Shown: in pieces, positions 1-43,901 of the stretch
Layout of the letters: each line of letters opens with the position of its first letter
How positions within the stretch are numbered: the stretch's first letter is position 1
Assembly (NCBI GenBank): GCA_019358915.1
Contig: JAHHIM010000038.1
Coordinates: 1 to 43,901 of the forward strand
Direction of reading: 5' to 3'
DNA length: 43,901 nt
Source of the DNA: Trichormus sp. ATA11-4-KO1
Lineage (GTDB): Bacteria > Cyanobacteriota > Cyanobacteriia > Cyanobacteriales > Nostocaceae
Notes under the pieces: model-generated
Seen by the model: only the letters and a program-made list of their open reading frames with translations
Database searches by the model: none
Told to the model about the DNA's origin: nothing
Position numbers and translations under genes: made by a program

Positions 1-219
1 CAAAAAATGAAACGCACTGGTATGGATAACGATTATATGATTCAAGTTCTCAGTTCTTGTTTCATTGACTCTACATTAGATTCTTCTCAGCCCTTATGTC
101 AAGCCTGATTGAGATGCTCTTACCCTGACAGTAGAATGTCAGCATAGGCAGTACCAATAAGCGGTACTTTCCGAAAATACTGGCGTAACGTTAATCATTT
201 TTAAAAGGATTTTAGAAAT

Positions 220-927
220 ATGTTCTTCCTTCTTTATTTATCCTGTGGATCTTCAGTCATTTCCCCTTGTATGTTTTTGTGGTGGCTTAACAGACACTTT
301 CAATTGCGGCGAAGACTAGAACCAAATTTCAATGCTCCGAACTCTTTCAACAAAGCTGGACGTAAAATTGCTAGAGACGTTCTATATGAAAACAACTTAA
401 GTGAGCTACCCATCCGAAAAGGCTCAAAATCTAATGATAATGTTTTTAAGTCACAAGAAGGTCGTTATGGAACAATATATCTTAACCCAGAGCATTACGA
501 AAATCCAACTCTACAAGCTTTAGCTGTTAGCGTTCATGAATGCGGTCATGCTATTAATTTTAATAAAGGTCGGTCTTACTTGTCACTTTCTAAATACCTG
601 TGGGGCGGATTTTTCATTCTTAGTATGTTGGCTATTTTTCCACTTTTCTTTTCAGAACCAGCCATTTGGTGGCTTTTTCTATTAGGAGCTTTACCTGGAG
701 CAATGTTAATAGTAGCCAGGTTTTTAGAAGAAAAAGGTGCTACCAGTACGGGTATTAAAATGTTAGAAAAAAATCATTTAATGACGGAACAGGAAAAAGA
801 TTTTGTTAAGCAGTACTTGCATTCTAATCTTTTGCATTATGTGAGTGGTTTTTTTCCTTCTATCCTTGTGTGGAATATTGTAATGGCTCTTCTTGTTTAT
901 AAGGCTATAGGCATCCGGCTTAATTGA
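220..927 (+). CDS. Membrane zinc metallopeptidase, YugP/neutral zinc metallopeptidase-like
   Basis: HExxH motif (AVSVHECGHA), downstream hydrophobic helices and a later EEKGAT glutamate motif. Confidence 0.75.
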   Translation: MFFLLYLSCGSSVISPCMFLWWLNRHFQLRRRLEPNFNAPNSFNKAGRKIARDVLYENNLSELPIRKGSKSNDNVFKSQEGRYGTIYLNPEHYENPTLQALAVSVHECGHAINFNKGRSYLSLSKYLWGGFFILSMLAIFPLFFSEPAIWWLFLLGALPGAMLIVARFLEEKGATSTGIKMLEKNHLMTEQEKDFVKQYLHSNLLHYVSGFFPSILVWNIVMALLVYKAIGIRLN

Positions 928-1009
928 TTTATCTCATCCTTGAAAAGCAAGCAAAGGATATTAAACAGAAAATAATCTTCACAATTAAACTACACCAACT
1001 AACAAACAT

Positions 1010-1912
1010 ATGCTCGACTTTGCGATCGCTCAACAACGCCCCATATTAATTTATGATTCCAACTACCCCTCTATTGCTAAAATCGCTCTTCATGCGAGGG
1101 ATAGAGGCTATGACATTCATATTCTCGCGCCAGGGTTTCCAGAATCATCGACATTGAATCTACTCGATTTACTGAAAGATTCTGCCGACGCTGTAGCTGC
1201 ACATCAGTTAGCGATCGCTATCTGTAAAATTGGACTACTCACTAGCTCGAATCTTGATAGTTTTTCTGCTCCTTCCACCATTCAACTGATTCAAGCGGTC
1301 TTGATGTTGACCAAAGAATTTCAATTGCCTGACATCAAGACTGCTTCTGCCATACTTGGGAGCCAATACCTGACAGAAAGGCTGATGACTGCTAACTTAA
1401 ATCCGTGGCTCCAGGTGGCGTTTGGGCAACTATTTAGTACAGTAGGGACTAAAACCAATGCTAGTATAATCTCCGCTGCTTCTGTAATACTCGAAAAATT
1501 CATTGCAGCACAACTTACTGACGATTGCTTTTTGGGAAAGACAACTTTCCCCCTAAAAATCAAAGACAAACAATTGATAGTTTTGGGGTTTAATCCTAGA
1601 TATCAGGAGATTTTAACGCCTTTGATGTCTAGCATTTTGCATATCATCATTAAGAACAATGCTGTCCATCAATGCTTTCATCCCTTTGTATTGACCACTG
1701 ACGAATCTCCTTTTAGCTCTTTGCCGAAAGATATTTGCGTTCCTATCATCAAAAACTCGCCCCAGGTGGATAAATCTAATCACGAAGATTGGAACGATTT
1801 GATTGCTGACATTGTTCGCAAAAAAACTCAGCATCGCATCGTCCAAGATGATTTAGATGTTAGGAAATTAGAAATAGAGCGAAACTTCCCTATCCCAGAA
1901 TTCGCTAACTAA
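1010..1912 (+). CDS. Degenerate/truncated type IV coupling protein (VirD4/TraD-like) paralogue
   Basis: ILIYD..YP, GYDIHILAPGFPES, NLLDLLKD and LTTDE segments resemble cyanobacterial plasmid T4CPs; no Walker A or N-terminal TM segment seen. Confidence 0.55.
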   Translation: MLDFAIAQQRPILIYDSNYPSIAKIALHARDRGYDIHILAPGFPESSTLNLLDLLKDSADAVAAHQLAIAICKIGLLTSSNLDSFSAPSTIQLIQAVLMLTKEFQLPDIKTASAILGSQYLTERLMTANLNPWLQVAFGQLFSTVGTKTNASIISAASVILEKFIAAQLTDDCFLGKTTFPLKIKDKQLIVLGFNPRYQEILTPLMSSILHIIIKNNAVHQCFHPFVLTTDESPFSSLPKDICVPIIKNSPQVDKSNHEDWNDLIADIVRKKTQHRIVQDDLDVRKLEIERNFPIPEFAN

Positions 1913-2439
1913 AACGCTGTGTCCTTATCGAAAGGCAGACTGTCAGCGTCCTCAAAGTTTCGCAGGTCTTGTTGCATCTGCTTCAGCCGTTGACCGTATG
2001 TTCTGCTGGAAGCCCTTATCCTATTCATCTCTTGTTCACCAAAGTTGATGCCTTGTTCTGCATATTCAGCAGATACCGCATTGTAATTATCTACATCAAT
2101 TTTTTTGCGGCGCTCTTGGTCTTCGAGCGCTCCTTCACTAAAGCCCTTTTGTAAGGCTTCTTCTAGATACTCTGCCCTGAGAGAACCGTCAGGGTTAAAC
2201 TGCCGTTTCTCTTCCTCTGTGAAGAAATCGTAAGCAGTGTAAACAGGCCACGGCTCTGGGTCGGTTTCATCTAGGTGCTTCCATTCGTCATATTGTTTTT
2301 TTAATCGACGAGCATAACTATCAACTGCTCCCGGATGTGCGCCATTAGATAACTTTTGCTGTCTTACTTCATCTTTCAATGTTCCATCAGCATTAAATTC
2401 TTTACCATGCATATTGATCCAACGTTTTATTCGTGACAT
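1909..2439 (-). CDS. Hypothetical acidic protein, divergent from the polymerase-like gene
   Basis: 176-aa ORF with GGAGG SD (cctcc at 2446-2450); internal repeat EFNADGTLK / QFNPDGSLR. Confidence 0.75.
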   Translation of the reverse strand: MSRIKRWINMHGKEFNADGTLKDEVRQQKLSNGAHPGAVDSYARRLKKQYDEWKHLDETDPEPWPVYTAYDFFTEEEKRQFNPDGSLRAEYLEEALQKGFSEGALEDQERRKKIDVDNYNAVSAEYAEQGINFGEQEMNRIRASSRTYGQRLKQMQQDLRNFEDADSLPFDKDTAF

Positions 2440-2466
2440 ATCAAACCTCCTAAAAATTTTTAATTC

Positions 2467-5400
2467 TTGAAAATTATGACACTAAAACTTAAACACTGTG
2501 ATGCTAGGCTCAATCAATGGATTCACATAGATGGCGATAACAAGAATCCTGAATCAATTTTAACTGAAGAATTAGATAATACACTACTTGAATCATACTT
2601 TCCAAATAAAGATTTTTCATTTGGATATGCAGATGAATATAGTAAACCAGATGATTTACGAAATCATCCAGATGGTCATATTCTTCTGCTATCTTCAAAA
2701 ACTCGATTACTCTACGGCCCATCAGAATGTTTGGAAGTAATTGAAAAACTTTGCCCAGATCGTAAAGACCGAAGTGGTTACGGCTCTATCTTTCTTGGTG
2801 CTTGTAAAAATTCAATCAGTGAACAGCTAAATATTCTGGTAGTAGATGATTCAACTGATGGAAAGGGAGAAAACGGAGGAATACTTAACAATAAAAATGC
2901 TTGGAAACTGGTAGGAGATTGCTATGGTCAAATTTCCACTGAATTATATGATAAATTAACCAAAAGAAACGAACAAGAAGATAAAAGTTATCGGGTAATT
3001 CAACATCGTTTTGGCTGGAAAGAGCAAAGTGGAGAAGATACTAAGTATCGCTTTGGTAAAGGGACACTGCGACCCTACAACCTGGATAGCATAGAATATG
3101 CTAATCCTAGCAATGAACCCAAAATTGACCTGATTATCCCCATCTCTAGTTTCAAAGGAACAGATAAAGATAATCCCAAAGGCCCAACTAAACCACAAAT
3201 AAAACCAGGACTATACCAGCAAAATATTTGGTTGGGTGAAAAGGCGCAATCCGAGAAGGGTAAGATGTCCATTTCGCAACTACTAGCATCTTTTCCTCAT
3301 GGACTTAAAGATTTTATTGAGGAGCTAGAAATACAAGCTCAAAAACTAGCAGAAGCTCAGAATGATCCTAGAAAGGTTGCACAAATTTATTGTGAGAAAT
3401 ACGAAAAACGTCAGGAATTAGTGAACCCGAAAAAAAATACTAATGACCTGGATGAAGATGAAGAAACTGAGAATAATACTGGAACCAACCAGTTAATGTA
3501 TAAACTCATTAAATCAGATTTGCTGGGACATAATCAACTGATAGAAACTGAGAAGATAAAACTAGAACTACAAAGATTTATTCAGAATGAATGGAAGAAT
3601 ATTGCACTTGGCAGAACTATAACTTTTGACCGGGGAATGATTATCCCATCCAAGGATTTGAAAAATGGTGAAATTTGCGTGCCTTGGATAAAACAAGATA
3701 AAAAAGTTCTTAACTTTCGCTCTCCGTTTCTAAATTCAAATGGCTTATGTGTCTCTGTTAATAAACACGTTGATGATCGTCTAGCCCCAGATGGTACAGA
3801 TTTAGAAGGAATTATTGTAGTCAACGATGAAGACCATAAACGGATAAGGTCAAGAATCACAGAGTTAGAAGCACAAGGAATTGATGTTGATTTTATAGAC
3901 CCTGCCGAAACAGAATCAGAGCGTCAGGCTAGAGATTTTGATGGCGACTGTATTGGGGTGGAAATTGCCAGTAAATATCCCAATTTCACAGCCGAAGCAG
4001 AAAAGAGAAACGAACCTGAAAATGCTTATGCTCCTACAGATAAACCCGGTAAACAATCTTTTTACGACCCTACAACTGGGGAACAACCACCCTTTGAAGT
4101 AATCGCTATCCACATGAGCGATAGAATTAGTGTGGGGATTATCAATAACCAAGTCACAGCACTAGAAGCATTAGAGTCAGAAATTGAAGTCTTCAATACT
4201 TATGGAACACTTGAGCAAAAGTCGCAATATTTAGACCAAGTTTCCAGCCATTATCAGAGTTTATTTGAACAGGAACATTATGATAAACCAAAACCAAGTA
4301 GGGCAGAATATAAGCCCTATATGCAACAGTTTGTAGCCCTGGCTGAAAATCCCAATAGAACGCCAGAAATCATGCAACAGGCGATGGATGTTAACCGTAA
4401 AATGTATCGCCAGATGATTGAAGAAGGCTGTTACCAAAACCAAATAGCCGTGGATTTATTCAAAAGTTCTAGAAAACCAGAAATGGATTTAATCAGGGAG
4501 AATAAACGTTATTTGTATAGAGATGTCTCTTATATTAAAGATAAAAAATTAAAAGTAATTTATTTAAACAATGGTATTAATACCAAAGGTTACTCACCAG
4601 TAGAATTATTAATCAACCAAACTAATAAATACTTCCACGAATCTAAACTTGAATCACGCCCGATAGTTCAGTTTCAAGATTTATTCAAGGGGGTAGAATT
4701 TACCCCACAGCAAAGGTTTTCTGCCATTCTTGCCAAGCAGGAATTTGATCAGAAATTCAATGCAGCTGTAGAGATGGAGCGACGACGGGAGACTGAGCGA
4801 GGGCCATCAGCCATAATTCAAACAAAGCAGGGGTCGCAATTAGAAATTACGAACTTGACTCGCTATGGGCATCCAGGTATTTGGAAAGGAAAATCACTCA
4901 ACATAGAAATCAAAGAAATCCCTGAGCAGTACCGCACTTGGGATCGCCCTCATCAATTAATGGCGATCGCTCAAATTGATGGGGAGATGGAAGATGGCAA
5001 ACCCAAATACCGTAAACTTGGGACAGTCAGCCAGCAGTCAGTAGAAGATTACAACCTAAAACCAGGGATGATAACTACTGGGGCTGAGGTCAAACAATTG
5101 AAGCCAGAACTCAGCAGTGAACAATTGAATTTATTGTTTCGGCAAGTTTCTAAAATTGCTTATACGTTTCATGATTCCATCCCAAAAGCTGAGAGGTTAT
5201 CGGCGGCGGCAGCAGCCTGGAATATTTCCGCCAGTAGACAGGATGAAGTGGAAAATAAGCAGCAAGATGTTAAAAAGAAGGTATCCAATTTCGCATTTTT
5301 TGCTTTCCCCAATGAAATTGTGTCACGTCTGGATGAACTGCAATTTACAGAAATGAAATTAGTGACGATTGACAATGAGGCGAACAATTTCAAAGGGAAA

Positions 5401-7218
5401 GTTTGGAACCCAGATGAGAAATATTCGGTTGAAATTAGAGGTTCTCACCATCCCCAGGATCATGAACGTCATGGTTCCCGGTTGATATTTGTGCAAGACA
5501 GTGATGGTGAATATAAAGAATTCGCCATGTTAGAGCCAAGAACGGGGCAATTACCTATTGGTACAAAGGCTCAAGTCAATATAGTACCGGGGGAAACATA
5601 TACAGCTACAGGTACTATCCAGCAACCAGGGAAAGCACCGATTGAATTTACTATTAGAGAAATCAGCAAATTTTCATATTCTGGTCAAGAATTCAATGCC
5701 CAACCAGTTAACTTGTCAATTGGTACTGTCCCGGTTCCTAATCAAGCAGTAACAATCCAGTTTGATGGCAAAACACTGGGAGAATTAGATGCTGATTCAG
5801 TTAAACAACTTGAGCAAATTAACTACCTGAAACATGGCAATCAACTCAACCTGAAATTCACACCTATTGGTGATGATAATAAAACCACAACTTTAATTGG
5901 TGAATCGCCCCAAGGAAATTTGTTAAAAATTAATAAAGTTGATATATATGATTTTCAGAAGGAATTATTTACTGATAGAGACTATAAAAAAGTCACTTTA
6001 GAAATTCCCCAATCAAAAACTAGACCCGCAGTATTTTTGGACGGTAAACCATTAGGGGTACTGCATTTCAAAAAAGACAAGGAAGCACTCAAAGAGTTAG
6101 GAGTTCTGCAATTTGGTAAACTAACTGAAGTGCCAGCCACACTACAAAGCAATTTTAGTCATACCTTTGTTAAAATTGACCCCAACACAATTGAATATCC
6201 ACAAACGTGGACTAAAGAAAGACAAGTTTTCCCAGATACTTCAACAGTAACACCGCAACAGAAGAGGGTTGAAAAAAGTGCGCCGTTGCTACAAAAAATT
6301 AAAGAACGTCCCACTATTTTGTTTACAACGCCAGAAGATAAAATGCTAGGAATAATGGGGATGGCTGTGGATAACCATAAGGTTGAAACTGTTACCCAGT
6401 GGCTCGAAAAGCAAGATGTAACTTTTACTCAAATACCAGCACAACAAGTGCCACGGGAAACTAAAAAAGGATTGGCGGTGTTTAACTTGGTTACAGCTTC
6501 CATCCCAAGACAAACTGCTGAAGCGATGACTAAAAAGTTTGGAGAAGTGATTGAGTCAGTAGATGAGTATCAGCAGAAGGTTAAATCATTACCTAATCGA
6601 CCACAAAAATTAAGCAATAATAATCCAGTTAATACATCTAATATTGACCGTTCTAATGCTGTAGTAAATTCTTCTGCTAACCCTCAATCTGATAAATTAG
6701 ACTTACCAAAAACTCAAAGTAACTCTCAGGAAAATGCCATTCAAAATACTGCAAATCAAGAACTAATAACTATTGATAAATTGAGAGATTGGTACACTTT
6801 TGCTGACAAGTTGGGTAAACCAGAACAGTATAAACAACGGATTGTGGAAGTAGGCAATCAGTTTAAATCTGGTCAACAATTATCAGATAAAGCTGTAGCA
6901 GCCATGAACAAAGATACTCAAGAATATCAATCCATTAGCCGACTGACTCAAATTGCTCAAAGAATAGGTATGGTGTGGGGGAAAGTTGAACAAGATGGTT
7001 CTACCCAAGTTCAGGGCAAAATGTATGATTTAACTTTTAACGCTGAGCGTAAAGATTTAACTATTGCTCATAAAAATGGTGAGGTGATTTTAAATTTGCA
7101 ATCGGGGAAGGTTCAAACTAATCAAGTCACACCTGAATTATTGCAAACTTTTGAAGAAGTTAATAGCCAAATTGACCAGAAAGAGAAGAAGCATAAAGAA
7201 CAGGAAGCGGAGATTTAA
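2467..7218 (+). CDS. Putative single-chain two-barrel RNA polymerase (cellular RdRP/YonO-like) with long C-terminal extension; start may be ATG 2476
   Basis: Ordered motifs GDCYGQIS, IQHRFG..GKG, FRSPFL, RDFDGD (3931-3948), VGIINN, IAVDLFKS. Confidence 0.8.
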   Translation: MKIMTLKLKHCDARLNQWIHIDGDNKNPESILTEELDNTLLESYFPNKDFSFGYADEYSKPDDLRNHPDGHILLLSSKTRLLYGPSECLEVIEKLCPDRKDRSGYGSIFLGACKNSISEQLNILVVDDSTDGKGENGGILNNKNAWKLVGDCYGQISTELYDKLTKRNEQEDKSYRVIQHRFGWKEQSGEDTKYRFGKGTLRPYNLDSIEYANPSNEPKIDLIIPISSFKGTDKDNPKGPTKPQIKPGLYQQNIWLGEKAQSEKGKMSISQLLASFPHGLKDFIEELEIQAQKLAEAQNDPRKVAQIYCEKYEKRQELVNPKKNTNDLDEDEETENNTGTNQLMYKLIKSDLLGHNQLIETEKIKLELQRFIQNEWKNIALGRTITFDRGMIIPSKDLKNGEICVPWIKQDKKVLNFRSPFLNSNGLCVSVNKHVDDRLAPDGTDLEGIIVVNDEDHKRIRSRITELEAQGIDVDFIDPAETESERQARDFDGDCIGVEIASKYPNFTAEAEKRNEPENAYAPTDKPGKQSFYDPTTGEQPPFEVIAIHMSDRISVGIINNQVTALEALESEIEVFNTYGTLEQKSQYLDQVSSHYQSLFEQEHYDKPKPSRAEYKPYMQQFVALAENPNRTPEIMQQAMDVNRKMYRQMIEEGCYQNQIAVDLFKSSRKPEMDLIRENKRYLYRDVSYIKDKKLKVIYLNNGINTKGYSPVELLINQTNKYFHESKLESRPIVQFQDLFKGVEFTPQQRFSAILAKQEFDQKFNAAVEMERRRETERGPSAIIQTKQGSQLEITNLTRYGHPGIWKGKSLNIEIKEIPEQYRTWDRPHQLMAIAQIDGEMEDGKPKYRKLGTVSQQSVEDYNLKPGMITTGAEVKQLKPELSSEQLNLLFRQVSKIAYTFHDSIPKAERLSAAAAAWNISASRQDEVENKQQDVKKKVSNFAFFAFPNEIVSRLDELQFTEMKLVTIDNEANNFKGKVWNPDEKYSVEIRGSHHPQDHERHGSRLIFVQDSDGEYKEFAMLEPRTGQLPIGTKAQVNIVPGETYTATGTIQQPGKAPIEFTIREISKFSYSGQEFNAQPVNLSIGTVPVPNQAVTIQFDGKTLGELDADSVKQLEQINYLKHGNQLNLKFTPIGDDNKTTTLIGESPQGNLLKINKVDIYDFQKELFTDRDYKKVTLEIPQSKTRPAVFLDGKPLGVLHFKKDKEALKELGVLQFGKLTEVPATLQSNFSHTFVKIDPNTIEYPQTWTKERQVFPDTSTVTPQQKRVEKSAPLLQKIKERPTILFTTPEDKMLGIMGMAVDNHKVETVTQWLEKQDVTFTQIPAQQVPRETKKGLAVFNLVTASIPRQTAEAMTKKFGEVIESVDEYQQKVKSLPNRPQKLSNNNPVNTSNIDRSNAVVNSSANPQSDKLDLPKTQSNSQENAIQNTANQELITIDKLRDWYTFADKLGKPEQYKQRIVEVGNQFKSGQQLSDKAVAAMNKDTQEYQSISRLTQIAQRIGMVWGKVEQDGSTQVQGKMYDLTFNAERKDLTIAHKNGEVILNLQSGKVQTNQVTPELLQTFEEVNSQIDQKEKKHKEQEAEI

Positions 7219-7300
7219 TTATATGAATTTCTTAAATTTTTCATTCGCTGTAATTATTTTAATTATAATTGTTTGTTCAATTCAATGTTTTTGGCTTTAT

Positions 7301-7416
7301 CAAGAAAGGCAGAAAGGCAGGAGGCAGAAGGGAATTCTACTTCCTGCTCTTTGCCTACGACTGGAAGGAGTAAGGGTTCCTTCTGCCCTCTGCCCTCGTA
7401 CTTCTGCCTTCTTCAA
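7301..7416 (+). mobile_element. 116-bp heptamer-armed non-autonomous element (TTAT|CAAG...TTCTTCAA)
   Basis: Inverted GGCAGAA/TTCTGCC arms; removal restores the host frame; internal core degenerate. Confidence 0.7.
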
Positions 7417-7465
7417 TATTCATGGATTAAGGTCAAGCTACTGCATACAGAAATTGAAAATAGAA

Positions 7466-7645
7466 TTGAAGAAGTCAGGAGCCAGGAGTCAGGAGTCAGA
7501 ATCAATGAGTTGGGGATTCTGACCCGCCACTCATTGTAGACCACCATATTTTTAATTTGGTGGGGGTCTTATACCCAATTATTCATCCGCCAGTCACACA
7601 GAATTCAATTCTGAATTCTGAATCCTGACTCCTGAATTCTGTTTG
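7466..7645 (-). mobile_element. 180-bp heptamer-armed IS200/IS605-like non-autonomous element (minus strand TTAT|CAAAC...TTCTTCAA)
   Basis: AGGAGTC/GACTCCT arms, conserved double-hairpin core, removal restores the host frame. Confidence 0.8.
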
Positions 7646-7722
7646 ATAATTTAACTGGTTACAGAGTAGTAGAAACTTTGCTTCAAAAAGAGAAAATCAC
7701 CGGGATATCCATAAAGCATGAT

Positions 7723-8460
7723 TCAAAAGTTAACGCTGCTAGTTACATGTTGTAGAAGAAAGTGAAAATTAACTTTCTGAGATTGAGGAATACCTATAAT
7801 AGTTGTAGTTGAAGAAACTTGATGTTGAACCAAACTAGGATAAGTAACGAAATAGATTTTTTTAATACTATCCTGTCGAGGATAAATAACATCTTTACTT
7901 AAATCCATAATTTGATTAATATTCAGATTGTTAGGATGATTATTTTGATATAGTTCCCACATTTGGGATAACCATACCTTTGTCTCATTATGATGCCTCC
8001 AATAACATATTGGAGATAAAGTTTCTACTAACTGTTGTCCATATTCTTGAATGGCTTGTGCATACTGAAATTGTTTCCAAGCATAACGTTGCTCTATGTG
8101 ATTACGAATAGCCACCCAATCTAATAAGGGTATATTTGTGGCATCCAAAGAGTAATTTTTAATGAAAAATTGGTATTGAGATATTTCTGATTCAATTTCA
8201 CTGTTTAAATTTTCAATCTTACACAGCCATCGAGGGTCAAATACAGCGACAAGAGTTGCTAACCATTCATACCATTGTTCTGCTTTTATTAAGGAGTGTT
8301 GAAGAGAAGTTTCAATTGAATGTAAATCAAAGGGAGAAACTTTAGTATTACTCTCTATTAATACCCAGACGGCAAAATCAATTTGTTCATTAAATGACAA
8401 TTCAACAAATCCAAGCTGATTGTCCAAATGGAACACTGATGATAAATCTTGTAAGTACAT
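7723..8460 (-). CDS. Hypothetical protein
   Basis: 245-aa ORF, no motif recognised. Confidence 0.65.
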   Translation of the reverse strand: MYLQDLSSVFHLDNQLGFVELSFNEQIDFAVWVLIESNTKVSPFDLHSIETSLQHSLIKAEQWYEWLATLVAVFDPRWLCKIENLNSEIESEISQYQFFIKNYSLDATNIPLLDWVAIRNHIEQRYAWKQFQYAQAIQEYGQQLVETLSPICYWRHHNETKVWLSQMWELYQNNHPNNLNINQIMDLSKDVIYPRQDSIKKIYFVTYPSLVQHQVSSTTTIIGIPQSQKVNFHFLLQHVTSSVNF

Positions 8461-8485
8461 ACGTAAATTTTTGAGAAATACAAAA

Positions 8486-8528
8486 AAATCTTAACAGTAA
8501 TTATAGCAATCAATTACTGTTAAGATTT
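8486..8528. terminator. Perfect 17-bp inverted repeat (hairpin; terminator or RNA-stability element)
   Basis: AAATCTTAACAGTAATT-N9-AATTACTGTTAAGATTT just downstream of the 8540 stop. Confidence 0.55.
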
Positions 8529-8539
8529 ACTTTTAGATA

Positions 8540-8956
8540 CTATTGATAGGCTGCTGTACAGGTAGCAGCAAGCTCTGGGTCAATCGTATAAACATAAACA
8601 CCTCTAGTAGAAATTCCAGATGCAAAACCTTTGATAGTTGCAGCCTCATGCAAATTTCTCCGATTAGGAAAGAAAGCTTTCCTAAAAATTGTAGTTTGTC
8701 CTTGTGGTAAAATTTCGTTAAACTCTTGGGTAGCTTTTCCTCCAATTGTTATTGTAAAAGCTATTTGTCGGATCGGTTTATCCATGTCTGCAACGCTCAC
8801 AGACCACAAAACCTCTGTGCCGTCTGGAAAAATAGTACAATCAATACTAGCGATTCCTCCAGGTAGGCTACGCCGATTTCCTGCTGCAAAAGCTGTATTG
8901 TGCAGGAGGAGTAGACTCATAGATATAAAAGCAGTTAGTCTAGATTTTAGTTTCAT
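8540..8956 (-). CDS. Putative secreted protein
   Basis: Likely start ATG 8956 gives signal peptide MKLKSRLTAFISMSLLLLHNTAFA. Confidence 0.6.
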   Translation of the reverse strand: MKLKSRLTAFISMSLLLLHNTAFAAGNRRSLPGGIASIDCTIFPDGTEVLWSVSVADMDKPIRQIAFTITIGGKATQEFNEILPQGQTTIFRKAFFPNRRNLHEAATIKGFASGISTRGVYVYTIDPELAATCTAAYQ

Positions 8957-9066
8957 GATGAGAATCCAAGGTGAACAGTTTTCACCTGCTTTTGGCGTAG
9001 CCATACTTGCACTTAACAATTTGAGAAAAATAAAGCGATGGGTAAAAACTCCATCGCTCTCCACAA

Positions 9067-9255
9067 TTAACTTAAAATATTAATCACCGCAGCCAGAACA
9101 GCCGCAGCGCGTAGGCGTAGCCCGTCGCAGACATCGCCAGTTGGTACGAATATCCGCTTGCGCCACTGAATAATTTCAGTGAAACATCCAACGGCAACAA
9201 GCCCGTCAGCCAAGGACAGGGCGTTGACTAACTCTATGCGTGGTTCACCAGCAAT
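9067..9255 (-). pseudogene. C-terminal remnant of a strawberry-notch-like plasmid helicase/methylase
   Basis: GEPRIEL..GCFTEIIQWRKRIFVP motif; 5' part replaced by an IS remnant. Confidence 0.55.
9109..9137. repeat. SDR5-type 21-nt insertion inside a HIP1 site
   Basis: GCG[TAGGCGTAGCCCGTCGCAGAC]ATCGC. Confidence 0.8.
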
Positions 9256-9261
9256 GTAAGA

Positions 9262-9654
9262 ACGAAGACCCACTATTTTTTGCCGACAGCATTTTCCTCA
9301 AAAGTTCAGAGAGAATCGAGTCGTTGGCAATGATTATGGGTTTATGTCTGCTGGTTTATACCTTGGCTCAACGTCAAAAAGAAGGGTGTGGGGTGCAGGG
9401 TGTGGGGTGTAGGGAAAATCAGTAGGGGCTTGAACCCACCACTGATTGAAGACCACCATACCGTAGGTTGGTGGGGGCTTGTACCCCTTTGTTTCGGGGG
9501 TAGAGTGTATCCCTACAACACGATTTTTCTTTTCTCCCTACCCCCTACACCCTACCCCCTACACCCTAGTTTTGGTCAAATCAGAACTGCACTCAGAAAA
9601 TCTAATTCCTCTCCGTAATTTCCCTCTGTGACAGTTTAGGGTGCGGAAGGTGGG
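9262..9654 (+). mobile_element. IS1634-family transposase 3' remnant with right terminal repeat
   Basis: DPLFFADSIFLKSSERIESLAMIMGLCLLVYTLAQRQ|IRTAL; end GGGTGCGGAAGGTGGG. Confidence 0.75.
9373..9574 (-). mobile_element. 202-bp heptamer-armed IS200/IS605-like non-autonomous element (minus strand TGAC|CAAAACTA...TTTTGAC)
   Basis: GGGTGTG/A and CCCTACA arms, double-hairpin core, removal rejoins LAQRQ-IRTAL. Confidence 0.85.
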
Positions 9655-9655
9655 A

Positions 9656-9910
9656 TTAAACTCTACGAGTATACGCAAAAAATGTAGCAATAGCTGCATC
9701 TACAATCGTATTTCTTAATTGATAAGATTCACTAGTACAAATGCAGAAAGCAATCGAAATGAACGAACACCAGCTAAACATTAAAATCCAATAATGGTAA
9801 TCAGAAAACAGAATAGTTGGGTATCTATCGACGATTATCTTTACAAATTTGCTCCCTATGAATGCAAAAGTAATAAACAAAACCAATTGTGCAATTACAA
9901 TAAAATCCAT
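9656..9910 (-). CDS. Small membrane protein
   Basis: 84 aa, hydrophobic segments, AGGAG SD. Confidence 0.65.
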   Translation of the reverse strand: MDFIVIAQLVLFITFAFIGSKFVKIIVDRYPTILFSDYHYWILMFSWCSFISIAFCICTSESYQLRNTIVDAAIATFFAYTRRV

Positions 9911-9997
9911 AGCATTCTCTCTCCTAGATTAAAATTATCATCAAAGCAAACTCAATTGCTTCACGTAGATTTCTTGTGAATGCTCACGCTTGATGTG

Positions 9998-10031
9998 AGC
10001 GATCTGCTTGCAGCGCTGCAAGTAGATCGCT
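9998..10031. repeat. 34-bp near-perfect palindrome with HIP1-derived ends
   Basis: AGCGATCTGCTTGCAGCGCTGCAAGTAGATCGCT. Confidence 0.75.
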
Positions 10032-10035
10032 CTGT

Positions 10036-10275
10036 TTATGTGTGGCTCAATTGCCAGCCTTGTCTTTGCAAGATTTGGTTCAAACGATTTTGGTATTTAT
10101 CCTTGAGTTGTTCTGCAAACTCTTGCGACATATAATTCTGATTTTCTAAATCTACTAAATCTTTTTTAATAGACTTAACTAAGCATTTGTCACAAATATA
10201 TTCAAAAGGCTGTAAATACTCTGAATCTCCGCATTTGTCGCACCCTGCTAAGACTACAATTTTGATAGTTTCCAT
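10036..10275 (-). CDS. Small Zn-finger-like protein
   Basis: CDKC..CDKC, AGGAG SD. Confidence 0.65.
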   Translation of the reverse strand: METIKIVVLAGCDKCGDSEYLQPFEYICDKCLVKSIKKDLVDLENQNYMSQEFAEQLKDKYQNRLNQILQRQGWQLSHT

Positions 10276-10367
10276 TTTTTTCTCCTAGTTAAAGTTGTCA
10301 AATCAAATAAATTCTTTGGGAGCAACTGTGCGCCTATTCTGCAAATATAGGCACACAGTTTAGTTAA

Positions 10368-10766
10368 TTAAGCGGATTTCTTGCGAGTTCTGCTACGCTT
10401 TTGAGGGGATTTAGCTGTGGTAGTGGATTGAATACTTTCGCTCTGTGCAGGTGGTAGTAATCTCAACGCAGGGAATGGTATTACTACTGTTTGCGGTTCG
10501 GTTGTAGTATTTTGAGGCTCTACTTCCAATTTCCAAGGGTCAGGAATTTCTTCAAACTGATATTCTTGATGTGCTTCAGATTCCGCAACAACATGATTAG
10601 GAATATCGTTGATTTCTGCAACTGGTGAAGGGGGTTGTGCAGAAACTATATATTTAGGTTGAGCGAAACTCAAGAAAATCCCATTAATGAAATCATTGAG
10701 CATGAAACTAATCATTGCCCAAAAGATAACTTCTATAGCTAAAGTGAGTGTGCTTTGAATATCCAT
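10368..10766 (-). CDS. Hypothetical protein with N-terminal TM segment and basic tail
   Basis: 132 aa, GGAG SD. Confidence 0.7.
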   Translation of the reverse strand: MDIQSTLTLAIEVIFWAMISFMLNDFINGIFLSFAQPKYIVSAQPPSPVAEINDIPNHVVAESEAHQEYQFEEIPDPWKLEVEPQNTTTEPQTVVIPFPALRLLPPAQSESIQSTTTAKSPQKRSRTRKKSA

Positions 10767-10851
10767 TTTATTGGCTCTCCAGAAATACTTTCATTTAAAT
10801 GACGCGTAGCGTTTCTAGCCCCGTACAAATGTGCGGGGCTTTGGTAAACCA

Positions 10852-11118
10852 TCAGAATGGTGCTTCAATTTCAGTAACTTGAATATTTAATGCTGAGATG
10901 AATTTAATATTTTCATGACACCAATTTGTGGAAAACTTAGAAAGATTGAGCAAACCTTCCAGAAGAAATACCTCATCTGTAGTGCGGAGATATTGCTTTT
11001 CTGCTTGGTTCCACTGTCTTTTGCTGCCATCAGAAACAGCAGCTAAAACCGAATTGAACAATTGTATACTCATACGAATTCTCGCTAAATCCTCATGAGT
11101 GTTGCGCGTAGCGTTCAA
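10852..11118 (-). CDS. Hypothetical protein
   Basis: 88-aa ORF between hairpins; start codon uncertain. Confidence 0.5.
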   Translation of the reverse strand: MNATRNTHEDLARIRMSIQLFNSVLAAVSDGSKRQWNQAEKQYLRTTDEVFLLEGLLNLSKFSTNWCHENIKFISALNIQVTEIEAPF

Positions 11119-11231
11119 TATATAGAAGCGAGATAGTTTTATCTATCTCGCTTTTACCTATTAATTTCGCCTTAGTTTTGATAGTGGAGTTGGGTTGAAA
11201 TGTAAATTACGTCCTCAACTCCACTATCTTC

Positions 11232-11741
11232 TCAAAATCCTTTGTACTTGACCCATGAATTCCACACATTTAGCACTGGCTTATTTTGACTTTTGGCATA
11301 CTTAATGCAATTGCCAGTACCACCAGAAGAGCCATCATATAGTGCGAGTACTTTTGTACAATTATCTATCATGTATTCATTGCGGTTTTGCATTTTCGCA
11401 GCACTATATCCTGAACTGGAATTAGCGTACCTGCCCATTTTATCTACGCAAATAATCCGAGTACTGCACATCAGTAGATGATCGTAGCGAACCTGATCAT
11501 TATGATTCCATTTGCACTCTTGACCTTCAAAGGGGATAGCTGCAATTAGAGGAATGTTCAACTCGATAGCGGCTGTAGCCAAGGACTGATCAAATCCTAG
11601 AGCCATGCCAGAAATAACTTGATCCGGCTGAAGTCTCTCCAAAGATGCTTGGCACAGTGCTACAAGTCGAGTAAAAACTTTATTTGAATAACCACCAAGT
11701 TTTTCAGGACGGTGACCTGTACCAGCGATGATTTTAGTCAT
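11232..11741 (-). CDS. SLOG superfamily protein (YspA/DUF1273-like)
   Basis: TGHRP, SGMALGFD, RNEYMID, GGTGNC motifs. Confidence 0.85.
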   Translation of the reverse strand: MTKIIAGTGHRPEKLGGYSNKVFTRLVALCQASLERLQPDQVISGMALGFDQSLATAAIELNIPLIAAIPFEGQECKWNHNDQVRYDHLLMCSTRIICVDKMGRYANSSSGYSAAKMQNRNEYMIDNCTKVLALYDGSSGGTGNCIKYAKSQNKPVLNVWNSWVKYKGF

Positions 11742-11869
11742 ACGAATACTCCTAATTTCATAACTAAACTCACTACTTTTCAGGCGTAGCCTTATGTACT
11801 TGAAATCTCTACTACAAAAGTTAAGATTCTAGTTGGTGGGAACAAACAATATCCAATTCAAACTAAACA

Positions 11870-12109
11870 ATGCCAAGCAAAGAAATATACGTCCGAGAAT
11901 ACACAGTCAGAGCGCACAAACGAGAGATTCACACCCGCGTCTTTAAATTCATTTGCAAACAATGCGATCAACCAACCGAACGCGAAACTTATGGCCCTCG
12001 TCCTTTGTACTGTGAGCAATGCCGTCCGCCGCAACCTCCTAAGAAATCACCAGTGCCTCTTAACAAACGCAAGCCTAGACCTATAACTTATCGTAGTAAT
12101 GAGAGCTAG
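11870..12109 (+). CDS. Small Zn-ribbon protein
   Basis: CKQC..YCEQC, basic. Confidence 0.7.
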
Positions 12110-12167
12110 GTGGTATGATTTTCGATACTTGAGATATCAAGCCTGAAGGGATAAATTTTCCAAAATT

Positions 12168-13139
12168 ATGTCCACCCAAAGTTCTGATCCACTTCACGTC
12201 TACCTGCAAGAGATTGGCCGTTACCCAATGCTGACCCCAGAGCAAGAGATTACTTGCAGTAGGCAAGTGCAGCAGATGATGCTAATTGAGCAACAGAAAC
12301 ACGCCCTGATGCAAAAACTACATCGAGAGCCAACTTTGGCTGAATTGGCTGCTGATATTGACAAAAGTGAAACTGAGTTAAGCAACATTCTTCGCCAAGG
12401 TCAGCAAGCTAAACAAAAAATGATTACAGCGAATTTACGCTTGGTGGTAGCGATCGCCAAAAAGTACAAGTGGTGTAATTTGGAACTTTTGGACTTAATT
12501 CAAGAAGGTGCGATAGGTTTGCACAAAGCGGTAGAGAAGTTCGACCCCAATCGAGGTTACAGATTCTCTACCTGTGCCTATTGGTGGATTCGACAAGCAA
12601 TCATGGGAGCAGTTGCCGAAAAATCCCGTACAGTTCGTCTACCATTGCATTTGACCGATAAACTGCTGCAAATCAAGAAAATACAGCACGAAATAGCGAA
12701 AACACAGGGTCGCAGTGCCACAATCACAGAAATAGCTCAAGCTTTAGGTACACAGCCAAATCAGATTTGGGAATATCTGGGTGCATTTCGCCCACTTGTT
12801 TCTTTGGACGTGCGAATTGGGGAGGAGCGAGATACAGAACTTCAGGAAATTTTGCCTGATGAAAACATCTCTCCAGATGAGCTTCTGATTCAGGAATTTT
12901 TTCAACAAGATTTTGACAATTGGTTAGGAGCGCTCTCCCCAATCCAACAACAAGTCTTAACACTGCGGTTTGGATTGAGGAGCGATTGTGCGGAGTACAG
13001 TGCCCAAAGCAAGCTCACTGTGAAGCAAATTGGAGAAAGGCTGAATATCCCTCCATCACGAGTCAGTTATATTCAACAACAAGCGATGAAAATTCTGTAT
13101 TCTCAACAAGAACAAATACGCCCGTACTTAGCTTCTTGA
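12168..13139 (+). CDS. Group-2 sigma-70 factor (plasmid-borne)
   Basis: YLQEIGR, ANLRLVVAIAKKY, DLIQEG, KFDPNRGYRFSTCAYWWIRQ. Confidence 0.93.
   Translation: MSTQSSDPLHVYLQEIGRYPMLTPEQEITCSRQVQQMMLIEQQKHALMQKLHREPTLAELAADIDKSETELSNILRQGQQAKQKMITANLRLVVAIAKKYKWCNLELLDLIQEGAIGLHKAVEKFDPNRGYRFSTCAYWWIRQAIMGAVAEKSRTVRLPLHLTDKLLQIKKIQHEIAKTQGRSATITEIAQALGTQPNQIWEYLGAFRPLVSLDVRIGEERDTELQEILPDENISPDELLIQEFFQQDFDNWLGALSPIQQQVLTLRFGLRSDCAEYSAQSKLTVKQIGERLNIPPSRVSYIQQQAMKILYSQQEQIRPYLAS
12982..13010. repeat. 21-nt in-frame SDR-like insertion in a HIP1-like site within sigma region 4
   Basis: GCGAT[TGTGCGGAGTACAGTGCCCAA]AGC adds 7 codons after LRFGLRSD. Confidence 0.55.
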
Positions 13140-13265
13140 ATCACCAAAATTTGGACTCTTGTGGTGCCTGTTAAATTTTTTGACTACATTCTATAACTAA
13201 TACCAAATTATTGTGAAGTTGCAGAAATCAAGCGAAAATTGAAAGGATGGTGAAAATAAAAGTTA

Positions 13266-14375
13266 ATGGACGATCAACCACAATTACCCTCTGCTCCTGA
13301 TAGCTTTGTTAATCCACTGTTAAAATTACGAGAATATTATGCTCCTATTGTAGGAAAGTACGAAAAGTTATACACCGAAGCCTTAGCAAATCTCAATCAT
13401 GTAGAAGCATTATTATCTGTTTGGTCTGATAACGGCAACCTGCCAACTCTAGAGGTGATGAATAAGCCAGTCGCTTCTAATTTAAAAAACTTGCCCTTGG
13501 AGGATAATGATTTCACCCCTGAGCCAAAAGTTAACTTAGTAGAGCCTGTTAGTTCTCAACTGTCTGCAACAGAAAATTTGTCGTCTTTTGCAAAGCAAGA
13601 GGTAGTTACATCCGTACCCGAAGGAAATAGTGATCGCATTATTAAACAACCAGTTGAATTGGTAGAGCTAATTGATTTTGTGCCAAAAACTTCAGAATCA
13701 CAAGAAGAGGACGATTCATCAGAGTCAATATCTACGGACACAAAGACACCAGAAGAATCTCCAGAGAAATCGCTCTCTTGGTCAGAAATTCCCATGCTAC
13801 CGCAATACCAATCTCTAAACCGCACTGAAGCAATTCTCAAGGTATTGCAGAAACATGCTGGAAGTGTCTGTCACATAAGTTTGATCATGCGATCGCTCTA
13901 TGGTGATCTACAGCCAGAAGCTTTGAAAGTAGTAAAAGGTAGAGTTCATTCATCATTGACTCATGGCAAAGAAAGCGGTAGATGGTCATTGATTCCAGAC
14001 GAACCTGGGTGTTACACGCTGGATTTGAAACTACTCAATTCTAATGGTCGTAGTTCTTCTAAGCAGAGCAAAAATAGAAAACCTTCACCAGTAGCAAAAA
14101 CCAATCTCATCCCCATGATTGGAGAATTTTCTGGACAAGTTCTGATTGATGCCATTAGCTCTTTACTGGAAAAAAATCCCGGTAAAATATTTACTATAGC
14201 TGAAGTAATTAATGGACTGTGCGGAGAACTTGATGGTCAAGAATTTAATCAGATCAAGTCCAAGGTAGTAAAAGAATTATCACGAGGACATCGTACAGGA
14301 CGATTCTCAAGAGTGCCTGAACAAATAGGACTTTACACCTGGGACTCGAAGTTGCTCCCCAAAGGTAAACGCTAG
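13266..14375 (+). CDS. Hypothetical protein with two related C-terminal winged-helix-like repeats
   Basis: Repeats AI..L.K..G...I.....L.G.L.....K..V...L..G...GR.S.P...G.YT.D. Confidence 0.75.
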   Translation: MDDQPQLPSAPDSFVNPLLKLREYYAPIVGKYEKLYTEALANLNHVEALLSVWSDNGNLPTLEVMNKPVASNLKNLPLEDNDFTPEPKVNLVEPVSSQLSATENLSSFAKQEVVTSVPEGNSDRIIKQPVELVELIDFVPKTSESQEEDDSSESISTDTKTPEESPEKSLSWSEIPMLPQYQSLNRTEAILKVLQKHAGSVCHISLIMRSLYGDLQPEALKVVKGRVHSSLTHGKESGRWSLIPDEPGCYTLDLKLLNSNGRSSSKQSKNRKPSPVAKTNLIPMIGEFSGQVLIDAISSLLEKNPGKIFTIAEVINGLCGELDGQEFNQIKSKVVKELSRGHRTGRFSRVPEQIGLYTWDSKLLPKGKR

Positions 14376-14403
14376 TTGAATGAAGGTAAACGCTAGTTGA
14401 ATG
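14362..14403. repeat. 21-bp perfect tandem duplication spanning the stop codon
   Basis: AAGGTAAACGCTAGTTGAATG x2. Confidence 0.85.
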
Positions 14404-14422
14404 CATTTACCAAAACTCATCT

Positions 14423-14842
14423 TTAATAGGGAGCGCTCCCAATCATAAAATCAAAATTACCTTCACCTCTGCTTCTCTTTAATGTTTCCATAATTTTTTG
14501 TGGATTATCGTGAGGGCCACTGACATAGAATGGTTTGCCATTACGACCACATTCAATACGTACTTTCCCATCCCATTCTCCGATGTGCGAACGCGATTTT
14601 TCAAAGTCTTTGTGTGGTTTAAACCCTAATCTTTCTGCGTATTCGCAAGCACTAAATATCATCCCTTGGGCAACTTCAAGGGGAATCTCTTGCGGTTTTC
14701 CACCAAATGGCTCGAACAGTGCTTCTGTAAATTCTTTAAATTTTATCCTGTCTATTGTACGTGGTGGCATGGTATCTTTAATGCCTAAGCACCATATATC
14801 TAAAAGATAACTACAGCTTACTTTAACAGCCGGACTCTTCAC
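14423..14842 (-). CDS. Hypothetical protein, probably 5'-truncated
   Basis: YLLDIWCLGIKD..YAERLGFKPH..GKPFYVSGPHD; no convincing start. Confidence 0.6.
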   Translation of the reverse strand: MKSPAVKVSCSYLLDIWCLGIKDTMPPRTIDRIKFKEFTEALFEPFGGKPQEIPLEVAQGMIFSACEYAERLGFKPHKDFEKSRSHIGEWDGKVRIECGRNGKPFYVSGPHDNPQKIMETLKRSRGEGNFDFMIGSAPY

Positions 14843-14962
14843 TTGAATGATGTGTCAGCTAAAATAATAGTGAAACTCAATGTGATATGTAACTATTATG
14901 GTTTTAAATACAGATAAAATATTATTAATCACTTCAAATAAATTTCAAAAACCCCAAATTGA

Positions 14963-15847
14963 ATGACTCGATTTGTACATGATGAATTTGCCAAAGATTA
15001 TCTAGAAGAACTGTTAAAACCTTATGGGGAAGTAAAATCCTCACAAAAAGTATCAGGAGAGATTAAAGAAATTGATGTGTTATTTACTCCATTAGCACAG
15101 CAAAACTCTAATATAGAATTGTTAGGGCTACTAGGAAGATTTGCCGAATTTCCGGCAATATTAGAACCATTTCGCAATGCAGCTTCTGGTGATGAAATCT
15201 GTGATTGTATTCAAAAGTTATTAGAAGTAAAAGCTGGATTGCGACGAGATGCTAAAGCGAATAAAACCAAACTCCAGGATTCAAATATTCCTAAATTATG
15301 GGTTCTGACTCCAACTGCATCCCCAGCAATACTATCGAGCTTTAATGTTAATCAGAAATCGGGGTGGTTGCCAGGAATATACTTTTTAGGTGATGCCTTA
15401 AGAACTGCAATTGTTGCTATTCACCAACTGCCGCAAACATCGGAAACCTTGTGGTTAAGAATACTGGGTAGAGGACGTGTGCAGTCACAAGCAATTGTGG
15501 AATTATCAGTGTTACCATCTAATCATCCATATAAGCAGGCGACGCTAGAATTAGTTTACAACTTGCGCCAGAATTTGAGAATTAATCAAAACTTAGAATC
15601 AGATGATTTGGAGTTAATTATGCGATTAGAACCACTTTATCAGCAAGACCGCGAAAAAGCTAAAAAAGAAGGACAACAGGATTTAATTATACGTCTAATA
15701 AATCGTCGTTTCGGTGAAATTGATGTATCGTTGATTGAACGAATTCGAGGATTATCTATTGAGCAATTGGAGGGGTTAGTAGAGGCGTTATTAGATTTTT
15801 CCGTTGTGACAGATTTAGAAGTTTGGTTAAACCAGCAAGCCGGATAA
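14963..15847 (+). CDS. Rpn-like PD-(D/E)XK protein with C-terminal DUF4351
   Basis: HDEFAKDYL, EIDVLF, RRFGEI..LSIEQLEGL.EALLDF..DL..WL. Confidence 0.8.
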   Translation: MTRFVHDEFAKDYLEELLKPYGEVKSSQKVSGEIKEIDVLFTPLAQQNSNIELLGLLGRFAEFPAILEPFRNAASGDEICDCIQKLLEVKAGLRRDAKANKTKLQDSNIPKLWVLTPTASPAILSSFNVNQKSGWLPGIYFLGDALRTAIVAIHQLPQTSETLWLRILGRGRVQSQAIVELSVLPSNHPYKQATLELVYNLRQNLRINQNLESDDLELIMRLEPLYQQDREKAKKEGQQDLIIRLINRRFGEIDVSLIERIRGLSIEQLEGLVEALLDFSVVTDLEVWLNQQAG

Positions 15848-15856
15848 TAACGCAAC

Positions 15857-18800
15857 CTACACCGCCACTAACCAATCGCACACCACAGACTTGCATCCGC
15901 CTCCAAAGTTAACCCAAACCTGCCACTGGCCCACGCAGGCATTCCAGTAAGGCTCCCCATCAGCAATACCAACAGCCTCGCCAATCCTGGAGACTAGCTC
16001 AGTGTAAAACCGATCCGCGCTCTCTAACCCCTGCTGCAATCTCAGTTTTAGCCCCTTCCAGCCTTGGATAAGAGTTTGGGGAATATCATGTGTGTCAGTA
16101 ACGTGAGTTTGTAACTCTACATTATTGCTGCCTGACACCAAATCAGAATTGTGGGATGTTGTGTCAGTAACTGGCGTGATTATATCTATATTGGTGACTG
16201 ACACCGACTCTTGTTGTGATACTTCATCCCGACTCAACCATTGGCGGAAAATCAAATCACGATCATCGTTGGGTGGAACAAACTGATAAACACACTGGCG
16301 GTTTTCCCTCGCACCCAAGCGACCCACATAGTCCAGTTTCAAATCAATCTTTGCCAGTAATTTTTGAGCGATCGCAATTGGTGTGTGTTTTTCACAGATT
16401 GTCACCGCCAAGTAATTCTTAAGAACGTGCCGATGTTGAACAGCCAACGCTTTTAACTCTTGCATCTTGTCATCGGTTCCCCGCAGCATCACTCCAGGCG
16501 TAAGCAACTGCAACAGATTGAGATTTTCCAACAACATCACCGCGCTTAACATCTGCCCTTTGTTAAAATCCGGCTTCCAAACCGAATTCTCCCCAGCTTC
16601 TAATTGCGCCTTTGCTCGTTTAGCATCACGATTTATCAGATACTCCCGCCCCAGCGTCAGATAATAGTGCATCCGCAGTTGAGGATACCAGCCGTCATCA
16701 TCCTTCTCGACCAAGTTAGGAGTCACATCAATTTCATAGCGACGGGATAATTCCGTCTTGCGCTGCTGGTGTCGTTCAGTTTTGGTTTTGGCACGCTTAT
16801 CTTGCAGCTTCTTGAGTTCAGTTTGGGAAAGTTCATCAGCAGAGGCGATCGCCTGACACTCAGCAGTATATAAGTCCTTAGAAGCAGCCTTCACCTCCTC
16901 AACGACTTGCCCACTCTCATCCTCATCGATGTCATCGGCATCAATAATTGTGTACCCATCCGCTACCAACCCAGCAAGTACAGATTCTTCATACCGTCGC
17001 ATTTCAACGTTAATTACACATCCGCGTTTGCCCCAAGTCTGTAATGATTCTGGCTGAAAATTCTGGTCAATATAACTCAAATCCGCATTGTCCGCAGCTG
17101 ACAGCAGCGCAATATTCGCACGTGTTGCGCTATGTTGACTACCCAACAATACGCCCATCGATGTAGAACCATTGCCCACAGTCCCTATACCCTGCTTTCT
17201 CACCCATATATGACGGTCAACAGTTTCCCGTAACCTTGCCAACATCTGACGTACAGAGTTAACTGGTTGTACTCCCTGAAATATCCCCCAAACAGCGTCA
17301 AAATGACCTCTGATATCAATTGATACACCAGTTTCCAAACTTGGGGAAGCTATCACTAGGTCGTACTGGGTCAGAATTTCGTTAAGATGAGCGATGCAAC
17401 CAAACGCCGGATGTGAGGGATCAGCCACAGATTCGCTGTCAATTCGCAAGATTCGTAAGTGGGGAAATTTCCGCCTAAAGCGTTCTTCAAGTGCTTGTGT
17501 TCCCCATTTGGATTTGACTTTCTGGGCAGAACAACACAATAAATGATGTCCTCCAGTAGCAATTGCTTTGTCCAATGCTGCAATTAAATCTTTGGGATTT
17601 TTGCCACCGTAGTTGTAACAATTACCAGCATTGTGGCGATAGTTGTTGACGATCACGAATGGATTAACTCGACATTCCCCCGCTAGTGATAAAACATACT
17701 TAACATCATTATCTGACACATCGGCAGAAGACAGATAAATCTTGCCGTGTTCGCTGCCCAAAACATTCTGTACCAGTTGTTTAAGGTTTTTCAGGACAGA
17801 TACCCGACGTTTTTGCACCTCGGTTCCAGAGTTGAGCAGATGCCAGAAAACTTGATCGCACTCGTCTATGATGACAATATCATTCGTCCAGTCACTGGGA
17901 TTAAATCGAGCTTGGCTTTCATGATGCAGTGAATCAACACATACGCCATATCCGAGCAAGTCGCCTGTTTCGGAACCGTGAACTTCTGTAATATAGTTGA
18001 CACCGAAGCGATTACACAATGCCTCGCCCAGTTGGATGCGATGGGTGAGAATTAACACCCGTCGCCCTTGTTCATGAGCTTTCGCCACTTCACCAGACAG
18101 CCACTCGGTTTTACCCGAACCTTTGGGTGCTTTGAGGATAATCAGTTTTTCGCCTTCGGGAACAAGCAACTGATCCAGGAATCTTTGATTGAGTGCGATC
18201 GCCGGCGGATAAGTCAGCAGCGTAAATAGCTTGATTTCCCATAATTCAAGTGTTTCGGCTGTATTATAAAGTGCGTGAAAAGCGTCTTGTCCCTTGGCCA
18301 CAATAAAATCATCAACCCCTTTTTCCTGTCCAGCAGGTAAATCAATCACTCGCAGCGAACAGCCTTCATTGAAGAGCAGCCGTCCCATGCGACTGATGGC
18401 AGTTCTGACACGCTGAACTGTTTGGGGGTTATTGTCCTGGTCAAAGCAAATGTTCACTTGTCTACCTTTTGTGGCAAAGTGTTTCAGGTCGGGGATGAGA
18501 AAAGGTTTACCAATGTTTCGACTCCGCTCAACACAAGTGGCAGTACCGTACTCGTCTTGCGGGGTGCGGTATCCGCTGTTGACACCGGGCAAGGCGATCG
18601 CAGCATAACCAGCCGACAGTAATGCAGCTGCTTTTTTGGCTCCTTCGACAATTATTATTGGGACATTGTGCTTCCAAACCCAATGCCAGAAACCACCAGG
18701 ATGTTGTAGGTCTTCTTCAGTGATAGGGATACCGTAACGGTTTGAGACTTTCACCCAACTCTTGTTAGGGACTCGCAAAAAGAAAGCGCGGGTCTGTTCT

Positions 18801-19144
18801 TTGTAGGGGTGTTCGTACTTGATGAACTTGTGGATCTTTTGGTGATCGCGTCGAGGATGATCTGGTTTGAAGCAACCCCACATCATTGATACATAATTAT
18901 TCAACGGATCAACACCCGAACACCACCAGCCCTCCAGTTCGATATGCTGGTATTTCTTCAAGTCCCTGTCTCGTAGCCGTCCATCGTTACGGCGGGATAT
19001 TTTGGGGCTGTAGAGCAGATATTCGTAGGGTGAAGTACCAGAGAGCGATCGCACATTCAGGGCAATTATTTCTTCGTCAACCCCACTGTCTAGCCATTCT
19101 TGTAAGTGCTTGGATATCATATCCCCTCCAATATTTTTACGCAT
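15857..19144 (-). CDS. Plasmid replication protein, CyRepA1 family (DUF3854 TOPRIM-like plus helicase-like domain)
   Basis: KYEHP, IVEGAKKA, FDQD, KGVDD, APKGSGKT, IIDECDQ, SPSLETGVSID. Confidence 0.9.
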   Translation of the reverse strand: MRKNIGGDMISKHLQEWLDSGVDEEIIALNVRSLSGTSPYEYLLYSPKISRRNDGRLRDRDLKKYQHIELEGWWCSGVDPLNNYVSMMWGCFKPDHPRRDHQKIHKFIKYEHPYKEQTRAFFLRVPNKSWVKVSNRYGIPITEEDLQHPGGFWHWVWKHNVPIIIVEGAKKAAALLSAGYAAIALPGVNSGYRTPQDEYGTATCVERSRNIGKPFLIPDLKHFATKGRQVNICFDQDNNPQTVQRVRTAISRMGRLLFNEGCSLRVIDLPAGQEKGVDDFIVAKGQDAFHALYNTAETLELWEIKLFTLLTYPPAIALNQRFLDQLLVPEGEKLIILKAPKGSGKTEWLSGEVAKAHEQGRRVLILTHRIQLGEALCNRFGVNYITEVHGSETGDLLGYGVCVDSLHHESQARFNPSDWTNDIVIIDECDQVFWHLLNSGTEVQKRRVSVLKNLKQLVQNVLGSEHGKIYLSSADVSDNDVKYVLSLAGECRVNPFVIVNNYRHNAGNCYNYGGKNPKDLIAALDKAIATGGHHLLCCSAQKVKSKWGTQALEERFRRKFPHLRILRIDSESVADPSHPAFGCIAHLNEILTQYDLVIASPSLETGVSIDIRGHFDAVWGIFQGVQPVNSVRQMLARLRETVDRHIWVRKQGIGTVGNGSTSMGVLLGSQHSATRANIALLSAADNADLSYIDQNFQPESLQTWGKRGCVINVEMRRYEESVLAGLVADGYTIIDADDIDEDESGQVVEEVKAASKDLYTAECQAIASADELSQTELKKLQDKRAKTKTERHQQRKTELSRRYEIDVTPNLVEKDDDGWYPQLRMHYYLTLGREYLINRDAKRAKAQLEAGENSVWKPDFNKGQMLSAVMLLENLNLLQLLTPGVMLRGTDDKMQELKALAVQHRHVLKNYLAVTICEKHTPIAIAQKLLAKIDLKLDYVGRLGARENRQCVYQFVPPNDDRDLIFRQWLSRDEVSQQESVSVTNIDIITPVTDTTSHNSDLVSGSNNVELQTHVTDTHDIPQTLIQGWKGLKLRLQQGLESADRFYTELVSRIGEAVGIADGEPYWNACVGQWQVWVNFGGGCKSVVCDWLVAV
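18515..18538. repeat. 24-nt in-frame SDR1-like insertion in rep
   Basis: GTTTCGACTCCGCTCAACACAAGT encodes extra TCVERSRN between EYGTA and IGKP. Confidence 0.7.
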
Positions 19145-19614
19145 GGGAAAGTAAGCGGTATAGGGTCATACCGCCTTTAAAGTTCGTTACACACACACTG
19201 GTTAAAGAACCGTCGTTTTCAGTTCAGCCGTCAGAGTGAGAAATATCTCGTTAGCAGTGGTAATTAGCTTTAAGACCGAGATGGTAGTACATCTGAACTA
19301 AGGAGACAATATAATACACCATTTTGGGGAATTGGATTGAAACTCAAAACAAGCTGGTGATTGATTCTATTTCTTGCCTTCTTCAACTCCTTCTCCCTAT
19401 ATGCTGTATTTAGTGAATTTTCTTAAATTTTGAAAAGAATGCGGAACTTTATCAGTAATTGTGTATAACTAAACAACTTATTTTCCTCCTGCAATCGTGA
19501 CGTTTTTGTGTACGGTTGCTTTTTACTTTTTGACTAGTGACATCGACTTTTTGCTGGAGAAAGACCCAGCCTGCCGAAGTGCTATATTCGGGCTTGGGTG
19601 CGCGAAAAACTTCT

Positions 19615-20334
19615 CTAACCATCACTGGAGAAAACCTCAATCAACACACTTTCGGGATACAGCCCAACTCGTCCAAAGCGCGGATCATGTATGCGCTCGA
19701 TTTCGATATTTTGTTTTCGACACAATGCACTTGCCTTTCGACCTTTAGCACTCGCTTCTTTCACGGATATTTCTAAACCTTGAAGATTGGCGAAACCAAC
19801 AACGCTGTATTTATGTCCACATGGAGTATTGAAACGATCTTGTTCAACTTCAACTACTTTGAGCCTTGCTAAGATTTCAGTTTGTTGCCGTTGTTGCTCC
19901 AACAAACGCTGTTCTTGTTCGGCCATCTGTTGTGCAATCGCAGCCAGCAATTGCACTTGGGTCATGGATTGCTGCTGTACAGATTCAATACCCATAATCA
20001 CTTTCATCAAGGTTCTATTAGCCCAGATACGGAACTCGACAGATACCCATCGGGCTAAATCAATTGCAATTTCTGGATGTATCCAAGTGCTTTGTTCGCT
20101 GCCATGTCCCTGAACCTCAATCACCAGGGATGATATGAGGATCTTCATATCGTTAGAAAGTGCTTGCAAATACTGCTTTGTAGACTTAAGCTTCGTATAG
20201 TCGGCTAGAAATTTGTTATTAGCCTTGCACATCTGAGTGCCGTTAACGTAGCCTTTGGGTATGCTGTATTTGCCTATTTGCCCATCTTGAGGCATTTGAT
20301 TAATTTCTGAGTCGCGCCAAAAGTGTGTCAACAT
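19615..20334 (-). CDS. KilA-N domain protein
   Basis: GYVNGTQMCKA..TWIHPEIAIDLARWVS.EF, followed by a coiled coil. Confidence 0.88.
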   Translation of the reverse strand: MLTHFWRDSEINQMPQDGQIGKYSIPKGYVNGTQMCKANNKFLADYTKLKSTKQYLQALSNDMKILISSLVIEVQGHGSEQSTWIHPEIAIDLARWVSVEFRIWANRTLMKVIMGIESVQQQSMTQVQLLAAIAQQMAEQEQRLLEQQRQQTEILARLKVVEVEQDRFNTPCGHKYSVVGFANLQGLEISVKEASAKGRKASALCRKQNIEIERIHDPRFGRVGLYPESVLIEVFSSDG

Positions 20335-20381
20335 GATTAATTATTTGATTATTTTTCCAACCATTAATTACTGAAAAAAAC

Positions 20382-20840
20382 TCAGACATTCACTCGTACT
20401 AAATCTTGTTCGTTGACAAATGAAAATCGGTTCACCTTATCTGGTGTTTGGGTTAAAGTTGGCGATCCCATTTCGATCACATAAAACCAAGTCCCATTAA
20501 GTAACCGAATCCCCCAAACGAGTCGCTGGTTGGTTGCATGATCATGAAAACGCAACATCACTCTTTCGCCCAACACGAAATTCGGTTTTTTCACAGTGGT
20601 AGTCTGTAACCGACCAATACCGATAATCTGATGTTGTGTGGCTTGAAAGATTTCGTTATCACAGGCAATGGCATAAATCCATCGGTCATATTGCCAGTGG
20701 ACACCACAGCAATAGCCAAAAGCTCTCGTGTTCTTCAGGTACACTCGCTCTAACAAATTGACTTCAACAGGTGGAATATCTTTACCCCAAGGAGGTGAAA
20801 GAAACCAGCATCGTTCTAGGGTAGTGATCGCACAATTCAT
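20382..20840 (-). CDS. DUF1392-like cyanobacterial plasmid protein
   Basis: CWFLSPPWG, GYCCGV, FVLGERV; ATG 20840 overlaps the upstream stop. Confidence 0.6.
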   Translation of the reverse strand: MNCAITTLERCWFLSPPWGKDIPPVEVNLLERVYLKNTRAFGYCCGVHWQYDRWIYAIACDNEIFQATQHQIIGIGRLQTTTVKKPNFVLGERVMLRFHDHATNQRLVWGIRLLNGTWFYVIEMGSPTLTQTPDKVNRFSFVNEQDLVRVNV

Positions 20841-21700
20841 AACGATTCCTCTACTTTTGCTGTTTGTACCTGCTGCATCCATGTTTTGATTGCGGTTAAT
20901 TCATCAGTCCCGTTAACAACCACATCGACTACTTGCTGTTGAAATGAATGTTCAGCATCAGGGAGATGAGCAAACTTGTCAGCAGCCCAAGCAAGACACA
21001 TGGTTTTTACCAAATTATCTATCTTGCTGATAGGCAGTTGGCTAGGGCTATTAACTTCTTGAAAATGCAAATACTCCTTAACTAAATCCAGGGGATAATT
21101 TAACAAAGTGCGAATATTTTTCACTCGCAAGTCCTGGGGATGTGCTGTGAGTTTAGGTTGTGTTTGTTGTTCTGATACTAATGGAACAGATGAAGATGCC
21201 CCACCCAAACGAGATTGTATTTCAGTGATGATTGATCCCCAATCAGCATTGGGATTCCACTCTTTGCGAACTCGAAGTTTAGTCGCTGCATCATACAGCC
21301 GACAAAATACCGTATTTTCGTCACCACTAGTAACAGCAAGAATCAGAGGTTTCGAGAAATCATAAATCTGTGAAGATGCTAATAAAAATGTTTTAGCGAA
21401 AACAGTCTCTATGCCAGTTCTGATAATGTAAACTTCATTAGCAGCCATAACAATATCTAACTTGAGATTGTCCTTTCCCTTGTATTCTTTAGCAGTCAAA
21501 CGCAATTCTGAAAGATAACCAGTTAAACCCCTTTGTTGTACAGGGATGGTTTTGTCCTTGTCGATGTCGTAGTGATACCAAAGGAAAGACTCACCGCTTG
21601 ATTCCCCATTTTTGACGTACAAATAAACTGGTTCGGGAGGGTTACAAAGACCCAGTTGGATTTCAGTGTTCATCATTGTCAACCCCTTCAGGTAATTCAA
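20837..21700 (-). CDS. Hypothetical plasmid protein
   Basis: 287-aa ORF in a co-oriented operon upstream of rep. Confidence 0.75.
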   Translation of the reverse strand: MNYLKGLTMMNTEIQLGLCNPPEPVYLYVKNGESSGESFLWYHYDIDKDKTIPVQQRGLTGYLSELRLTAKEYKGKDNLKLDIVMAANEVYIIRTGIETVFAKTFLLASSQIYDFSKPLILAVTSGDENTVFCRLYDAATKLRVRKEWNPNADWGSIITEIQSRLGGASSSVPLVSEQQTQPKLTAHPQDLRVKNIRTLLNYPLDLVKEYLHFQEVNSPSQLPISKIDNLVKTMCLAWAADKFAHLPDAEHSFQQQVVDVVVNGTDELTAIKTWMQQVQTAKVEESL

Positions 21701-21717
21701 AATTCAAAATGTGATAA

Positions 21718-21915
21718 TTACTTTTCCTCATTAATCTCCAACAAGAAACCGCAACCAGTGTTTTGTACCTTCACTAGCTTTTGATCCAACAATGATTGGA
21801 TAACAAGGTTAGAGAACCCGATAGAGTGTAAAGGTGCAGAACCACCACGAACACGCAGAGAATCCAACAAATTACCAGCATTTAAACCGAAGCAGCTTTT
21901 CTTTGTTCTAGCCAT
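21718..21915 (-). CDS. Small hypothetical protein
   Basis: 65 aa, GGAG SD, overlaps the upstream stop. Confidence 0.65.
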   Translation of the reverse strand: MARTKKSCFGLNAGNLLDSLRVRGGSAPLHSIGFSNLVIQSLLDQKLVKVQNTGCGFLLEINEEK

Positions 21916-22234
21916 TGTTTCTATCTCCGGTGATGGTTACTAATTGCTGTTGAAGTGCCTTGATATGTTGTTGATATTCTTCAATCTCAGCTTGTAGTTG
22001 CGTCTGTATCTCTGCAAAAGAAAGCGGTTGGATTTGGTCGTCGGAATAATGCCGCACTTCTCCAGAGTTTTTATCCGGCATTACGGTATAACGCCAAGAA
22101 TTACCGTACTCATGAGCTAATAATGTGCCAGCAGGGTTGTACTCTATGCCGATAATTAACCCTTGTTTTGTGTATTGCCCTAATGTGAATCTGGGGTATT
22201 CCCAGTTTTGAGGAATTGATATTGTGGGTTGCAT
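21908..22234 (-). CDS. Hypothetical protein (DUF1392-like)
   Basis: PRFTLGQ..GLIIGIEY..WRY, coiled-coil tail. Confidence 0.65.
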   Translation of the reverse strand: MQPTISIPQNWEYPRFTLGQYTKQGLIIGIEYNPAGTLLAHEYGNSWRYTVMPDKNSGEVRHYSDDQIQPLSFAEIQTQLQAEIEEYQQHIKALQQQLVTITGDRNNG

Positions 22235-22323
22235 AGTTTTATTCGATGAATGAAGCGATAGAAAGGTTAGAAACAGGAAAGGAGTAGGGAGAAAAGATGC
22301 GAATTACGTTCTCCCTCACATCC

Positions 22324-23331
22324 CTAAACTGCTGTTGCAAACAACTGTTGCAATTCAGTCGAAGTCAGTTGTTCCAGGGGTCGGTTTTGCAAGTATTTAT
22401 TTGTTGTGGATGAAGTTTCGGTTATTGATAGCCACCACACAGCATCCATCACACAGTCGCAAACTACGCGCCCCTGATTTCCTCCAGTGCGTATTGCCCA
22501 CCAAATACCATCTGTGCAGCCGACCTCACCCAGTTTTATGTCATTGCGGTAAATGCCATCATCGAGTAGTTCCAACTCGTATTTCTCGCACTCGTTGAAA
22601 ATAACAGCCATGATTTCGTTACCTGTGGTGCAGGGTTCTACAAATGGCTTTTGCACTGGTAAAGTGCCTTGCTGGTACTGTTGCTTGATGTAACTGTGGC
22701 ATCTGGCGGCTGAAAGGTCGCGGAAAATCTCTTGTCCGTTGATGATCACTCGCCAGTACAAGTCTTCATGGTTGTCGTGATCATAAAAAATGCTGGCTAT
22801 CAATTTCCCGGTAACAAATGCTTCTTGGTCGTAAAACGAGATTGTTAAAATAGTGGGGACTTCTGGTATTTCATCTAAAGTTGGTGGATTAAGTGTGCCG
22901 TCCTTGTGATGCCATTGGATGAAGCGGTGGCATATTGCCCAAGTGTTAGCACGGAATTTCTCTTCGCCGTTCACCATTACTACCCAAGGCTGAAGGTCAA
23001 AATCGTTGGGATCATAGGTGATGTAAGCGATGAGCCGTTGACCAGCATAGACTTCATGGTGGTAGAAGTTGATTTCTACAGTTGTCAGTTCCTCTGGGGC
23101 AAATGCTTCGGCTTGGTCGCTGATGTATTGGTCGAGTTCAGCTTGGGCTTTGGTTTGCTCGTCAATCTTTTGCAGTTGGGCGGTTTGGTGTTGAGCGATC
23201 GCACTAATCCAGGCATCCTTGCAGCGTTTGTCGTTTACTTCGACTGTGCAACCCATTTTTGAGTAGATTTGCTTGAGCCGGGCAATGGATTTCAGTTGCA
23301 GCTGTTGATGGGAGTATATGGCGTGTGTCAT
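22324..23331 (-). CDS. Hypothetical protein with an internal tandem domain repeat
   Basis: Two copies of I.FY..E....LIA.I.YD......W.V..NG.E.FR....A.CH..I. Confidence 0.8.
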   Translation of the reverse strand: MTHAIYSHQQLQLKSIARLKQIYSKMGCTVEVNDKRCKDAWISAIAQHQTAQLQKIDEQTKAQAELDQYISDQAEAFAPEELTTVEINFYHHEVYAGQRLIAYITYDPNDFDLQPWVVMVNGEEKFRANTWAICHRFIQWHHKDGTLNPPTLDEIPEVPTILTISFYDQEAFVTGKLIASIFYDHDNHEDLYWRVIINGQEIFRDLSAARCHSYIKQQYQQGTLPVQKPFVEPCTTGNEIMAVIFNECEKYELELLDDGIYRNDIKLGEVGCTDGIWWAIRTGGNQGRVVCDCVMDAVWWLSITETSSTTNKYLQNRPLEQLTSTELQQLFATAV

Positions 23332-23405
23332 GATTGATGAGCCTTTAAATTTAGGGCAAGAGAAGCGCTTGAGATTGCGAGTCCAGGGCGCTTCTCTATA
23401 TTTTT

Positions 23406-23435
23406 ATTATCTGCTAACCAGTTAGCGATTGTCAA
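23406..23435 (-). promoter_or_regulatory. Sigma70-type promoter with palindromic operator in the spacer
   Basis: Minus strand TTGACA-N18-GATAAT; GCTAAC-CA-GTTAGC at 23413-23426; divergent XRE gene. Confidence 0.6.
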
Positions 23436-23515
23436 TAGCAAAACAGTATCTTTTAACTAAATATAGTAATTAGATAATTGAATAAGATATAATACACTCT
23501 TGGTAAACTTAGGTA

Positions 23516-23731
23516 ATGAATATGAAGCAGCTAAGAGAAAGAAAGGGATTAAGAACAGTGGATGTCGCTAGCCGTGTGGGCATAGCAGAATCTACTGTTC
23601 GCAACTGGGAATATGGGAAGACTATTCCAAAGCTACGGATTGACCAGTTTAGTGAACTTATAAAGTTGTACGAATGTACTTTTGATGAACTGATAGCAGC
23701 AGTCAAGGAATCGGCTCATACAACTGAGTAA
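23516..23731 (+). CDS. XRE-family HTH regulator
   Basis: LRERKGL..VASRVGIAESTVRNWEYG..P. Confidence 0.9.
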   Translation: MNMKQLRERKGLRTVDVASRVGIAESTVRNWEYGKTIPKLRIDQFSELIKLYECTFDELIAAVKESAHTTE

Positions 23732-23871
23732 AATAAATCTTTTGGCTCTATCTTTAAAGCTTTGCTTTTTCTATTCATCTTTCTTGTTATGCGATTGCAA
23801 CTACCCACAGTTTCCGCATATCTTTGTAGCCTAATCTGAGTAAACGCCACTGAACCAAAAGAGGTGGACGT

Positions 23872-24791
23872 ATGGACAAACAACCCCACAAGCGCAATAA
23901 ATCCGCCTCTGCCGCATCTACCAATTCAACTTCAGCAGCTAACTCCACAAATGACGATATCTCCCTTCAAGAAGATCCAACTTCAGTAATCATCGATGTG
24001 TCTGCTGTTGAAGTACCAGAGTTAACCCCTGAAGAAGAGCGCGATCGCCTGCACTTGGAGCGTAAGGTGGAACGGGCATTCTATGAAGCTGGGAAAGCTT
24101 TAATGGAGTTGCGCGACAGGCGGTTGTACCGTTCGACTCACCGCACTTTTGAAGAATACTGCCGTGATAGATTTGGGCATAGTCGGCAACAATCGAATTA
24201 CTTGATTGCCGCAGCTGAAGCATTGGTTGTCAAAATGTAGTGAGAGAGGATTTGACAACCAATGGTTCCCAAATTCTGCCCACGAATGAGCGCCAAGTCC
24301 GTCCCCTGACAAAGCTTGAACCCCAGCAACAGCAAGAGGTATGGCAACAGGCTGTAGAAGAAGCTGGTGGAAAAGTGCCAAGTGGTAGGGTCGTGAAGGA
24401 TGTGGTGCAGCGCATAATGGAGAAAACCAAAGTACCCAACACCTACCAAATTGGTGAAGTCTGCCAAATTCTAGCTAAAGACAACCCTGATCTACGGGGC
24501 AAGGGCGGTTGCTGGTGCATAGTCACCGCAGTTCACGATTACAGTTGTACAGTGAAAATCTGGAATGGAGAACTTACGGTTGGGCTAAAGCATCTGAAAT
24601 CTTATGAATACTTGCCGCAGGATTGTGAGCAGATGCAGTTATTGTGCGATCGCATCAGCCGAGTGTACTCCAGTGAACTTGAGGAGTCGGTGCAGAAGTT
24701 TCTGGAGTCGCTGGGGAAGCTCAATCGGGCTTATTTGACGGCGTTGGAGGAGAAAGTTTTAAGCTTGCTGGAGATGGAAATCGAAGGTTGA
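23872..24791 (+). pseudogene. Plasmid protein split into two ORFs at a hairpin (23872-24240 and 24240-24791)
   Basis: GKALMELRDRRLYR..TFEEYC and LPTNERQVRPL halves are recognisably one protein; break at ~24221-24250. Confidence 0.7.
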
Positions 24792-24855
24792 CACTTGTTA
24801 AATAATGTTTGACCGCTGCTCTAGTTCCCTCTGCTTGAAATAGGCTATTGATATA

Positions 24856-26736
24856 TTGCTAAGGGAATTTACCGAGATGCCAAAAAAGAGCCAGAGCAAA
24901 TCTAAGGATAACATCATATTACAAAACTCTGTTGGTTCACGCATCTTGGAAGCACTTACCGAAGAGGAAATTTCCCAGCTACTGGATGAATTACTTGCAG
25001 TTTTATCCGATGAACAGCGAGAAATGACCTTTGCCCAACTGCCAGGAGATACTCAAGAGACTTTAATTCAAATCATCGCTCCACCTCAAACAGTAGAACA
25101 GGTAAAAACCAGCAAAGCACAACCAACTTCTTTGGCAAAGTTAGCGCAAACTTGGTCTCAATTATGGGAAGAATGGAATCAAATTATTTGGCAAGCATCC
25201 CAGGAAGAGGGGAAATATATAGTCCAAGAAGTACACTGGGAAGAACCTTATTTTGATGATTGTACTTTTGTGGAAGATTTGGAAGTAGTTGCACAAAAGA
25301 TGAAGCCATTGGTAAAAACAGCTTTTGAGAATGGCTTTAGTCATGATGATGGTTTTGCAGCTAGTTTGTTGTCAGCAGAAACAGACATCGCTGATGGTAT
25401 ACCCGATTGGATGGAAATTGCTAATGGGATTCATTTAGAAGGAGCGACAACAAGCAGCTTGTTGGAGTGGGAATGGTTATTGGTGCAGTCACAAGGACAA
25501 AATGGGTTCAAATTAGCTCAAAAAATTAGGGAATGGTCAGAAGAATTTTCCCACACCAGTTTAGACGATGATGCTGTGATTGATTTCTTTTCTAATTTAC
25601 CCGATGTTCAAAAAAAAATAATTTTAGATGGGATGACAGCCAATCGGGAAAGTAAAGAGTGGAAGTCGGAACTAGAAAATACTTATTCCTATTGGCATAT
25701 AATTTACATGGAATTGATGCAGCAATTTGCCACACCAGAGATATATTTGAACAATCTCCGGGCTACTATTTCCCAGCAATGGCAAAATGGTTTACCTGTA
25801 ATTGAGGATTTATTGATTAAACAGGAATATCAAGAAAGTCTGACAGTGATTCAAGAGACTTTGGATGCGTTATTAAAAAATAAACAAGACAAGAATCCCT
25901 GGACACCGGAAAATTCACTGCTATTTGTTAGTTTGGATGGATTGTCTTACGCTCCGGGGAATGGAGAAAATCAAAAAACTTTACTTCGCTATTATCAGCA
26001 AGCTGTTCGAGAATTGGGAGAAATCGAACGGGTAAATGCTTTAGAAATTCAGCAGATTACTTTTAAATGTTGTTACGACTGGTCGAGTATGTTCAAAGCT
26101 TTTGATGAGATACCACTAAGTAAAAATACTCGTCAAGCATTGTTTACATCTTGGCGTGAATCAATAATTAAACGTAATACACCATACAGATATTTAGATG
26201 TTTATACAAATCCAAAACCCGTAGAGAATTGGTGGTTGCATTGGTTACTCGATAGTATTATGACAGAAGAAAAAGGACATACTTGGTTTAGGAAACAAAT
26301 TATCGAGTGGTTGGAGAACTTGCCTGGAGATCCGGCACAACTGGGTAGGGAATATAATGTAATACATTTGTTAACAAGAGATTTGACCCAAATAAAGTAC
26401 CAGGGAAATTTTCCGTATCCTAAATTTTATGAGTTTGTGATTCAATCTAACCAAATATCGACACCAGATGATGTTTCTAGGAGAATATATCTCCAAGAAT
26501 ATGCACCCCCCGATTTGTGGGAAAGAGTAATAGCTTATTGGCAAGCAAATTTACACAATTTCGTACCCAAACCGGAAATGTCCCAAAACTCAGACTATAC
26601 AAAAAATGCACAATGGATGTTGGCCTTGAAAGAGTTAGCACCAAAGAATTATGATAGCTTGTTGTCCCAATGGAAAATTCAGCACAAACGACGACCTAAT
26701 TTGTGGAAGGCGATGAGAAATTTGGGGTTGACGTAA
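24856..26736 (+). CDS. Hypothetical alpha-helical protein
   Basis: 626-aa ORF ending HKRRPNLWKAM; likely start ATG 24877. Confidence 0.8.
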   Translation: MLREFTEMPKKSQSKSKDNIILQNSVGSRILEALTEEEISQLLDELLAVLSDEQREMTFAQLPGDTQETLIQIIAPPQTVEQVKTSKAQPTSLAKLAQTWSQLWEEWNQIIWQASQEEGKYIVQEVHWEEPYFDDCTFVEDLEVVAQKMKPLVKTAFENGFSHDDGFAASLLSAETDIADGIPDWMEIANGIHLEGATTSSLLEWEWLLVQSQGQNGFKLAQKIREWSEEFSHTSLDDDAVIDFFSNLPDVQKKIILDGMTANRESKEWKSELENTYSYWHIIYMELMQQFATPEIYLNNLRATISQQWQNGLPVIEDLLIKQEYQESLTVIQETLDALLKNKQDKNPWTPENSLLFVSLDGLSYAPGNGENQKTLLRYYQQAVRELGEIERVNALEIQQITFKCCYDWSSMFKAFDEIPLSKNTRQALFTSWRESIIKRNTPYRYLDVYTNPKPVENWWLHWLLDSIMTEEKGHTWFRKQIIEWLENLPGDPAQLGREYNVIHLLTRDLTQIKYQGNFPYPKFYEFVIQSNQISTPDDVSRRIYLQEYAPPDLWERVIAYWQANLHNFVPKPEMSQNSDYTKNAQWMLALKELAPKNYDSLLSQWKIQHKRRPNLWKAMRNLGLT

Positions 26737-26753
26737 AGAAAAAATAGGTTGCA

Positions 26754-27266
26754 ATGCTTGACTTAACCAAAATACAATTAATTGCTCGATCTTATTCTCC
26801 TCAAGAACTTTTTGCTGCATTGGTTTGGCAACGCCAATTTAATCGATTCAACGGTGAACAGGTGATTACTGACCTTGCTTCGCGCACAGATTTATGGGCA
26901 AGCTTTGTTTTCACAAAACCAATTTTTGCACCAGATGAAAACGGTTTGAGTTTTGGTGGTGTAATTGATACCCTCTTGGCAATGGCAAACTATAGCCCAA
27001 TGCCCGAAACCAGTATCATCCATTTTGTGGCTTATCCTGCTGATACTTTATATATCCTGACCCAAAACCAAGACACAAAAGTATCTCAACTTTTAGACTT
27101 AGGGAAAAAGTGGCACGCTGACTCGGTAGAGATAACGGATGGTACAAATGAAGAATATGCTTTTCGACTTCAGCGCCAATTGAAAGCTCGACTAGCAGAG
27201 GCGCTGTGGGGTGAAGATGTTGAACATGATAGTGATGCAGTAATTGTTACCTATTGGTGGGATTGA
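26754..27266 (+). CDS. Hypothetical protein ending YWWD
   Basis: 170 aa, co-oriented with the previous gene. Confidence 0.75.
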   Translation: MLDLTKIQLIARSYSPQELFAALVWQRQFNRFNGEQVITDLASRTDLWASFVFTKPIFAPDENGLSFGGVIDTLLAMANYSPMPETSIIHFVAYPADTLYILTQNQDTKVSQLLDLGKKWHADSVEITDGTNEEYAFRLQRQLKARLAEALWGEDVEHDSDAVIVTYWWD

Positions 27267-27368
27267 AGTAGTTCATTGTGGCAACAGGTGTAGAAGTGCG
27301 ATCGCTTTGTTTGAATATATTCCATGCTCACTCTTTGGAAGTGATTGGTAAAACAACGAACAAGCCTG

Positions 27369-27788
27369 TTATACTTTCCAGAAATCAGATGCACCTGCTG
27401 GCAATTTGGCCAGAATTCGATCAAAGGCTTTCTCATCTACGTGTCGTCTCAGGGCAACGGCTACATCTCTAATTGCTGTTTCCGTAGAAAAATTGTGTTC
27501 CCCACGCAATGATTTTACTTCCCTCATCATCTCTTCACGATCTTCAAAAGACTTGTGCGGCTCATTCGTATCCCAGTCAGTTACAAAAAGTGCTTTCAAG
27601 CAAATCGGCAGTACATTCGCAAAAGCTATCGCATCTTCAGTGGAAAGCCTGCGGCGAAACGTCTGAAACACCCCTTGAGTCATTGTGTAAGTTACGTGTG
27701 TACTCCATAACCCTGCTATGTCGCGTGCATCTACCAAATACCTATAGAAATCATCTGAAGCACGCTGGTATTCTGCGGGTACTGGCAT
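27369..27788 (-). CDS. DUF2267 family protein
   Basis: VFQTFRRRL..FANVLP..LRRHV..LP..FW; AGAGG SD before ATG 27788. Confidence 0.75.
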   Translation of the reverse strand: MPVPAEYQRASDDFYRYLVDARDIAGLWSTHVTYTMTQGVFQTFRRRLSTEDAIAFANVLPICLKALFVTDWDTNEPHKSFEDREEMMREVKSLRGEHNFSTETAIRDVAVALRRHVDEKAFDRILAKLPAGASDFWKV

Positions 27789-27946
27789 AATATCCTCTTT
27801 TACGTTTGATTTATTTTTGCATAAGTTCCCAATCACCGACTGTAGATAACTCAGGCAATGTTCGCTCTTGCTGAGAACTTATTAATCCCAAGTATCGCAG
27901 GAAGAGCATCACTACAATCAAGGTAAAAGCTACTCAAAGTGAACCG

Positions 27947-30100
27947 TTAATTTACCTTCACTGGCAACTCCCCAAAACTTGGACTCCACCATCCTTTCGC
28001 TGTATTGAAATAAGCCACATCCTTGTGTTTTTTATCCTGACGAGACTGAGGATCTGAACACCGGAGCATTGTCTTCTGCTGTCCATCTTTAGTATAAATG
28101 TACTCCTCTAAAAGCTTCTGACACACAGGGCAAGGATGCGAAGTTATCTTAGCTGGAGCTTTTGGTTCGCTGTCCTGGCTACGGGGTGCTTCCCAGGTCT
28201 TAGAGCGATCGCTCCAAAACAGCACCACATTCTCGCAACCACTGGTACATTTAAGGAAATACTTTTTCTTGACCTTAGTGCTGGGTATTTTTGACATCAA
28301 ACTATTGCACTGTGGGCAATGAGTTCTAGAAGTTTCAAACTTACGCTCAACAGAAGCTGTACCATTTGATGCACCCGCAACTAGGAATTTAGCTTTGGAG
28401 AGCGCAGGTACAAAGTAATCCTGATTCCAAGTGCTGAGATATTGCTGCCAACCTTGCTTACCTTCTGCTATTGCATCCAGTGCATCTTCCATTTTGGCGG
28501 TAAACTCTGCTTCCAGTAAATCTGGCAACGCTTTCTGCAAAAACGCATCCACCTCCAAACCCAAAGCTGTTGGTTGCAGATTATCTTTTTTCAATTCTAC
28601 ATAATCGCGCTTCTTGAGAGTAGCAACAGTGGGAGCATAAGTGCTGGGTCTACCAATACCTTTGCGTTCCATCAACTGTACAAGTTTTGGTTCACTGTAG
28701 CGTGGCGGCGGCTGGGTTTGTTTTTTCTCATGGGCTGCATTCGCCAGAGTGAGTGCCTGTCCCTGTTGTAACAAAGGTAACTCTGAATCCTTGCTGAGAT
28801 TATTCCAATATCGAGCGTACCCGTAGAACTCAATCACCTGCCCCCTGGCTTGCCACAGCAGATTTCCTGACTGGGTGATGACTTGAGTTTTTCTCAGTTG
28901 AGCCGCTTTGCACTGGGAAGCAACAGCACGTTTCCAAATCAACACATACAGATTGAATTCATCAGAGGGCAGTTCTTCCCGCAGCTGTGCTGAAGGGCGA
29001 AAAACATCTGTCGGACGAATAGCCTCATGTGCTTCTTGCGCTGACTTGCTGCTACGGTGTTTTGCTACTTGCTGGGGTACATTTGATGGGTCATTCTGCT
29101 CCAACCATTGCCGCGCGCTGGCACAAAATTCGGGACTCAGCATCACTGAATCTGCTCGCATATATGTAATCAACCCAGCTTCATACAGCTTTTGGGCTAC
29201 CTGCATAGTTTTATCTGGGGAAAATCTCATTTTGGAACCGGCGGCTTGTTGGAGGGTAGAAGTTGTGAATGGTGGAGGTGGTTGACGATTAACTGTTTTA
29301 CCTTCGATGTGGATAATTTTGTGAGGATGTTGCCTTGCTTGTTCAACTAACCGTGTCGCCTCAGCTTCAGATAAAACACGTTTAGATTCGGGTGTTTTTG
29401 TAGCATTTGGGTTGGCATCATCATTAGTGTCAGTTTCTTCCTGCTGCGTTTCCTGGCGAGAGTCTGTCGTACCTTTGTAAAAAGCCCGAAATCCTTCAGC
29501 GTAGTCCACGAAGACATTCCAATAGTCTTGGGGGACAAATGTCTGAATTTCTCTTTCTCGCTGGCAAATGAGGTGTAGGGTTGCACTTTGGACTCTACCA
29601 ACACTTTTGGCTCCGTTGTTCAATGCCCAAACCAGAGGACTGCCTTTGTACCCTACCAACTTATCTAAGCAATCCCGACACAGCCCCGCACCCACCAAGT
29701 TGAAATCGAGTTTTCTGGAGTTGGCAATTGCTGCTCGAACTGCTGCTGCTGTAATCTCCGTATACACCACTCGCTTTGGTTCTTTGAGTCCTAGCACTTC
29801 CTTGAGATGCCAAGCGATTGTCTCACCTTCTCGGTCTGGGTCTGTTGCCAAAACCACTTCATCAACCTGCTTGACCGCAGACTTGAGTTTCTGGATGGTT
29901 TCTTTAGCTCGTTGATCACGAGGGATATAATTGCACTTCACACGACTGCCATCTATGCTGAATCCTAGTGAATCATCGCCCTCATTACTCAGTTCTCGGA
30001 TGTGACCACAACTGGCGCGGACGATCCAATCTGCACCCAGAATTTGACTAAGTTTTTTGACTTTACCGGGGGATTCGACCACAAGAAGACGTTTGGTCAT
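27947..30100 (-). CDS. topA: Type IA DNA topoisomerase (plasmid)
   Basis: VVESPGK, GHI, ATDPDREGE, SVGRVQS, LITYMRAD, QEAHEAIRPT, GIGRPST, C-terminal Zn ribbons. Confidence 0.95.
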   Translation of the reverse strand: MTKRLLVVESPGKVKKLSQILGADWIVRASCGHIRELSNEGDDSLGFSIDGSRVKCNYIPRDQRAKETIQKLKSAVKQVDEVVLATDPDREGETIAWHLKEVLGLKEPKRVVYTEITAAAVRAAIANSRKLDFNLVGAGLCRDCLDKLVGYKGSPLVWALNNGAKSVGRVQSATLHLICQREREIQTFVPQDYWNVFVDYAEGFRAFYKGTTDSRQETQQEETDTNDDANPNATKTPESKRVLSEAEATRLVEQARQHPHKIIHIEGKTVNRQPPPPFTTSTLQQAAGSKMRFSPDKTMQVAQKLYEAGLITYMRADSVMLSPEFCASARQWLEQNDPSNVPQQVAKHRSSKSAQEAHEAIRPTDVFRPSAQLREELPSDEFNLYVLIWKRAVASQCKAAQLRKTQVITQSGNLLWQARGQVIEFYGYARYWNNLSKDSELPLLQQGQALTLANAAHEKKQTQPPPRYSEPKLVQLMERKGIGRPSTYAPTVATLKKRDYVELKKDNLQPTALGLEVDAFLQKALPDLLEAEFTAKMEDALDAIAEGKQGWQQYLSTWNQDYFVPALSKAKFLVAGASNGTASVERKFETSRTHCPQCNSLMSKIPSTKVKKKYFLKCTSGCENVVLFWSDRSKTWEAPRSQDSEPKAPAKITSHPCPVCQKLLEEYIYTKDGQQKTMLRCSDPQSRQDKKHKDVAYFNTAKGWWSPSFGELPVKVN

Positions 30101-30176
30101 GGCAGATGCGGTGTAGATACTCTATATTAGACTTTTTGTACTGATTCAGTAACGATTTTTCTATGATTTAGTATAT

Positions 30177-30557
30177 TTGTACCATAATGCTGTTTCTAAC
30201 AGTTTTAATGGGGACTTGGGGACTATCTTGAGTATCGATACTGAAGAACAGGAAGTTACGGTTGATTATAGTGGTAGACCTGTGGTTTACGATTATGCTG
30301 ACCTCAATGAAATTACGCTGGCTTGGAGTGTAACTATACACAAAAGCCAAGGCAGTGAGTATCCAGTAGTGATACTTCCACTGTATATGCAGCACTACAT
30401 CATGCTGTCGCGTAACCTGTTTTATACAGGGCTAACCCGTGCCAGGAAATTAGCAATTGTGGTTGGTGACAAGAAAGCGATATCTTTGGCTGTGCGAACT
30501 ACGGATGATCAGCAGAGGTACACGCGATTGTGGCAGAGGTTGGTGCAGCCGACATAG
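30177..30557 (+). pseudogene. C-terminal fragment of a RecD2/TraA-like helicase
   Basis: FNGDLG, TIHKSQGSEY, NLFYTGLTRA; N-terminal portion absent. Confidence 0.85.
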
Positions 30558-30574
30558 TTTTGAGTGTTTTAATT

Positions 30575-31072
30575 CTATTCAATTTTATGTAAAGTTGATG
30601 CAACAGAAAGATGAACTCTTTTTCCTGTTCCTTTTAGGGTAAAGTCTGTTATAAATCGCTTAATTTGAGGAAAATAGTTTTGTTTCCTCTCAATCATTTT
30701 ATTCACTAATTGTTTGATTTCTTTTTGCATCTGGATATCTCCTCCAAATAAATTTTTAGTCAAGGCACTATCAACTATTTTTCGTTGCTCTGCTTGAGGT
30801 AGTAAAGAAGTATTCCACGCAAGAATAGCTAATTGCAATAAATTCCTGTGGGCTTCTATACTATCAACAGAATCTATATAAGGCTCAACAAACTCTTCCA
30901 AAACTTCAGACATCTTTTCGGCTCCAGGAGGTTCTATAATTATCTGAGATATGGATTCCCCAAATTCTCCTTGCTTAACCTTCTGTGCCAATTGTTTTAA
31001 ATTTCTCTGGTTCTCTTTGTCTTGTTGCTTTTGCTTGAGTAATTCTGTAAATTCCTTGGATTTTCTAGGCAT
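30575..31072 (-). CDS. Hypothetical protein
   Basis: KMSEVLEEFVEPY..AILAWN..RKQNYFP. Confidence 0.75.
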   Translation of the reverse strand: MPRKSKEFTELLKQKQQDKENQRNLKQLAQKVKQGEFGESISQIIIEPPGAEKMSEVLEEFVEPYIDSVDSIEAHRNLLQLAILAWNTSLLPQAEQRKIVDSALTKNLFGGDIQMQKEIKQLVNKMIERKQNYFPQIKRFITDFTLKGTGKRVHLSVASTLHKIE

Positions 31073-31187
31073 AATTCGACAGCCGTTTTTTGTAAAATAA
31101 TAATTTTAATGATTTTATTTTAATAGAGTTTGGGATTAATAAAAATAGATAAATACATTTTGTTGAGCAGTTTTCCGTTCCACACCC

Positions 31188-31241
31188 TGGCTGGGCGGAC
31201 TACGAATGATCAGCGAAGATATACACGATTGTGGCAGAGGT
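31188..31241 (+). repeat. Diverged second copy of the recD2 3' end
   Basis: 46/54 identical to 30487-30540. Confidence 0.8.
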
Positions 31242-31344
31242 GGCAATTTCAAGTCCCATGTAACTACTCAAAGCTAGAAAAATTATTCAGCTATTTGATC
31301 TATAATCTTAGATTCGTCTAATTATCAAAAAACAGCTTTGTTGT

Positions 31345-31540
31345 ATGTCCAGCCTGAGTCCAGACATCAGGGCGAACGCACGGTATTTCTAAAACCCTTG
31401 CTGGGTAAGGTTATTGACGAAAAAATAGGGTAAATTAAAAAATGCCGAAACCCTTGCTATTAAAGGATTCTTATACTTTAGATGCGTTTGCCCTGGTCCA
31501 GACATGGTTCGTATCTATTTGCAGGAGATTGGTCGAATCG
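31345..31540 (+). pseudogene. N-terminal remnant of a second group-2 sigma factor, interrupted by a MITE
   Basis: MSSLSPD|MVRIYLQEIGR after removing the MITE and one TSD copy. Confidence 0.7.
31368..31495. mobile_element. 128-bp MITE with TIRs and 10-bp target duplication (IS4-like)
   Basis: TIR CAGGGCGAACGCA / TGCGTTTGCCCTG; TSD GTCCAGACAT at 31358-31367 and 31496-31505. Confidence 0.9.
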
Positions 31541-31616
31541 GATTGTGTTTGGGGGGTGTATTCTCTAACCATTTGCCAATTCTCATAATTGATAACGATT
31601 TATCGAAACATTGCGT

Positions 31617-32237
31617 TTAAATAGAATGAGTTGCACCAGAGGCAAATATTTGTTGTGCTGTTAATTGCAAACTAGGAAATACTGAAGAAAAAAGCGGATC
31701 ATTATTTTGAAATAGGTGTTTATGGTACTGATCTTCTATTAACGTACAAATCGTAATTGTTGGTTGTTTAGGCTTGCCAATATATTCTCTACCGCCAATG
31801 CCCAAATAATCAACAATCCAGTATTCAGTTACTCCTAACAAAGCATAATCTTCAACTTTACGAGCATAGTCATTCTGCCAGTTTGTACTGACAACTTCAG
31901 CTATTAATTTGATTGATTTTCCTAATGTAATTACAGGTTCTTTTTGCCAGAGTGGTTCATTAATCAGTTGCATTTGGTCTAACACAACCACATCGGGACG
32001 AAAAGCTGTGTTTGTCCCTAGCAATTTAATTAGACAGCGATGGGGAATAACATAGGATACTTCTTGGCGGTCGATTTCAACATTTAATTTTCGCCCAATA
32101 AAACCAGATACTTGCTCATGTGGCCCAGTGGGTTCCATGTCTACTAATTCCCCATCAATTAATTCATAACGAGTGCTATCACCATAGTTGGTAATGAATT
32201 CATCAACAGTTAAAAGTTTTGGTGCGAATTGAACCAT
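31617..32237 (-). CDS. Uma2-family (DUF820) endonuclease-like protein
   Basis: RYELIDG, RPDVVV, AEVVS, DY..K..Y...G..EYWIVD. Confidence 0.92.
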   Translation of the reverse strand: MVQFAPKLLTVDEFITNYGDSTRYELIDGELVDMEPTGPHEQVSGFIGRKLNVEIDRQEVSYVIPHRCLIKLLGTNTAFRPDVVVLDQMQLINEPLWQKEPVITLGKSIKLIAEVVSTNWQNDYARKVEDYALLGVTEYWIVDYLGIGGREYIGKPKQPTITICTLIEDQYHKHLFQNNDPLFSSVFPSLQLTAQQIFASGATHSI

Positions 32238-32711
32238 TTTGATTGTGTTGGTAATTTTTGGATCATCTGTTCTACAGATTCAATTGCAACTCCTTTGCCT
32301 TGATCAATTTCGGATAAACCCTCTTTGACCTTTTTTGAATTCAAAATTCAAAATGCAAAATGCAAAATGAAGAAGAAATAAAAAAATTGAATTAATTAAT
32401 TCTGGGTACAAGCCCCCGTCATAATCTCTGATTTGACGGTCTTAGATTAGTGGTGAGTCCCCTACGGGAATTAAAAATGCAAAATGCAAAATGCAAAATG
32501 AAGAAGAAATAATTTTGAATTTTGAATTGATAATTTTGAATTGTTTTGCCCCCATTAATCTCTTTAATTTTGAATTTTGCATTTTTAATTTTGAATTGGA
32601 GCGAAGCGACTTGACAGCAGCAATAAATTCGATTTTCCGAAGAATCTCACGCAGAGTCACATTTTCGGGTAAGCGTTTTACAAGTTCAAGAACTGTTTCT
32701 CGGTCACTCAT
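32210..32711 (-). pseudogene. Small antitoxin-like protein interrupted by an insertion
   Basis: Reconstructed MSDRETVLELVKRLPENVTLREILRKIEFIAAV|KEGLSEIDQGKGVAIESVEQMIQK... Confidence 0.7.
32330..32615 (+). mobile_element. 286-bp heptamer-armed IS200/IS605-like non-autonomous element (TGAC|CTTTTTTGAA...GCGACTTGAC) with a nested insert
   Basis: CAAAATT/G and AATTTTG arms, same termini as 43576-43778, removal restores the host frame. Confidence 0.88.
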
Positions 32712-32769
32712 GCTTTTATCCAGATGATTAATGTCATCTTAACTTATTCTCAATTCTCTAAAGTCTACT

Positions 32770-33375
32770 TTATCTGGATTGCTGAATCTGCTGTGTTGAA
32801 GTAGCAGATACCACTTTTTGCAATTCTGGCAGCACTCCCAAAAACAGAGAAAAAGCCAGTACTAAAATTAAAGGATTGGCTTTCGCTACATTCAACCACC
32901 AACGCCAATCTTGAAAATTGGGTAATTGAGGGAGGCGGAGATTCCAAAAGCTGAAATCCCCGAAACCAATTCGCACTTTACTACCGGGCAACCACTCCTC
33001 ATCAGTATTCACAAAAACTACCTGAATGCGTGGGTTTTGCTCAACCATCGAAGCTGTCTTGAGTGCCGATGGTTGCTCACGGGCATCAGGCGTGAGGAAA
33101 CCCATGACGATGAGCTTGTGCGTGTTATTCAGCCCGTACAGGTTGAGTTGTCCAACTGCTTGGTATATGGTGTCACGGTTGAGGTACTTTTTGCACTCGA
33201 TGATCGCTCCACCTTGCCAGTTAGACACAATATCTGCTCTGCCACCGTTAGCTTGAACTTCTAGATGAGTTTGGAATCCACGTTCAGTTAGGCGATCGCT
33301 GATATATTGCTGTAGGTGTTTTTCTTGCCAGGGCAGAGGAAACCCAGCCGCTTCAACAAATTTAGATGGCAACAT
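32770..33375 (-). CDS. PD-(D/E)XK nuclease-fold protein with a C-terminal TM segment
   Basis: E..LQ..I, GRADIV, IIECK, AVGQLNLY; hydrophobic LILVLAFSLFLGVL. Confidence 0.7.
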   Translation of the reverse strand: MLPSKFVEAAGFPLPWQEKHLQQYISDRLTERGFQTHLEVQANGGRADIVSNWQGGAIIECKKYLNRDTIYQAVGQLNLYGLNNTHKLIVMGFLTPDAREQPSALKTASMVEQNPRIQVVFVNTDEEWLPGSKVRIGFGDFSFWNLRLPQLPNFQDWRWWLNVAKANPLILVLAFSLFLGVLPELQKVVSATSTQQIQQSR

Positions 33376-33377
33376 AA

Positions 33378-33782
33378 TAATTCGTAATTCGTAATTCGTA
33401 ATTATTTTTCTTTGAGTTTTCTGGTTGAAGCGGTTAAAATTTTTCCTATTTCATTTGCCTCTGTCAAAAGTAAGGTAAATTTTTGCTGTTCTACTAGTTC
33501 AGATTCGATTAATATTTCTAACCAGTATTGGGTTTCTCTTGCCTCCTTTAACGCGATTTCTAATTTGTTAATAAAATCTTTGTCAGATTGGGCTGATTGT
33601 GCTTCTCGACAATTTGCACCTATTGAAGTTCCAGAACGAAGCAGTTGTTTAGACAAAGTTCTTAAAACTCCAGACTTTTCATCCAGAAAACAACAAGCTT
33701 TAATAATTCTGACCGCAAATGCTTTAGTTCTATGCGTTATGCTAGTTTTCATCTTCAATTACGAATTACGACTTACGAATTA
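33378..33782. repeat. Inverted TAATTCG arrays enclosing copy A
   Basis: 33378-33403 vs 33757-33782, 25/26 complementary. Confidence 0.9.
33402..33752 (-). CDS. Four-helix-bundle protein (23S rRNA IVP / Avd-like), copy A
   Basis: KQLLRSGTSIGANCREA..SDKDFINKLEIALKEARETQYWL. Confidence 0.92.
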   Translation of the reverse strand: MKTSITHRTKAFAVRIIKACCFLDEKSGVLRTLSKQLLRSGTSIGANCREAQSAQSDKDFINKLEIALKEARETQYWLEILIESELVEQQKFTLLLTEANEIGKILTASTRKLKEK

Positions 33783-35369
33783 ACTAGGGATATTCTCAAA
33801 TCGATAAGCCTGAAAACGTCTATCCAACAACCCAGACTGCACAATCCCATCGCCACGACCTTGCAGAGATGTCACGGCTTCCCCCCGCCGCATCAGCACC
33901 ATCCGACCACTGACAGCATCCACACAGCGAAACGCAATCCTACAAGGCAAGTTATCACGTAAATCTGGGGGTAATCCTTGCGGATCTTCTTTTCCTCTCT
34001 TAGCTCCGCGTTGCAGCCCGACAACAACATGAATCTTTAGTCCTCTCCCCCGGCGACCAACTTCACACAATTGCTGATCGTAAGTTCGCCTTTGTTTATC
34101 ATCCAGTGGCACAGTACCTTTGTACTCATCAATGAATAACACCCAAGGTTGCTCAAGGGCTAGTTCAGCTTTGGTCATCGAGTTTCTGCGATCGCACTCC
34201 TGAAAATACTCACCCACAAACTCAAAAGTTTTACCCATGTCGTTCATCGTGATTGTGGGGAAACGATCCGCGAAATCCTCATAATCCGAAACTTTACCAC
34301 CGCAAACATCCACCCGCGCACCTTGCATGAGCAAACAGTAGGCAGCAGCGCGAAAGAAGTTAGACTTACCAGAACCAGTAGTGCCGACTACTAATAATTG
34401 CGGGGTGTCCTCACTGGCTAAATCAATAGTCACCTCACCATCCAGGGATTGACCTAGTACAATTAGCCTTTCTCTTTGGTTCCATTGCCGCACAGGGAAG
34501 TCGTAGTAAGTGCGGTCTTCTGGTTTCAAGGGAATTTCTACAGCTATCTGTTCAGGCGCATATATATAGAAAGGTAAATCACTAGCAGTTACTCCCAGAG
34601 CTAGTTTTGCCGCCGCTTTAAATTTACTCAGTGAGTTAAAATCTTCAGTTCTCACTGAAAATATCAGTCTCTCGTAGCTGGGTGCTTTGTCAACTCTTAA
34701 GCATTGAGTTTCTAGTCCAACTACCTTGGCTGCTTTTCTCAAGCCTTCCATTTTTGGTGATGAGGTTGGCTCAGTAGATACTGCTGTACTAGGAGTAGCC
34801 ACCGTCACCACTTCCGCATTAGCACTTTTGAGTGCCTGCTGTGCGTGTTGAGCTTGCAGTTCCAACTGGCGTTGATGAATTTGGGCTTGCACTTTTGCTT
34901 GCTCCAGTTGCATTTCTGCCTCTGAGGTTGCCAGCAATACATTCCCCAGGGATTCCCCATTTTGGATCATGCCCAAGGCCATGCGATTGACCGCCCCACT
35001 CTGTCCAGTAACTGTCAGCACTTCACTGAACAAGGGTGCTGTTTGTTGTAGTAGTTTCAGTTGCCGTTCAGTATCCTTGTCCGATTCCTCATACAACCGT
35101 TTCCTTTCCGCAGCACTAGTTAGATATTGCAGTTGCTCCTCTGCCTGAGTGTCCTTCAAGGCAGCCAGCATATCTTCTTGTCGCTCTTGGTCTTCGTAAT
35201 ATCTTTGTAGTTTTCGTATGGACACACCTGCATAACTGGAGAGTGCCATCGCTGTTAAATTTGCAGGTATGAATAGTTTTAATTCTTTGGGGTCAGAGGA
35301 TAGCGTTAGCACCACCGCCACTATTCCACTTGCCCCAATTCTTAACCAAGGAAGTAACATTTCAACCAC
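33780..35369 (-). CDS. FtsK/SpoIIIE-family ATPase with N-terminal TM segment and coiled coil
   Basis: LLVVGTTGSGKS, LFIDE, GRGLKIHVVVGLQR, LQGRGDG. Confidence 0.88.
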   Translation of the reverse strand: MVEMLLPWLRIGASGIVAVVLTLSSDPKELKLFIPANLTAMALSSYAGVSIRKLQRYYEDQERQEDMLAALKDTQAEEQLQYLTSAAERKRLYEESDKDTERQLKLLQQTAPLFSEVLTVTGQSGAVNRMALGMIQNGESLGNVLLATSEAEMQLEQAKVQAQIHQRQLELQAQHAQQALKSANAEVVTVATPSTAVSTEPTSSPKMEGLRKAAKVVGLETQCLRVDKAPSYERLIFSVRTEDFNSLSKFKAAAKLALGVTASDLPFYIYAPEQIAVEIPLKPEDRTYYDFPVRQWNQRERLIVLGQSLDGEVTIDLASEDTPQLLVVGTTGSGKSNFFRAAAYCLLMQGARVDVCGGKVSDYEDFADRFPTITMNDMGKTFEFVGEYFQECDRRNSMTKAELALEQPWVLFIDEYKGTVPLDDKQRRTYDQQLCEVGRRGRGLKIHVVVGLQRGAKRGKEDPQGLPPDLRDNLPCRIAFRCVDAVSGRMVLMRRGEAVTSLQGRGDGIVQSGLLDRRFQAYRFENIPS

Positions 35370-35557
35370 CCAAATGCTAAACCAGTGGCAATTACCTGTA
35401 GCAGCATATCTCTACTACTTTTACCTTGAGAGTAAGTAATGGTGGCCGCAACTCCAATCACCAGTGCTGACCACGGTAGTAAGCTAATTAGTTGGGCGAT
35501 CGCGCTAGCTATGACAAAGCCACATATCCAAATCAATAATCTACAAATTTGTGACAT
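35342..35557 (-). CDS. Small membrane protein
   Basis: 71 aa, hydrophobic, GGAGG SD. Confidence 0.7.
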   Translation of the reverse strand: MSQICRLLIWICGFVIASAIAQLISLLPWSALVIGVAATITYSQGKSSRDMLLQVIATGLAFGWLKCYFLG

Positions 35558-35611
35558 CTTTTCACCTCCGGTGAAAGCAGGGGGGCAGGGAGCTCTTAGC
35601 AGGGGGAATAA

Positions 35612-36125
35612 TTAACGTTTTATTAGCCAAGGTGATGGATTATTGATTATGGTTACTAAAATACCTAGAACTTTGTTATAAGTTCCATATAATTCCCTAC
35701 CTGTTTCAACATCTAAATAGCCGCATTTCACTGCAAATTTTAGCCATGTTTGTGTTTCTGCGGACTCTGCTTCACAGTCATTTAATTTAGCGATAAAAGC
35801 AGCTTCGTAGCGTCGCTTTCTCCATGCTTCTGCCATATTTGCACAAACAGAACGAGATGATCTACGAATTTGATCTGTTAATGAGTATCTTTCTTCAATA
35901 GGGAATTTCTTAGATAGGTCAAAAATTCTCATTGCGACATCAAATGCCATTTTATAAACTTCTAAGTCCTCATGGTTTTTTATTTATGAAAAAAAAGTTA
36001 GGTTCAAAACCTCGCCCCTTGTGGGCGAAACAGTCCTTGTATCCCAAGGTAGGTAGAAACCCCACCCCTTGTGGGTGGCTGTATTTAATTTTGAATTTTG
36101 AATTTTGAATTTTGAATTGATTCAT
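35612..36125 (-). pseudogene. Four-helix-bundle protein copy B; 5' end interrupted (an ORF remains from ATG 35950)
   Basis: MNQ|IKNHEDLEVYKMAF..FPIEERYSLTDQIRRSSRSVCANMAEAW. Confidence 0.85.
35984..36116 (+). mobile_element. ~130-bp double-hairpin element with an AATTTTG array (boundaries approximate)
   Basis: GGTTCAAAACCT-CGCCCCTTGTGGGCG and GGTAGAAACC-CCACCCCTTGTGGGTGG. Confidence 0.7.
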
Positions 36126-36157
36126 CTCCCCTGCCCCCTGCTCCCTGCCCCCCTGCC

Positions 36158-36826
36158 CTACTTTACAGCCCTAATTCGTTGTGTAATCCCGGGTGTTCCT
36201 GAATATCGAGCATTCCTGAGTTCTTGGAATCTAGTCACCAAATTACTGGTTTGTTCTTCGTATGGAGTCGGTTCTTTTTTGGCTTTTTCTGCCGACAGTT
36301 TTTCCTGTTTCTTGGCTTTGGACTCAGAATATTGGTCAGCAATCTTACCCAAACTAATAGTCAGGTCATCTTGTGCAGAAGCGATCGCCGAACGTGACCC
36401 ACCGACAATTTGTCTAAACTTCGACTCCAAATTAGCTAAGGATGTCCCTAAGTTCTTTTCCAATTCAGCGTGTTGTACTCTGGCTTCAGCCACATTTTCA
36501 CTGACTTCGGCTTGCTTCTCACGTACTTTGTACAAAGCTTTGAGGTAGCGACTAATAGCTGAAGAGTATTCTGTCCATTTTTTTGACTGAAACTCTGCAC
36601 CTTTGGCTTTATCCAGGGCATCAGCAATATCTTCTTCGGTTAAATCTCCAAAGACTTTCACATCCACAGGCAACATATCAGCAATGCGTTGGGCATTTTC
36701 CCAAACTGCTGACTCTAGACCAAAGTGGGAATCTGGGAATACTATTGCTTTGCTAACATCACCACTCAAATCCGAGAGGTTTAATGCTCCATCTTTGGGA
36801 GTTTCTGGCTTAGATCCTCTGACCAT
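36158..36826 (-). CDS. Coiled-coil hypothetical protein
   Basis: 222 aa, GAGG SD. Confidence 0.8.
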   Translation of the reverse strand: MVRGSKPETPKDGALNLSDLSGDVSKAIVFPDSHFGLESAVWENAQRIADMLPVDVKVFGDLTEEDIADALDKAKGAEFQSKKWTEYSSAISRYLKALYKVREKQAEVSENVAEARVQHAELEKNLGTSLANLESKFRQIVGGSRSAIASAQDDLTISLGKIADQYSESKAKKQEKLSAEKAKKEPTPYEEQTSNLVTRFQELRNARYSGTPGITQRIRAVK

Positions 36827-36828
36827 GA

Positions 36829-37230
36829 CTACCTCACGTCTATTAGCGAATCACAAGGTTTATATTCGACAAACACATCATCATCAAGTTCTGTCCATTC
36901 ACCATCTAGTGAACGAAAATAACGGGTATTATTTTCTAATTTGACTTCTAAATTAATCTCAGGGAATTTGAAAATATTTTCTTTCTCAATTACCCTGGTT
37001 AATTCAGTATCGATTCCCACTTTTAACCCTAGATGTAACGTGATTCCTTGCTTTTTGTACTTCTGCCAGTAGTACGAAAACTCATCTTTTTTGAGGAAAT
37101 TAACATTGATTATAGGAATGCCATTTTCAAACAATATTGCAAAAATCCCTAGTGGTTCATGATGAATTTTGGCAATTCCCAGATTATTCTCGTAGCACCA
37201 GTACGCTCGATGAAAATACGCTGTTTTCAA
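36829..37230 (-). CDS. Hypothetical protein (AT-rich)
   Basis: 133 aa, overlaps the upstream stop. Confidence 0.6.
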   Translation of the reverse strand: MKTAYFHRAYWCYENNLGIAKIHHEPLGIFAILFENGIPIINVNFLKKDEFSYYWQKYKKQGITLHLGLKVGIDTELTRVIEKENIFKFPEINLEVKLENNTRYFRSLDGEWTELDDDVFVEYKPCDSLIDVR

Positions 37231-37829
37231 AAGTCGTCCTCCAGTTGTTTGAATTTTTCTTCTAGTGGATCAGATTGCTTCGGCTTACCTGCGAACACTT
37301 TTTCTACTTTCTTGATCAACAGTTTGGCTAAAGCTTGCCACACCAATGACCAAGCCCGTTGGTTCTTGAGTCTGAATTGACTCGCCACAATATCTGCTTT
37401 AGATGGAATAATTGCCCCATATTGCTCCAGATTGTTAATCGCTTGCTGGAATGAAACCACTTCATCCTCGGTTGCTGGGAGGTCGGGGGCGACGGCTGCG
37501 GTCAATCTTTCCATCACCCCGCTTAACGTTGCAGATTCCTCTTTTATCTTCTGCAATTCTTCTGCCATTACCTCAATTGCTGCCAAGTTTGACTGGGCGA
37601 TGCAAGACTGGAAATTCAGTAAGTGCGATTCGAGTTGGCGTTGTACTTCCTCGCTGATGATTTCCGTGACGGCATTAAATCCTTTCCCTTGATTTACAGA
37701 ATCGATGAAATCCTGAATTTCAGATGAGATGCCCTGAGAATGCAACTCCTGTTTTTCCCCCCTGACCCCTGCTCCCCGCCCCCTTGTTTCTTCAGGCGAC
37801 ACTGGCGTTGCACTCGAATTGTCCATCAT
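37227..37829 (-). CDS. Hypothetical protein
   Basis: 200 aa; N-terminus includes a degenerate heptamer tract, so the start is uncertain. Confidence 0.7.
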   Translation of the reverse strand: MMDNSSATPVSPEETRGRGAGVRGEKQELHSQGISSEIQDFIDSVNQGKGFNAVTEIISEEVQRQLESHLLNFQSCIAQSNLAAIEVMAEELQKIKEESATLSGVMERLTAAVAPDLPATEDEVVSFQQAINNLEQYGAIIPSKADIVASQFRLKNQRAWSLVWQALAKLLIKKVEKVFAGKPKQSDPLEEKFKQLEDDF

Positions 37830-38313
37830 CTAAGTCTCTCCACTCCAATTTCACGCCTAAACGAGCTGCAAATCCATCAATTGTTTGTTTCATCGTTTCA
37901 TAAGGCAAATAATCACAACTATCAATTAATTGCTCCAACTCCACATCAATAAAATGTTGCTGTGCTACCGCTTTTTGCTCTCGCTTTTTTTGAGCCATCT
38001 TTGCTCTAGCCTGTTGTTTACCTTCCTCTTTTGCTTTTTCAATCGCTTCTAATCGAGCTATTTCTAATGCCTCTGTAACTTGACGTTCTTTGTCCTGCTG
38101 TTCAAAGATTATGTGCTTGTCTCGTACTAATCTTTGAATAATCGCCATTCGTAAATCCAAGTCAAAGGCAATTTCTAACTCCTCAATCACTTGCGCTTCT
38201 GACTGTTGTTGATGAGTTGTAATTTCTGATTTTCTACCTCTGGTAATACTTTTACTTTGGGTCTGTACTGCTGTTTCTTCTGGTACTGTTATTTCTGAGC
38301 CTCTACGTGCCAT
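37792..38313 (-). CDS. Coiled-coil hypothetical protein
   Basis: 173 aa, TAAGGAG SD. Confidence 0.8.
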   Translation of the reverse strand: MARRGSEITVPEETAVQTQSKSITRGRKSEITTHQQQSEAQVIEELEIAFDLDLRMAIIQRLVRDKHIIFEQQDKERQVTEALEIARLEAIEKAKEEGKQQARAKMAQKKREQKAVAQQHFIDVELEQLIDSCDYLPYETMKQTIDGFAARLGVKLEWRDLDDGQFECNASVA

Positions 38314-38344
38314 ATTTTTCTCTCCTTAATGATTAGAATTCAGA

Positions 38345-38767
<423 letters not shown>

Positions 38768-38768
<1 letters not shown>

Positions 38769-38854
38769 TAGCTAAAATTACAATATTCTCCGCACAACAC
38801 AAAATTAATTGTGAAGGCCAAAGCGTTATTGAATCCGTCTAACAATCGAATCAT
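38768..38854 (-). CDS. Possible 28-aa coupled peptide MIRLLDGFNNALAFTINFVLCGEYCNFS
   Basis: ATGA overlap with the upstream stop; its TAA abuts the heptamer arm. Confidence 0.35.
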
Positions 38855-39666
38855 GCACACCTCTTTTGTGATGCGATTTTTTCCCACTTGGCTAACTCTG
38901 AAACCGAATAATGCTTGCGTTGGCTAAATTCACCCCACTTATATAAAGTGCGAATTGAAACTTTATAGCCACACATTGCCAAATATCTGTGTAAGTCTCT
39001 CCCCTTACATCCCCTCATCCGCCATTGATGCCACATTTTGGCACTCGATGCTGTCTCCAAGGTCATCGCCCGACGCGACCAATGTTTCATCATCGTGATT
39101 AAGCGGCTGATTGAGGGAAACTTTTTTGTCGGATGATCATGCCTCCAACACGCCATATATGTCAGTAAAGAGGCTGTCCCCTCCTCCACATAGCGTTCAT
39201 ACCTTGGAATCCCTAGATATTGTTTCCAACTTGCCCAACAATTCCTGGATATCTCCCGCCCCATAATTCGGTCGCAGCATTTCTTTACCTCACTTAACGC
39301 TATTTTTTCTGGTGGTGCTTTGACTTCATCTGCGACAAATACTTCACCTGAATTTACCTGTTCGCAATACTTATCAAATACTTCCTCCAATTTGTATTCA
39401 TTGGCTTTGTAGTAATCTCTCAGGCTTCTATAAGTGACTTTTTGCCGTGGATTCTCCTTCCTTAACCATGCCAAACACAACAGCATTTTTGTCTGCTCTT
39501 GTGTGTACTGACGAGCCGATACTCTCTTGCCTTGTGCATAACAAGCCCCCGCTAATCGCTCCCAGTCATACCATGTGCGATCGCTGATTTTACATCCGCG
39601 AATCTTTTCACAAATATTTCTCAGATTGCTTGATTGGCTGATCCAATCTTCTAATACTACTGGCAT
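38851..39666 (-). CDS. Putative DNA-binding protein with three MerR/excisionase-like HTH repeats
   Basis: KISDRTWYDWER, EISRNCWASWKQ, KVSIRTLYKWGE repeats. Confidence 0.7.
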   Translation of the reverse strand: MPVVLEDWISQSSNLRNICEKIRGCKISDRTWYDWERLAGACYAQGKRVSARQYTQEQTKMLLCLAWLRKENPRQKVTYRSLRDYYKANEYKLEEVFDKYCEQVNSGEVFVADEVKAPPEKIALSEVKKCCDRIMGREISRNCWASWKQYLGIPRYERYVEEGTASLLTYMACWRHDHPTKKFPSISRLITMMKHWSRRAMTLETASSAKMWHQWRMRGCKGRDLHRYLAMCGYKVSIRTLYKWGEFSQRKHYSVSELAKWEKIASQKRCA

Positions 39667-39828
39667 GGTTAAAGCTCTGCAAAATCAAAGCGGCTGTCAA
39701 TATTGAAAGTGTAATTGCCATAATGGCTGTACAAAATTCTAACAAACCTGATGGATTTCTTTCTTCCTTTTCTATTGTCTCAGTTGCACCATCAAGAGTT
39801 GTTTTGGTGTATTTCTCTCTCCTGTACA
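39608..39828 (-). CDS. Small TM protein, start unclear or disrupted
   Basis: VYRREKYTKTT..FCTAIMAITLSILTAALIL. Confidence 0.45.
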
Positions 39829-39840
39829 CATGATTATCTC

Positions 39841-40188
39841 CAATTCGCAGTTCGCAGTTCGCAGTTCGCAATTAAATACCAATTTTAAAAAAGATGCGAC
39901 AGATACACACTCTCAAATCCCTGTCATATCTAGCTTTTTTAATGTTGAAGAATTAGTATGAGAACCCACAACTGTAGCTTGTTTCCCTGTAGCGGTAGTT
40001 GAGGACTTGAATATTGATGGGTGAGCAATTTCTTTTTTCGCATGATTGAAATCAGGAGCTTGTAGCCTGAGTGAATTAATCTTAAATGTTCCATTCATAA
40101 TTGCGAATTGCGTTCGCGGAGCGTGCCGTAGGCTCTATTGCAAATTGCAAATTGGTATAACTCCTGACTCCTGACTCCTGACTTCTAT
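39841..40188. repeat. Composite of heptamer arrays, an SDR-like insert and an IS605-like hairpin fragment
   Basis: TTCGCAG array, TTGCAAA/TTGCGAA units, GACTCCT array, GCGTTCGCGGAGCGTGCCGTAGGC. Confidence 0.7.
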
Positions 40189-40537
40189 TCCTGTACACAT
40201 TACGCTATCTCCGTATATTTGGATATCTGTACTTACTCCGTCTGTACTACATTCACTACCCTATGAGAAAAAAATGTACCAACTTTCCGGGGTTTAAGAA
40301 TCAGATTATGTACACTCAGCTTCCTAACGTTCTGCTGAATCCCTTTCTAGCAAGCATTTCAGCGTTGTAGTACAACAGTAGCACATTAATCTATGGTTTT
40401 TGGCAATCTTTGAAAAGTCTATTTTTGGTAAATTCAGCAGAATGAATGTAGTCTGTCATTGAAGGCAAAAATTTAATGAATCCTTGTCTAACCAGTGTAT
40501 TTGGCTGTAATCAGCAACTATTCCGCAGGGCATTTTT

Positions 40538-40885
40538 TTAGAGGATTGACACGCGAGTTAGTTTTTGCTGTACTGAGTCTCTATGTATCTTTTTTAATGC
40601 TAATAATCTGGCATTTACATCAACTCCATAGCTTTGAAATGTCTGTTCAATCTGCTCACGGGTCATTTGGCAGAAGTCTTCCTTGCTGTTTCTCCCGTGT
40701 TTTAAACCTAAAAATATTTGCAGTTCTAAAATTTTTTGAACCTGTTCCCAACTCAGGTACTTGTTTCCAAAAAAATTTAAAGCCTTCAAATATTTGTTGA
40801 TGGTGTCCTTAGATTGAATTTTCAGTAAACTTCGGCATTGTTTTATGCTGATTTTCTCCATTGGCTGGTCGAACTGTTGAACCAT
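40538..40885 (-). CDS. Small HTH-like protein
   Basis: ISIKQCRSLLKIQSKDTINKYLKAL. Confidence 0.65.
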   Translation of the reverse strand: MVQQFDQPMEKISIKQCRSLLKIQSKDTINKYLKALNFFGNKYLSWEQVQKILELQIFLGLKHGRNSKEDFCQMTREQIEQTFQSYGVDVNARLLALKKIHRDSVQQKLTRVSIL

Positions 40886-40953
40886 AACTAAATATTAAAA
40901 TACCCACACTTGGTGGGCAAGCATTTGAATTGCACATTGTGCAGTTAATTATC

Positions 40954-41181
40954 TTAAGCTGCACAATGTGCAATCTTGATATATTTTTTTCTAGTCTCTG
41001 GATTAGTATTTAAAAATATATGCAGCCTATTTAACTCGTTTAATGTTCTTTGGCTGACTCGGCGATCGCCATTACTCCACTTGTCAACAATAGATGTGGA
41101 CACTCCCATTAATTCAGCAAGTGAACGATGATACATGGGATGTTTAATAAAAAAGTCGTTTAAACTTGTAATTTCTGTCAT
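40954..41181 (-). CDS. Cro/XRE-like HTH regulator
   Basis: LAELMGVSTSIVDKWSNGDR. Confidence 0.8.
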   Translation of the reverse strand: MTEITSLNDFFIKHPMYHRSLAELMGVSTSIVDKWSNGDRRVSQRTLNELNRLHIFLNTNPETRKKYIKIAHCAA

Positions 41182-41358
41182 AATGCAATCGCTCCTTACT
41201 ACAGGTGTAGTCTGTGGTTGGGAGAAGTCCCGATGACTAGCCTCATCGGGGCGTTCTTTTTATTCTGTACCATTTAGATACCTAAGATAGTCCATTTAGT
41301 GACTAAATAGTTGCCATTTGTCGATAAAATTAGAAGTATTGTTGCCATATTCCACATC

Positions 41359-41694
41359 ATGAGAAAACGTGATCGCCGATTTCCGGTAAATCTTCCTATT
41401 GTTAAAGAAATTCGTTTGTCTTTGTGGGGACATACCAGAGGTGTTTCTAAGACTCGTATGGCCGAAGCTATTTTAATTGATAGAGTGTCTAATGCAGATA
41501 ACTGGGATGAAGTTTGTAAAGATTTACAACAAGAAGCAGCCATACTGAAAATTCCCGTGGAGGAACTAATTAAACAAATACTCAAAGCTGATAAATACGA
41601 TGAATCTATTGATGTGGATGGCGTTGACTGGAGTTGTCTAATGGAAGATGGTGAAATTGAATTCCCGCAAGAAGAAGACGAACAGGTCGATTAA
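41359..41694 (+). CDS. Hypothetical protein (possible ribbon-helix-helix regulator/antitoxin)
   Basis: MRKRDRRFPVNLP..LSLWGHTRGVSKTRMAEAIL, acidic tail. Confidence 0.65.
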   Translation: MRKRDRRFPVNLPIVKEIRLSLWGHTRGVSKTRMAEAILIDRVSNADNWDEVCKDLQQEAAILKIPVEELIKQILKADKYDESIDVDGVDWSCLMEDGEIEFPQEEDEQVD

Positions 41695-41721
41695 AATTCT
41701 TTTGCCAGATAAGAAATTGTC

Positions 41722-42276
41722 ATGCCAACAACCGTAAAGCTAATTCGCGGTCAAGATAGCATCAATGTGGAAGCAGATTTAGTAGAGTTGACACAAAAAC
41801 ACGCTGATGAGTATACCGAACAGTGGAAAGAACAGTTAAGGCTGTACGAACAAGAAGATAAGTTTTGGGATTGGGAGTTTAAGCTTGAGTTTGTTATCAA
41901 TAGGCAACCAAACCGGGAAGGTTATGCTATCGAGTACAAAGGTGAAACCCAGGGTTTGATGATCATTGAAACTCAATTGCATGGTTCACGCTTGGCAGAA
42001 GGTCAACGGTTGATTTATGTTGATGGCATTGCTTCTGCTCCTTGGAATCGTGAGGTTATCCAACGTCCACCAAAGTATAAAGGTGTTGGCACTGCTTTAC
42101 TAAGCTTTGCTAGAACCCGTAGCCTAGAACTTGGTTTTGAGGGTAGAGTGGGACTACACTCTTTGCCTGGGGCAGAAAAATTTTATGAACGTCAAGACAT
42201 GATCGACTTGGGTGAAGATGAAGATTACGATGATTTGATTTACTTTGAGTACGGGTTATGGAGTTCTTCTAAATGA
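41722..42276 (+). CDS. GNAT-family acetyltransferase
   Basis: YVDGIASAPWN..YKGVGTALL..VGLHSLP.AEKFY. Confidence 0.85.
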   Translation: MPTTVKLIRGQDSINVEADLVELTQKHADEYTEQWKEQLRLYEQEDKFWDWEFKLEFVINRQPNREGYAIEYKGETQGLMIIETQLHGSRLAEGQRLIYVDGIASAPWNREVIQRPPKYKGVGTALLSFARTRSLELGFEGRVGLHSLPGAEKFYERQDMIDLGEDEDYDDLIYFEYGLWSSSK

Positions 42277-42288
42277 GGTGTCAGATCA

Positions 42289-42825
42289 ATGAATCAGCAC
42301 GAATTTCATGAAAATCACAATAACCCTGGACAAAATAACCAAGTAAATCCAATGGATTTATTACTTGATGAAGAATTTTTACGGCAAGCTGTGGAAGCTG
42401 AGGAGCTTGTCGGCGGTAACATTGGTGCTGGATTAGATTGGGGAAGTGCATTTGGCGACCTCATGCTTAACTTTGAACTTATGGGGCGTTTCACAACTTT
42501 ACGGATTTCCCTGAATAGAGAAGTCAGGTTGCTACTTAATGACTGGAATTTAGGTACAGCCACAAAAATAGCCGTTAAAACAGCAAGAGAAAGAATACTT
42601 GAAAAATTGAGATTGCCTACACCATTCGTAAGACAATCTCTACTTTTAGCTCTAAGGAACGATGAACTTTATGGTGAGGAGTTCATATCTAATCACGAAA
42701 TATTACACGAGTTACTAGAGTTATTATTGACACCTCAAGATTGGGAAAATATTGCCGCAGTAGCAGCAGATTCGCTCAAGCAGCAAATTATTTACCAAGC
42801 GGTTGGTGAGAAAATATCGGCATGA
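42289..42825 (+). CDS. Hypothetical protein
   Basis: 178 aa, GAGG SD, operonic with the GNAT gene. Confidence 0.75.
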   Translation: MNQHEFHENHNNPGQNNQVNPMDLLLDEEFLRQAVEAEELVGGNIGAGLDWGSAFGDLMLNFELMGRFTTLRISLNREVRLLLNDWNLGTATKIAVKTARERILEKLRLPTPFVRQSLLLALRNDELYGEEFISNHEILHELLELLLTPQDWENIAAVAADSLKQQIIYQAVGEKISA

Positions 42826-42877
42826 GTGCGATTTAAAACATGATCGAAGTAACACCAGAGCAGAAAATTTTTACACA

Positions 42878-43901
42878 AGAACTCTTGCATAAATATTTTT
42901 TGGTATAATGAAGGGTTATTTTTCTTGACGTTAAAGAAGTTAAAATAGCCACAATTTACAAAGTTTCTCATATTAACTGTTGCTGGAGAGTCCTTACTTA
43001 AAAAGTTGATATAGCAAACTGGTTCAGCAATTATTTATTTGCTGAATTAGGATGATTATTTCTGCTTTATTTAAGCTTTTAAAGCTAATTCATGATTGTA
43101 GATTCCGGCAATCAAATTAGACCTTAATCCAAATCTGCGATGGCGATTTCGGTATTGATTAGATAAAATATTGAATATTTTTAGCCGACGATTAACGTGT
43201 TCAACCACAATTCTTAATCGATTAAGTTCTCGATTAGATTGCTTCTGTTCTTTAGTCAATTTCTTACCTTTCAGTTTCTTAATCGGTGTTTCGCTTAATT
43301 GATGAATTTTCTTAATCCCTTGATAGCCTTTATCCGCGATAACTTTGAGCAATTCTCCAAATCTTACACCACTTGTTTTAAATAGCCGAAAATCATGATT
43401 TCTTCCCTTACCATGCCCTAGACAAATAACTTGACCGCTTTTTTGGCAAACTATTACTTGCGTTTTTAAAGTATGTTCTCCTTGTTTACCGCTAAAAAAT
43501 TTTTTTTGCCCTTTTTGTGGTCTTTCAATTGGACTTTCCATTACATCCATCACAACTAATGCTTCCTGTGATGACCTTTTTTGAATTCAAAATTCAAAAT
43601 TCAAAATGCAAAATGAAGAAGAAATAAAATTTTGTAATTGATTAATTCGCTCGTTCAAGCCCCTGCCATAATCTTTGATTTGGCAGTCTTAAATTAGTGG
43701 CGAGTTCAAGCTCCCACTAATTGTCTTTAATTTTGAATTAATAATTTTGAATTTTGAATTGGAGCGAAGCGACTTGACATTTTTAATAGCTCTTTCTTAC
43801 CAGGTAGGCTGAACTTTCTTGAACTGATCAATATATTTTCAATTTTGTAAACTGTTCGACATACTGCGGATTCTGAAAGTCCCCAATCTAATCCAATGTG
43901 A
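42878..43901 (-). mobile_element. IS5-family (IS702/ISL2-like) element, running off the window; transposase interrupted
   Basis: End AGAACTCTTGCATAA at ~42878; HIGLDWGLSES..LPGKKELLKM|SSQEALVVMDVMESPIERP..HD..ADKGYQG..RIVVEH. Confidence 0.88.
43576..43778 (+). mobile_element. 203-bp heptamer-armed IS200/IS605-like non-autonomous element (TGAC|CTTTTTTGAA...GCGACTTGAC)
   Basis: Same termini as 32330-32615, double-hairpin core, removal restores the transposase frame. Confidence 0.9.

What the first reader, a model, noticed from the sequence alone, without database searches (positions are those of the whole stretch)
2467..7218. Plasmid-encoded single-chain two-barrel RNA polymerase (RdRP/YonO-like)
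Seen: the motifs GDCYGQIS (~2914), IQHRFG...RFGKG, FRSPFL (~3715), RDFDGD (aa 489-494), VGIINN and IAVDLFKS occur in this order. Known: cellular RdRPs (QDE-1-like) and phage YonO carry DGxGxIS, QxR..KG, RxP, DxDGD, GxIxN and AVDxxK in the same order, so the catalytic aspartates look intact. As I recall, RdRP-like proteins on cyanobacterial plasmids have been noted computationally, but I know of no characterisation. Inference: the plasmid carries its own polymerase, either for host-independent transcription of plasmid genes or for primer synthesis.
Basis: partly seen in the sequence, partly recalled or inferred. Interest (0 to 1): 0.9.

Follow-up and report, generated by a model that had tools for sequence, protein, structure and literature searches.

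The report
Conjugation-linked plasmid RNA polymerase with partner
Large transferable plasmids of filamentous cyanobacteria carry their own RNA-making enzyme, related to the enzymes of gene silencing in fungi and plants, usually beside the DNA-transfer genes and often paired with a small protein predicted to bind it; what it does has not been tested.

Summary
ORF 2476-7218 (1,580 aa) has all seven motifs. Its N-terminal ~760 residues fold (pLDDT 92) like RDR2, QDE-1 and phage two-barrel RNA polymerases, and the eight catalytic residues are conserved across homologues. It belongs to the cyanobacterial 'YonO-like group IV' noted by computation in 2010-2012; I found no experimental test. This scan met the family six times before on other DNA.

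Added here: (1) A 176-aa gene lies head-to-head, 36 bp upstream. 20 of 26 loci of its family face the polymerase, and a complex model scores 0.83 against a best control of 0.00. (2) A relaxase lies within 20 kb in 45 of 50 plasmids (8 expected), across three relaxase classes, and at least 50 of 60 VirB4-bearing plasmids carry the polymerase. (3) Four ~90-aa beta repeats follow the core. (4) Many homologues end in a relaxase-like C-terminus; this protein does not.

Best reading (0.45): a conjugation enzyme that makes RNA (primers or early transcripts) on the transferred single strand, probably delivered through the transfer channel. Activity, template and transfer are all inferred.

The parts
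2476..7218 (+). Single-chain two-barrel RNA polymerase gene, 1,580 aa from ATG 2476 (in-frame TTG at 2467)
2476..4746 (+). Polymerase core (aa 4-760, numbering from TTG 2467): two barrels, connector, and helical region with the GxIxN and AVDxxKS motifs
   Evidence: AF2 pLDDT 92.2, pTM 0.89; rows aligned over model residues ~1-735
2914..3063 (+). First barrel motifs: D151, R181, K198 (QDE-1 D709, R738, K743 by motif order)
   Evidence: D151 in 65 of 65, R181 in 68 of 69, K198 in 69 of 69 non-gap rows of A2; QDE-1 numbers from PMC2919709
3715..3948 (+). Second barrel motifs: R418, P420 and catalytic D490, D492, D494
   Evidence: R418 and P420 in 76 of 76, the three Asp in 77 of 77 non-gap rows; profile aligns to RxP and DFDGD of beta-prime
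4786..6162 (+). Four ~90-aa beta-rich repeats (aa 774-880, 956-1040, 1042-1135, 1139-1232) with a helical insert after the first; candidate nucleic-acid-binding barrels
   Evidence: hhalign R3-R4 99%, R1-R3 92%, R1-R4 92%, R2 61-81%; at least one repeat in 75 of 80 distant representatives; fold unresolved
6607..6759 (+). Disordered N/Q/S-rich linker (aa 1381-1431)
   Evidence: pLDDT under 50 over model residues 608-658
6766..7218 (+). C-terminal tail domain (three helices, beta-meander, last helix); candidate transfer signal region, clade-restricted
   Evidence: found in 9 of 80 distant representatives
1909..2439 (-). Partner gene, 176 aa, acidic (pI 5.05), internal repeat, no known family; head-to-head with the polymerase; predicted to bind it
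2440..2475 (.). 36-bp AT-rich spacer between the two start codons; AGGAGG ribosome-binding site on the minus strand for the partner, none for the polymerase
   Evidence: sequence
1010..1912 (+). Partial VirD4/TraM-like coupling-protein homologue (about 250 of 587 residues matched)
   Evidence: tblastn E 3e-36; the query matches VirD4/TraD models below their cut-offs
15857..19144 (-). CyRepA1 plasmid replication protein (context; marks the contig as plasmid-like)
   Evidence: NF042913 448 bits, cut-off 200

Best explanation
The gene encodes a catalytically intact single-chain two-barrel ribonucleotide polymerase that is part of the conjugation module of large cyanobacterial plasmids. Most likely it works on single-stranded plasmid DNA made during transfer. 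It is made in the donor and bound there by the 176-aa partner (a chaperone or holding subunit). It then passes through the type IV channel like the SogL primase and makes RNA on the incoming strand in the recipient, as primers for second-strand synthesis and/or early transcripts, without the host enzyme. The beta repeats would grip the template. Shown here: fold, catalytic residues, gene pairing, linkage to transfer genes. Supported by a model only: partner binding. Inferred: activity, template, transfer and product. My split: two-barrel polymerase 0.97; tied to conjugation 0.8; this mechanism 0.45.
For: Fold and eight conserved residues. A relaxase starts within 20 kb in 45 of 50 polymerase plasmids that had a listed relaxase (8.2 expected), upstream in 44, across MOBV, MOBF and MOBP. 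At least 50 of 60 listed VirB4-like plasmids carry the polymerase; 0 of 61 listed relaxase plasmids under 100 kb do (78 of the 85 polymerase records were seen). Some homologues are fused to RNase H, RecD-like helicase or Prim-Pol/PriCT-2 domains. A 4-residue end pattern read off 14 of 20 relaxases ends 71 of 92 close and 11 of 80 distant polymerases, 39 of 2,182 background frames and 0 of 120 partners. Relatives gp66 and QDE-1 prefer single-stranded DNA (passages of bioRxiv 2020.03.07.982082). SogL primase is transferred to recipients (passages of PMC8406263). Partner complex: score 0.83, best control 0.00; the mark was reached by 116 of 157 solved and 2 of 215 mismatched pairs (counts hold only roughly here); runs agree in at least 63% of contacts, partner pLDDT at least 76.
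Against: No experiment exists. This protein ends in EAEI and fails the end pattern; the pattern was drawn by eye and the sequences are kin. No relaxase or VirB4-like gene was found on this contig with the queries used, only a partial VirD4, although the contig starts 2.4 kb upstream of the gene. The side of the relaxase varies: divergent in 26 MOBF/MOBV cases, same direction in 18, so the gene is not always in the leading region. The MobF I examined already shares a region with the CyRepA1 N-terminus (DUF3854, recalled as primase-like), so a second primase may not be needed. The partner is missing upstream in the alr7649 clade (6 loci). Predicted interface positions are less conserved than the rest (partner 0.66 vs 0.82; polymerase 16-24 of 39 identical at 71-75% overall identity). 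The interface avoids the catalytic residues, so it does not look like an active-site plug. YonO, also a relative, transcribes late phage genes (abstract).
Confidence: 0.45

Rival explanations
1. A resident, YonO-like DNA-dependent polymerase that transcribes a set of plasmid genes (for example the transfer operons) from double-stranded DNA in the host cell, with the 176-aa protein as an accessory or specificity subunit. No transfer of the protein.
For: YonO does this for SPbeta late genes (abstract of PMC5467207). The top VIA matches include Thermus phage gp64 and gp62. The predicted partner sits on barrel loops away from the catalytic residues, as a subunit would. It explains co-occurrence with VirB4 and this protein's lack of the end pattern.
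Against: It does not explain the relaxase-like ends of many homologues or the RNase H, helicase and Prim-Pol fusions. The contig also carries a sigma-70 factor, a cheaper way to redirect transcription.
Confidence: 0.27
2. A conflict protein: a transferred or resident effector whose RNA product (or fused SLOG, NADAR or DUF4326 domains in relatives) acts against competing elements or host defence, with the partner as its cognate immunity protein. This includes true RNA-templated synthesis of double-stranded RNA.
For: Closest Foldseek matches are RDR2 and QDE-1. Relatives carry cpYpsA, YAcAr, NADAR and DUF4326 domains in variable tails. The fast-evolving predicted interface would suit cognate-specific pairs. 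One strain can hold several such plasmids.
Against: No PADLOC match for the polymerase or the partner. Six loci lack the upstream partner. The interface does not cover the active site.
Confidence: 0.13
3. A primase for vegetative replication of large plasmids, as proposed in general terms by Aravind and colleagues.
For: Passage of PMC3417536. All 60 records listed are at least 135 kb. RNase H and Prim-Pol fusions.
Against: The gene follows the relaxase in 44 of 50 plasmids. Contig C43 of this genome keeps a transfer region with only a tail remnant of the gene, so the element persists without it, unless the copy here serves in trans.
Confidence: 0.1
4. Not an active polymerase: a structural or binding protein that kept the fold.
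For: No hit in Pfam, PHROGs or NCBIfam; only 8-14% identity to the matched solved polymerases.
Against: All eight catalytic residues are kept down to ~25% overall identity.
Confidence: 0.03

Closest known systems
Cyanobacterial YonO-like / RdRP-like proteins (group IV of Ruprich-Robert & Thuriaux 2010, PMC2919709; cyanobacterial versions in Aravind et al. 2012, PMC3417536)
   Same: The group IV example (Cyanothece ATCC 51142) in the 2010 supplement shows the same motif strings as distant homologues found here, such as P0181 (E 2e-65). RNase H fusions occur in homologues.
   Different: This protein has no detectable RNase H, SLOG, helicase or Prim-Pol domain. The passages I read place the family in 'main genomes' or selfish elements and do not mention the relaxase link, the partner gene or the repeats.
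Eukaryotic cellular RdRPs QDE-1 and RDR2 (PDB 2J7N, 7Y7T, 7W82)
   Same: Single-chain two-barrel core: Z 14.2-17.9, 493-520 residues aligned, rmsd 4.2-4.8; same motif order.
   Different: 10-13% identity; no Pfam RdRP match at E up to 10; an ~820-aa extension of repeats and tail; bacterial plasmid context.
Phage single-chain two-barrel RNAPs: YonO (SPbeta), P32 gp64 / P74 gp62, P23-45 gp96, phi14:2 gp66
   Same: Same core: Z 18.0 to gp64, 17.6 to gp62, 13.3 to gp96; Foldseek E 2.7e-5 to phi14:2 gp66. gp66 prefers ssDNA and is inferred by its authors to enter the host with the DNA.
   Different: No tblastn match in 50,697 phage records and no PHROG match. It is linked to conjugation genes, not virion genes. 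No row for YonO itself could be identified in the fold searches.
Conjugative primases SogL (IncI1) and TraC (RP4): functional analogues
   Same: Large plasmid proteins tied to transfer systems; SogL is moved into recipients.
   Different: They are DnaG/Toprim-type enzymes (recalled), unrelated in fold. Transfer of the present protein is not shown.

Membership tests
Two-barrel nucleotide polymerase superfamily | Two double-psi beta-barrels forming one active site | tested here: met
   AF2 model pLDDT 92; Foldseek and VIA top rows are all two-barrel polymerases
Two-barrel nucleotide polymerase superfamily | Eight invariant residues (QDE-1 D709, R738, K743, R962, P964, D1007, D1009, D1011) | tested here: met
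   D151, R181, K198, R418, P420, D490, D492, D494 conserved in all non-gap rows of A2 except R181 (68 of 69). Rows were chosen by me. The mapping to QDE-1 is by motif order; the fold tools print no residue pairs.
Two-barrel nucleotide polymerase superfamily | Template-directed NTP polymerisation | not testable with these tools
   needs an in vitro assay
Cyanobacterial YonO-like group IV | Sequence kinship with the published Cyanothece example | tested here: met
   Motif strings in the supplement of PMC2919709 recur in homologues such as P0181; compared by eye
Cyanobacterial YonO-like group IV | Cyanobacterial distribution | tested here: met
   All 78 plasmid records seen are cyanobacterial; 37 of 401 genomes of the phylum match, all in the window's order
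Cyanobacterial YonO-like group IV | RNase H fusion (described for some members) | tested here: not met
   Absent from this protein; present in homologues. Optional in the family.
Eukaryotic cellular RdRP (QDE-1/RDR) | Match to the Pfam RdRP profile | tested here: not met
   Only two unrelated weak families at E up to 10
Eukaryotic cellular RdRP (QDE-1/RDR) | RNA-templated synthesis | not testable with these tools
   needs an assay
Phage YonO-type RNAP | Phage or prophage gene with sequence kinship to phage proteins | tested here: not met
   No match in phage records or PHROGs; plasmid replication gene on the contig
Conjugative T4SS substrates | C-terminal signature shared with cognate relaxases | tested here: inconclusive
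   Enriched in the family (71 of 92, 11 of 80, vs 39 of 2,182) but absent from this protein
Conjugative T4SS substrates | Translocation into recipients | not testable with these tools
   needs a Cre reporter assay
HIRAN domain (for the repeats) | Profile or fold match | tested here: inconclusive
   hhalign probability at most 2.5%; one VIA row to 3K2Y, Z 5.1, rmsd 3.3, 80 aligned, a HIRAN protein; within the noise range

The most novel reading that the evidence does not exclude
Cyanobacterial conjugative plasmids use a two-gene module, a QDE-1/RDR2-like RNA polymerase plus a cognate binding protein. The polymerase is injected into the recipient through the conjugation channel and transcribes or primes the incoming single strand on its own. 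It would be the plasmid counterpart of a phage virion RNA polymerase, which I did not find described in the papers searched.
Probability: 0.35. Interest if true: 0.88.

Novelty: new variant of a known kind. Interest (0 to 1): 0.66.

Why it matters
The 2010 survey called the role of these proteins an enigma, and a 2014 paper found no studies of cyanobacterial conjugation systems. The gene pair gives a direct handle on both questions. Nostoc PCC 7120 carries two homologues, one on plasmid alpha with the partner and alr7649 on plasmid beta without it, so mutants and assays are straightforward. A conjugation-delivered RNA polymerase would be a new way for a plasmid to establish itself. A bacterial relative of RNAi polymerases with a known job also bears on where those enzymes came from.

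Tried and rejected
Pfam, PHROGs, NCBIfam, PADLOC and single-sequence PDB searches gave nothing for the polymerase or partner. The A2 profile against PDB put RNA polymerase largest subunits in 23 of 25 rows, but at E 0.16-1.5. The C-terminal half (AF2 pLDDT 83, pTM 0.45) had no Foldseek match at E up to 0.001, best VIA Z 6.0, and only Z 2.5-4.7 rows over aa 1093-1181 to proteins I recall as holding OB-type barrels. Single domains were not folded alone, so their folds remain open. HIRAN for the repeats is not supported by profile comparison. The ESM Atlas gave a 0.84 lead to 'mobilization protein' fragments for the tail and nothing for the repeats. The tail domain profile does not match the relaxases tested (best E 0.02), so only the last residues resemble them. 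No Rfam match and no notable repeat family near the gene. The promoter scan found 6 sites against 3.2 +/- 1.8 in shuffles. No RNA holder was listed. Literature searches for a functional test returned none; alr7649 appears only as a binding-site host. The Iyer & Aravind paper cited in PMC3417536 and one supplementary file of PMC2919709 were not seen and may already describe the plasmid context.
Full report
Observation. The window is a whole 43,901-bp contig of a 73-contig genome. The ORF is open from 2467 to 7218, and homologues point to ATG 2476 as the start. The contig carries a CyRepA1 replication protein above cut-off. No library names the protein.

Identity. A search with aa 60-760 gave 332 homologues among 7,999 candidates scored; the 120 listed are 72-79% identical apart from the protein itself, and those with a source name are from Nostoc and related cyanobacteria. 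The representative search gave 237, of which 150 were listed. From these I chose 77 rows for alignment A2. AlphaFold2 of aa 4-798 gave pLDDT 92.2 and pTM 0.89. Foldseek ranks RDR2 (E 4.9e-10) and QDE-1 (1.7e-9) first, then Thermus phage polymerases and phi14:2 gp66. VIA gives Z 18.0 (rmsd 4.1, 442 aligned) to P32 gp64, 17.9 (4.8, 493) to RDR2 and 14.2 (4.2, 515) to QDE-1. The eight residues that PMC2919709 calls invariant (section 8 read) map by motif order to D151, R181, K198, R418, P420, D490, D492 and D494. All are fixed in non-gap rows except R181 (68 of 69). Without my row choice, 77 of 81 representatives of at least 1,150 aa carry the DxDGD pattern; I dropped P0234 from later counts as a likely low-complexity hit.

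Prior knowledge. PMC2919709 lists a cyanobacterial group, and its supplement's Cyanothece example has the motif strings of homologues found here (two passages seen; one file not searched). PMC3417536 mentions cyanobacterial versions with RNase H and suggests a primase role (passages). PMC5467207 shows YonO is a DNA-dependent polymerase for late phage genes (abstract and passages). Seven searches returned no functional test of a cyanobacterial member; most subscription papers are outside the library. Passages of PMC7824862, PMC5512222 and PMC7598289 added nothing specific. The scan holds six earlier notes on this family; the lines shown do not mention the partner or the repeats.

Distribution. 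85 of 72,556 plasmid records match and no phage record does. 37 of 401 genomes of the phylum match, all in the window's order; one query can miss distant members. Of 60 listed polymerase plasmids, 50 had a relaxase among the rows listed (60 rows each). In 45 the relaxase start lies within 20 kb (8.2 expected) and in 44 it is upstream. It is divergent in 16 MOBV and 10 MOBF cases and in the same direction in 17 MOBP and 1 MOBV case. At least 50 of the 60 listed (of 113) VirB4-like plasmids carry the polymerase, against 0 of 61 listed small relaxase plasmids. These plasmids are kin, so the counts are not independent. On this contig only a partial VirD4-like gene was found; complete transfer genes lie on other contigs that I could not join to it.

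The partner. A 176-aa ORF starts 36 bp upstream on the other strand. A single-sequence search found homologues in 23 of 48 polymerase loci, the window included; three of the 48 have little or no upstream sequence. In the reverse test, 20 of 26 loci of the partner family have the polymerase head-to-head within 1.5 kb, 17 within 100 bp; two of the six without are frames with an internal stop. Five further loci carry a 63-70-aa acidic ORF in the same place, linked to the family by eye through L030. The alr7649 clade (6 loci) and several distant loci have none. The complex model scores 0.83 against a best control of 0.00; the mark was reached by 116 of 157 solved and 2 of 215 mismatched pairs, counts that hold only roughly with my alignments. 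The runs agree in at least 63% of contacts and partner pLDDT is at least 76. No solved relative of the partner was found by sequence, so a pass from memory is unlikely. The interface joins acidic loops of both barrels to basic residues of the partner and includes none of the eight catalytic residues. Its positions are less conserved than the rest of either protein. That fits cognate specificity, but it also counts against a fixed, essential interface.

The C-terminal half. It holds four related beta repeats, found in 75 of 80 distant representatives (the profiles were partly built from them), then an alpha/beta domain, a disordered linker and a tail domain. No fold could be assigned. Beyond this, relatives carry variable domains: RNase H, RecD-like helicase, SLOG types, NADAR, DUF4326 and, at the N-terminus of one, Prim-Pol/PriCT-2 (11 of 48 proteins scanned, leaving out one weak PLU-1 match). 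None was detected in this window by tblastn, although a separate YpsA SLOG gene lies 4 kb downstream. The end pattern [GDE][LIMFV]x[LRQK], read off 14 of 20 relaxases, ends 71 of 92 close and 11 of 80 distant polymerases, 39 of 2,182 background frames and 0 of 120 partners. This protein does not match it.

Mechanism. Conjugation produces a single strand that must be primed and expressed in the recipient (passages of PMC7690428). SogL primase is delivered by its transfer system (passages of PMC8406263). The structural relatives gp66 and QDE-1 prefer single-stranded DNA (passages of the bioRxiv preprint). With the relaxase link, the RNase H, helicase and primase fusions and the relaxase-like ends, this favours a transferred enzyme that makes RNA on the incoming strand (0.45). 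The main rival is a resident polymerase for plasmid genes with the partner as subunit (0.27). A conflict effector with an immunity protein (0.13) and a vegetative primase (0.10) follow. All steps past fold, conservation and gene context are inference.

Verdict. The finding is real and correctly identified. The family was noted by computation and appears untested. The partner protein, the repeats and the measured tie to conjugation make it a testable two-gene module. Interest 0.66.

Noticed in passing
G000 contig C43, about 31,430-31,630 (outside the window): A transfer region (VirB4-like, VirD4-like, MobV, ParM) is followed by only a short remnant of the polymerase tail (E 1.5e-7); a tblastn with the full protein found no core on that contig.
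   Followed up: partly
window 12168-13139: A sigma-70 factor gene lies 5 kb downstream; homologues lie within 20 kb of the polymerase in pCC7120alpha and pNPUN01 too.
   Followed up: no
window 11232-11741: Stand-alone YpsA SLOG gene; SLOG domains are fused to the polymerase in several relatives; weak ShosA match.
   Followed up: partly
window 33402-33758, 35612-35950, 38368-38733: Three 23S rRNA IVP / bAvd-like four-helix genes are interspersed in a minus-strand run that includes an FtsK-like ATPase (33780-35369).
   Followed up: no
window 27947-30100: Plasmid-borne type IA topoisomerase.
   Followed up: no
L072 (Gloeothece plasmid Cy782202) 6571-15662: dnaN, dnaX, holA, delta-prime and ssb genes lie just upstream of an RNase H-fused polymerase homologue.
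   Followed up: no
G127:C1, G543:C1, G595:C1: Polymerase or partner copies several megabases or hundreds of kilobases into the first contig, perhaps integrated elements.
   Followed up: no
window 7381-7641 and 9391-9566: Short tandem heptamer-type repeats with inverted arms downstream of the gene, of a kind common in Nostocales as I recall.
   Followed up: no
L032, L034 upstream ORFs: The 70-aa acidic partner forms end in EGIPF, reminiscent of SSB tails (recalled).
   Followed up: no

Follow-up and report, generated by a model that had tools for sequence, protein, structure and literature searches.

What moves a short sequence that encodes no transposase, and what decides where it lands? The question is raised by four non-coding mini-elements of 180-286 nt (Table 1) in the DNA analysed here, a 43,901-nt stretch of Trichormus sp. 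ATA11-4-KO1 (contig JAHHIM010000038.1; hereafter the window). We consider it probable that these are non-autonomous elements of the IS200/IS605 type, resembling palindrome-associated transposable elements (PATEs), and that they travel as single-stranded DNA, mobilised by a Y1 (HUH) transposase acting in trans. A first-pass annotation had located the four elements and given their ends as TCAA (7466 element) and TGAC (the other three), and the sequence agrees on both points; TTAT precedes the 7466 element and TGAC the others. Its layout common to all four stands in that the cores align and heptamer arrays flank them, the arms indeed being built on unrelated heptamers (AGGAGTC, GGGTGTA, CAAAATT), but a second guide is missing from the 32330 element, and GGGT does not precede the left guide of the 43576 element. 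Position 7301, where that annotation began its range, is an element boundary, but that of a fifth unit, a shell without a core that lies on the + strand and has complete relatives on other contigs; one-guide and guide-less forms had been overlooked. There is no Rfam match within the window. A DDE transposase gene adjoins the 43576 element.

Table 1. Positions of the mini-elements and their parts in the window
Feature	Position	Strand	Remarks
Core-less shell, GGCAG-arm subfamily	7301-7416	+	TTAT before (7297-7300), TCAA end; no guide
7466 element, complete	7466-7645	-	AGGAGTC-type arms; 180 nt; TCAA end at 7466-7469
7466 element, left cut site TTAT	7646-7649	-	target tetranucleotide, external to element
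7466 element, core	7502-7577	-	left guide AAGA 7567-7570, hairpin 1, short linker, stem 2
7466 element, right guide GAAT	7516-7519	-	in loop of stem 2
7466 element, left heptamer arm	7607-7641	-	paired in fold with right arm 7473-7499
9373 element, complete	9373-9574	-	202 nt; TGAC before (9575-9578), TGAC end
9373 element, GGGTGTA arms	9536-9568, 9383-9414	-	heptamer arrays
9373 element, core	9415-9488	-	guides CAAG 9478-9481 and CAAG 9429-9432
32330 element	32330-32615	+	CAAAATT arms; 286 nt; TGAC before (32326-32329), TGAC end
32330 element, left guide CAAG	32409-32412	+	sole guide
32330 element, arm-like insert	32459-32547	+	about 89 nt in place of right guide
Empty-site junction inside insert	32509/32508	-	after TTAT
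43576 element, complete	43576-43778	+	CAAAATT arms; 203 nt; TGAC before (43572-43575), TGAC end
43576 element, guides CAAG	43656-43659, 43707-43710	+	core

In IS608, position 4 of a guide pairs with position 4 of its site. The rule used in the first-pass annotation, by which guide positions 1, 2 and 4 pair with site positions 2, 1 and 4, agrees with PMC5934647 for guide positions 1/2 and site positions 2/1, and position 4 covaries in our data. The flanks predicted by this rule are those present in the window: CAAG gives TGAC in three elements, and in the 7466 element AAGA gives TTAT and GAAT gives TCAA. In three of the four elements the tetranucleotides at the two ends are alike, and so these three alone cannot separate guide logic from a 4-bp duplication. 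Of 101 genomes searched in the host's taxonomic family, 80 carry elements of this wider group, which occurs in filamentous cyanobacteria and, unannotated, on plasmids of laboratory strains such as PCC 7120, and which comprises five targets and six guide classes. We compared guides with independently called ends in 167 elements (136 with a callable left end, 127 with a callable right end), and found the correlation between guide and flank that had been anticipated: the guide predicts the left end in 93/136 (5000 shuffles: mean 51.3, maximum 70) and the right end in 81/127 (5000 shuffles: mean 41.9, maximum 57). Among the 43 left and 46 right calls that missed, many reflect a wrongly called boundary or guide, but there are genuine exceptions, namely TCAA or TTAA ends with CAAT guides and TTAA with G-guides. 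Guide and target switch jointly within three arm subfamilies, and left and right guide/site pairs vary separately. Among elements with AGGAGTC arms, AAGA goes with TTAT in 27/35 and AAGT with TTAA in 7/8; the corresponding counts in GGCAG subfamily D2 are AAGA-TT.T 3/3, AAGT-TTAA 3/3, CAAG-TGAC 1/3 and CAGG-TGAC 1/1, and in subfamily D1 AAGA-TTAT 7/8 and GAGT-TCAA 2/4. Any one predicted pattern is found at 1.5-2.9% of genome positions. The CAAAATT-arm subfamily agrees in 3/19 and 9/25, with an anchor that slipped by one base. Because the elements are kin, independent guide/target switches number some six to eight, not hundreds. This comparison shows that, under the cross-pairing rule of IS608, the left target and the right end can be read off separately from the four nucleotides immediately 5' of the respective C-run. 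The idea of an additional base triple (loop base 2 being C with a G-starting guide, 63/82 versus 7/54) was dropped; nearly all of its support comes from a single class, and the guide caller behind the counts mis-registered the AAGA class.

Eleven of 15 comparisons between filled and empty sites reveal precise insertion 3' of the tetranucleotide, the other four being unclear, and at four of these 11 sites, all of the TTAT...TCAA class, the left and right tetranucleotides are unlike, which excludes target duplication. The empty-site orthologues that the first-pass annotation had looked to thus bear it out and show, as far as genome comparison reaches, that the elements are mobile and insert precisely without duplicating the site. 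Alternatively, a DDE transposase could have moved them as classical MITEs, with the arms serving as terminal inverted repeats and TGAC or TTAA as a 4-bp target duplication. Such a reading would fit the complementarity of the arms, the DDE gene beside the 43576 element, and the CAAG and AAAT classes, in which the same tetranucleotide flanks both sides and is present once in the empty site. We nonetheless give it hardly any probability: the four unlike-end empty sites largely refute it, the two termini are not inverted copies of one another (it is the subterminal arms that are complementary, in 92/143), a single core lies under unrelated arm sequences, and a DDE enzyme would not couple the target to an internal tetranucleotide. 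Movement also appears to be recent, since identical copies in the genome show as much: the 7466 element has a 100% identical copy on contig C28, and its BLAST matches in other genomes break off at the same ends; the 9373 element has a 99.5% identical copy on C28 with different flanks; and the first 130 nt of the 43576 element are identical in a C28 copy. The arm-like insert of the 32330 element contains the empty form of a site that is filled on C28 by a copy of the 7466 element. Empty sites sought for two of the window's four elements were not found, their flanks being too diverged, and a 750-nt stretch at an orthologous site proved to be unrelated sequence. No element joints were seen in one sequencing run, which is kept as contigs and possibly derives from the source sample.

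Against 100-200 shuffles, the folds of the four elements have z = -5.8, -4.4, -5.2 and -6.7. The two guide modules are adjacent, central, direct repeats, the left guide preceding hairpin 1 and the right guide lying in the loop of stem 2. In an alignment fitted to the model, 95.5% of 1858 cells are paired and 11 of 22 core pairs have changed on both sides, exceeding what 500 shuffles and slid controls gave; on this alignment, the core hairpins are shown to have been kept through compensatory changes. The distance from cut to left guide is 75, 93, 79 and 80 nt in the 7466, 9373, 32330 and 43576 elements, and that from right guide to end is 50, 56 and 68 nt in the 7466, 9373 and 43576 elements, in line with the 50-95 nt or so previously noted; the family medians are about 75 nt on the left and 53-57 nt on the right. 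Arms pair with their own partner at a score of at least 14 in 92/143, against 12% across classes. The earlier proposal that paired heptamer arms bring the ends together stands with respect to complementarity, but the arms may not be required, as one copy has no heptamer left arm.

Reduced and altered forms complicate the reading of the guides. About nine one-guide copies in the genome are still at TGAC, four of them with an altered guide; two of the altered-guide copies (CAGAG, CAGAA) have precise empty sites; four copies without a right guide retain both ends; and one copy without a core has a precise empty site. One-guide copies thus appear, from their sites, to be mobile, and the existence of one-guide and guide-less forms weakens a strict model of two guides in cis. 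These same forms, together with the absence of TnpA from this assembly, are what would be expected if the guide-site logic were ancestral only, the elements having descended from IS605 ends and now moving without a cis guide, through TnpA acting on another hairpin or through another host enzyme that reads the arm stem and terminal tetranucleotides. We regard this as unlikely, though less so than a DDE origin. It does not account for the joint switching of guide and target in near-identical subfamilies, for the separate variation of left and right, or for the compensatory changes retained in the core hairpins. Moreover, the two guide modules repeat each other directly, which allows a core to be lost once the element has inserted, as has been reported for PATEs (PMC3119063), and one core-less shell is shortened differently in the sister genome.

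As to the enzyme, we infer a Y1 transposase as the mover. The first-pass annotation had proposed that such an enzyme acts in trans on non-autonomous elements, and the covariation, the empty sites and the IS605 guide/site pairs all favour this, but neither TnpA in the assembly nor an autonomous parent was found. No TnpA was detected in this assembly (99.9% complete, 73 contigs), the best local HMM match having an E value of 0.18 and the best tblastn match 0.026; TnpA is present in 39/41 genomes and in 7/7 element-rich genomes. An IscB (RRXRR) search of this genome likewise gave no match, a blank that carries no weight because its control matched nowhere. The autonomous tnpA/tnpB versions that had been expected did not emerge with this core: none of 79 TnpA (Y1) loci is bounded by it, a search of 30 TnpA loci with our model (R1) gave no significant match, and a corrected core pattern matched 65 metagenome loci, mostly chance GC-rich matches, the true core loci carrying only tiny inserts, with no TnpA nearby. 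A single TnpB gene whose right end is of the GAAT/TCAA type does occur in this genome, and autonomous cyanobacterial IS605 ends include AAAG-TTAC, CAAG-TGAC, AAGA-TTAT, AATT-TTAA, GAAT-TCAA and AAAT-TTAA, which the elements resemble in the guide plus C-run and the first bases only. Instead of an IS-borne TnpA, a REP-type (TnpA-REP/RAYT) or domesticated Y1 enzyme might spread the elements, which would then be REPIN-like rather than PATE-like. REPINs have distant cut sites and long fold-back shapes, as do the elements. Divergent Y1 proteins occur in element-rich genomes, and Y1 subclasses 1.2, 2.4, 2.7 and 2.8 exist in cyanobacteria, subclass 1.2 lacking typical terminal hairpins (PMC6006769). 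Against this, REPs carry a fixed GTAG tag and are cut at dinucleotides (PMC8266576) whereas here the guides vary and the sites are tetranucleotides from the IS605 set, and the divergent Y1 genes examined have no core at their borders, a single decayed core lying about 530 nt from one; we consider such an enzyme highly improbable.

Returning to the PATE-like reading, the elements, following IS200/IS605 logic, would therefore work as PATEs do. TnpA would bind the compact two-hairpin core, and the guides would capture cut sites some 75 and 55 nt away, as in target capture. The complementary heptamer arms would zip the long linkers into a single stem and so, we propose, place both cuts side by side; the element would then leave as a single-stranded circle and re-insert at the left guide's site. 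In like-ended elements, deletion between the guide repeats would yield a one-guide hairpin that is probably still mobile. Unusual features are the linkers of about 75 and 55 nt, complementary heptamer arms, adjacent central guide modules, a looped right guide and one-guide copies that appear to be mobile. We raise more tentatively, as less likely than not, that the elements represent a separate kind of Y1 substrate. In such a remote-guide hairpin, equivalent to a circularly permuted IS605 end, the guide would sit in the loop and reach cut sites that lie 45-95 nt away, at the foot of an interchangeable stem of heptamer repeats; the minimal form would need just one guide to serve the two ends. 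Single-base guide changes would have retargeted the hairpin repeatedly in nature, and its enzyme might be a Y1 protein that the host has kept and not one supplied by an IS. The family provides a natural retargeting series for DNA-guided transposition, and its presence on PCC 7120 plasmids opens it to direct test. Should TnpA tolerate a guide in a loop and linkers four to six times longer than usual, IS200/IS605 end rules would be wider than thought, which would bear on engineered programmable single-strand insertion. The reading would also account mechanistically for one class of MITE-like repeats in cyanobacteria that have no IS to match, and for a minor fraction of heptamer (STRR) repeats. 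The suggestion that the elements spread STRR repeats survives at most in a minor form; as a major role in this genome it is rejected, only 22-48 of 492 heptamer arrays lying near elements.

The closest comparison is with the IS608 group, where IS608 itself has left site TTAC, right site TCAA and guides AAAG and GAAT, as the first-pass annotation stated (PMC3201880, PMC3597680). As in this group, guide and site are cross-complementary and use identical tetranucleotide pairs, insertion is 3' of the site and leaves it unduplicated, the guide is followed by a C-run, and the left linker exceeds the right in length, as holds across the family (PMC3597680); the likeness noted between the 9373 start and the IS608 left end extends to identity of the first 8 nt (PMC3597680 supplement file 2). 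The elements differ in being gene-less, in having adjacent, central guide modules, a looped right guide and complementary heptamer arms, and in having no CCCC...GGGG hairpin after the guide; nor do both guides lie 5' of a hairpin foot. Their linkers exceed both the roughly 15-19 and 8-10 nt of the IS608 group and the 15-16 nt (left) and 8 nt (right) given for 76 and 80 IS of the IS605 family (PMC3597680). IS608 was assayed up to linkers of 27 and 20 nt only.

With PATEs (Dyall-Smith 2011, PMC3119063), which are said to occur in some cyanobacteria (PMC4853749, citing a review), the elements share short, non-coding sequence, absence of target duplication at empty sites, IS605-type boundaries, reduced forms arising by core deletion between repeated palindromes, and frequent invasion by still smaller repeats. 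PATE palindromes, however, are near-terminal and match those of autonomous IS605, whereas those of the elements are central and without a parent among the loci searched, and PATEs are defined without inverted ends whereas the long subterminal arms here are complementary. REPs, REPINs and BIMEs are likewise numerous short fold-back copies with a tetranucleotide guide and a Y1 enzyme in trans, but in the elements no fixed GTAG or CGTC tag marks the foot of the hairpin, cuts are at tetranucleotides rather than dinucleotides, and the elements were not found to flank a transposase gene such as RAYT; DDE-type MITEs are set apart by their terminal inverted repeats and target duplication. Finally, the type II MITEs, NIS and SDR repeats of cyanobacteria (Anabaena sp. 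90) resemble the elements in hosts, size range, multiple inverted repeats and lack of a matching IS, but are described, in the sections of PMC3542288 consulted, as inverted-repeat MITEs, without a guide/site rule. It may be that some of these repeats are the sequences described here, published under different names.

All four mini-elements proposed in the first-pass annotation were found at their claimed coordinates in the window, with alignable cores and with heptamer arrays on their flanks, and the fold of each is better than every shuffle. Their proposed common layout is wrong on two points: the 32330 element has ~89 nt instead of a right guide, and the 43576 element lacks GGGT before its left guide. 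An Rfam search of the window gave no matches. The assembly to which this contig (C38) belongs is 5.97 Mb in 73 contigs and 99.9% complete, and C38 looks plasmid-like, given its topoisomerase, FtsK-type and KilA-N genes.

Mini-elements and neighbouring features of the window
Feature	Position	Strand	Remarks
1583-aa protein without Pfam family	2467-7218	+	relatives contain homologous DNA
Core-less shell, GGCAG-arm subfamily	7301-7416	+	~50 nt from 7466 element end
Mini-element	7466-7645	-	TTAT before, TCAA at end
Mini-element	9373-9574	-	TGAC before, TGAC at end
Mini-element	32330-32615	+	TGAC before, TGAC at end
Four-helix-bundle gene (PF05635, bAvd-like)	33402-33758	-	inverted arrays 33378/33757
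Four-helix-bundle gene (PF05635, bAvd-like)	35612-35950	-	
Four-helix-bundle gene (PF05635, bAvd-like)	38368-38733	-	inverted arrays 38340/38739
Inverted heptamer arrays around ~200 nt unique DNA	39844-40183	+	includes small palindromic insert; neither gene nor core identified
DDE transposase fragment (PF13359/PF01609)	43071-43553	-	~20 nt from 43576 element
Mini-element	43576-43778	+	TGAC before, TGAC at end

The 7466 and 9373 elements each have a second copy with different flanks in the same genome (100% and 99.5% identical, respectively), and this genome holds ~20 cores by nhmmer and 27 by covariance model. A covariance-model scan of the host family found core matches in 80 of 101 genomes; at least 119 loci match the pattern with both guides left free, and the 80 pattern matches listed are nearly all cyanobacterial, Nostocales predominating. 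Forty-eight plasmid records have a match, and most of the 40 matches listed, PCC 7120 included, have no annotated feature there. On a Calothrix plasmid, one copy (L058, AP018208.1:30765-30947) lies beneath a gene annotated as a RarA fusion, and insertions are therefore able to strike coding regions. Across 86 cores aligned to the model, 95.5% of the 1858 cells are paired, with two-sided changes in 11 of 22 pairs; this pairing exceeds 500 shuffles and all slid controls, in an alignment that was fitted to the model and is thus biased in its favour. The left arm aligns with the reverse complement of the element's own right arm in 92 of 143 elements (score >=14), compared with 12% across arm classes. 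Palindromic inserts of 20-30 nt, which we take to be SDR-like, recur in the linker, arms and right ends of the elements (L258, L271, host positions C73:63781 and C2:134988, and others). A separate abundant repeat of ~200 nt, with inverted ends and unrelated to the core, occurs in the host genome (C27:25262-25463, C55:269.7k) and in ~40 copies in a same-genus genome, G001.

The guides had been proposed to predict the element ends through IS608-type cross-pairing with the cut-site tetranucleotide. When ends were called guide-blind, from the limits of pairwise similarity among copies (of 167 elements, 136 had a callable left end and 127 a callable right end), this prediction was borne out: the expected pattern stands at the boundary in 93/136 left and 81/127 right ends, compared with means of 51.3 (maximum 70) and 41.9 (maximum 57) in 5000 shuffles. 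The left guide-site classes are AAGA/AAAA/AATA-TTAT, AAGT/AATT/AACT-TTAA, CAAG/CAGG-TGAC and GAGT-TCAA, and the right ones GAAT-TCAA, CAAG-TGAC, CAAT-TGAA and AAAT-TTAA. Because the copies are kin, guide switches within one body type weigh more than these totals. With AGGAGTC arms, AAGA accompanies TTAT in 27 of 35 cases and AAGT accompanies TTAA in 7 of 8. Guide and target agree for AAGA (3/3), AAGT (3/3), CAAG (1/3) and CAGG (1/1) in GGCAG subfamily D2 and for AAGA (7/8) and GAGT (2/4) in subfamily D1, and a single D2 copy has a TGAC left site and a TCAA right end, each agreeing with its own guide. Anchored guide-target runs total 69/106 and 38/70, low values due largely to a CAAAATT anchor that is one base off (3/19; 9/25). 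Genuine exceptions are CAAT with TCAA or TTAA ends, CAAG with TTAC or TGAG, and G-guides with TTAA, the last of which would fit G-T wobble.

Searching the flanks of 205 cores by BLAST against the host genome and collected loci, and 14 host-genome loci against G001, yielded 15 informative filled/empty comparisons and four further sites occupied in both genomes. Insertion is precise in 11 of the 15 (L097, L135, L173, a nested copy on contig C28, C55:82k, C55:58k, C36:497k, C2:135k, C36:346k, C33:47k and C73:165k). Four of these (nested C28, L135, L097 and C73) have unlike ends, TTAT left and TCAA right, and an empty site without duplication; the empty paralogues of L097 have TTCT, and the flanks of L135 are just ~81% alike. 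The nested C28 copy has its empty site within the window itself (junction 32509/32508). At the other seven sites the tetranucleotide is identical at both ends, which alone is no bar to a 4-bp duplication. Four comparisons are ambiguous: at L219 the empty site is shorter by 4 nt, at C55:219k G001 has an 11-nt duplication, and at C4 and C6 other sequence occupies the site. As judged from sequence comparison, the elements are mobile and insert precisely and in an oriented manner, with covarying guides and sites and a conserved core.

The two guide modules of the core are direct repeats, and ~9 TAATTCG-arm copies in the host genome have a single fused module, predicted to fold as one long hairpin whose tip carries the guide. 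Two such copies are identical over 131 nt, each with a clean empty site, so movement in the one-guide form itself is most likely. Four one-guide copies, all at TGAC, carry an altered guide (CAGAG or CAGAA), and for two of them the empty site is clean. The right guide is missing from four CAAAATT copies, and in one copy the 29-nt left end contains no heptamers. A precise empty site exists for one core-less copy, but 71 nt of this copy recur at another locus, suggesting that recombination took place later. Given these reduced, altered and heptamer-free copies, a cis guide and arms may not be necessary.

The first-pass annotation suggested that the elements could spread STRR repeats. They do carry heptamers to new sites, but they explain at most a tenth of the 492 heptamer arrays in the host genome: 22 arrays are close to a full core and 48 close to a guide module in a loose definition, compared with 11 by random placement. 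The commonest array there, the ACTCAGC type (149/492), does not serve as an arm in this family and calls for a separate explanation. At least two of the three PF05635 genes in the window lie between inverted heptamer arrays, and neither a guide core nor a rule for terminal tetranucleotides was seen in these cassettes; such array-bracketed genes are a second heptamer-armed cassette type.

No TnpA was found in the host assembly (best E 0.18 and 0.026), from which repeats may be missing; one sequencing run shows the 7466 element with an additional flank. TnpA is present in 39 of 41 genomes and in 7 of 7 genomes rich in elements. Autonomous tnpA versions were sought in vain: no core bounds a Y1 gene among 79 Y1 loci, and no TnpA occurs at 65 interrupted cores. 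The sole TnpB gene found in the host genome belongs to an IS1341-like element (L001, C55:270-271k) whose guide is the canonical GAAT and whose right end is TCAA, with no TnpA partner in the assembly.

Literature listings and the beginnings of abstracts contained no description of this element architecture, nor were the guide rule and architecture found in the available passages of PMC3201880, PMC4810608, PMC6006769, PMC3184786, PMC3119063, PMC3733652, PMC4679880, PMC4853749, PMC5934647, PMC8266576 and PMC4390886 or the available passages and supplement parts of PMC3542288 and PMC3597680. PATEs are stated to occur in some cyanobacteria (PMC4853749, in excerpt). Since the type II MITEs of Anabaena sp. 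90 are given as coordinates only (PMC3542288, in the parts available), the element sequences may already be known under a MITE name.

We envisage that a Y1 enzyme would act in trans to move the elements by single-strand peel-and-paste, with the guides capturing their cut sites remotely and the heptamer arms bringing the two cuts together. As in the IS200/IS605 family, the left linker exceeds the right, with medians here of ~75 nt and 53-57 nt; according to the excerpts available of PMC3597680, linkers across the family are 15-16 and 8 nt, and linkers of 27 and 20 nt are tolerated in IS608 with ~six- to sevenfold loss. GGG/CCC closes the loop that holds the right guide and is a motif common to most left guides as well; one might speculate that this looped guide is a circular permutation of the usual IS605 end. 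Autonomous cyanobacterial IS605 ends at TnpA loci have guide/site pairs in common with the elements, but differ in their 11-15 nt spacing and CCCC...GGGG hairpin. With linker length and guide position outside those of the family, and the enzyme putative, the elements are not canonical IS200/IS605 members; nevertheless, they are real and probably work like an IS200/IS605 PATE.

Follow-up and report, generated by a model that had tools for sequence, protein, structure and literature searches.

A probable PATE-like derivative of IS605 whose right end is unusual, in a Trichormus genome: evidence pointing to a fold of single-stranded DNA

The repeated hairpin core found in a 43,901-nt stretch of Trichormus sp. 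ATA11-4-KO1 DNA (the window, contig C38 of the 5.97-Mb genome G000 analysed here, 41.7% GC; other G and L numbers denote comparison genomes and loci) is probably the cis-acting part of a non-autonomous 'peel-and-paste' element, a derivative of the cyanobacterial IS605 clade that would be moved in trans by a Y1 HUH TnpA and in which a left and a right guide (GL and GR) would set the cut sites. The demonstrated part of this reading is that the stems covary, that the elements insert precisely and duplicate no target, that guides and sites correspond at the left as well as the right end, and that the left end is homologous to that of autonomous IS605 elements. As judged from sequence, the element would be PATE-like, derived from IS605 but with a right end that is unusual, and the evidence favours a single-stranded DNA fold over a tRNA-like RNA.

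All stems listed in the earlier note are present in the window and their coordinates were located (Table 1). Among the variants of the second stem, CCACCA occurs in the copies at 9373 and 7466 and CTGCCA in that at 43576, whereas CCGTCA/TGACGG sits in a fourth copy and in none of the three named earlier. The TTCAAG loops are present as well, but their strands had been mixed, since the loop is on the minus strand in the element at 9373 and on the plus strand in that at 43576. A strict structural descriptor gave six matches in the 5.97-Mb genome, every one a family member, and the seed alignment of 27 sequences contained double changes in 17/24 pairs. The suggestion that structure is conserved while sequence varies was borne out by covariation in a larger alignment of 102 copies, in which 89.7% of cells were paired and 22/24 pairs carried double changes. 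The covariation score of this alignment was 0.423, as compared with 0.169 for shuffles (0/500 reached the observed value) and at most 0.128 for slid-partner controls, these scores not being p-values, as the copies are related and the 102 matches were fitted to the model and are hence biased toward structure. The GGG/CCC inner hairpin, likewise described earlier, is present but covaries weakly (0/3 pairs in the seed alignment, 2/3 pairs among the 102 matches). Part of the stem covariation could arise without selection, via template-switch correction of quasi-palindromes, and the mirroring of the target in Bacillota copies (see below) is a warning that stem covariation alone is no proof of selection.

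The core sits inside non-coding elements of 180-290 nt with heptamer arms. Every subfamily encloses the common core in heptamer arms of its own, and the arms move together with it. Comparison of copies at unrelated loci, by which the bounds were set, revealed sharp and asymmetric ends: on the strand with the TTCAAG-type loops, elements start with C directly 3' of a conserved tetranucleotide, and this C is the first base after the left cut on the top strand in all four window elements. The left targets are TTAT, TGAC, TTAA and sometimes TCAA, and the right termini TCAA, TGAC, TGAA or TTAA. The left linker is the longer one, with left/right lengths of about 100/45, 82/37 and 86/56 nt in three window copies.

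Table 1. Positions of the elements and their parts in the window (cleavage sites and guides are predicted).
Feature	Coordinates	Strand	Details and basis
Whole mini-element, 202 nt	9373..9574	- (active 'top' strand)	Ends TGAC (9373-9376); near-identical copy with unrelated flanks at G000:C28:35372-35578
Target tetranucleotide TGAC, predicted left cleavage site, outside the element	9575..9578	-	Present in both copies, whose homology ends shortly after it; expected from left guide CAAG
Left guide hairpin GGG-TA-CAAG-CCC	9475..9486	-	Guide 9478-9481; sequence; same form in autonomous IS605 left ends
S2, left-end imperfect palindrome CCACCA/TGGTGG	9453..9474	-	Covariation
S1, permuted right-end hairpin with single bulge, AATCAGT/ACTGATT (9417-9423/9441-9447)	9417..9447	-	Proposed right guide CAAG in loop, 9429-9432; covariation; loop/end correspondence
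Right heptamer arm, TACACCC-type	9377..9416	-	Sequence
Left linker with heptamer arm, partly complementary to right arm	9487..9574	-	Sequence
Second element, 180 nt, CAGGAGT-type arms	7466..7645	-	Same core and arms in nested G000:C28 copy
Second element, ends	7646-7649; 7466-7469	-	Target TTAT; terminal TCAA
Second element, core	7567-7570; 7541-7563; 7503-7536	-	Left guide AAGA; S2 (CCACCA/TGGTGG stem as at 9453); S1 (AATGAGT/ACTCATT) with guide GAAT 7516-7519
Third element, 203 nt	43576..43778	+	Inside DDE transposase gene; homologues L547, L548 without insert
Third element, ends	43572-43575; 43775-43778	+	Target TGAC; terminal TGAC
Third element, core	43656-43659; 43663-43686; 43690-43722	+	Left guide CAAG; S2 (CTGCCA/TGGCAG); S1 (AATTAGT/ACTAATT, 43692-43698/43716-43722) with guide CAAG 43707-43710
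Fourth element, 286 nt	32330..32615	+	Target TGAC 32326-32329; interrupts small ORF
Fourth element, core	32409-32412; 32416-32439	+	Left guide; S2 (CCGTCA/TGACGG); S1 broken by inserted stretch
Core-less derivative TTAT/CAAG...TCAA, GGCAGAA arms	7301..7416	+	By eye, matches both arms of complete G001 element L148

Several further repeats accompany these elements. SDR-like units of 20-27 nt interrupt S1 and S2 in many copies; short units starting, for example, GCGTAGCGTCTC or TTCCCGTAGGG are inserted into S1, S2 or the linker at L012, L028, L277, L281 and L305 and in the window at about 32445-32465. Short derivatives with a single CAAG guide hairpin are found in G000 (C42:25575-25607, C27:29609-29641, C2:134919-134951, C36:497083-497115 and C9:101956-101988) and have TGAC at both ends where flanks are visible. 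The window abounds in heptamer repeats, and further arrays of them without the core lie at 39841-39879 and 40105-40190. Similarity to the stretch 9606-9660 recurs at numerous contig ends (C46, C55, C3, C40, C16, C10), and this stretch probably belongs to a repeat left unassembled, within which a transposase could be hidden. Genes with the four-helix-bundle domain PF05635 occur in the window at 33432-33740, 35657-35971 and 38404-38709 (-) and give 11 matches in the genome, the two that were inspected adjoining heptamer arrays. Such cassettes were rejected as the parent of the elements, as in the two inspected by eye the heptamer flanks were common and the core and termini absent.

Comparison of occupied and empty sites indicated insertion without target duplication. 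The gene broken by the third element encodes a DDE transposase (PF13359/PF01609; 43071-43901, minus strand); its two uninterrupted homologues have one TGAC, and in-silico removal of the element leaves 40+167 open codons. The fourth element splits a small ORF without Pfam match (32213-32711, minus strand, starting at 32711), and its removal leaves 41+39 open codons. These heptamer-armed elements thus break genes by precise insertion. The 7466-type copy on C28 of G000 is nested in another element, the empty form of which is seen at about 32500-32515 of the window with no duplication, and the copy on C23 sits in one unit of a tandem duplication that serves as an empty-site comparison. Out of 18 loci in genome G001, 13 have a paired orthologue in G000, and these include two precise empty sites and one near-precise, the rest being shared or rearranged; the two precise sites (L148 and L159 compared) read GTAT for TTAT in one case and TTAC in the other. 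Elements of the form TTAT...TCAA have empty sites without target duplication.

The correspondence between loop letters and element ends follows the guide rule of IS608, in which the third pair joins guide base 4 to site base 4, in agreement with the IS608 combination AAAG/TTAC. In the accessible text of earlier work, the tetranucleotide guide of IS608 base-pairs with the cut site in a crossed manner, guide base 1 to site base 2 and base 2 to base 1 (PMC5934647, PMC3201880), and three of the four guide bases take part at IS608-type ends (PMC3479197). When this rule was applied to the last four bases of each loop, the very bases that had been compared with T-loops co-varied with the ends (CAAG/TGAC, AAGA/TTAT, GAAT/TCAA, CAAT/TGAA, AAAT/TTAA). 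In terms of the loop, it is positions 4, 5 and 7 that vary with the terminal tetranucleotides, in the non-linear manner of the DNA-guide rule. From 152 loci, 54 right and 50 left ends were scored, namely those whose guide could be parsed and for which two or more partners agreed. In cyanobacterial elements the S1 loop matched the right end exactly in 28/54 cases (shuffled mean 9.0, maximum 18) and the left guide its site in 19/50 (shuffled mean about 7.8, maximum 15), the relatedness of the copies causing the shuffles to overstate significance. With a boundary tolerance of 2 nt the counts were 32/50 on the left (shuffled 15.5) and 29/54 on the right, and plain antiparallel 4-bp pairing, which was rejected, fitted 9/54 right and 9/50 left ends. 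The right-end support comes from five guide classes, and the two retrieved sets whose S1 search patterns fixed the last three guide letters (AAT) cannot test right-end guide positions 2-4.

Minimal pairs isolate guide position 4: AAGA/TTAT against AAGT/TTAA; CAAG/TGAC against CAAT/TGAA and CAGA/TGCT; GATG/TCAC against GAGT/TCAA; and ATGA/ATAT against ATGT/ATAA. For genome G206, TGNT was predicted in advance from the loop CAGA, and TGCT was found in 3/5 loci. About half of the automatically called ends miss the rule, many of them visibly mis-called inside the arms. Genuine misfits also occur and include CAAT loops with TTAA ends in the GAAGGAA family of G000 and G001, GAGT left guides with TTAA or TGAA targets, AAGA and AAAA guides with TTAC targets and, in Bacillota, ATGC and AAGC guides.

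Beyond the window, the covariance model built from 27 copies recognized 29 places in G000 and matched 37/151 related genomes of the order, and close sequence matches of the element were found on plasmids of Nostoc, Tolypothrix and relatives. An S1 pattern also retrieved arm-less elements of Bacillota (28/80 loci, with more in metagenomes, and 11/401 genomes with up to 114 matches each). The same pattern had no match in viral contigs, and a plasmid search with a Bacillota element as query returned one 28-nt Nostoc match only. A repeat of about 500 bp that carries four element copies in G136 (L081-L084) was set aside as a separate repeat in which the element is a passenger.

The Bacillota elements have a canonical left hairpin, a permuted S1 right hairpin with the proposed guide in its loop and no heptamer arms. 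Their guide/target classes are ATGT or ATAT/ATAA, ATGA/ATAT, GATG/TCAC, GAGT/TCAA and AAGT/TTAA; 16 of the 24 left guides parsed from the 28 loci fit the rule, and at right ends CAAT is accompanied by TGAA. In one lineage (G551, G181, G526 and L311) the S1 loop, mostly GAGT, predicts TCNA, the elements end in TCAC, and a canonical GAAG-hairpin-TTCAC right end lies 3' of S1; hence, S1 is not always the operative guide. The loci of this lineage (L514-L535 of G551, G181 and G526, and L311) carry the left hairpin, S1 and the canonical right end (TTTAT ... TTCAC), the base after the element end is almost always T, and G551 alone holds 114 S1 matches. In Lachnospiraceae-type elements (L259, L253, L426, L458 and relatives) target and left end together recur, as their reverse complement, in the 3' arm of S1, and this arm differs between elements according to the target; such mirroring may reflect extended target pairing, self-sequestration or mere template-switch copying.

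With regard to ancestry, autonomous cyanobacterial IS605 elements with divergent tnpA/tnpB show a left end of the form GGG-N-guide-CC in 17/18 parsed tnpA loci (30 retrieved), and 14/16 sites readable by eye fit the guide rule, so that a guide enclosed by GGG/CCC is native to the left end of this clade. Their right ends are canonical (GAAT, hairpin, TCAA). From its sequence, S1 may be understood as a circular permutation of such an end: the bulge-bearing strand (..GG-N-GGG), usually located after the hairpin loop, here comes before the guide, the duplex being kept and the guide placed in a loop of 6-7 nt. No Y1 transposase was matched in the G000 draft assembly, which yielded a TnpB relic and a RAYT-like fragment only; PF01797 was present in 5/5 other element-rich genomes. 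The candidate TnpA clade was not enriched in element-bearing genomes (10/37, as compared with 45/151 overall). Among the retrieved loci there was no autonomous element with an S1-type right end, the natural IS elements inspected had canonical ends, and tblastn of 36 TnpA/TnpB queries against the element loci gave no match inside an element.

On the top strand the proposed layout would be the target tetranucleotide and left cut, C.. and heptamer arm, GGG-N2-3-GL-CCC, S2, TCT, S1 (whose loop holds GR), a second heptamer arm and, lastly, the terminal tetranucleotide with the right cut. TnpA supplied in trans would bind S2 and S1 on single-stranded DNA and presumably perform the cutting. The loop guides would capture both cut sites by base-pairing, GL at the target, where the left cut falls, and GR at the right cut (guide bases 1, 2 and 4 with site bases 2, 1 and 4, respectively); the element would leave as a circle and insert 3' of the tetranucleotide set by the left guide. 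The invariant first loop T may complete a T-A*T triple as its third base, a role comparable to that of A-10 in IS608. The arms, when paired, would fold back and so bring the cut sites effectively closer.

The earlier note had left the choice between a selected single-stranded DNA and an RNA fold, and had likened the TTCAAG loops to tRNA T-loops. A structured RNA with two tRNA-like T-loops, either retro-mobile or regulatory, appears very improbable, even though most loops fit U-N-N-R-A, the top strand folds as RNA with z of -3.4 to -6.1 and G-U cells slightly exceed A-C cells (97 to 69). The same strand also folds well when treated as DNA (z -3.1 to -6.2), loop position 4 is C in 18/100 right loops, and an RNA role leaves unexplained why loop letters match a target outside the element. 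An Rfam search (the window at gathering score, six loci at E<=1) returned nothing relevant and ARAGORN no tRNA. The likeness to T-loops arises because almost every loop has T at position 1 (121/123 left and 94/100 right loops) and A at position 5 (122/123 and 99/100); positions 4, 5 and 7 follow the DNA-guide rule. The DNA half of the earlier alternative is therefore the one retained. Equally hard to credit is a DDE-moved MITE that uses the inverted heptamer arms and carries the core as a passenger, its apparent covariation coming from template-switch correction of quasi-palindromes. The arms are indeed imperfect inverted repeats, TGAC...TGAC elements resemble a duplication of 4-5 bp, and the Lachnospiraceae-type S1 arm mirrors its target as template switching would yield. 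This identity is largely refuted by the empty sites, as TTAT/TCAA sites show no duplication; furthermore, the termini differ from each other although the arms are inverted, the Bacillota versions lack heptamer arms, and the crossed guide rule, not being palindromic, cannot stem from template switching.

A less remote though still unlikely alternative accepts an IS605-type element and gives S1 a purely auxiliary role, comparable to that of the second hairpin in the left end of IS608; cutting at the right would then be directed by the left guide or by another tetranucleotide nearer the end. The lineage of G551, G181, G526 and L311, in which S1 coexists with a canonical right end and the GAAG guide fits TCAC, speaks for it, as do the GANT words within CAGGAGT-type arms and the occurrence of one-guide short derivatives in G000; where both ends are TGAC or both TTAA, one guide could serve both. 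For the TTAT...TCAA and TTAT...TGAA families, however, the left guide cannot account for the right end; 3' of S1, copies of the 9373 type and those with GGCAGAA arms contain no further tetranucleotide that would fit; and across five classes the S1 loop changes together with the end. The reading with both guides in the core is thus preferred.

We lean, by a modest degree, towards a broader conclusion: that these are IS200/IS605 mini-elements of a class spanning phyla, whose right-end guide the transposase reads from the loop of a circularly permuted hairpin and whose two guides make up a compact central, retargetable module. If true, such a module would be retargetable by four loop letters and would mobilize whatever lies between two distant cut sites, amounting to a minimal programmable cassette for single-stranded DNA insertion, and it would explain the spread of a share of the heptamer (STRR) arrays in filamentous cyanobacteria. 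It offers a testable mechanism for heptamer-armed cyanobacterial repeats of hitherto unexplained spread, and the natural guide/target combinations, at least eight in number, provide natural evidence on end recognition by TnpA. A right-end topology unlike that of the IS608 and ISDra2 structures would imply that the duplex beside the guide, and not the hairpin tip, matters. PATEs as such are already known and common; in the literature searched, which was largely open-access, neither this family nor a right guide carried in a loop was found to be described.

STRR heptamers and the repeats SDR1-8 of Nostocaceae, the latter of 21-27 nt, were reportedly described by Elhai et al. in 2008, who may have noticed the present elements as sequences. 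Such repeats share organisms and heptamer arms with our elements, which differ from SDRs in being larger hosts; STRR and SDR repeats are mentioned second-hand in the available parts of PMC4390886 and PMC5861425. REP/REPIN sequences with TnpA-REP (RAYT) are likewise non-coding hairpin repeats tied to a Y1 nuclease, but, in the portion of PMC3479197 at hand, their 5' GTAG is fixed and their cut site is a dinucleotide; this identity was rejected, since the guides here vary over at least eight classes and match tetranucleotides. The autonomous cyanobacterial IS605 clade (e.g., G103:C284, locus L124) has left ends near those of the mini-elements, either TGAC|CAAAA..GGG-ATA-CAAG-CCC or TTAT|CAAA..GGG-TTT-AAAA-CCC, each followed by a hairpin, and differs in its canonical right ends (GAAT, hairpin, TCAA) and in having no heptamer arms.

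With IS608 and ISDra2, as described in the accessible sections of PMC3201880, PMC5934647, PMC3597680 and PMC3479197, the elements share insertion 3' of a tetranucleotide, specification of the site by three of four guide bases, a longer left linker and C after the left cut, the C+1 preference being given in PMC5934647 and PMC3201880. In contrast to these systems, cyanobacterial copies carry no palindrome 3' of the right guide, and the distance from that guide to the end is 37-56 nt where a canonical guide lies about 10 nt from the cut; the linkers of the window copies measure 82-100 nt (left) and 37-56 nt (right), against 19 and 10 nt in IS608. By analogy, such long linkers would be compatible with the flexible guide-site spacing of GstTnpA (PMC10055086, in part) and with the 27-nt left linker that works in IS608 (PMC3597680, in part). 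The closest resemblance is to PATEs of Haloquadratum walsbyi (PMC3119063) and Geobacillus stearothermophilus (PMC10055086), which, as far as the available text of both papers goes, are gene-less, insert without target duplication, carry two palindromes related to IS605 ends and a target-adjacent motif that co-varies with a DNA guide, and often occur without an intact tnpA. In the present elements both palindromes are fused centrally, heptamer arms separating them from the cut sites by 37-100 nt, and it is the loop of a permuted hairpin that holds the right guide, whereas the guide of the PATEs described there lies 5' of the foot of the following hairpin. Because target, guides and ancestry agree with PATEs but the right end departs from the canonical layout, the element is best described as a variant and not as a plain member of that group.
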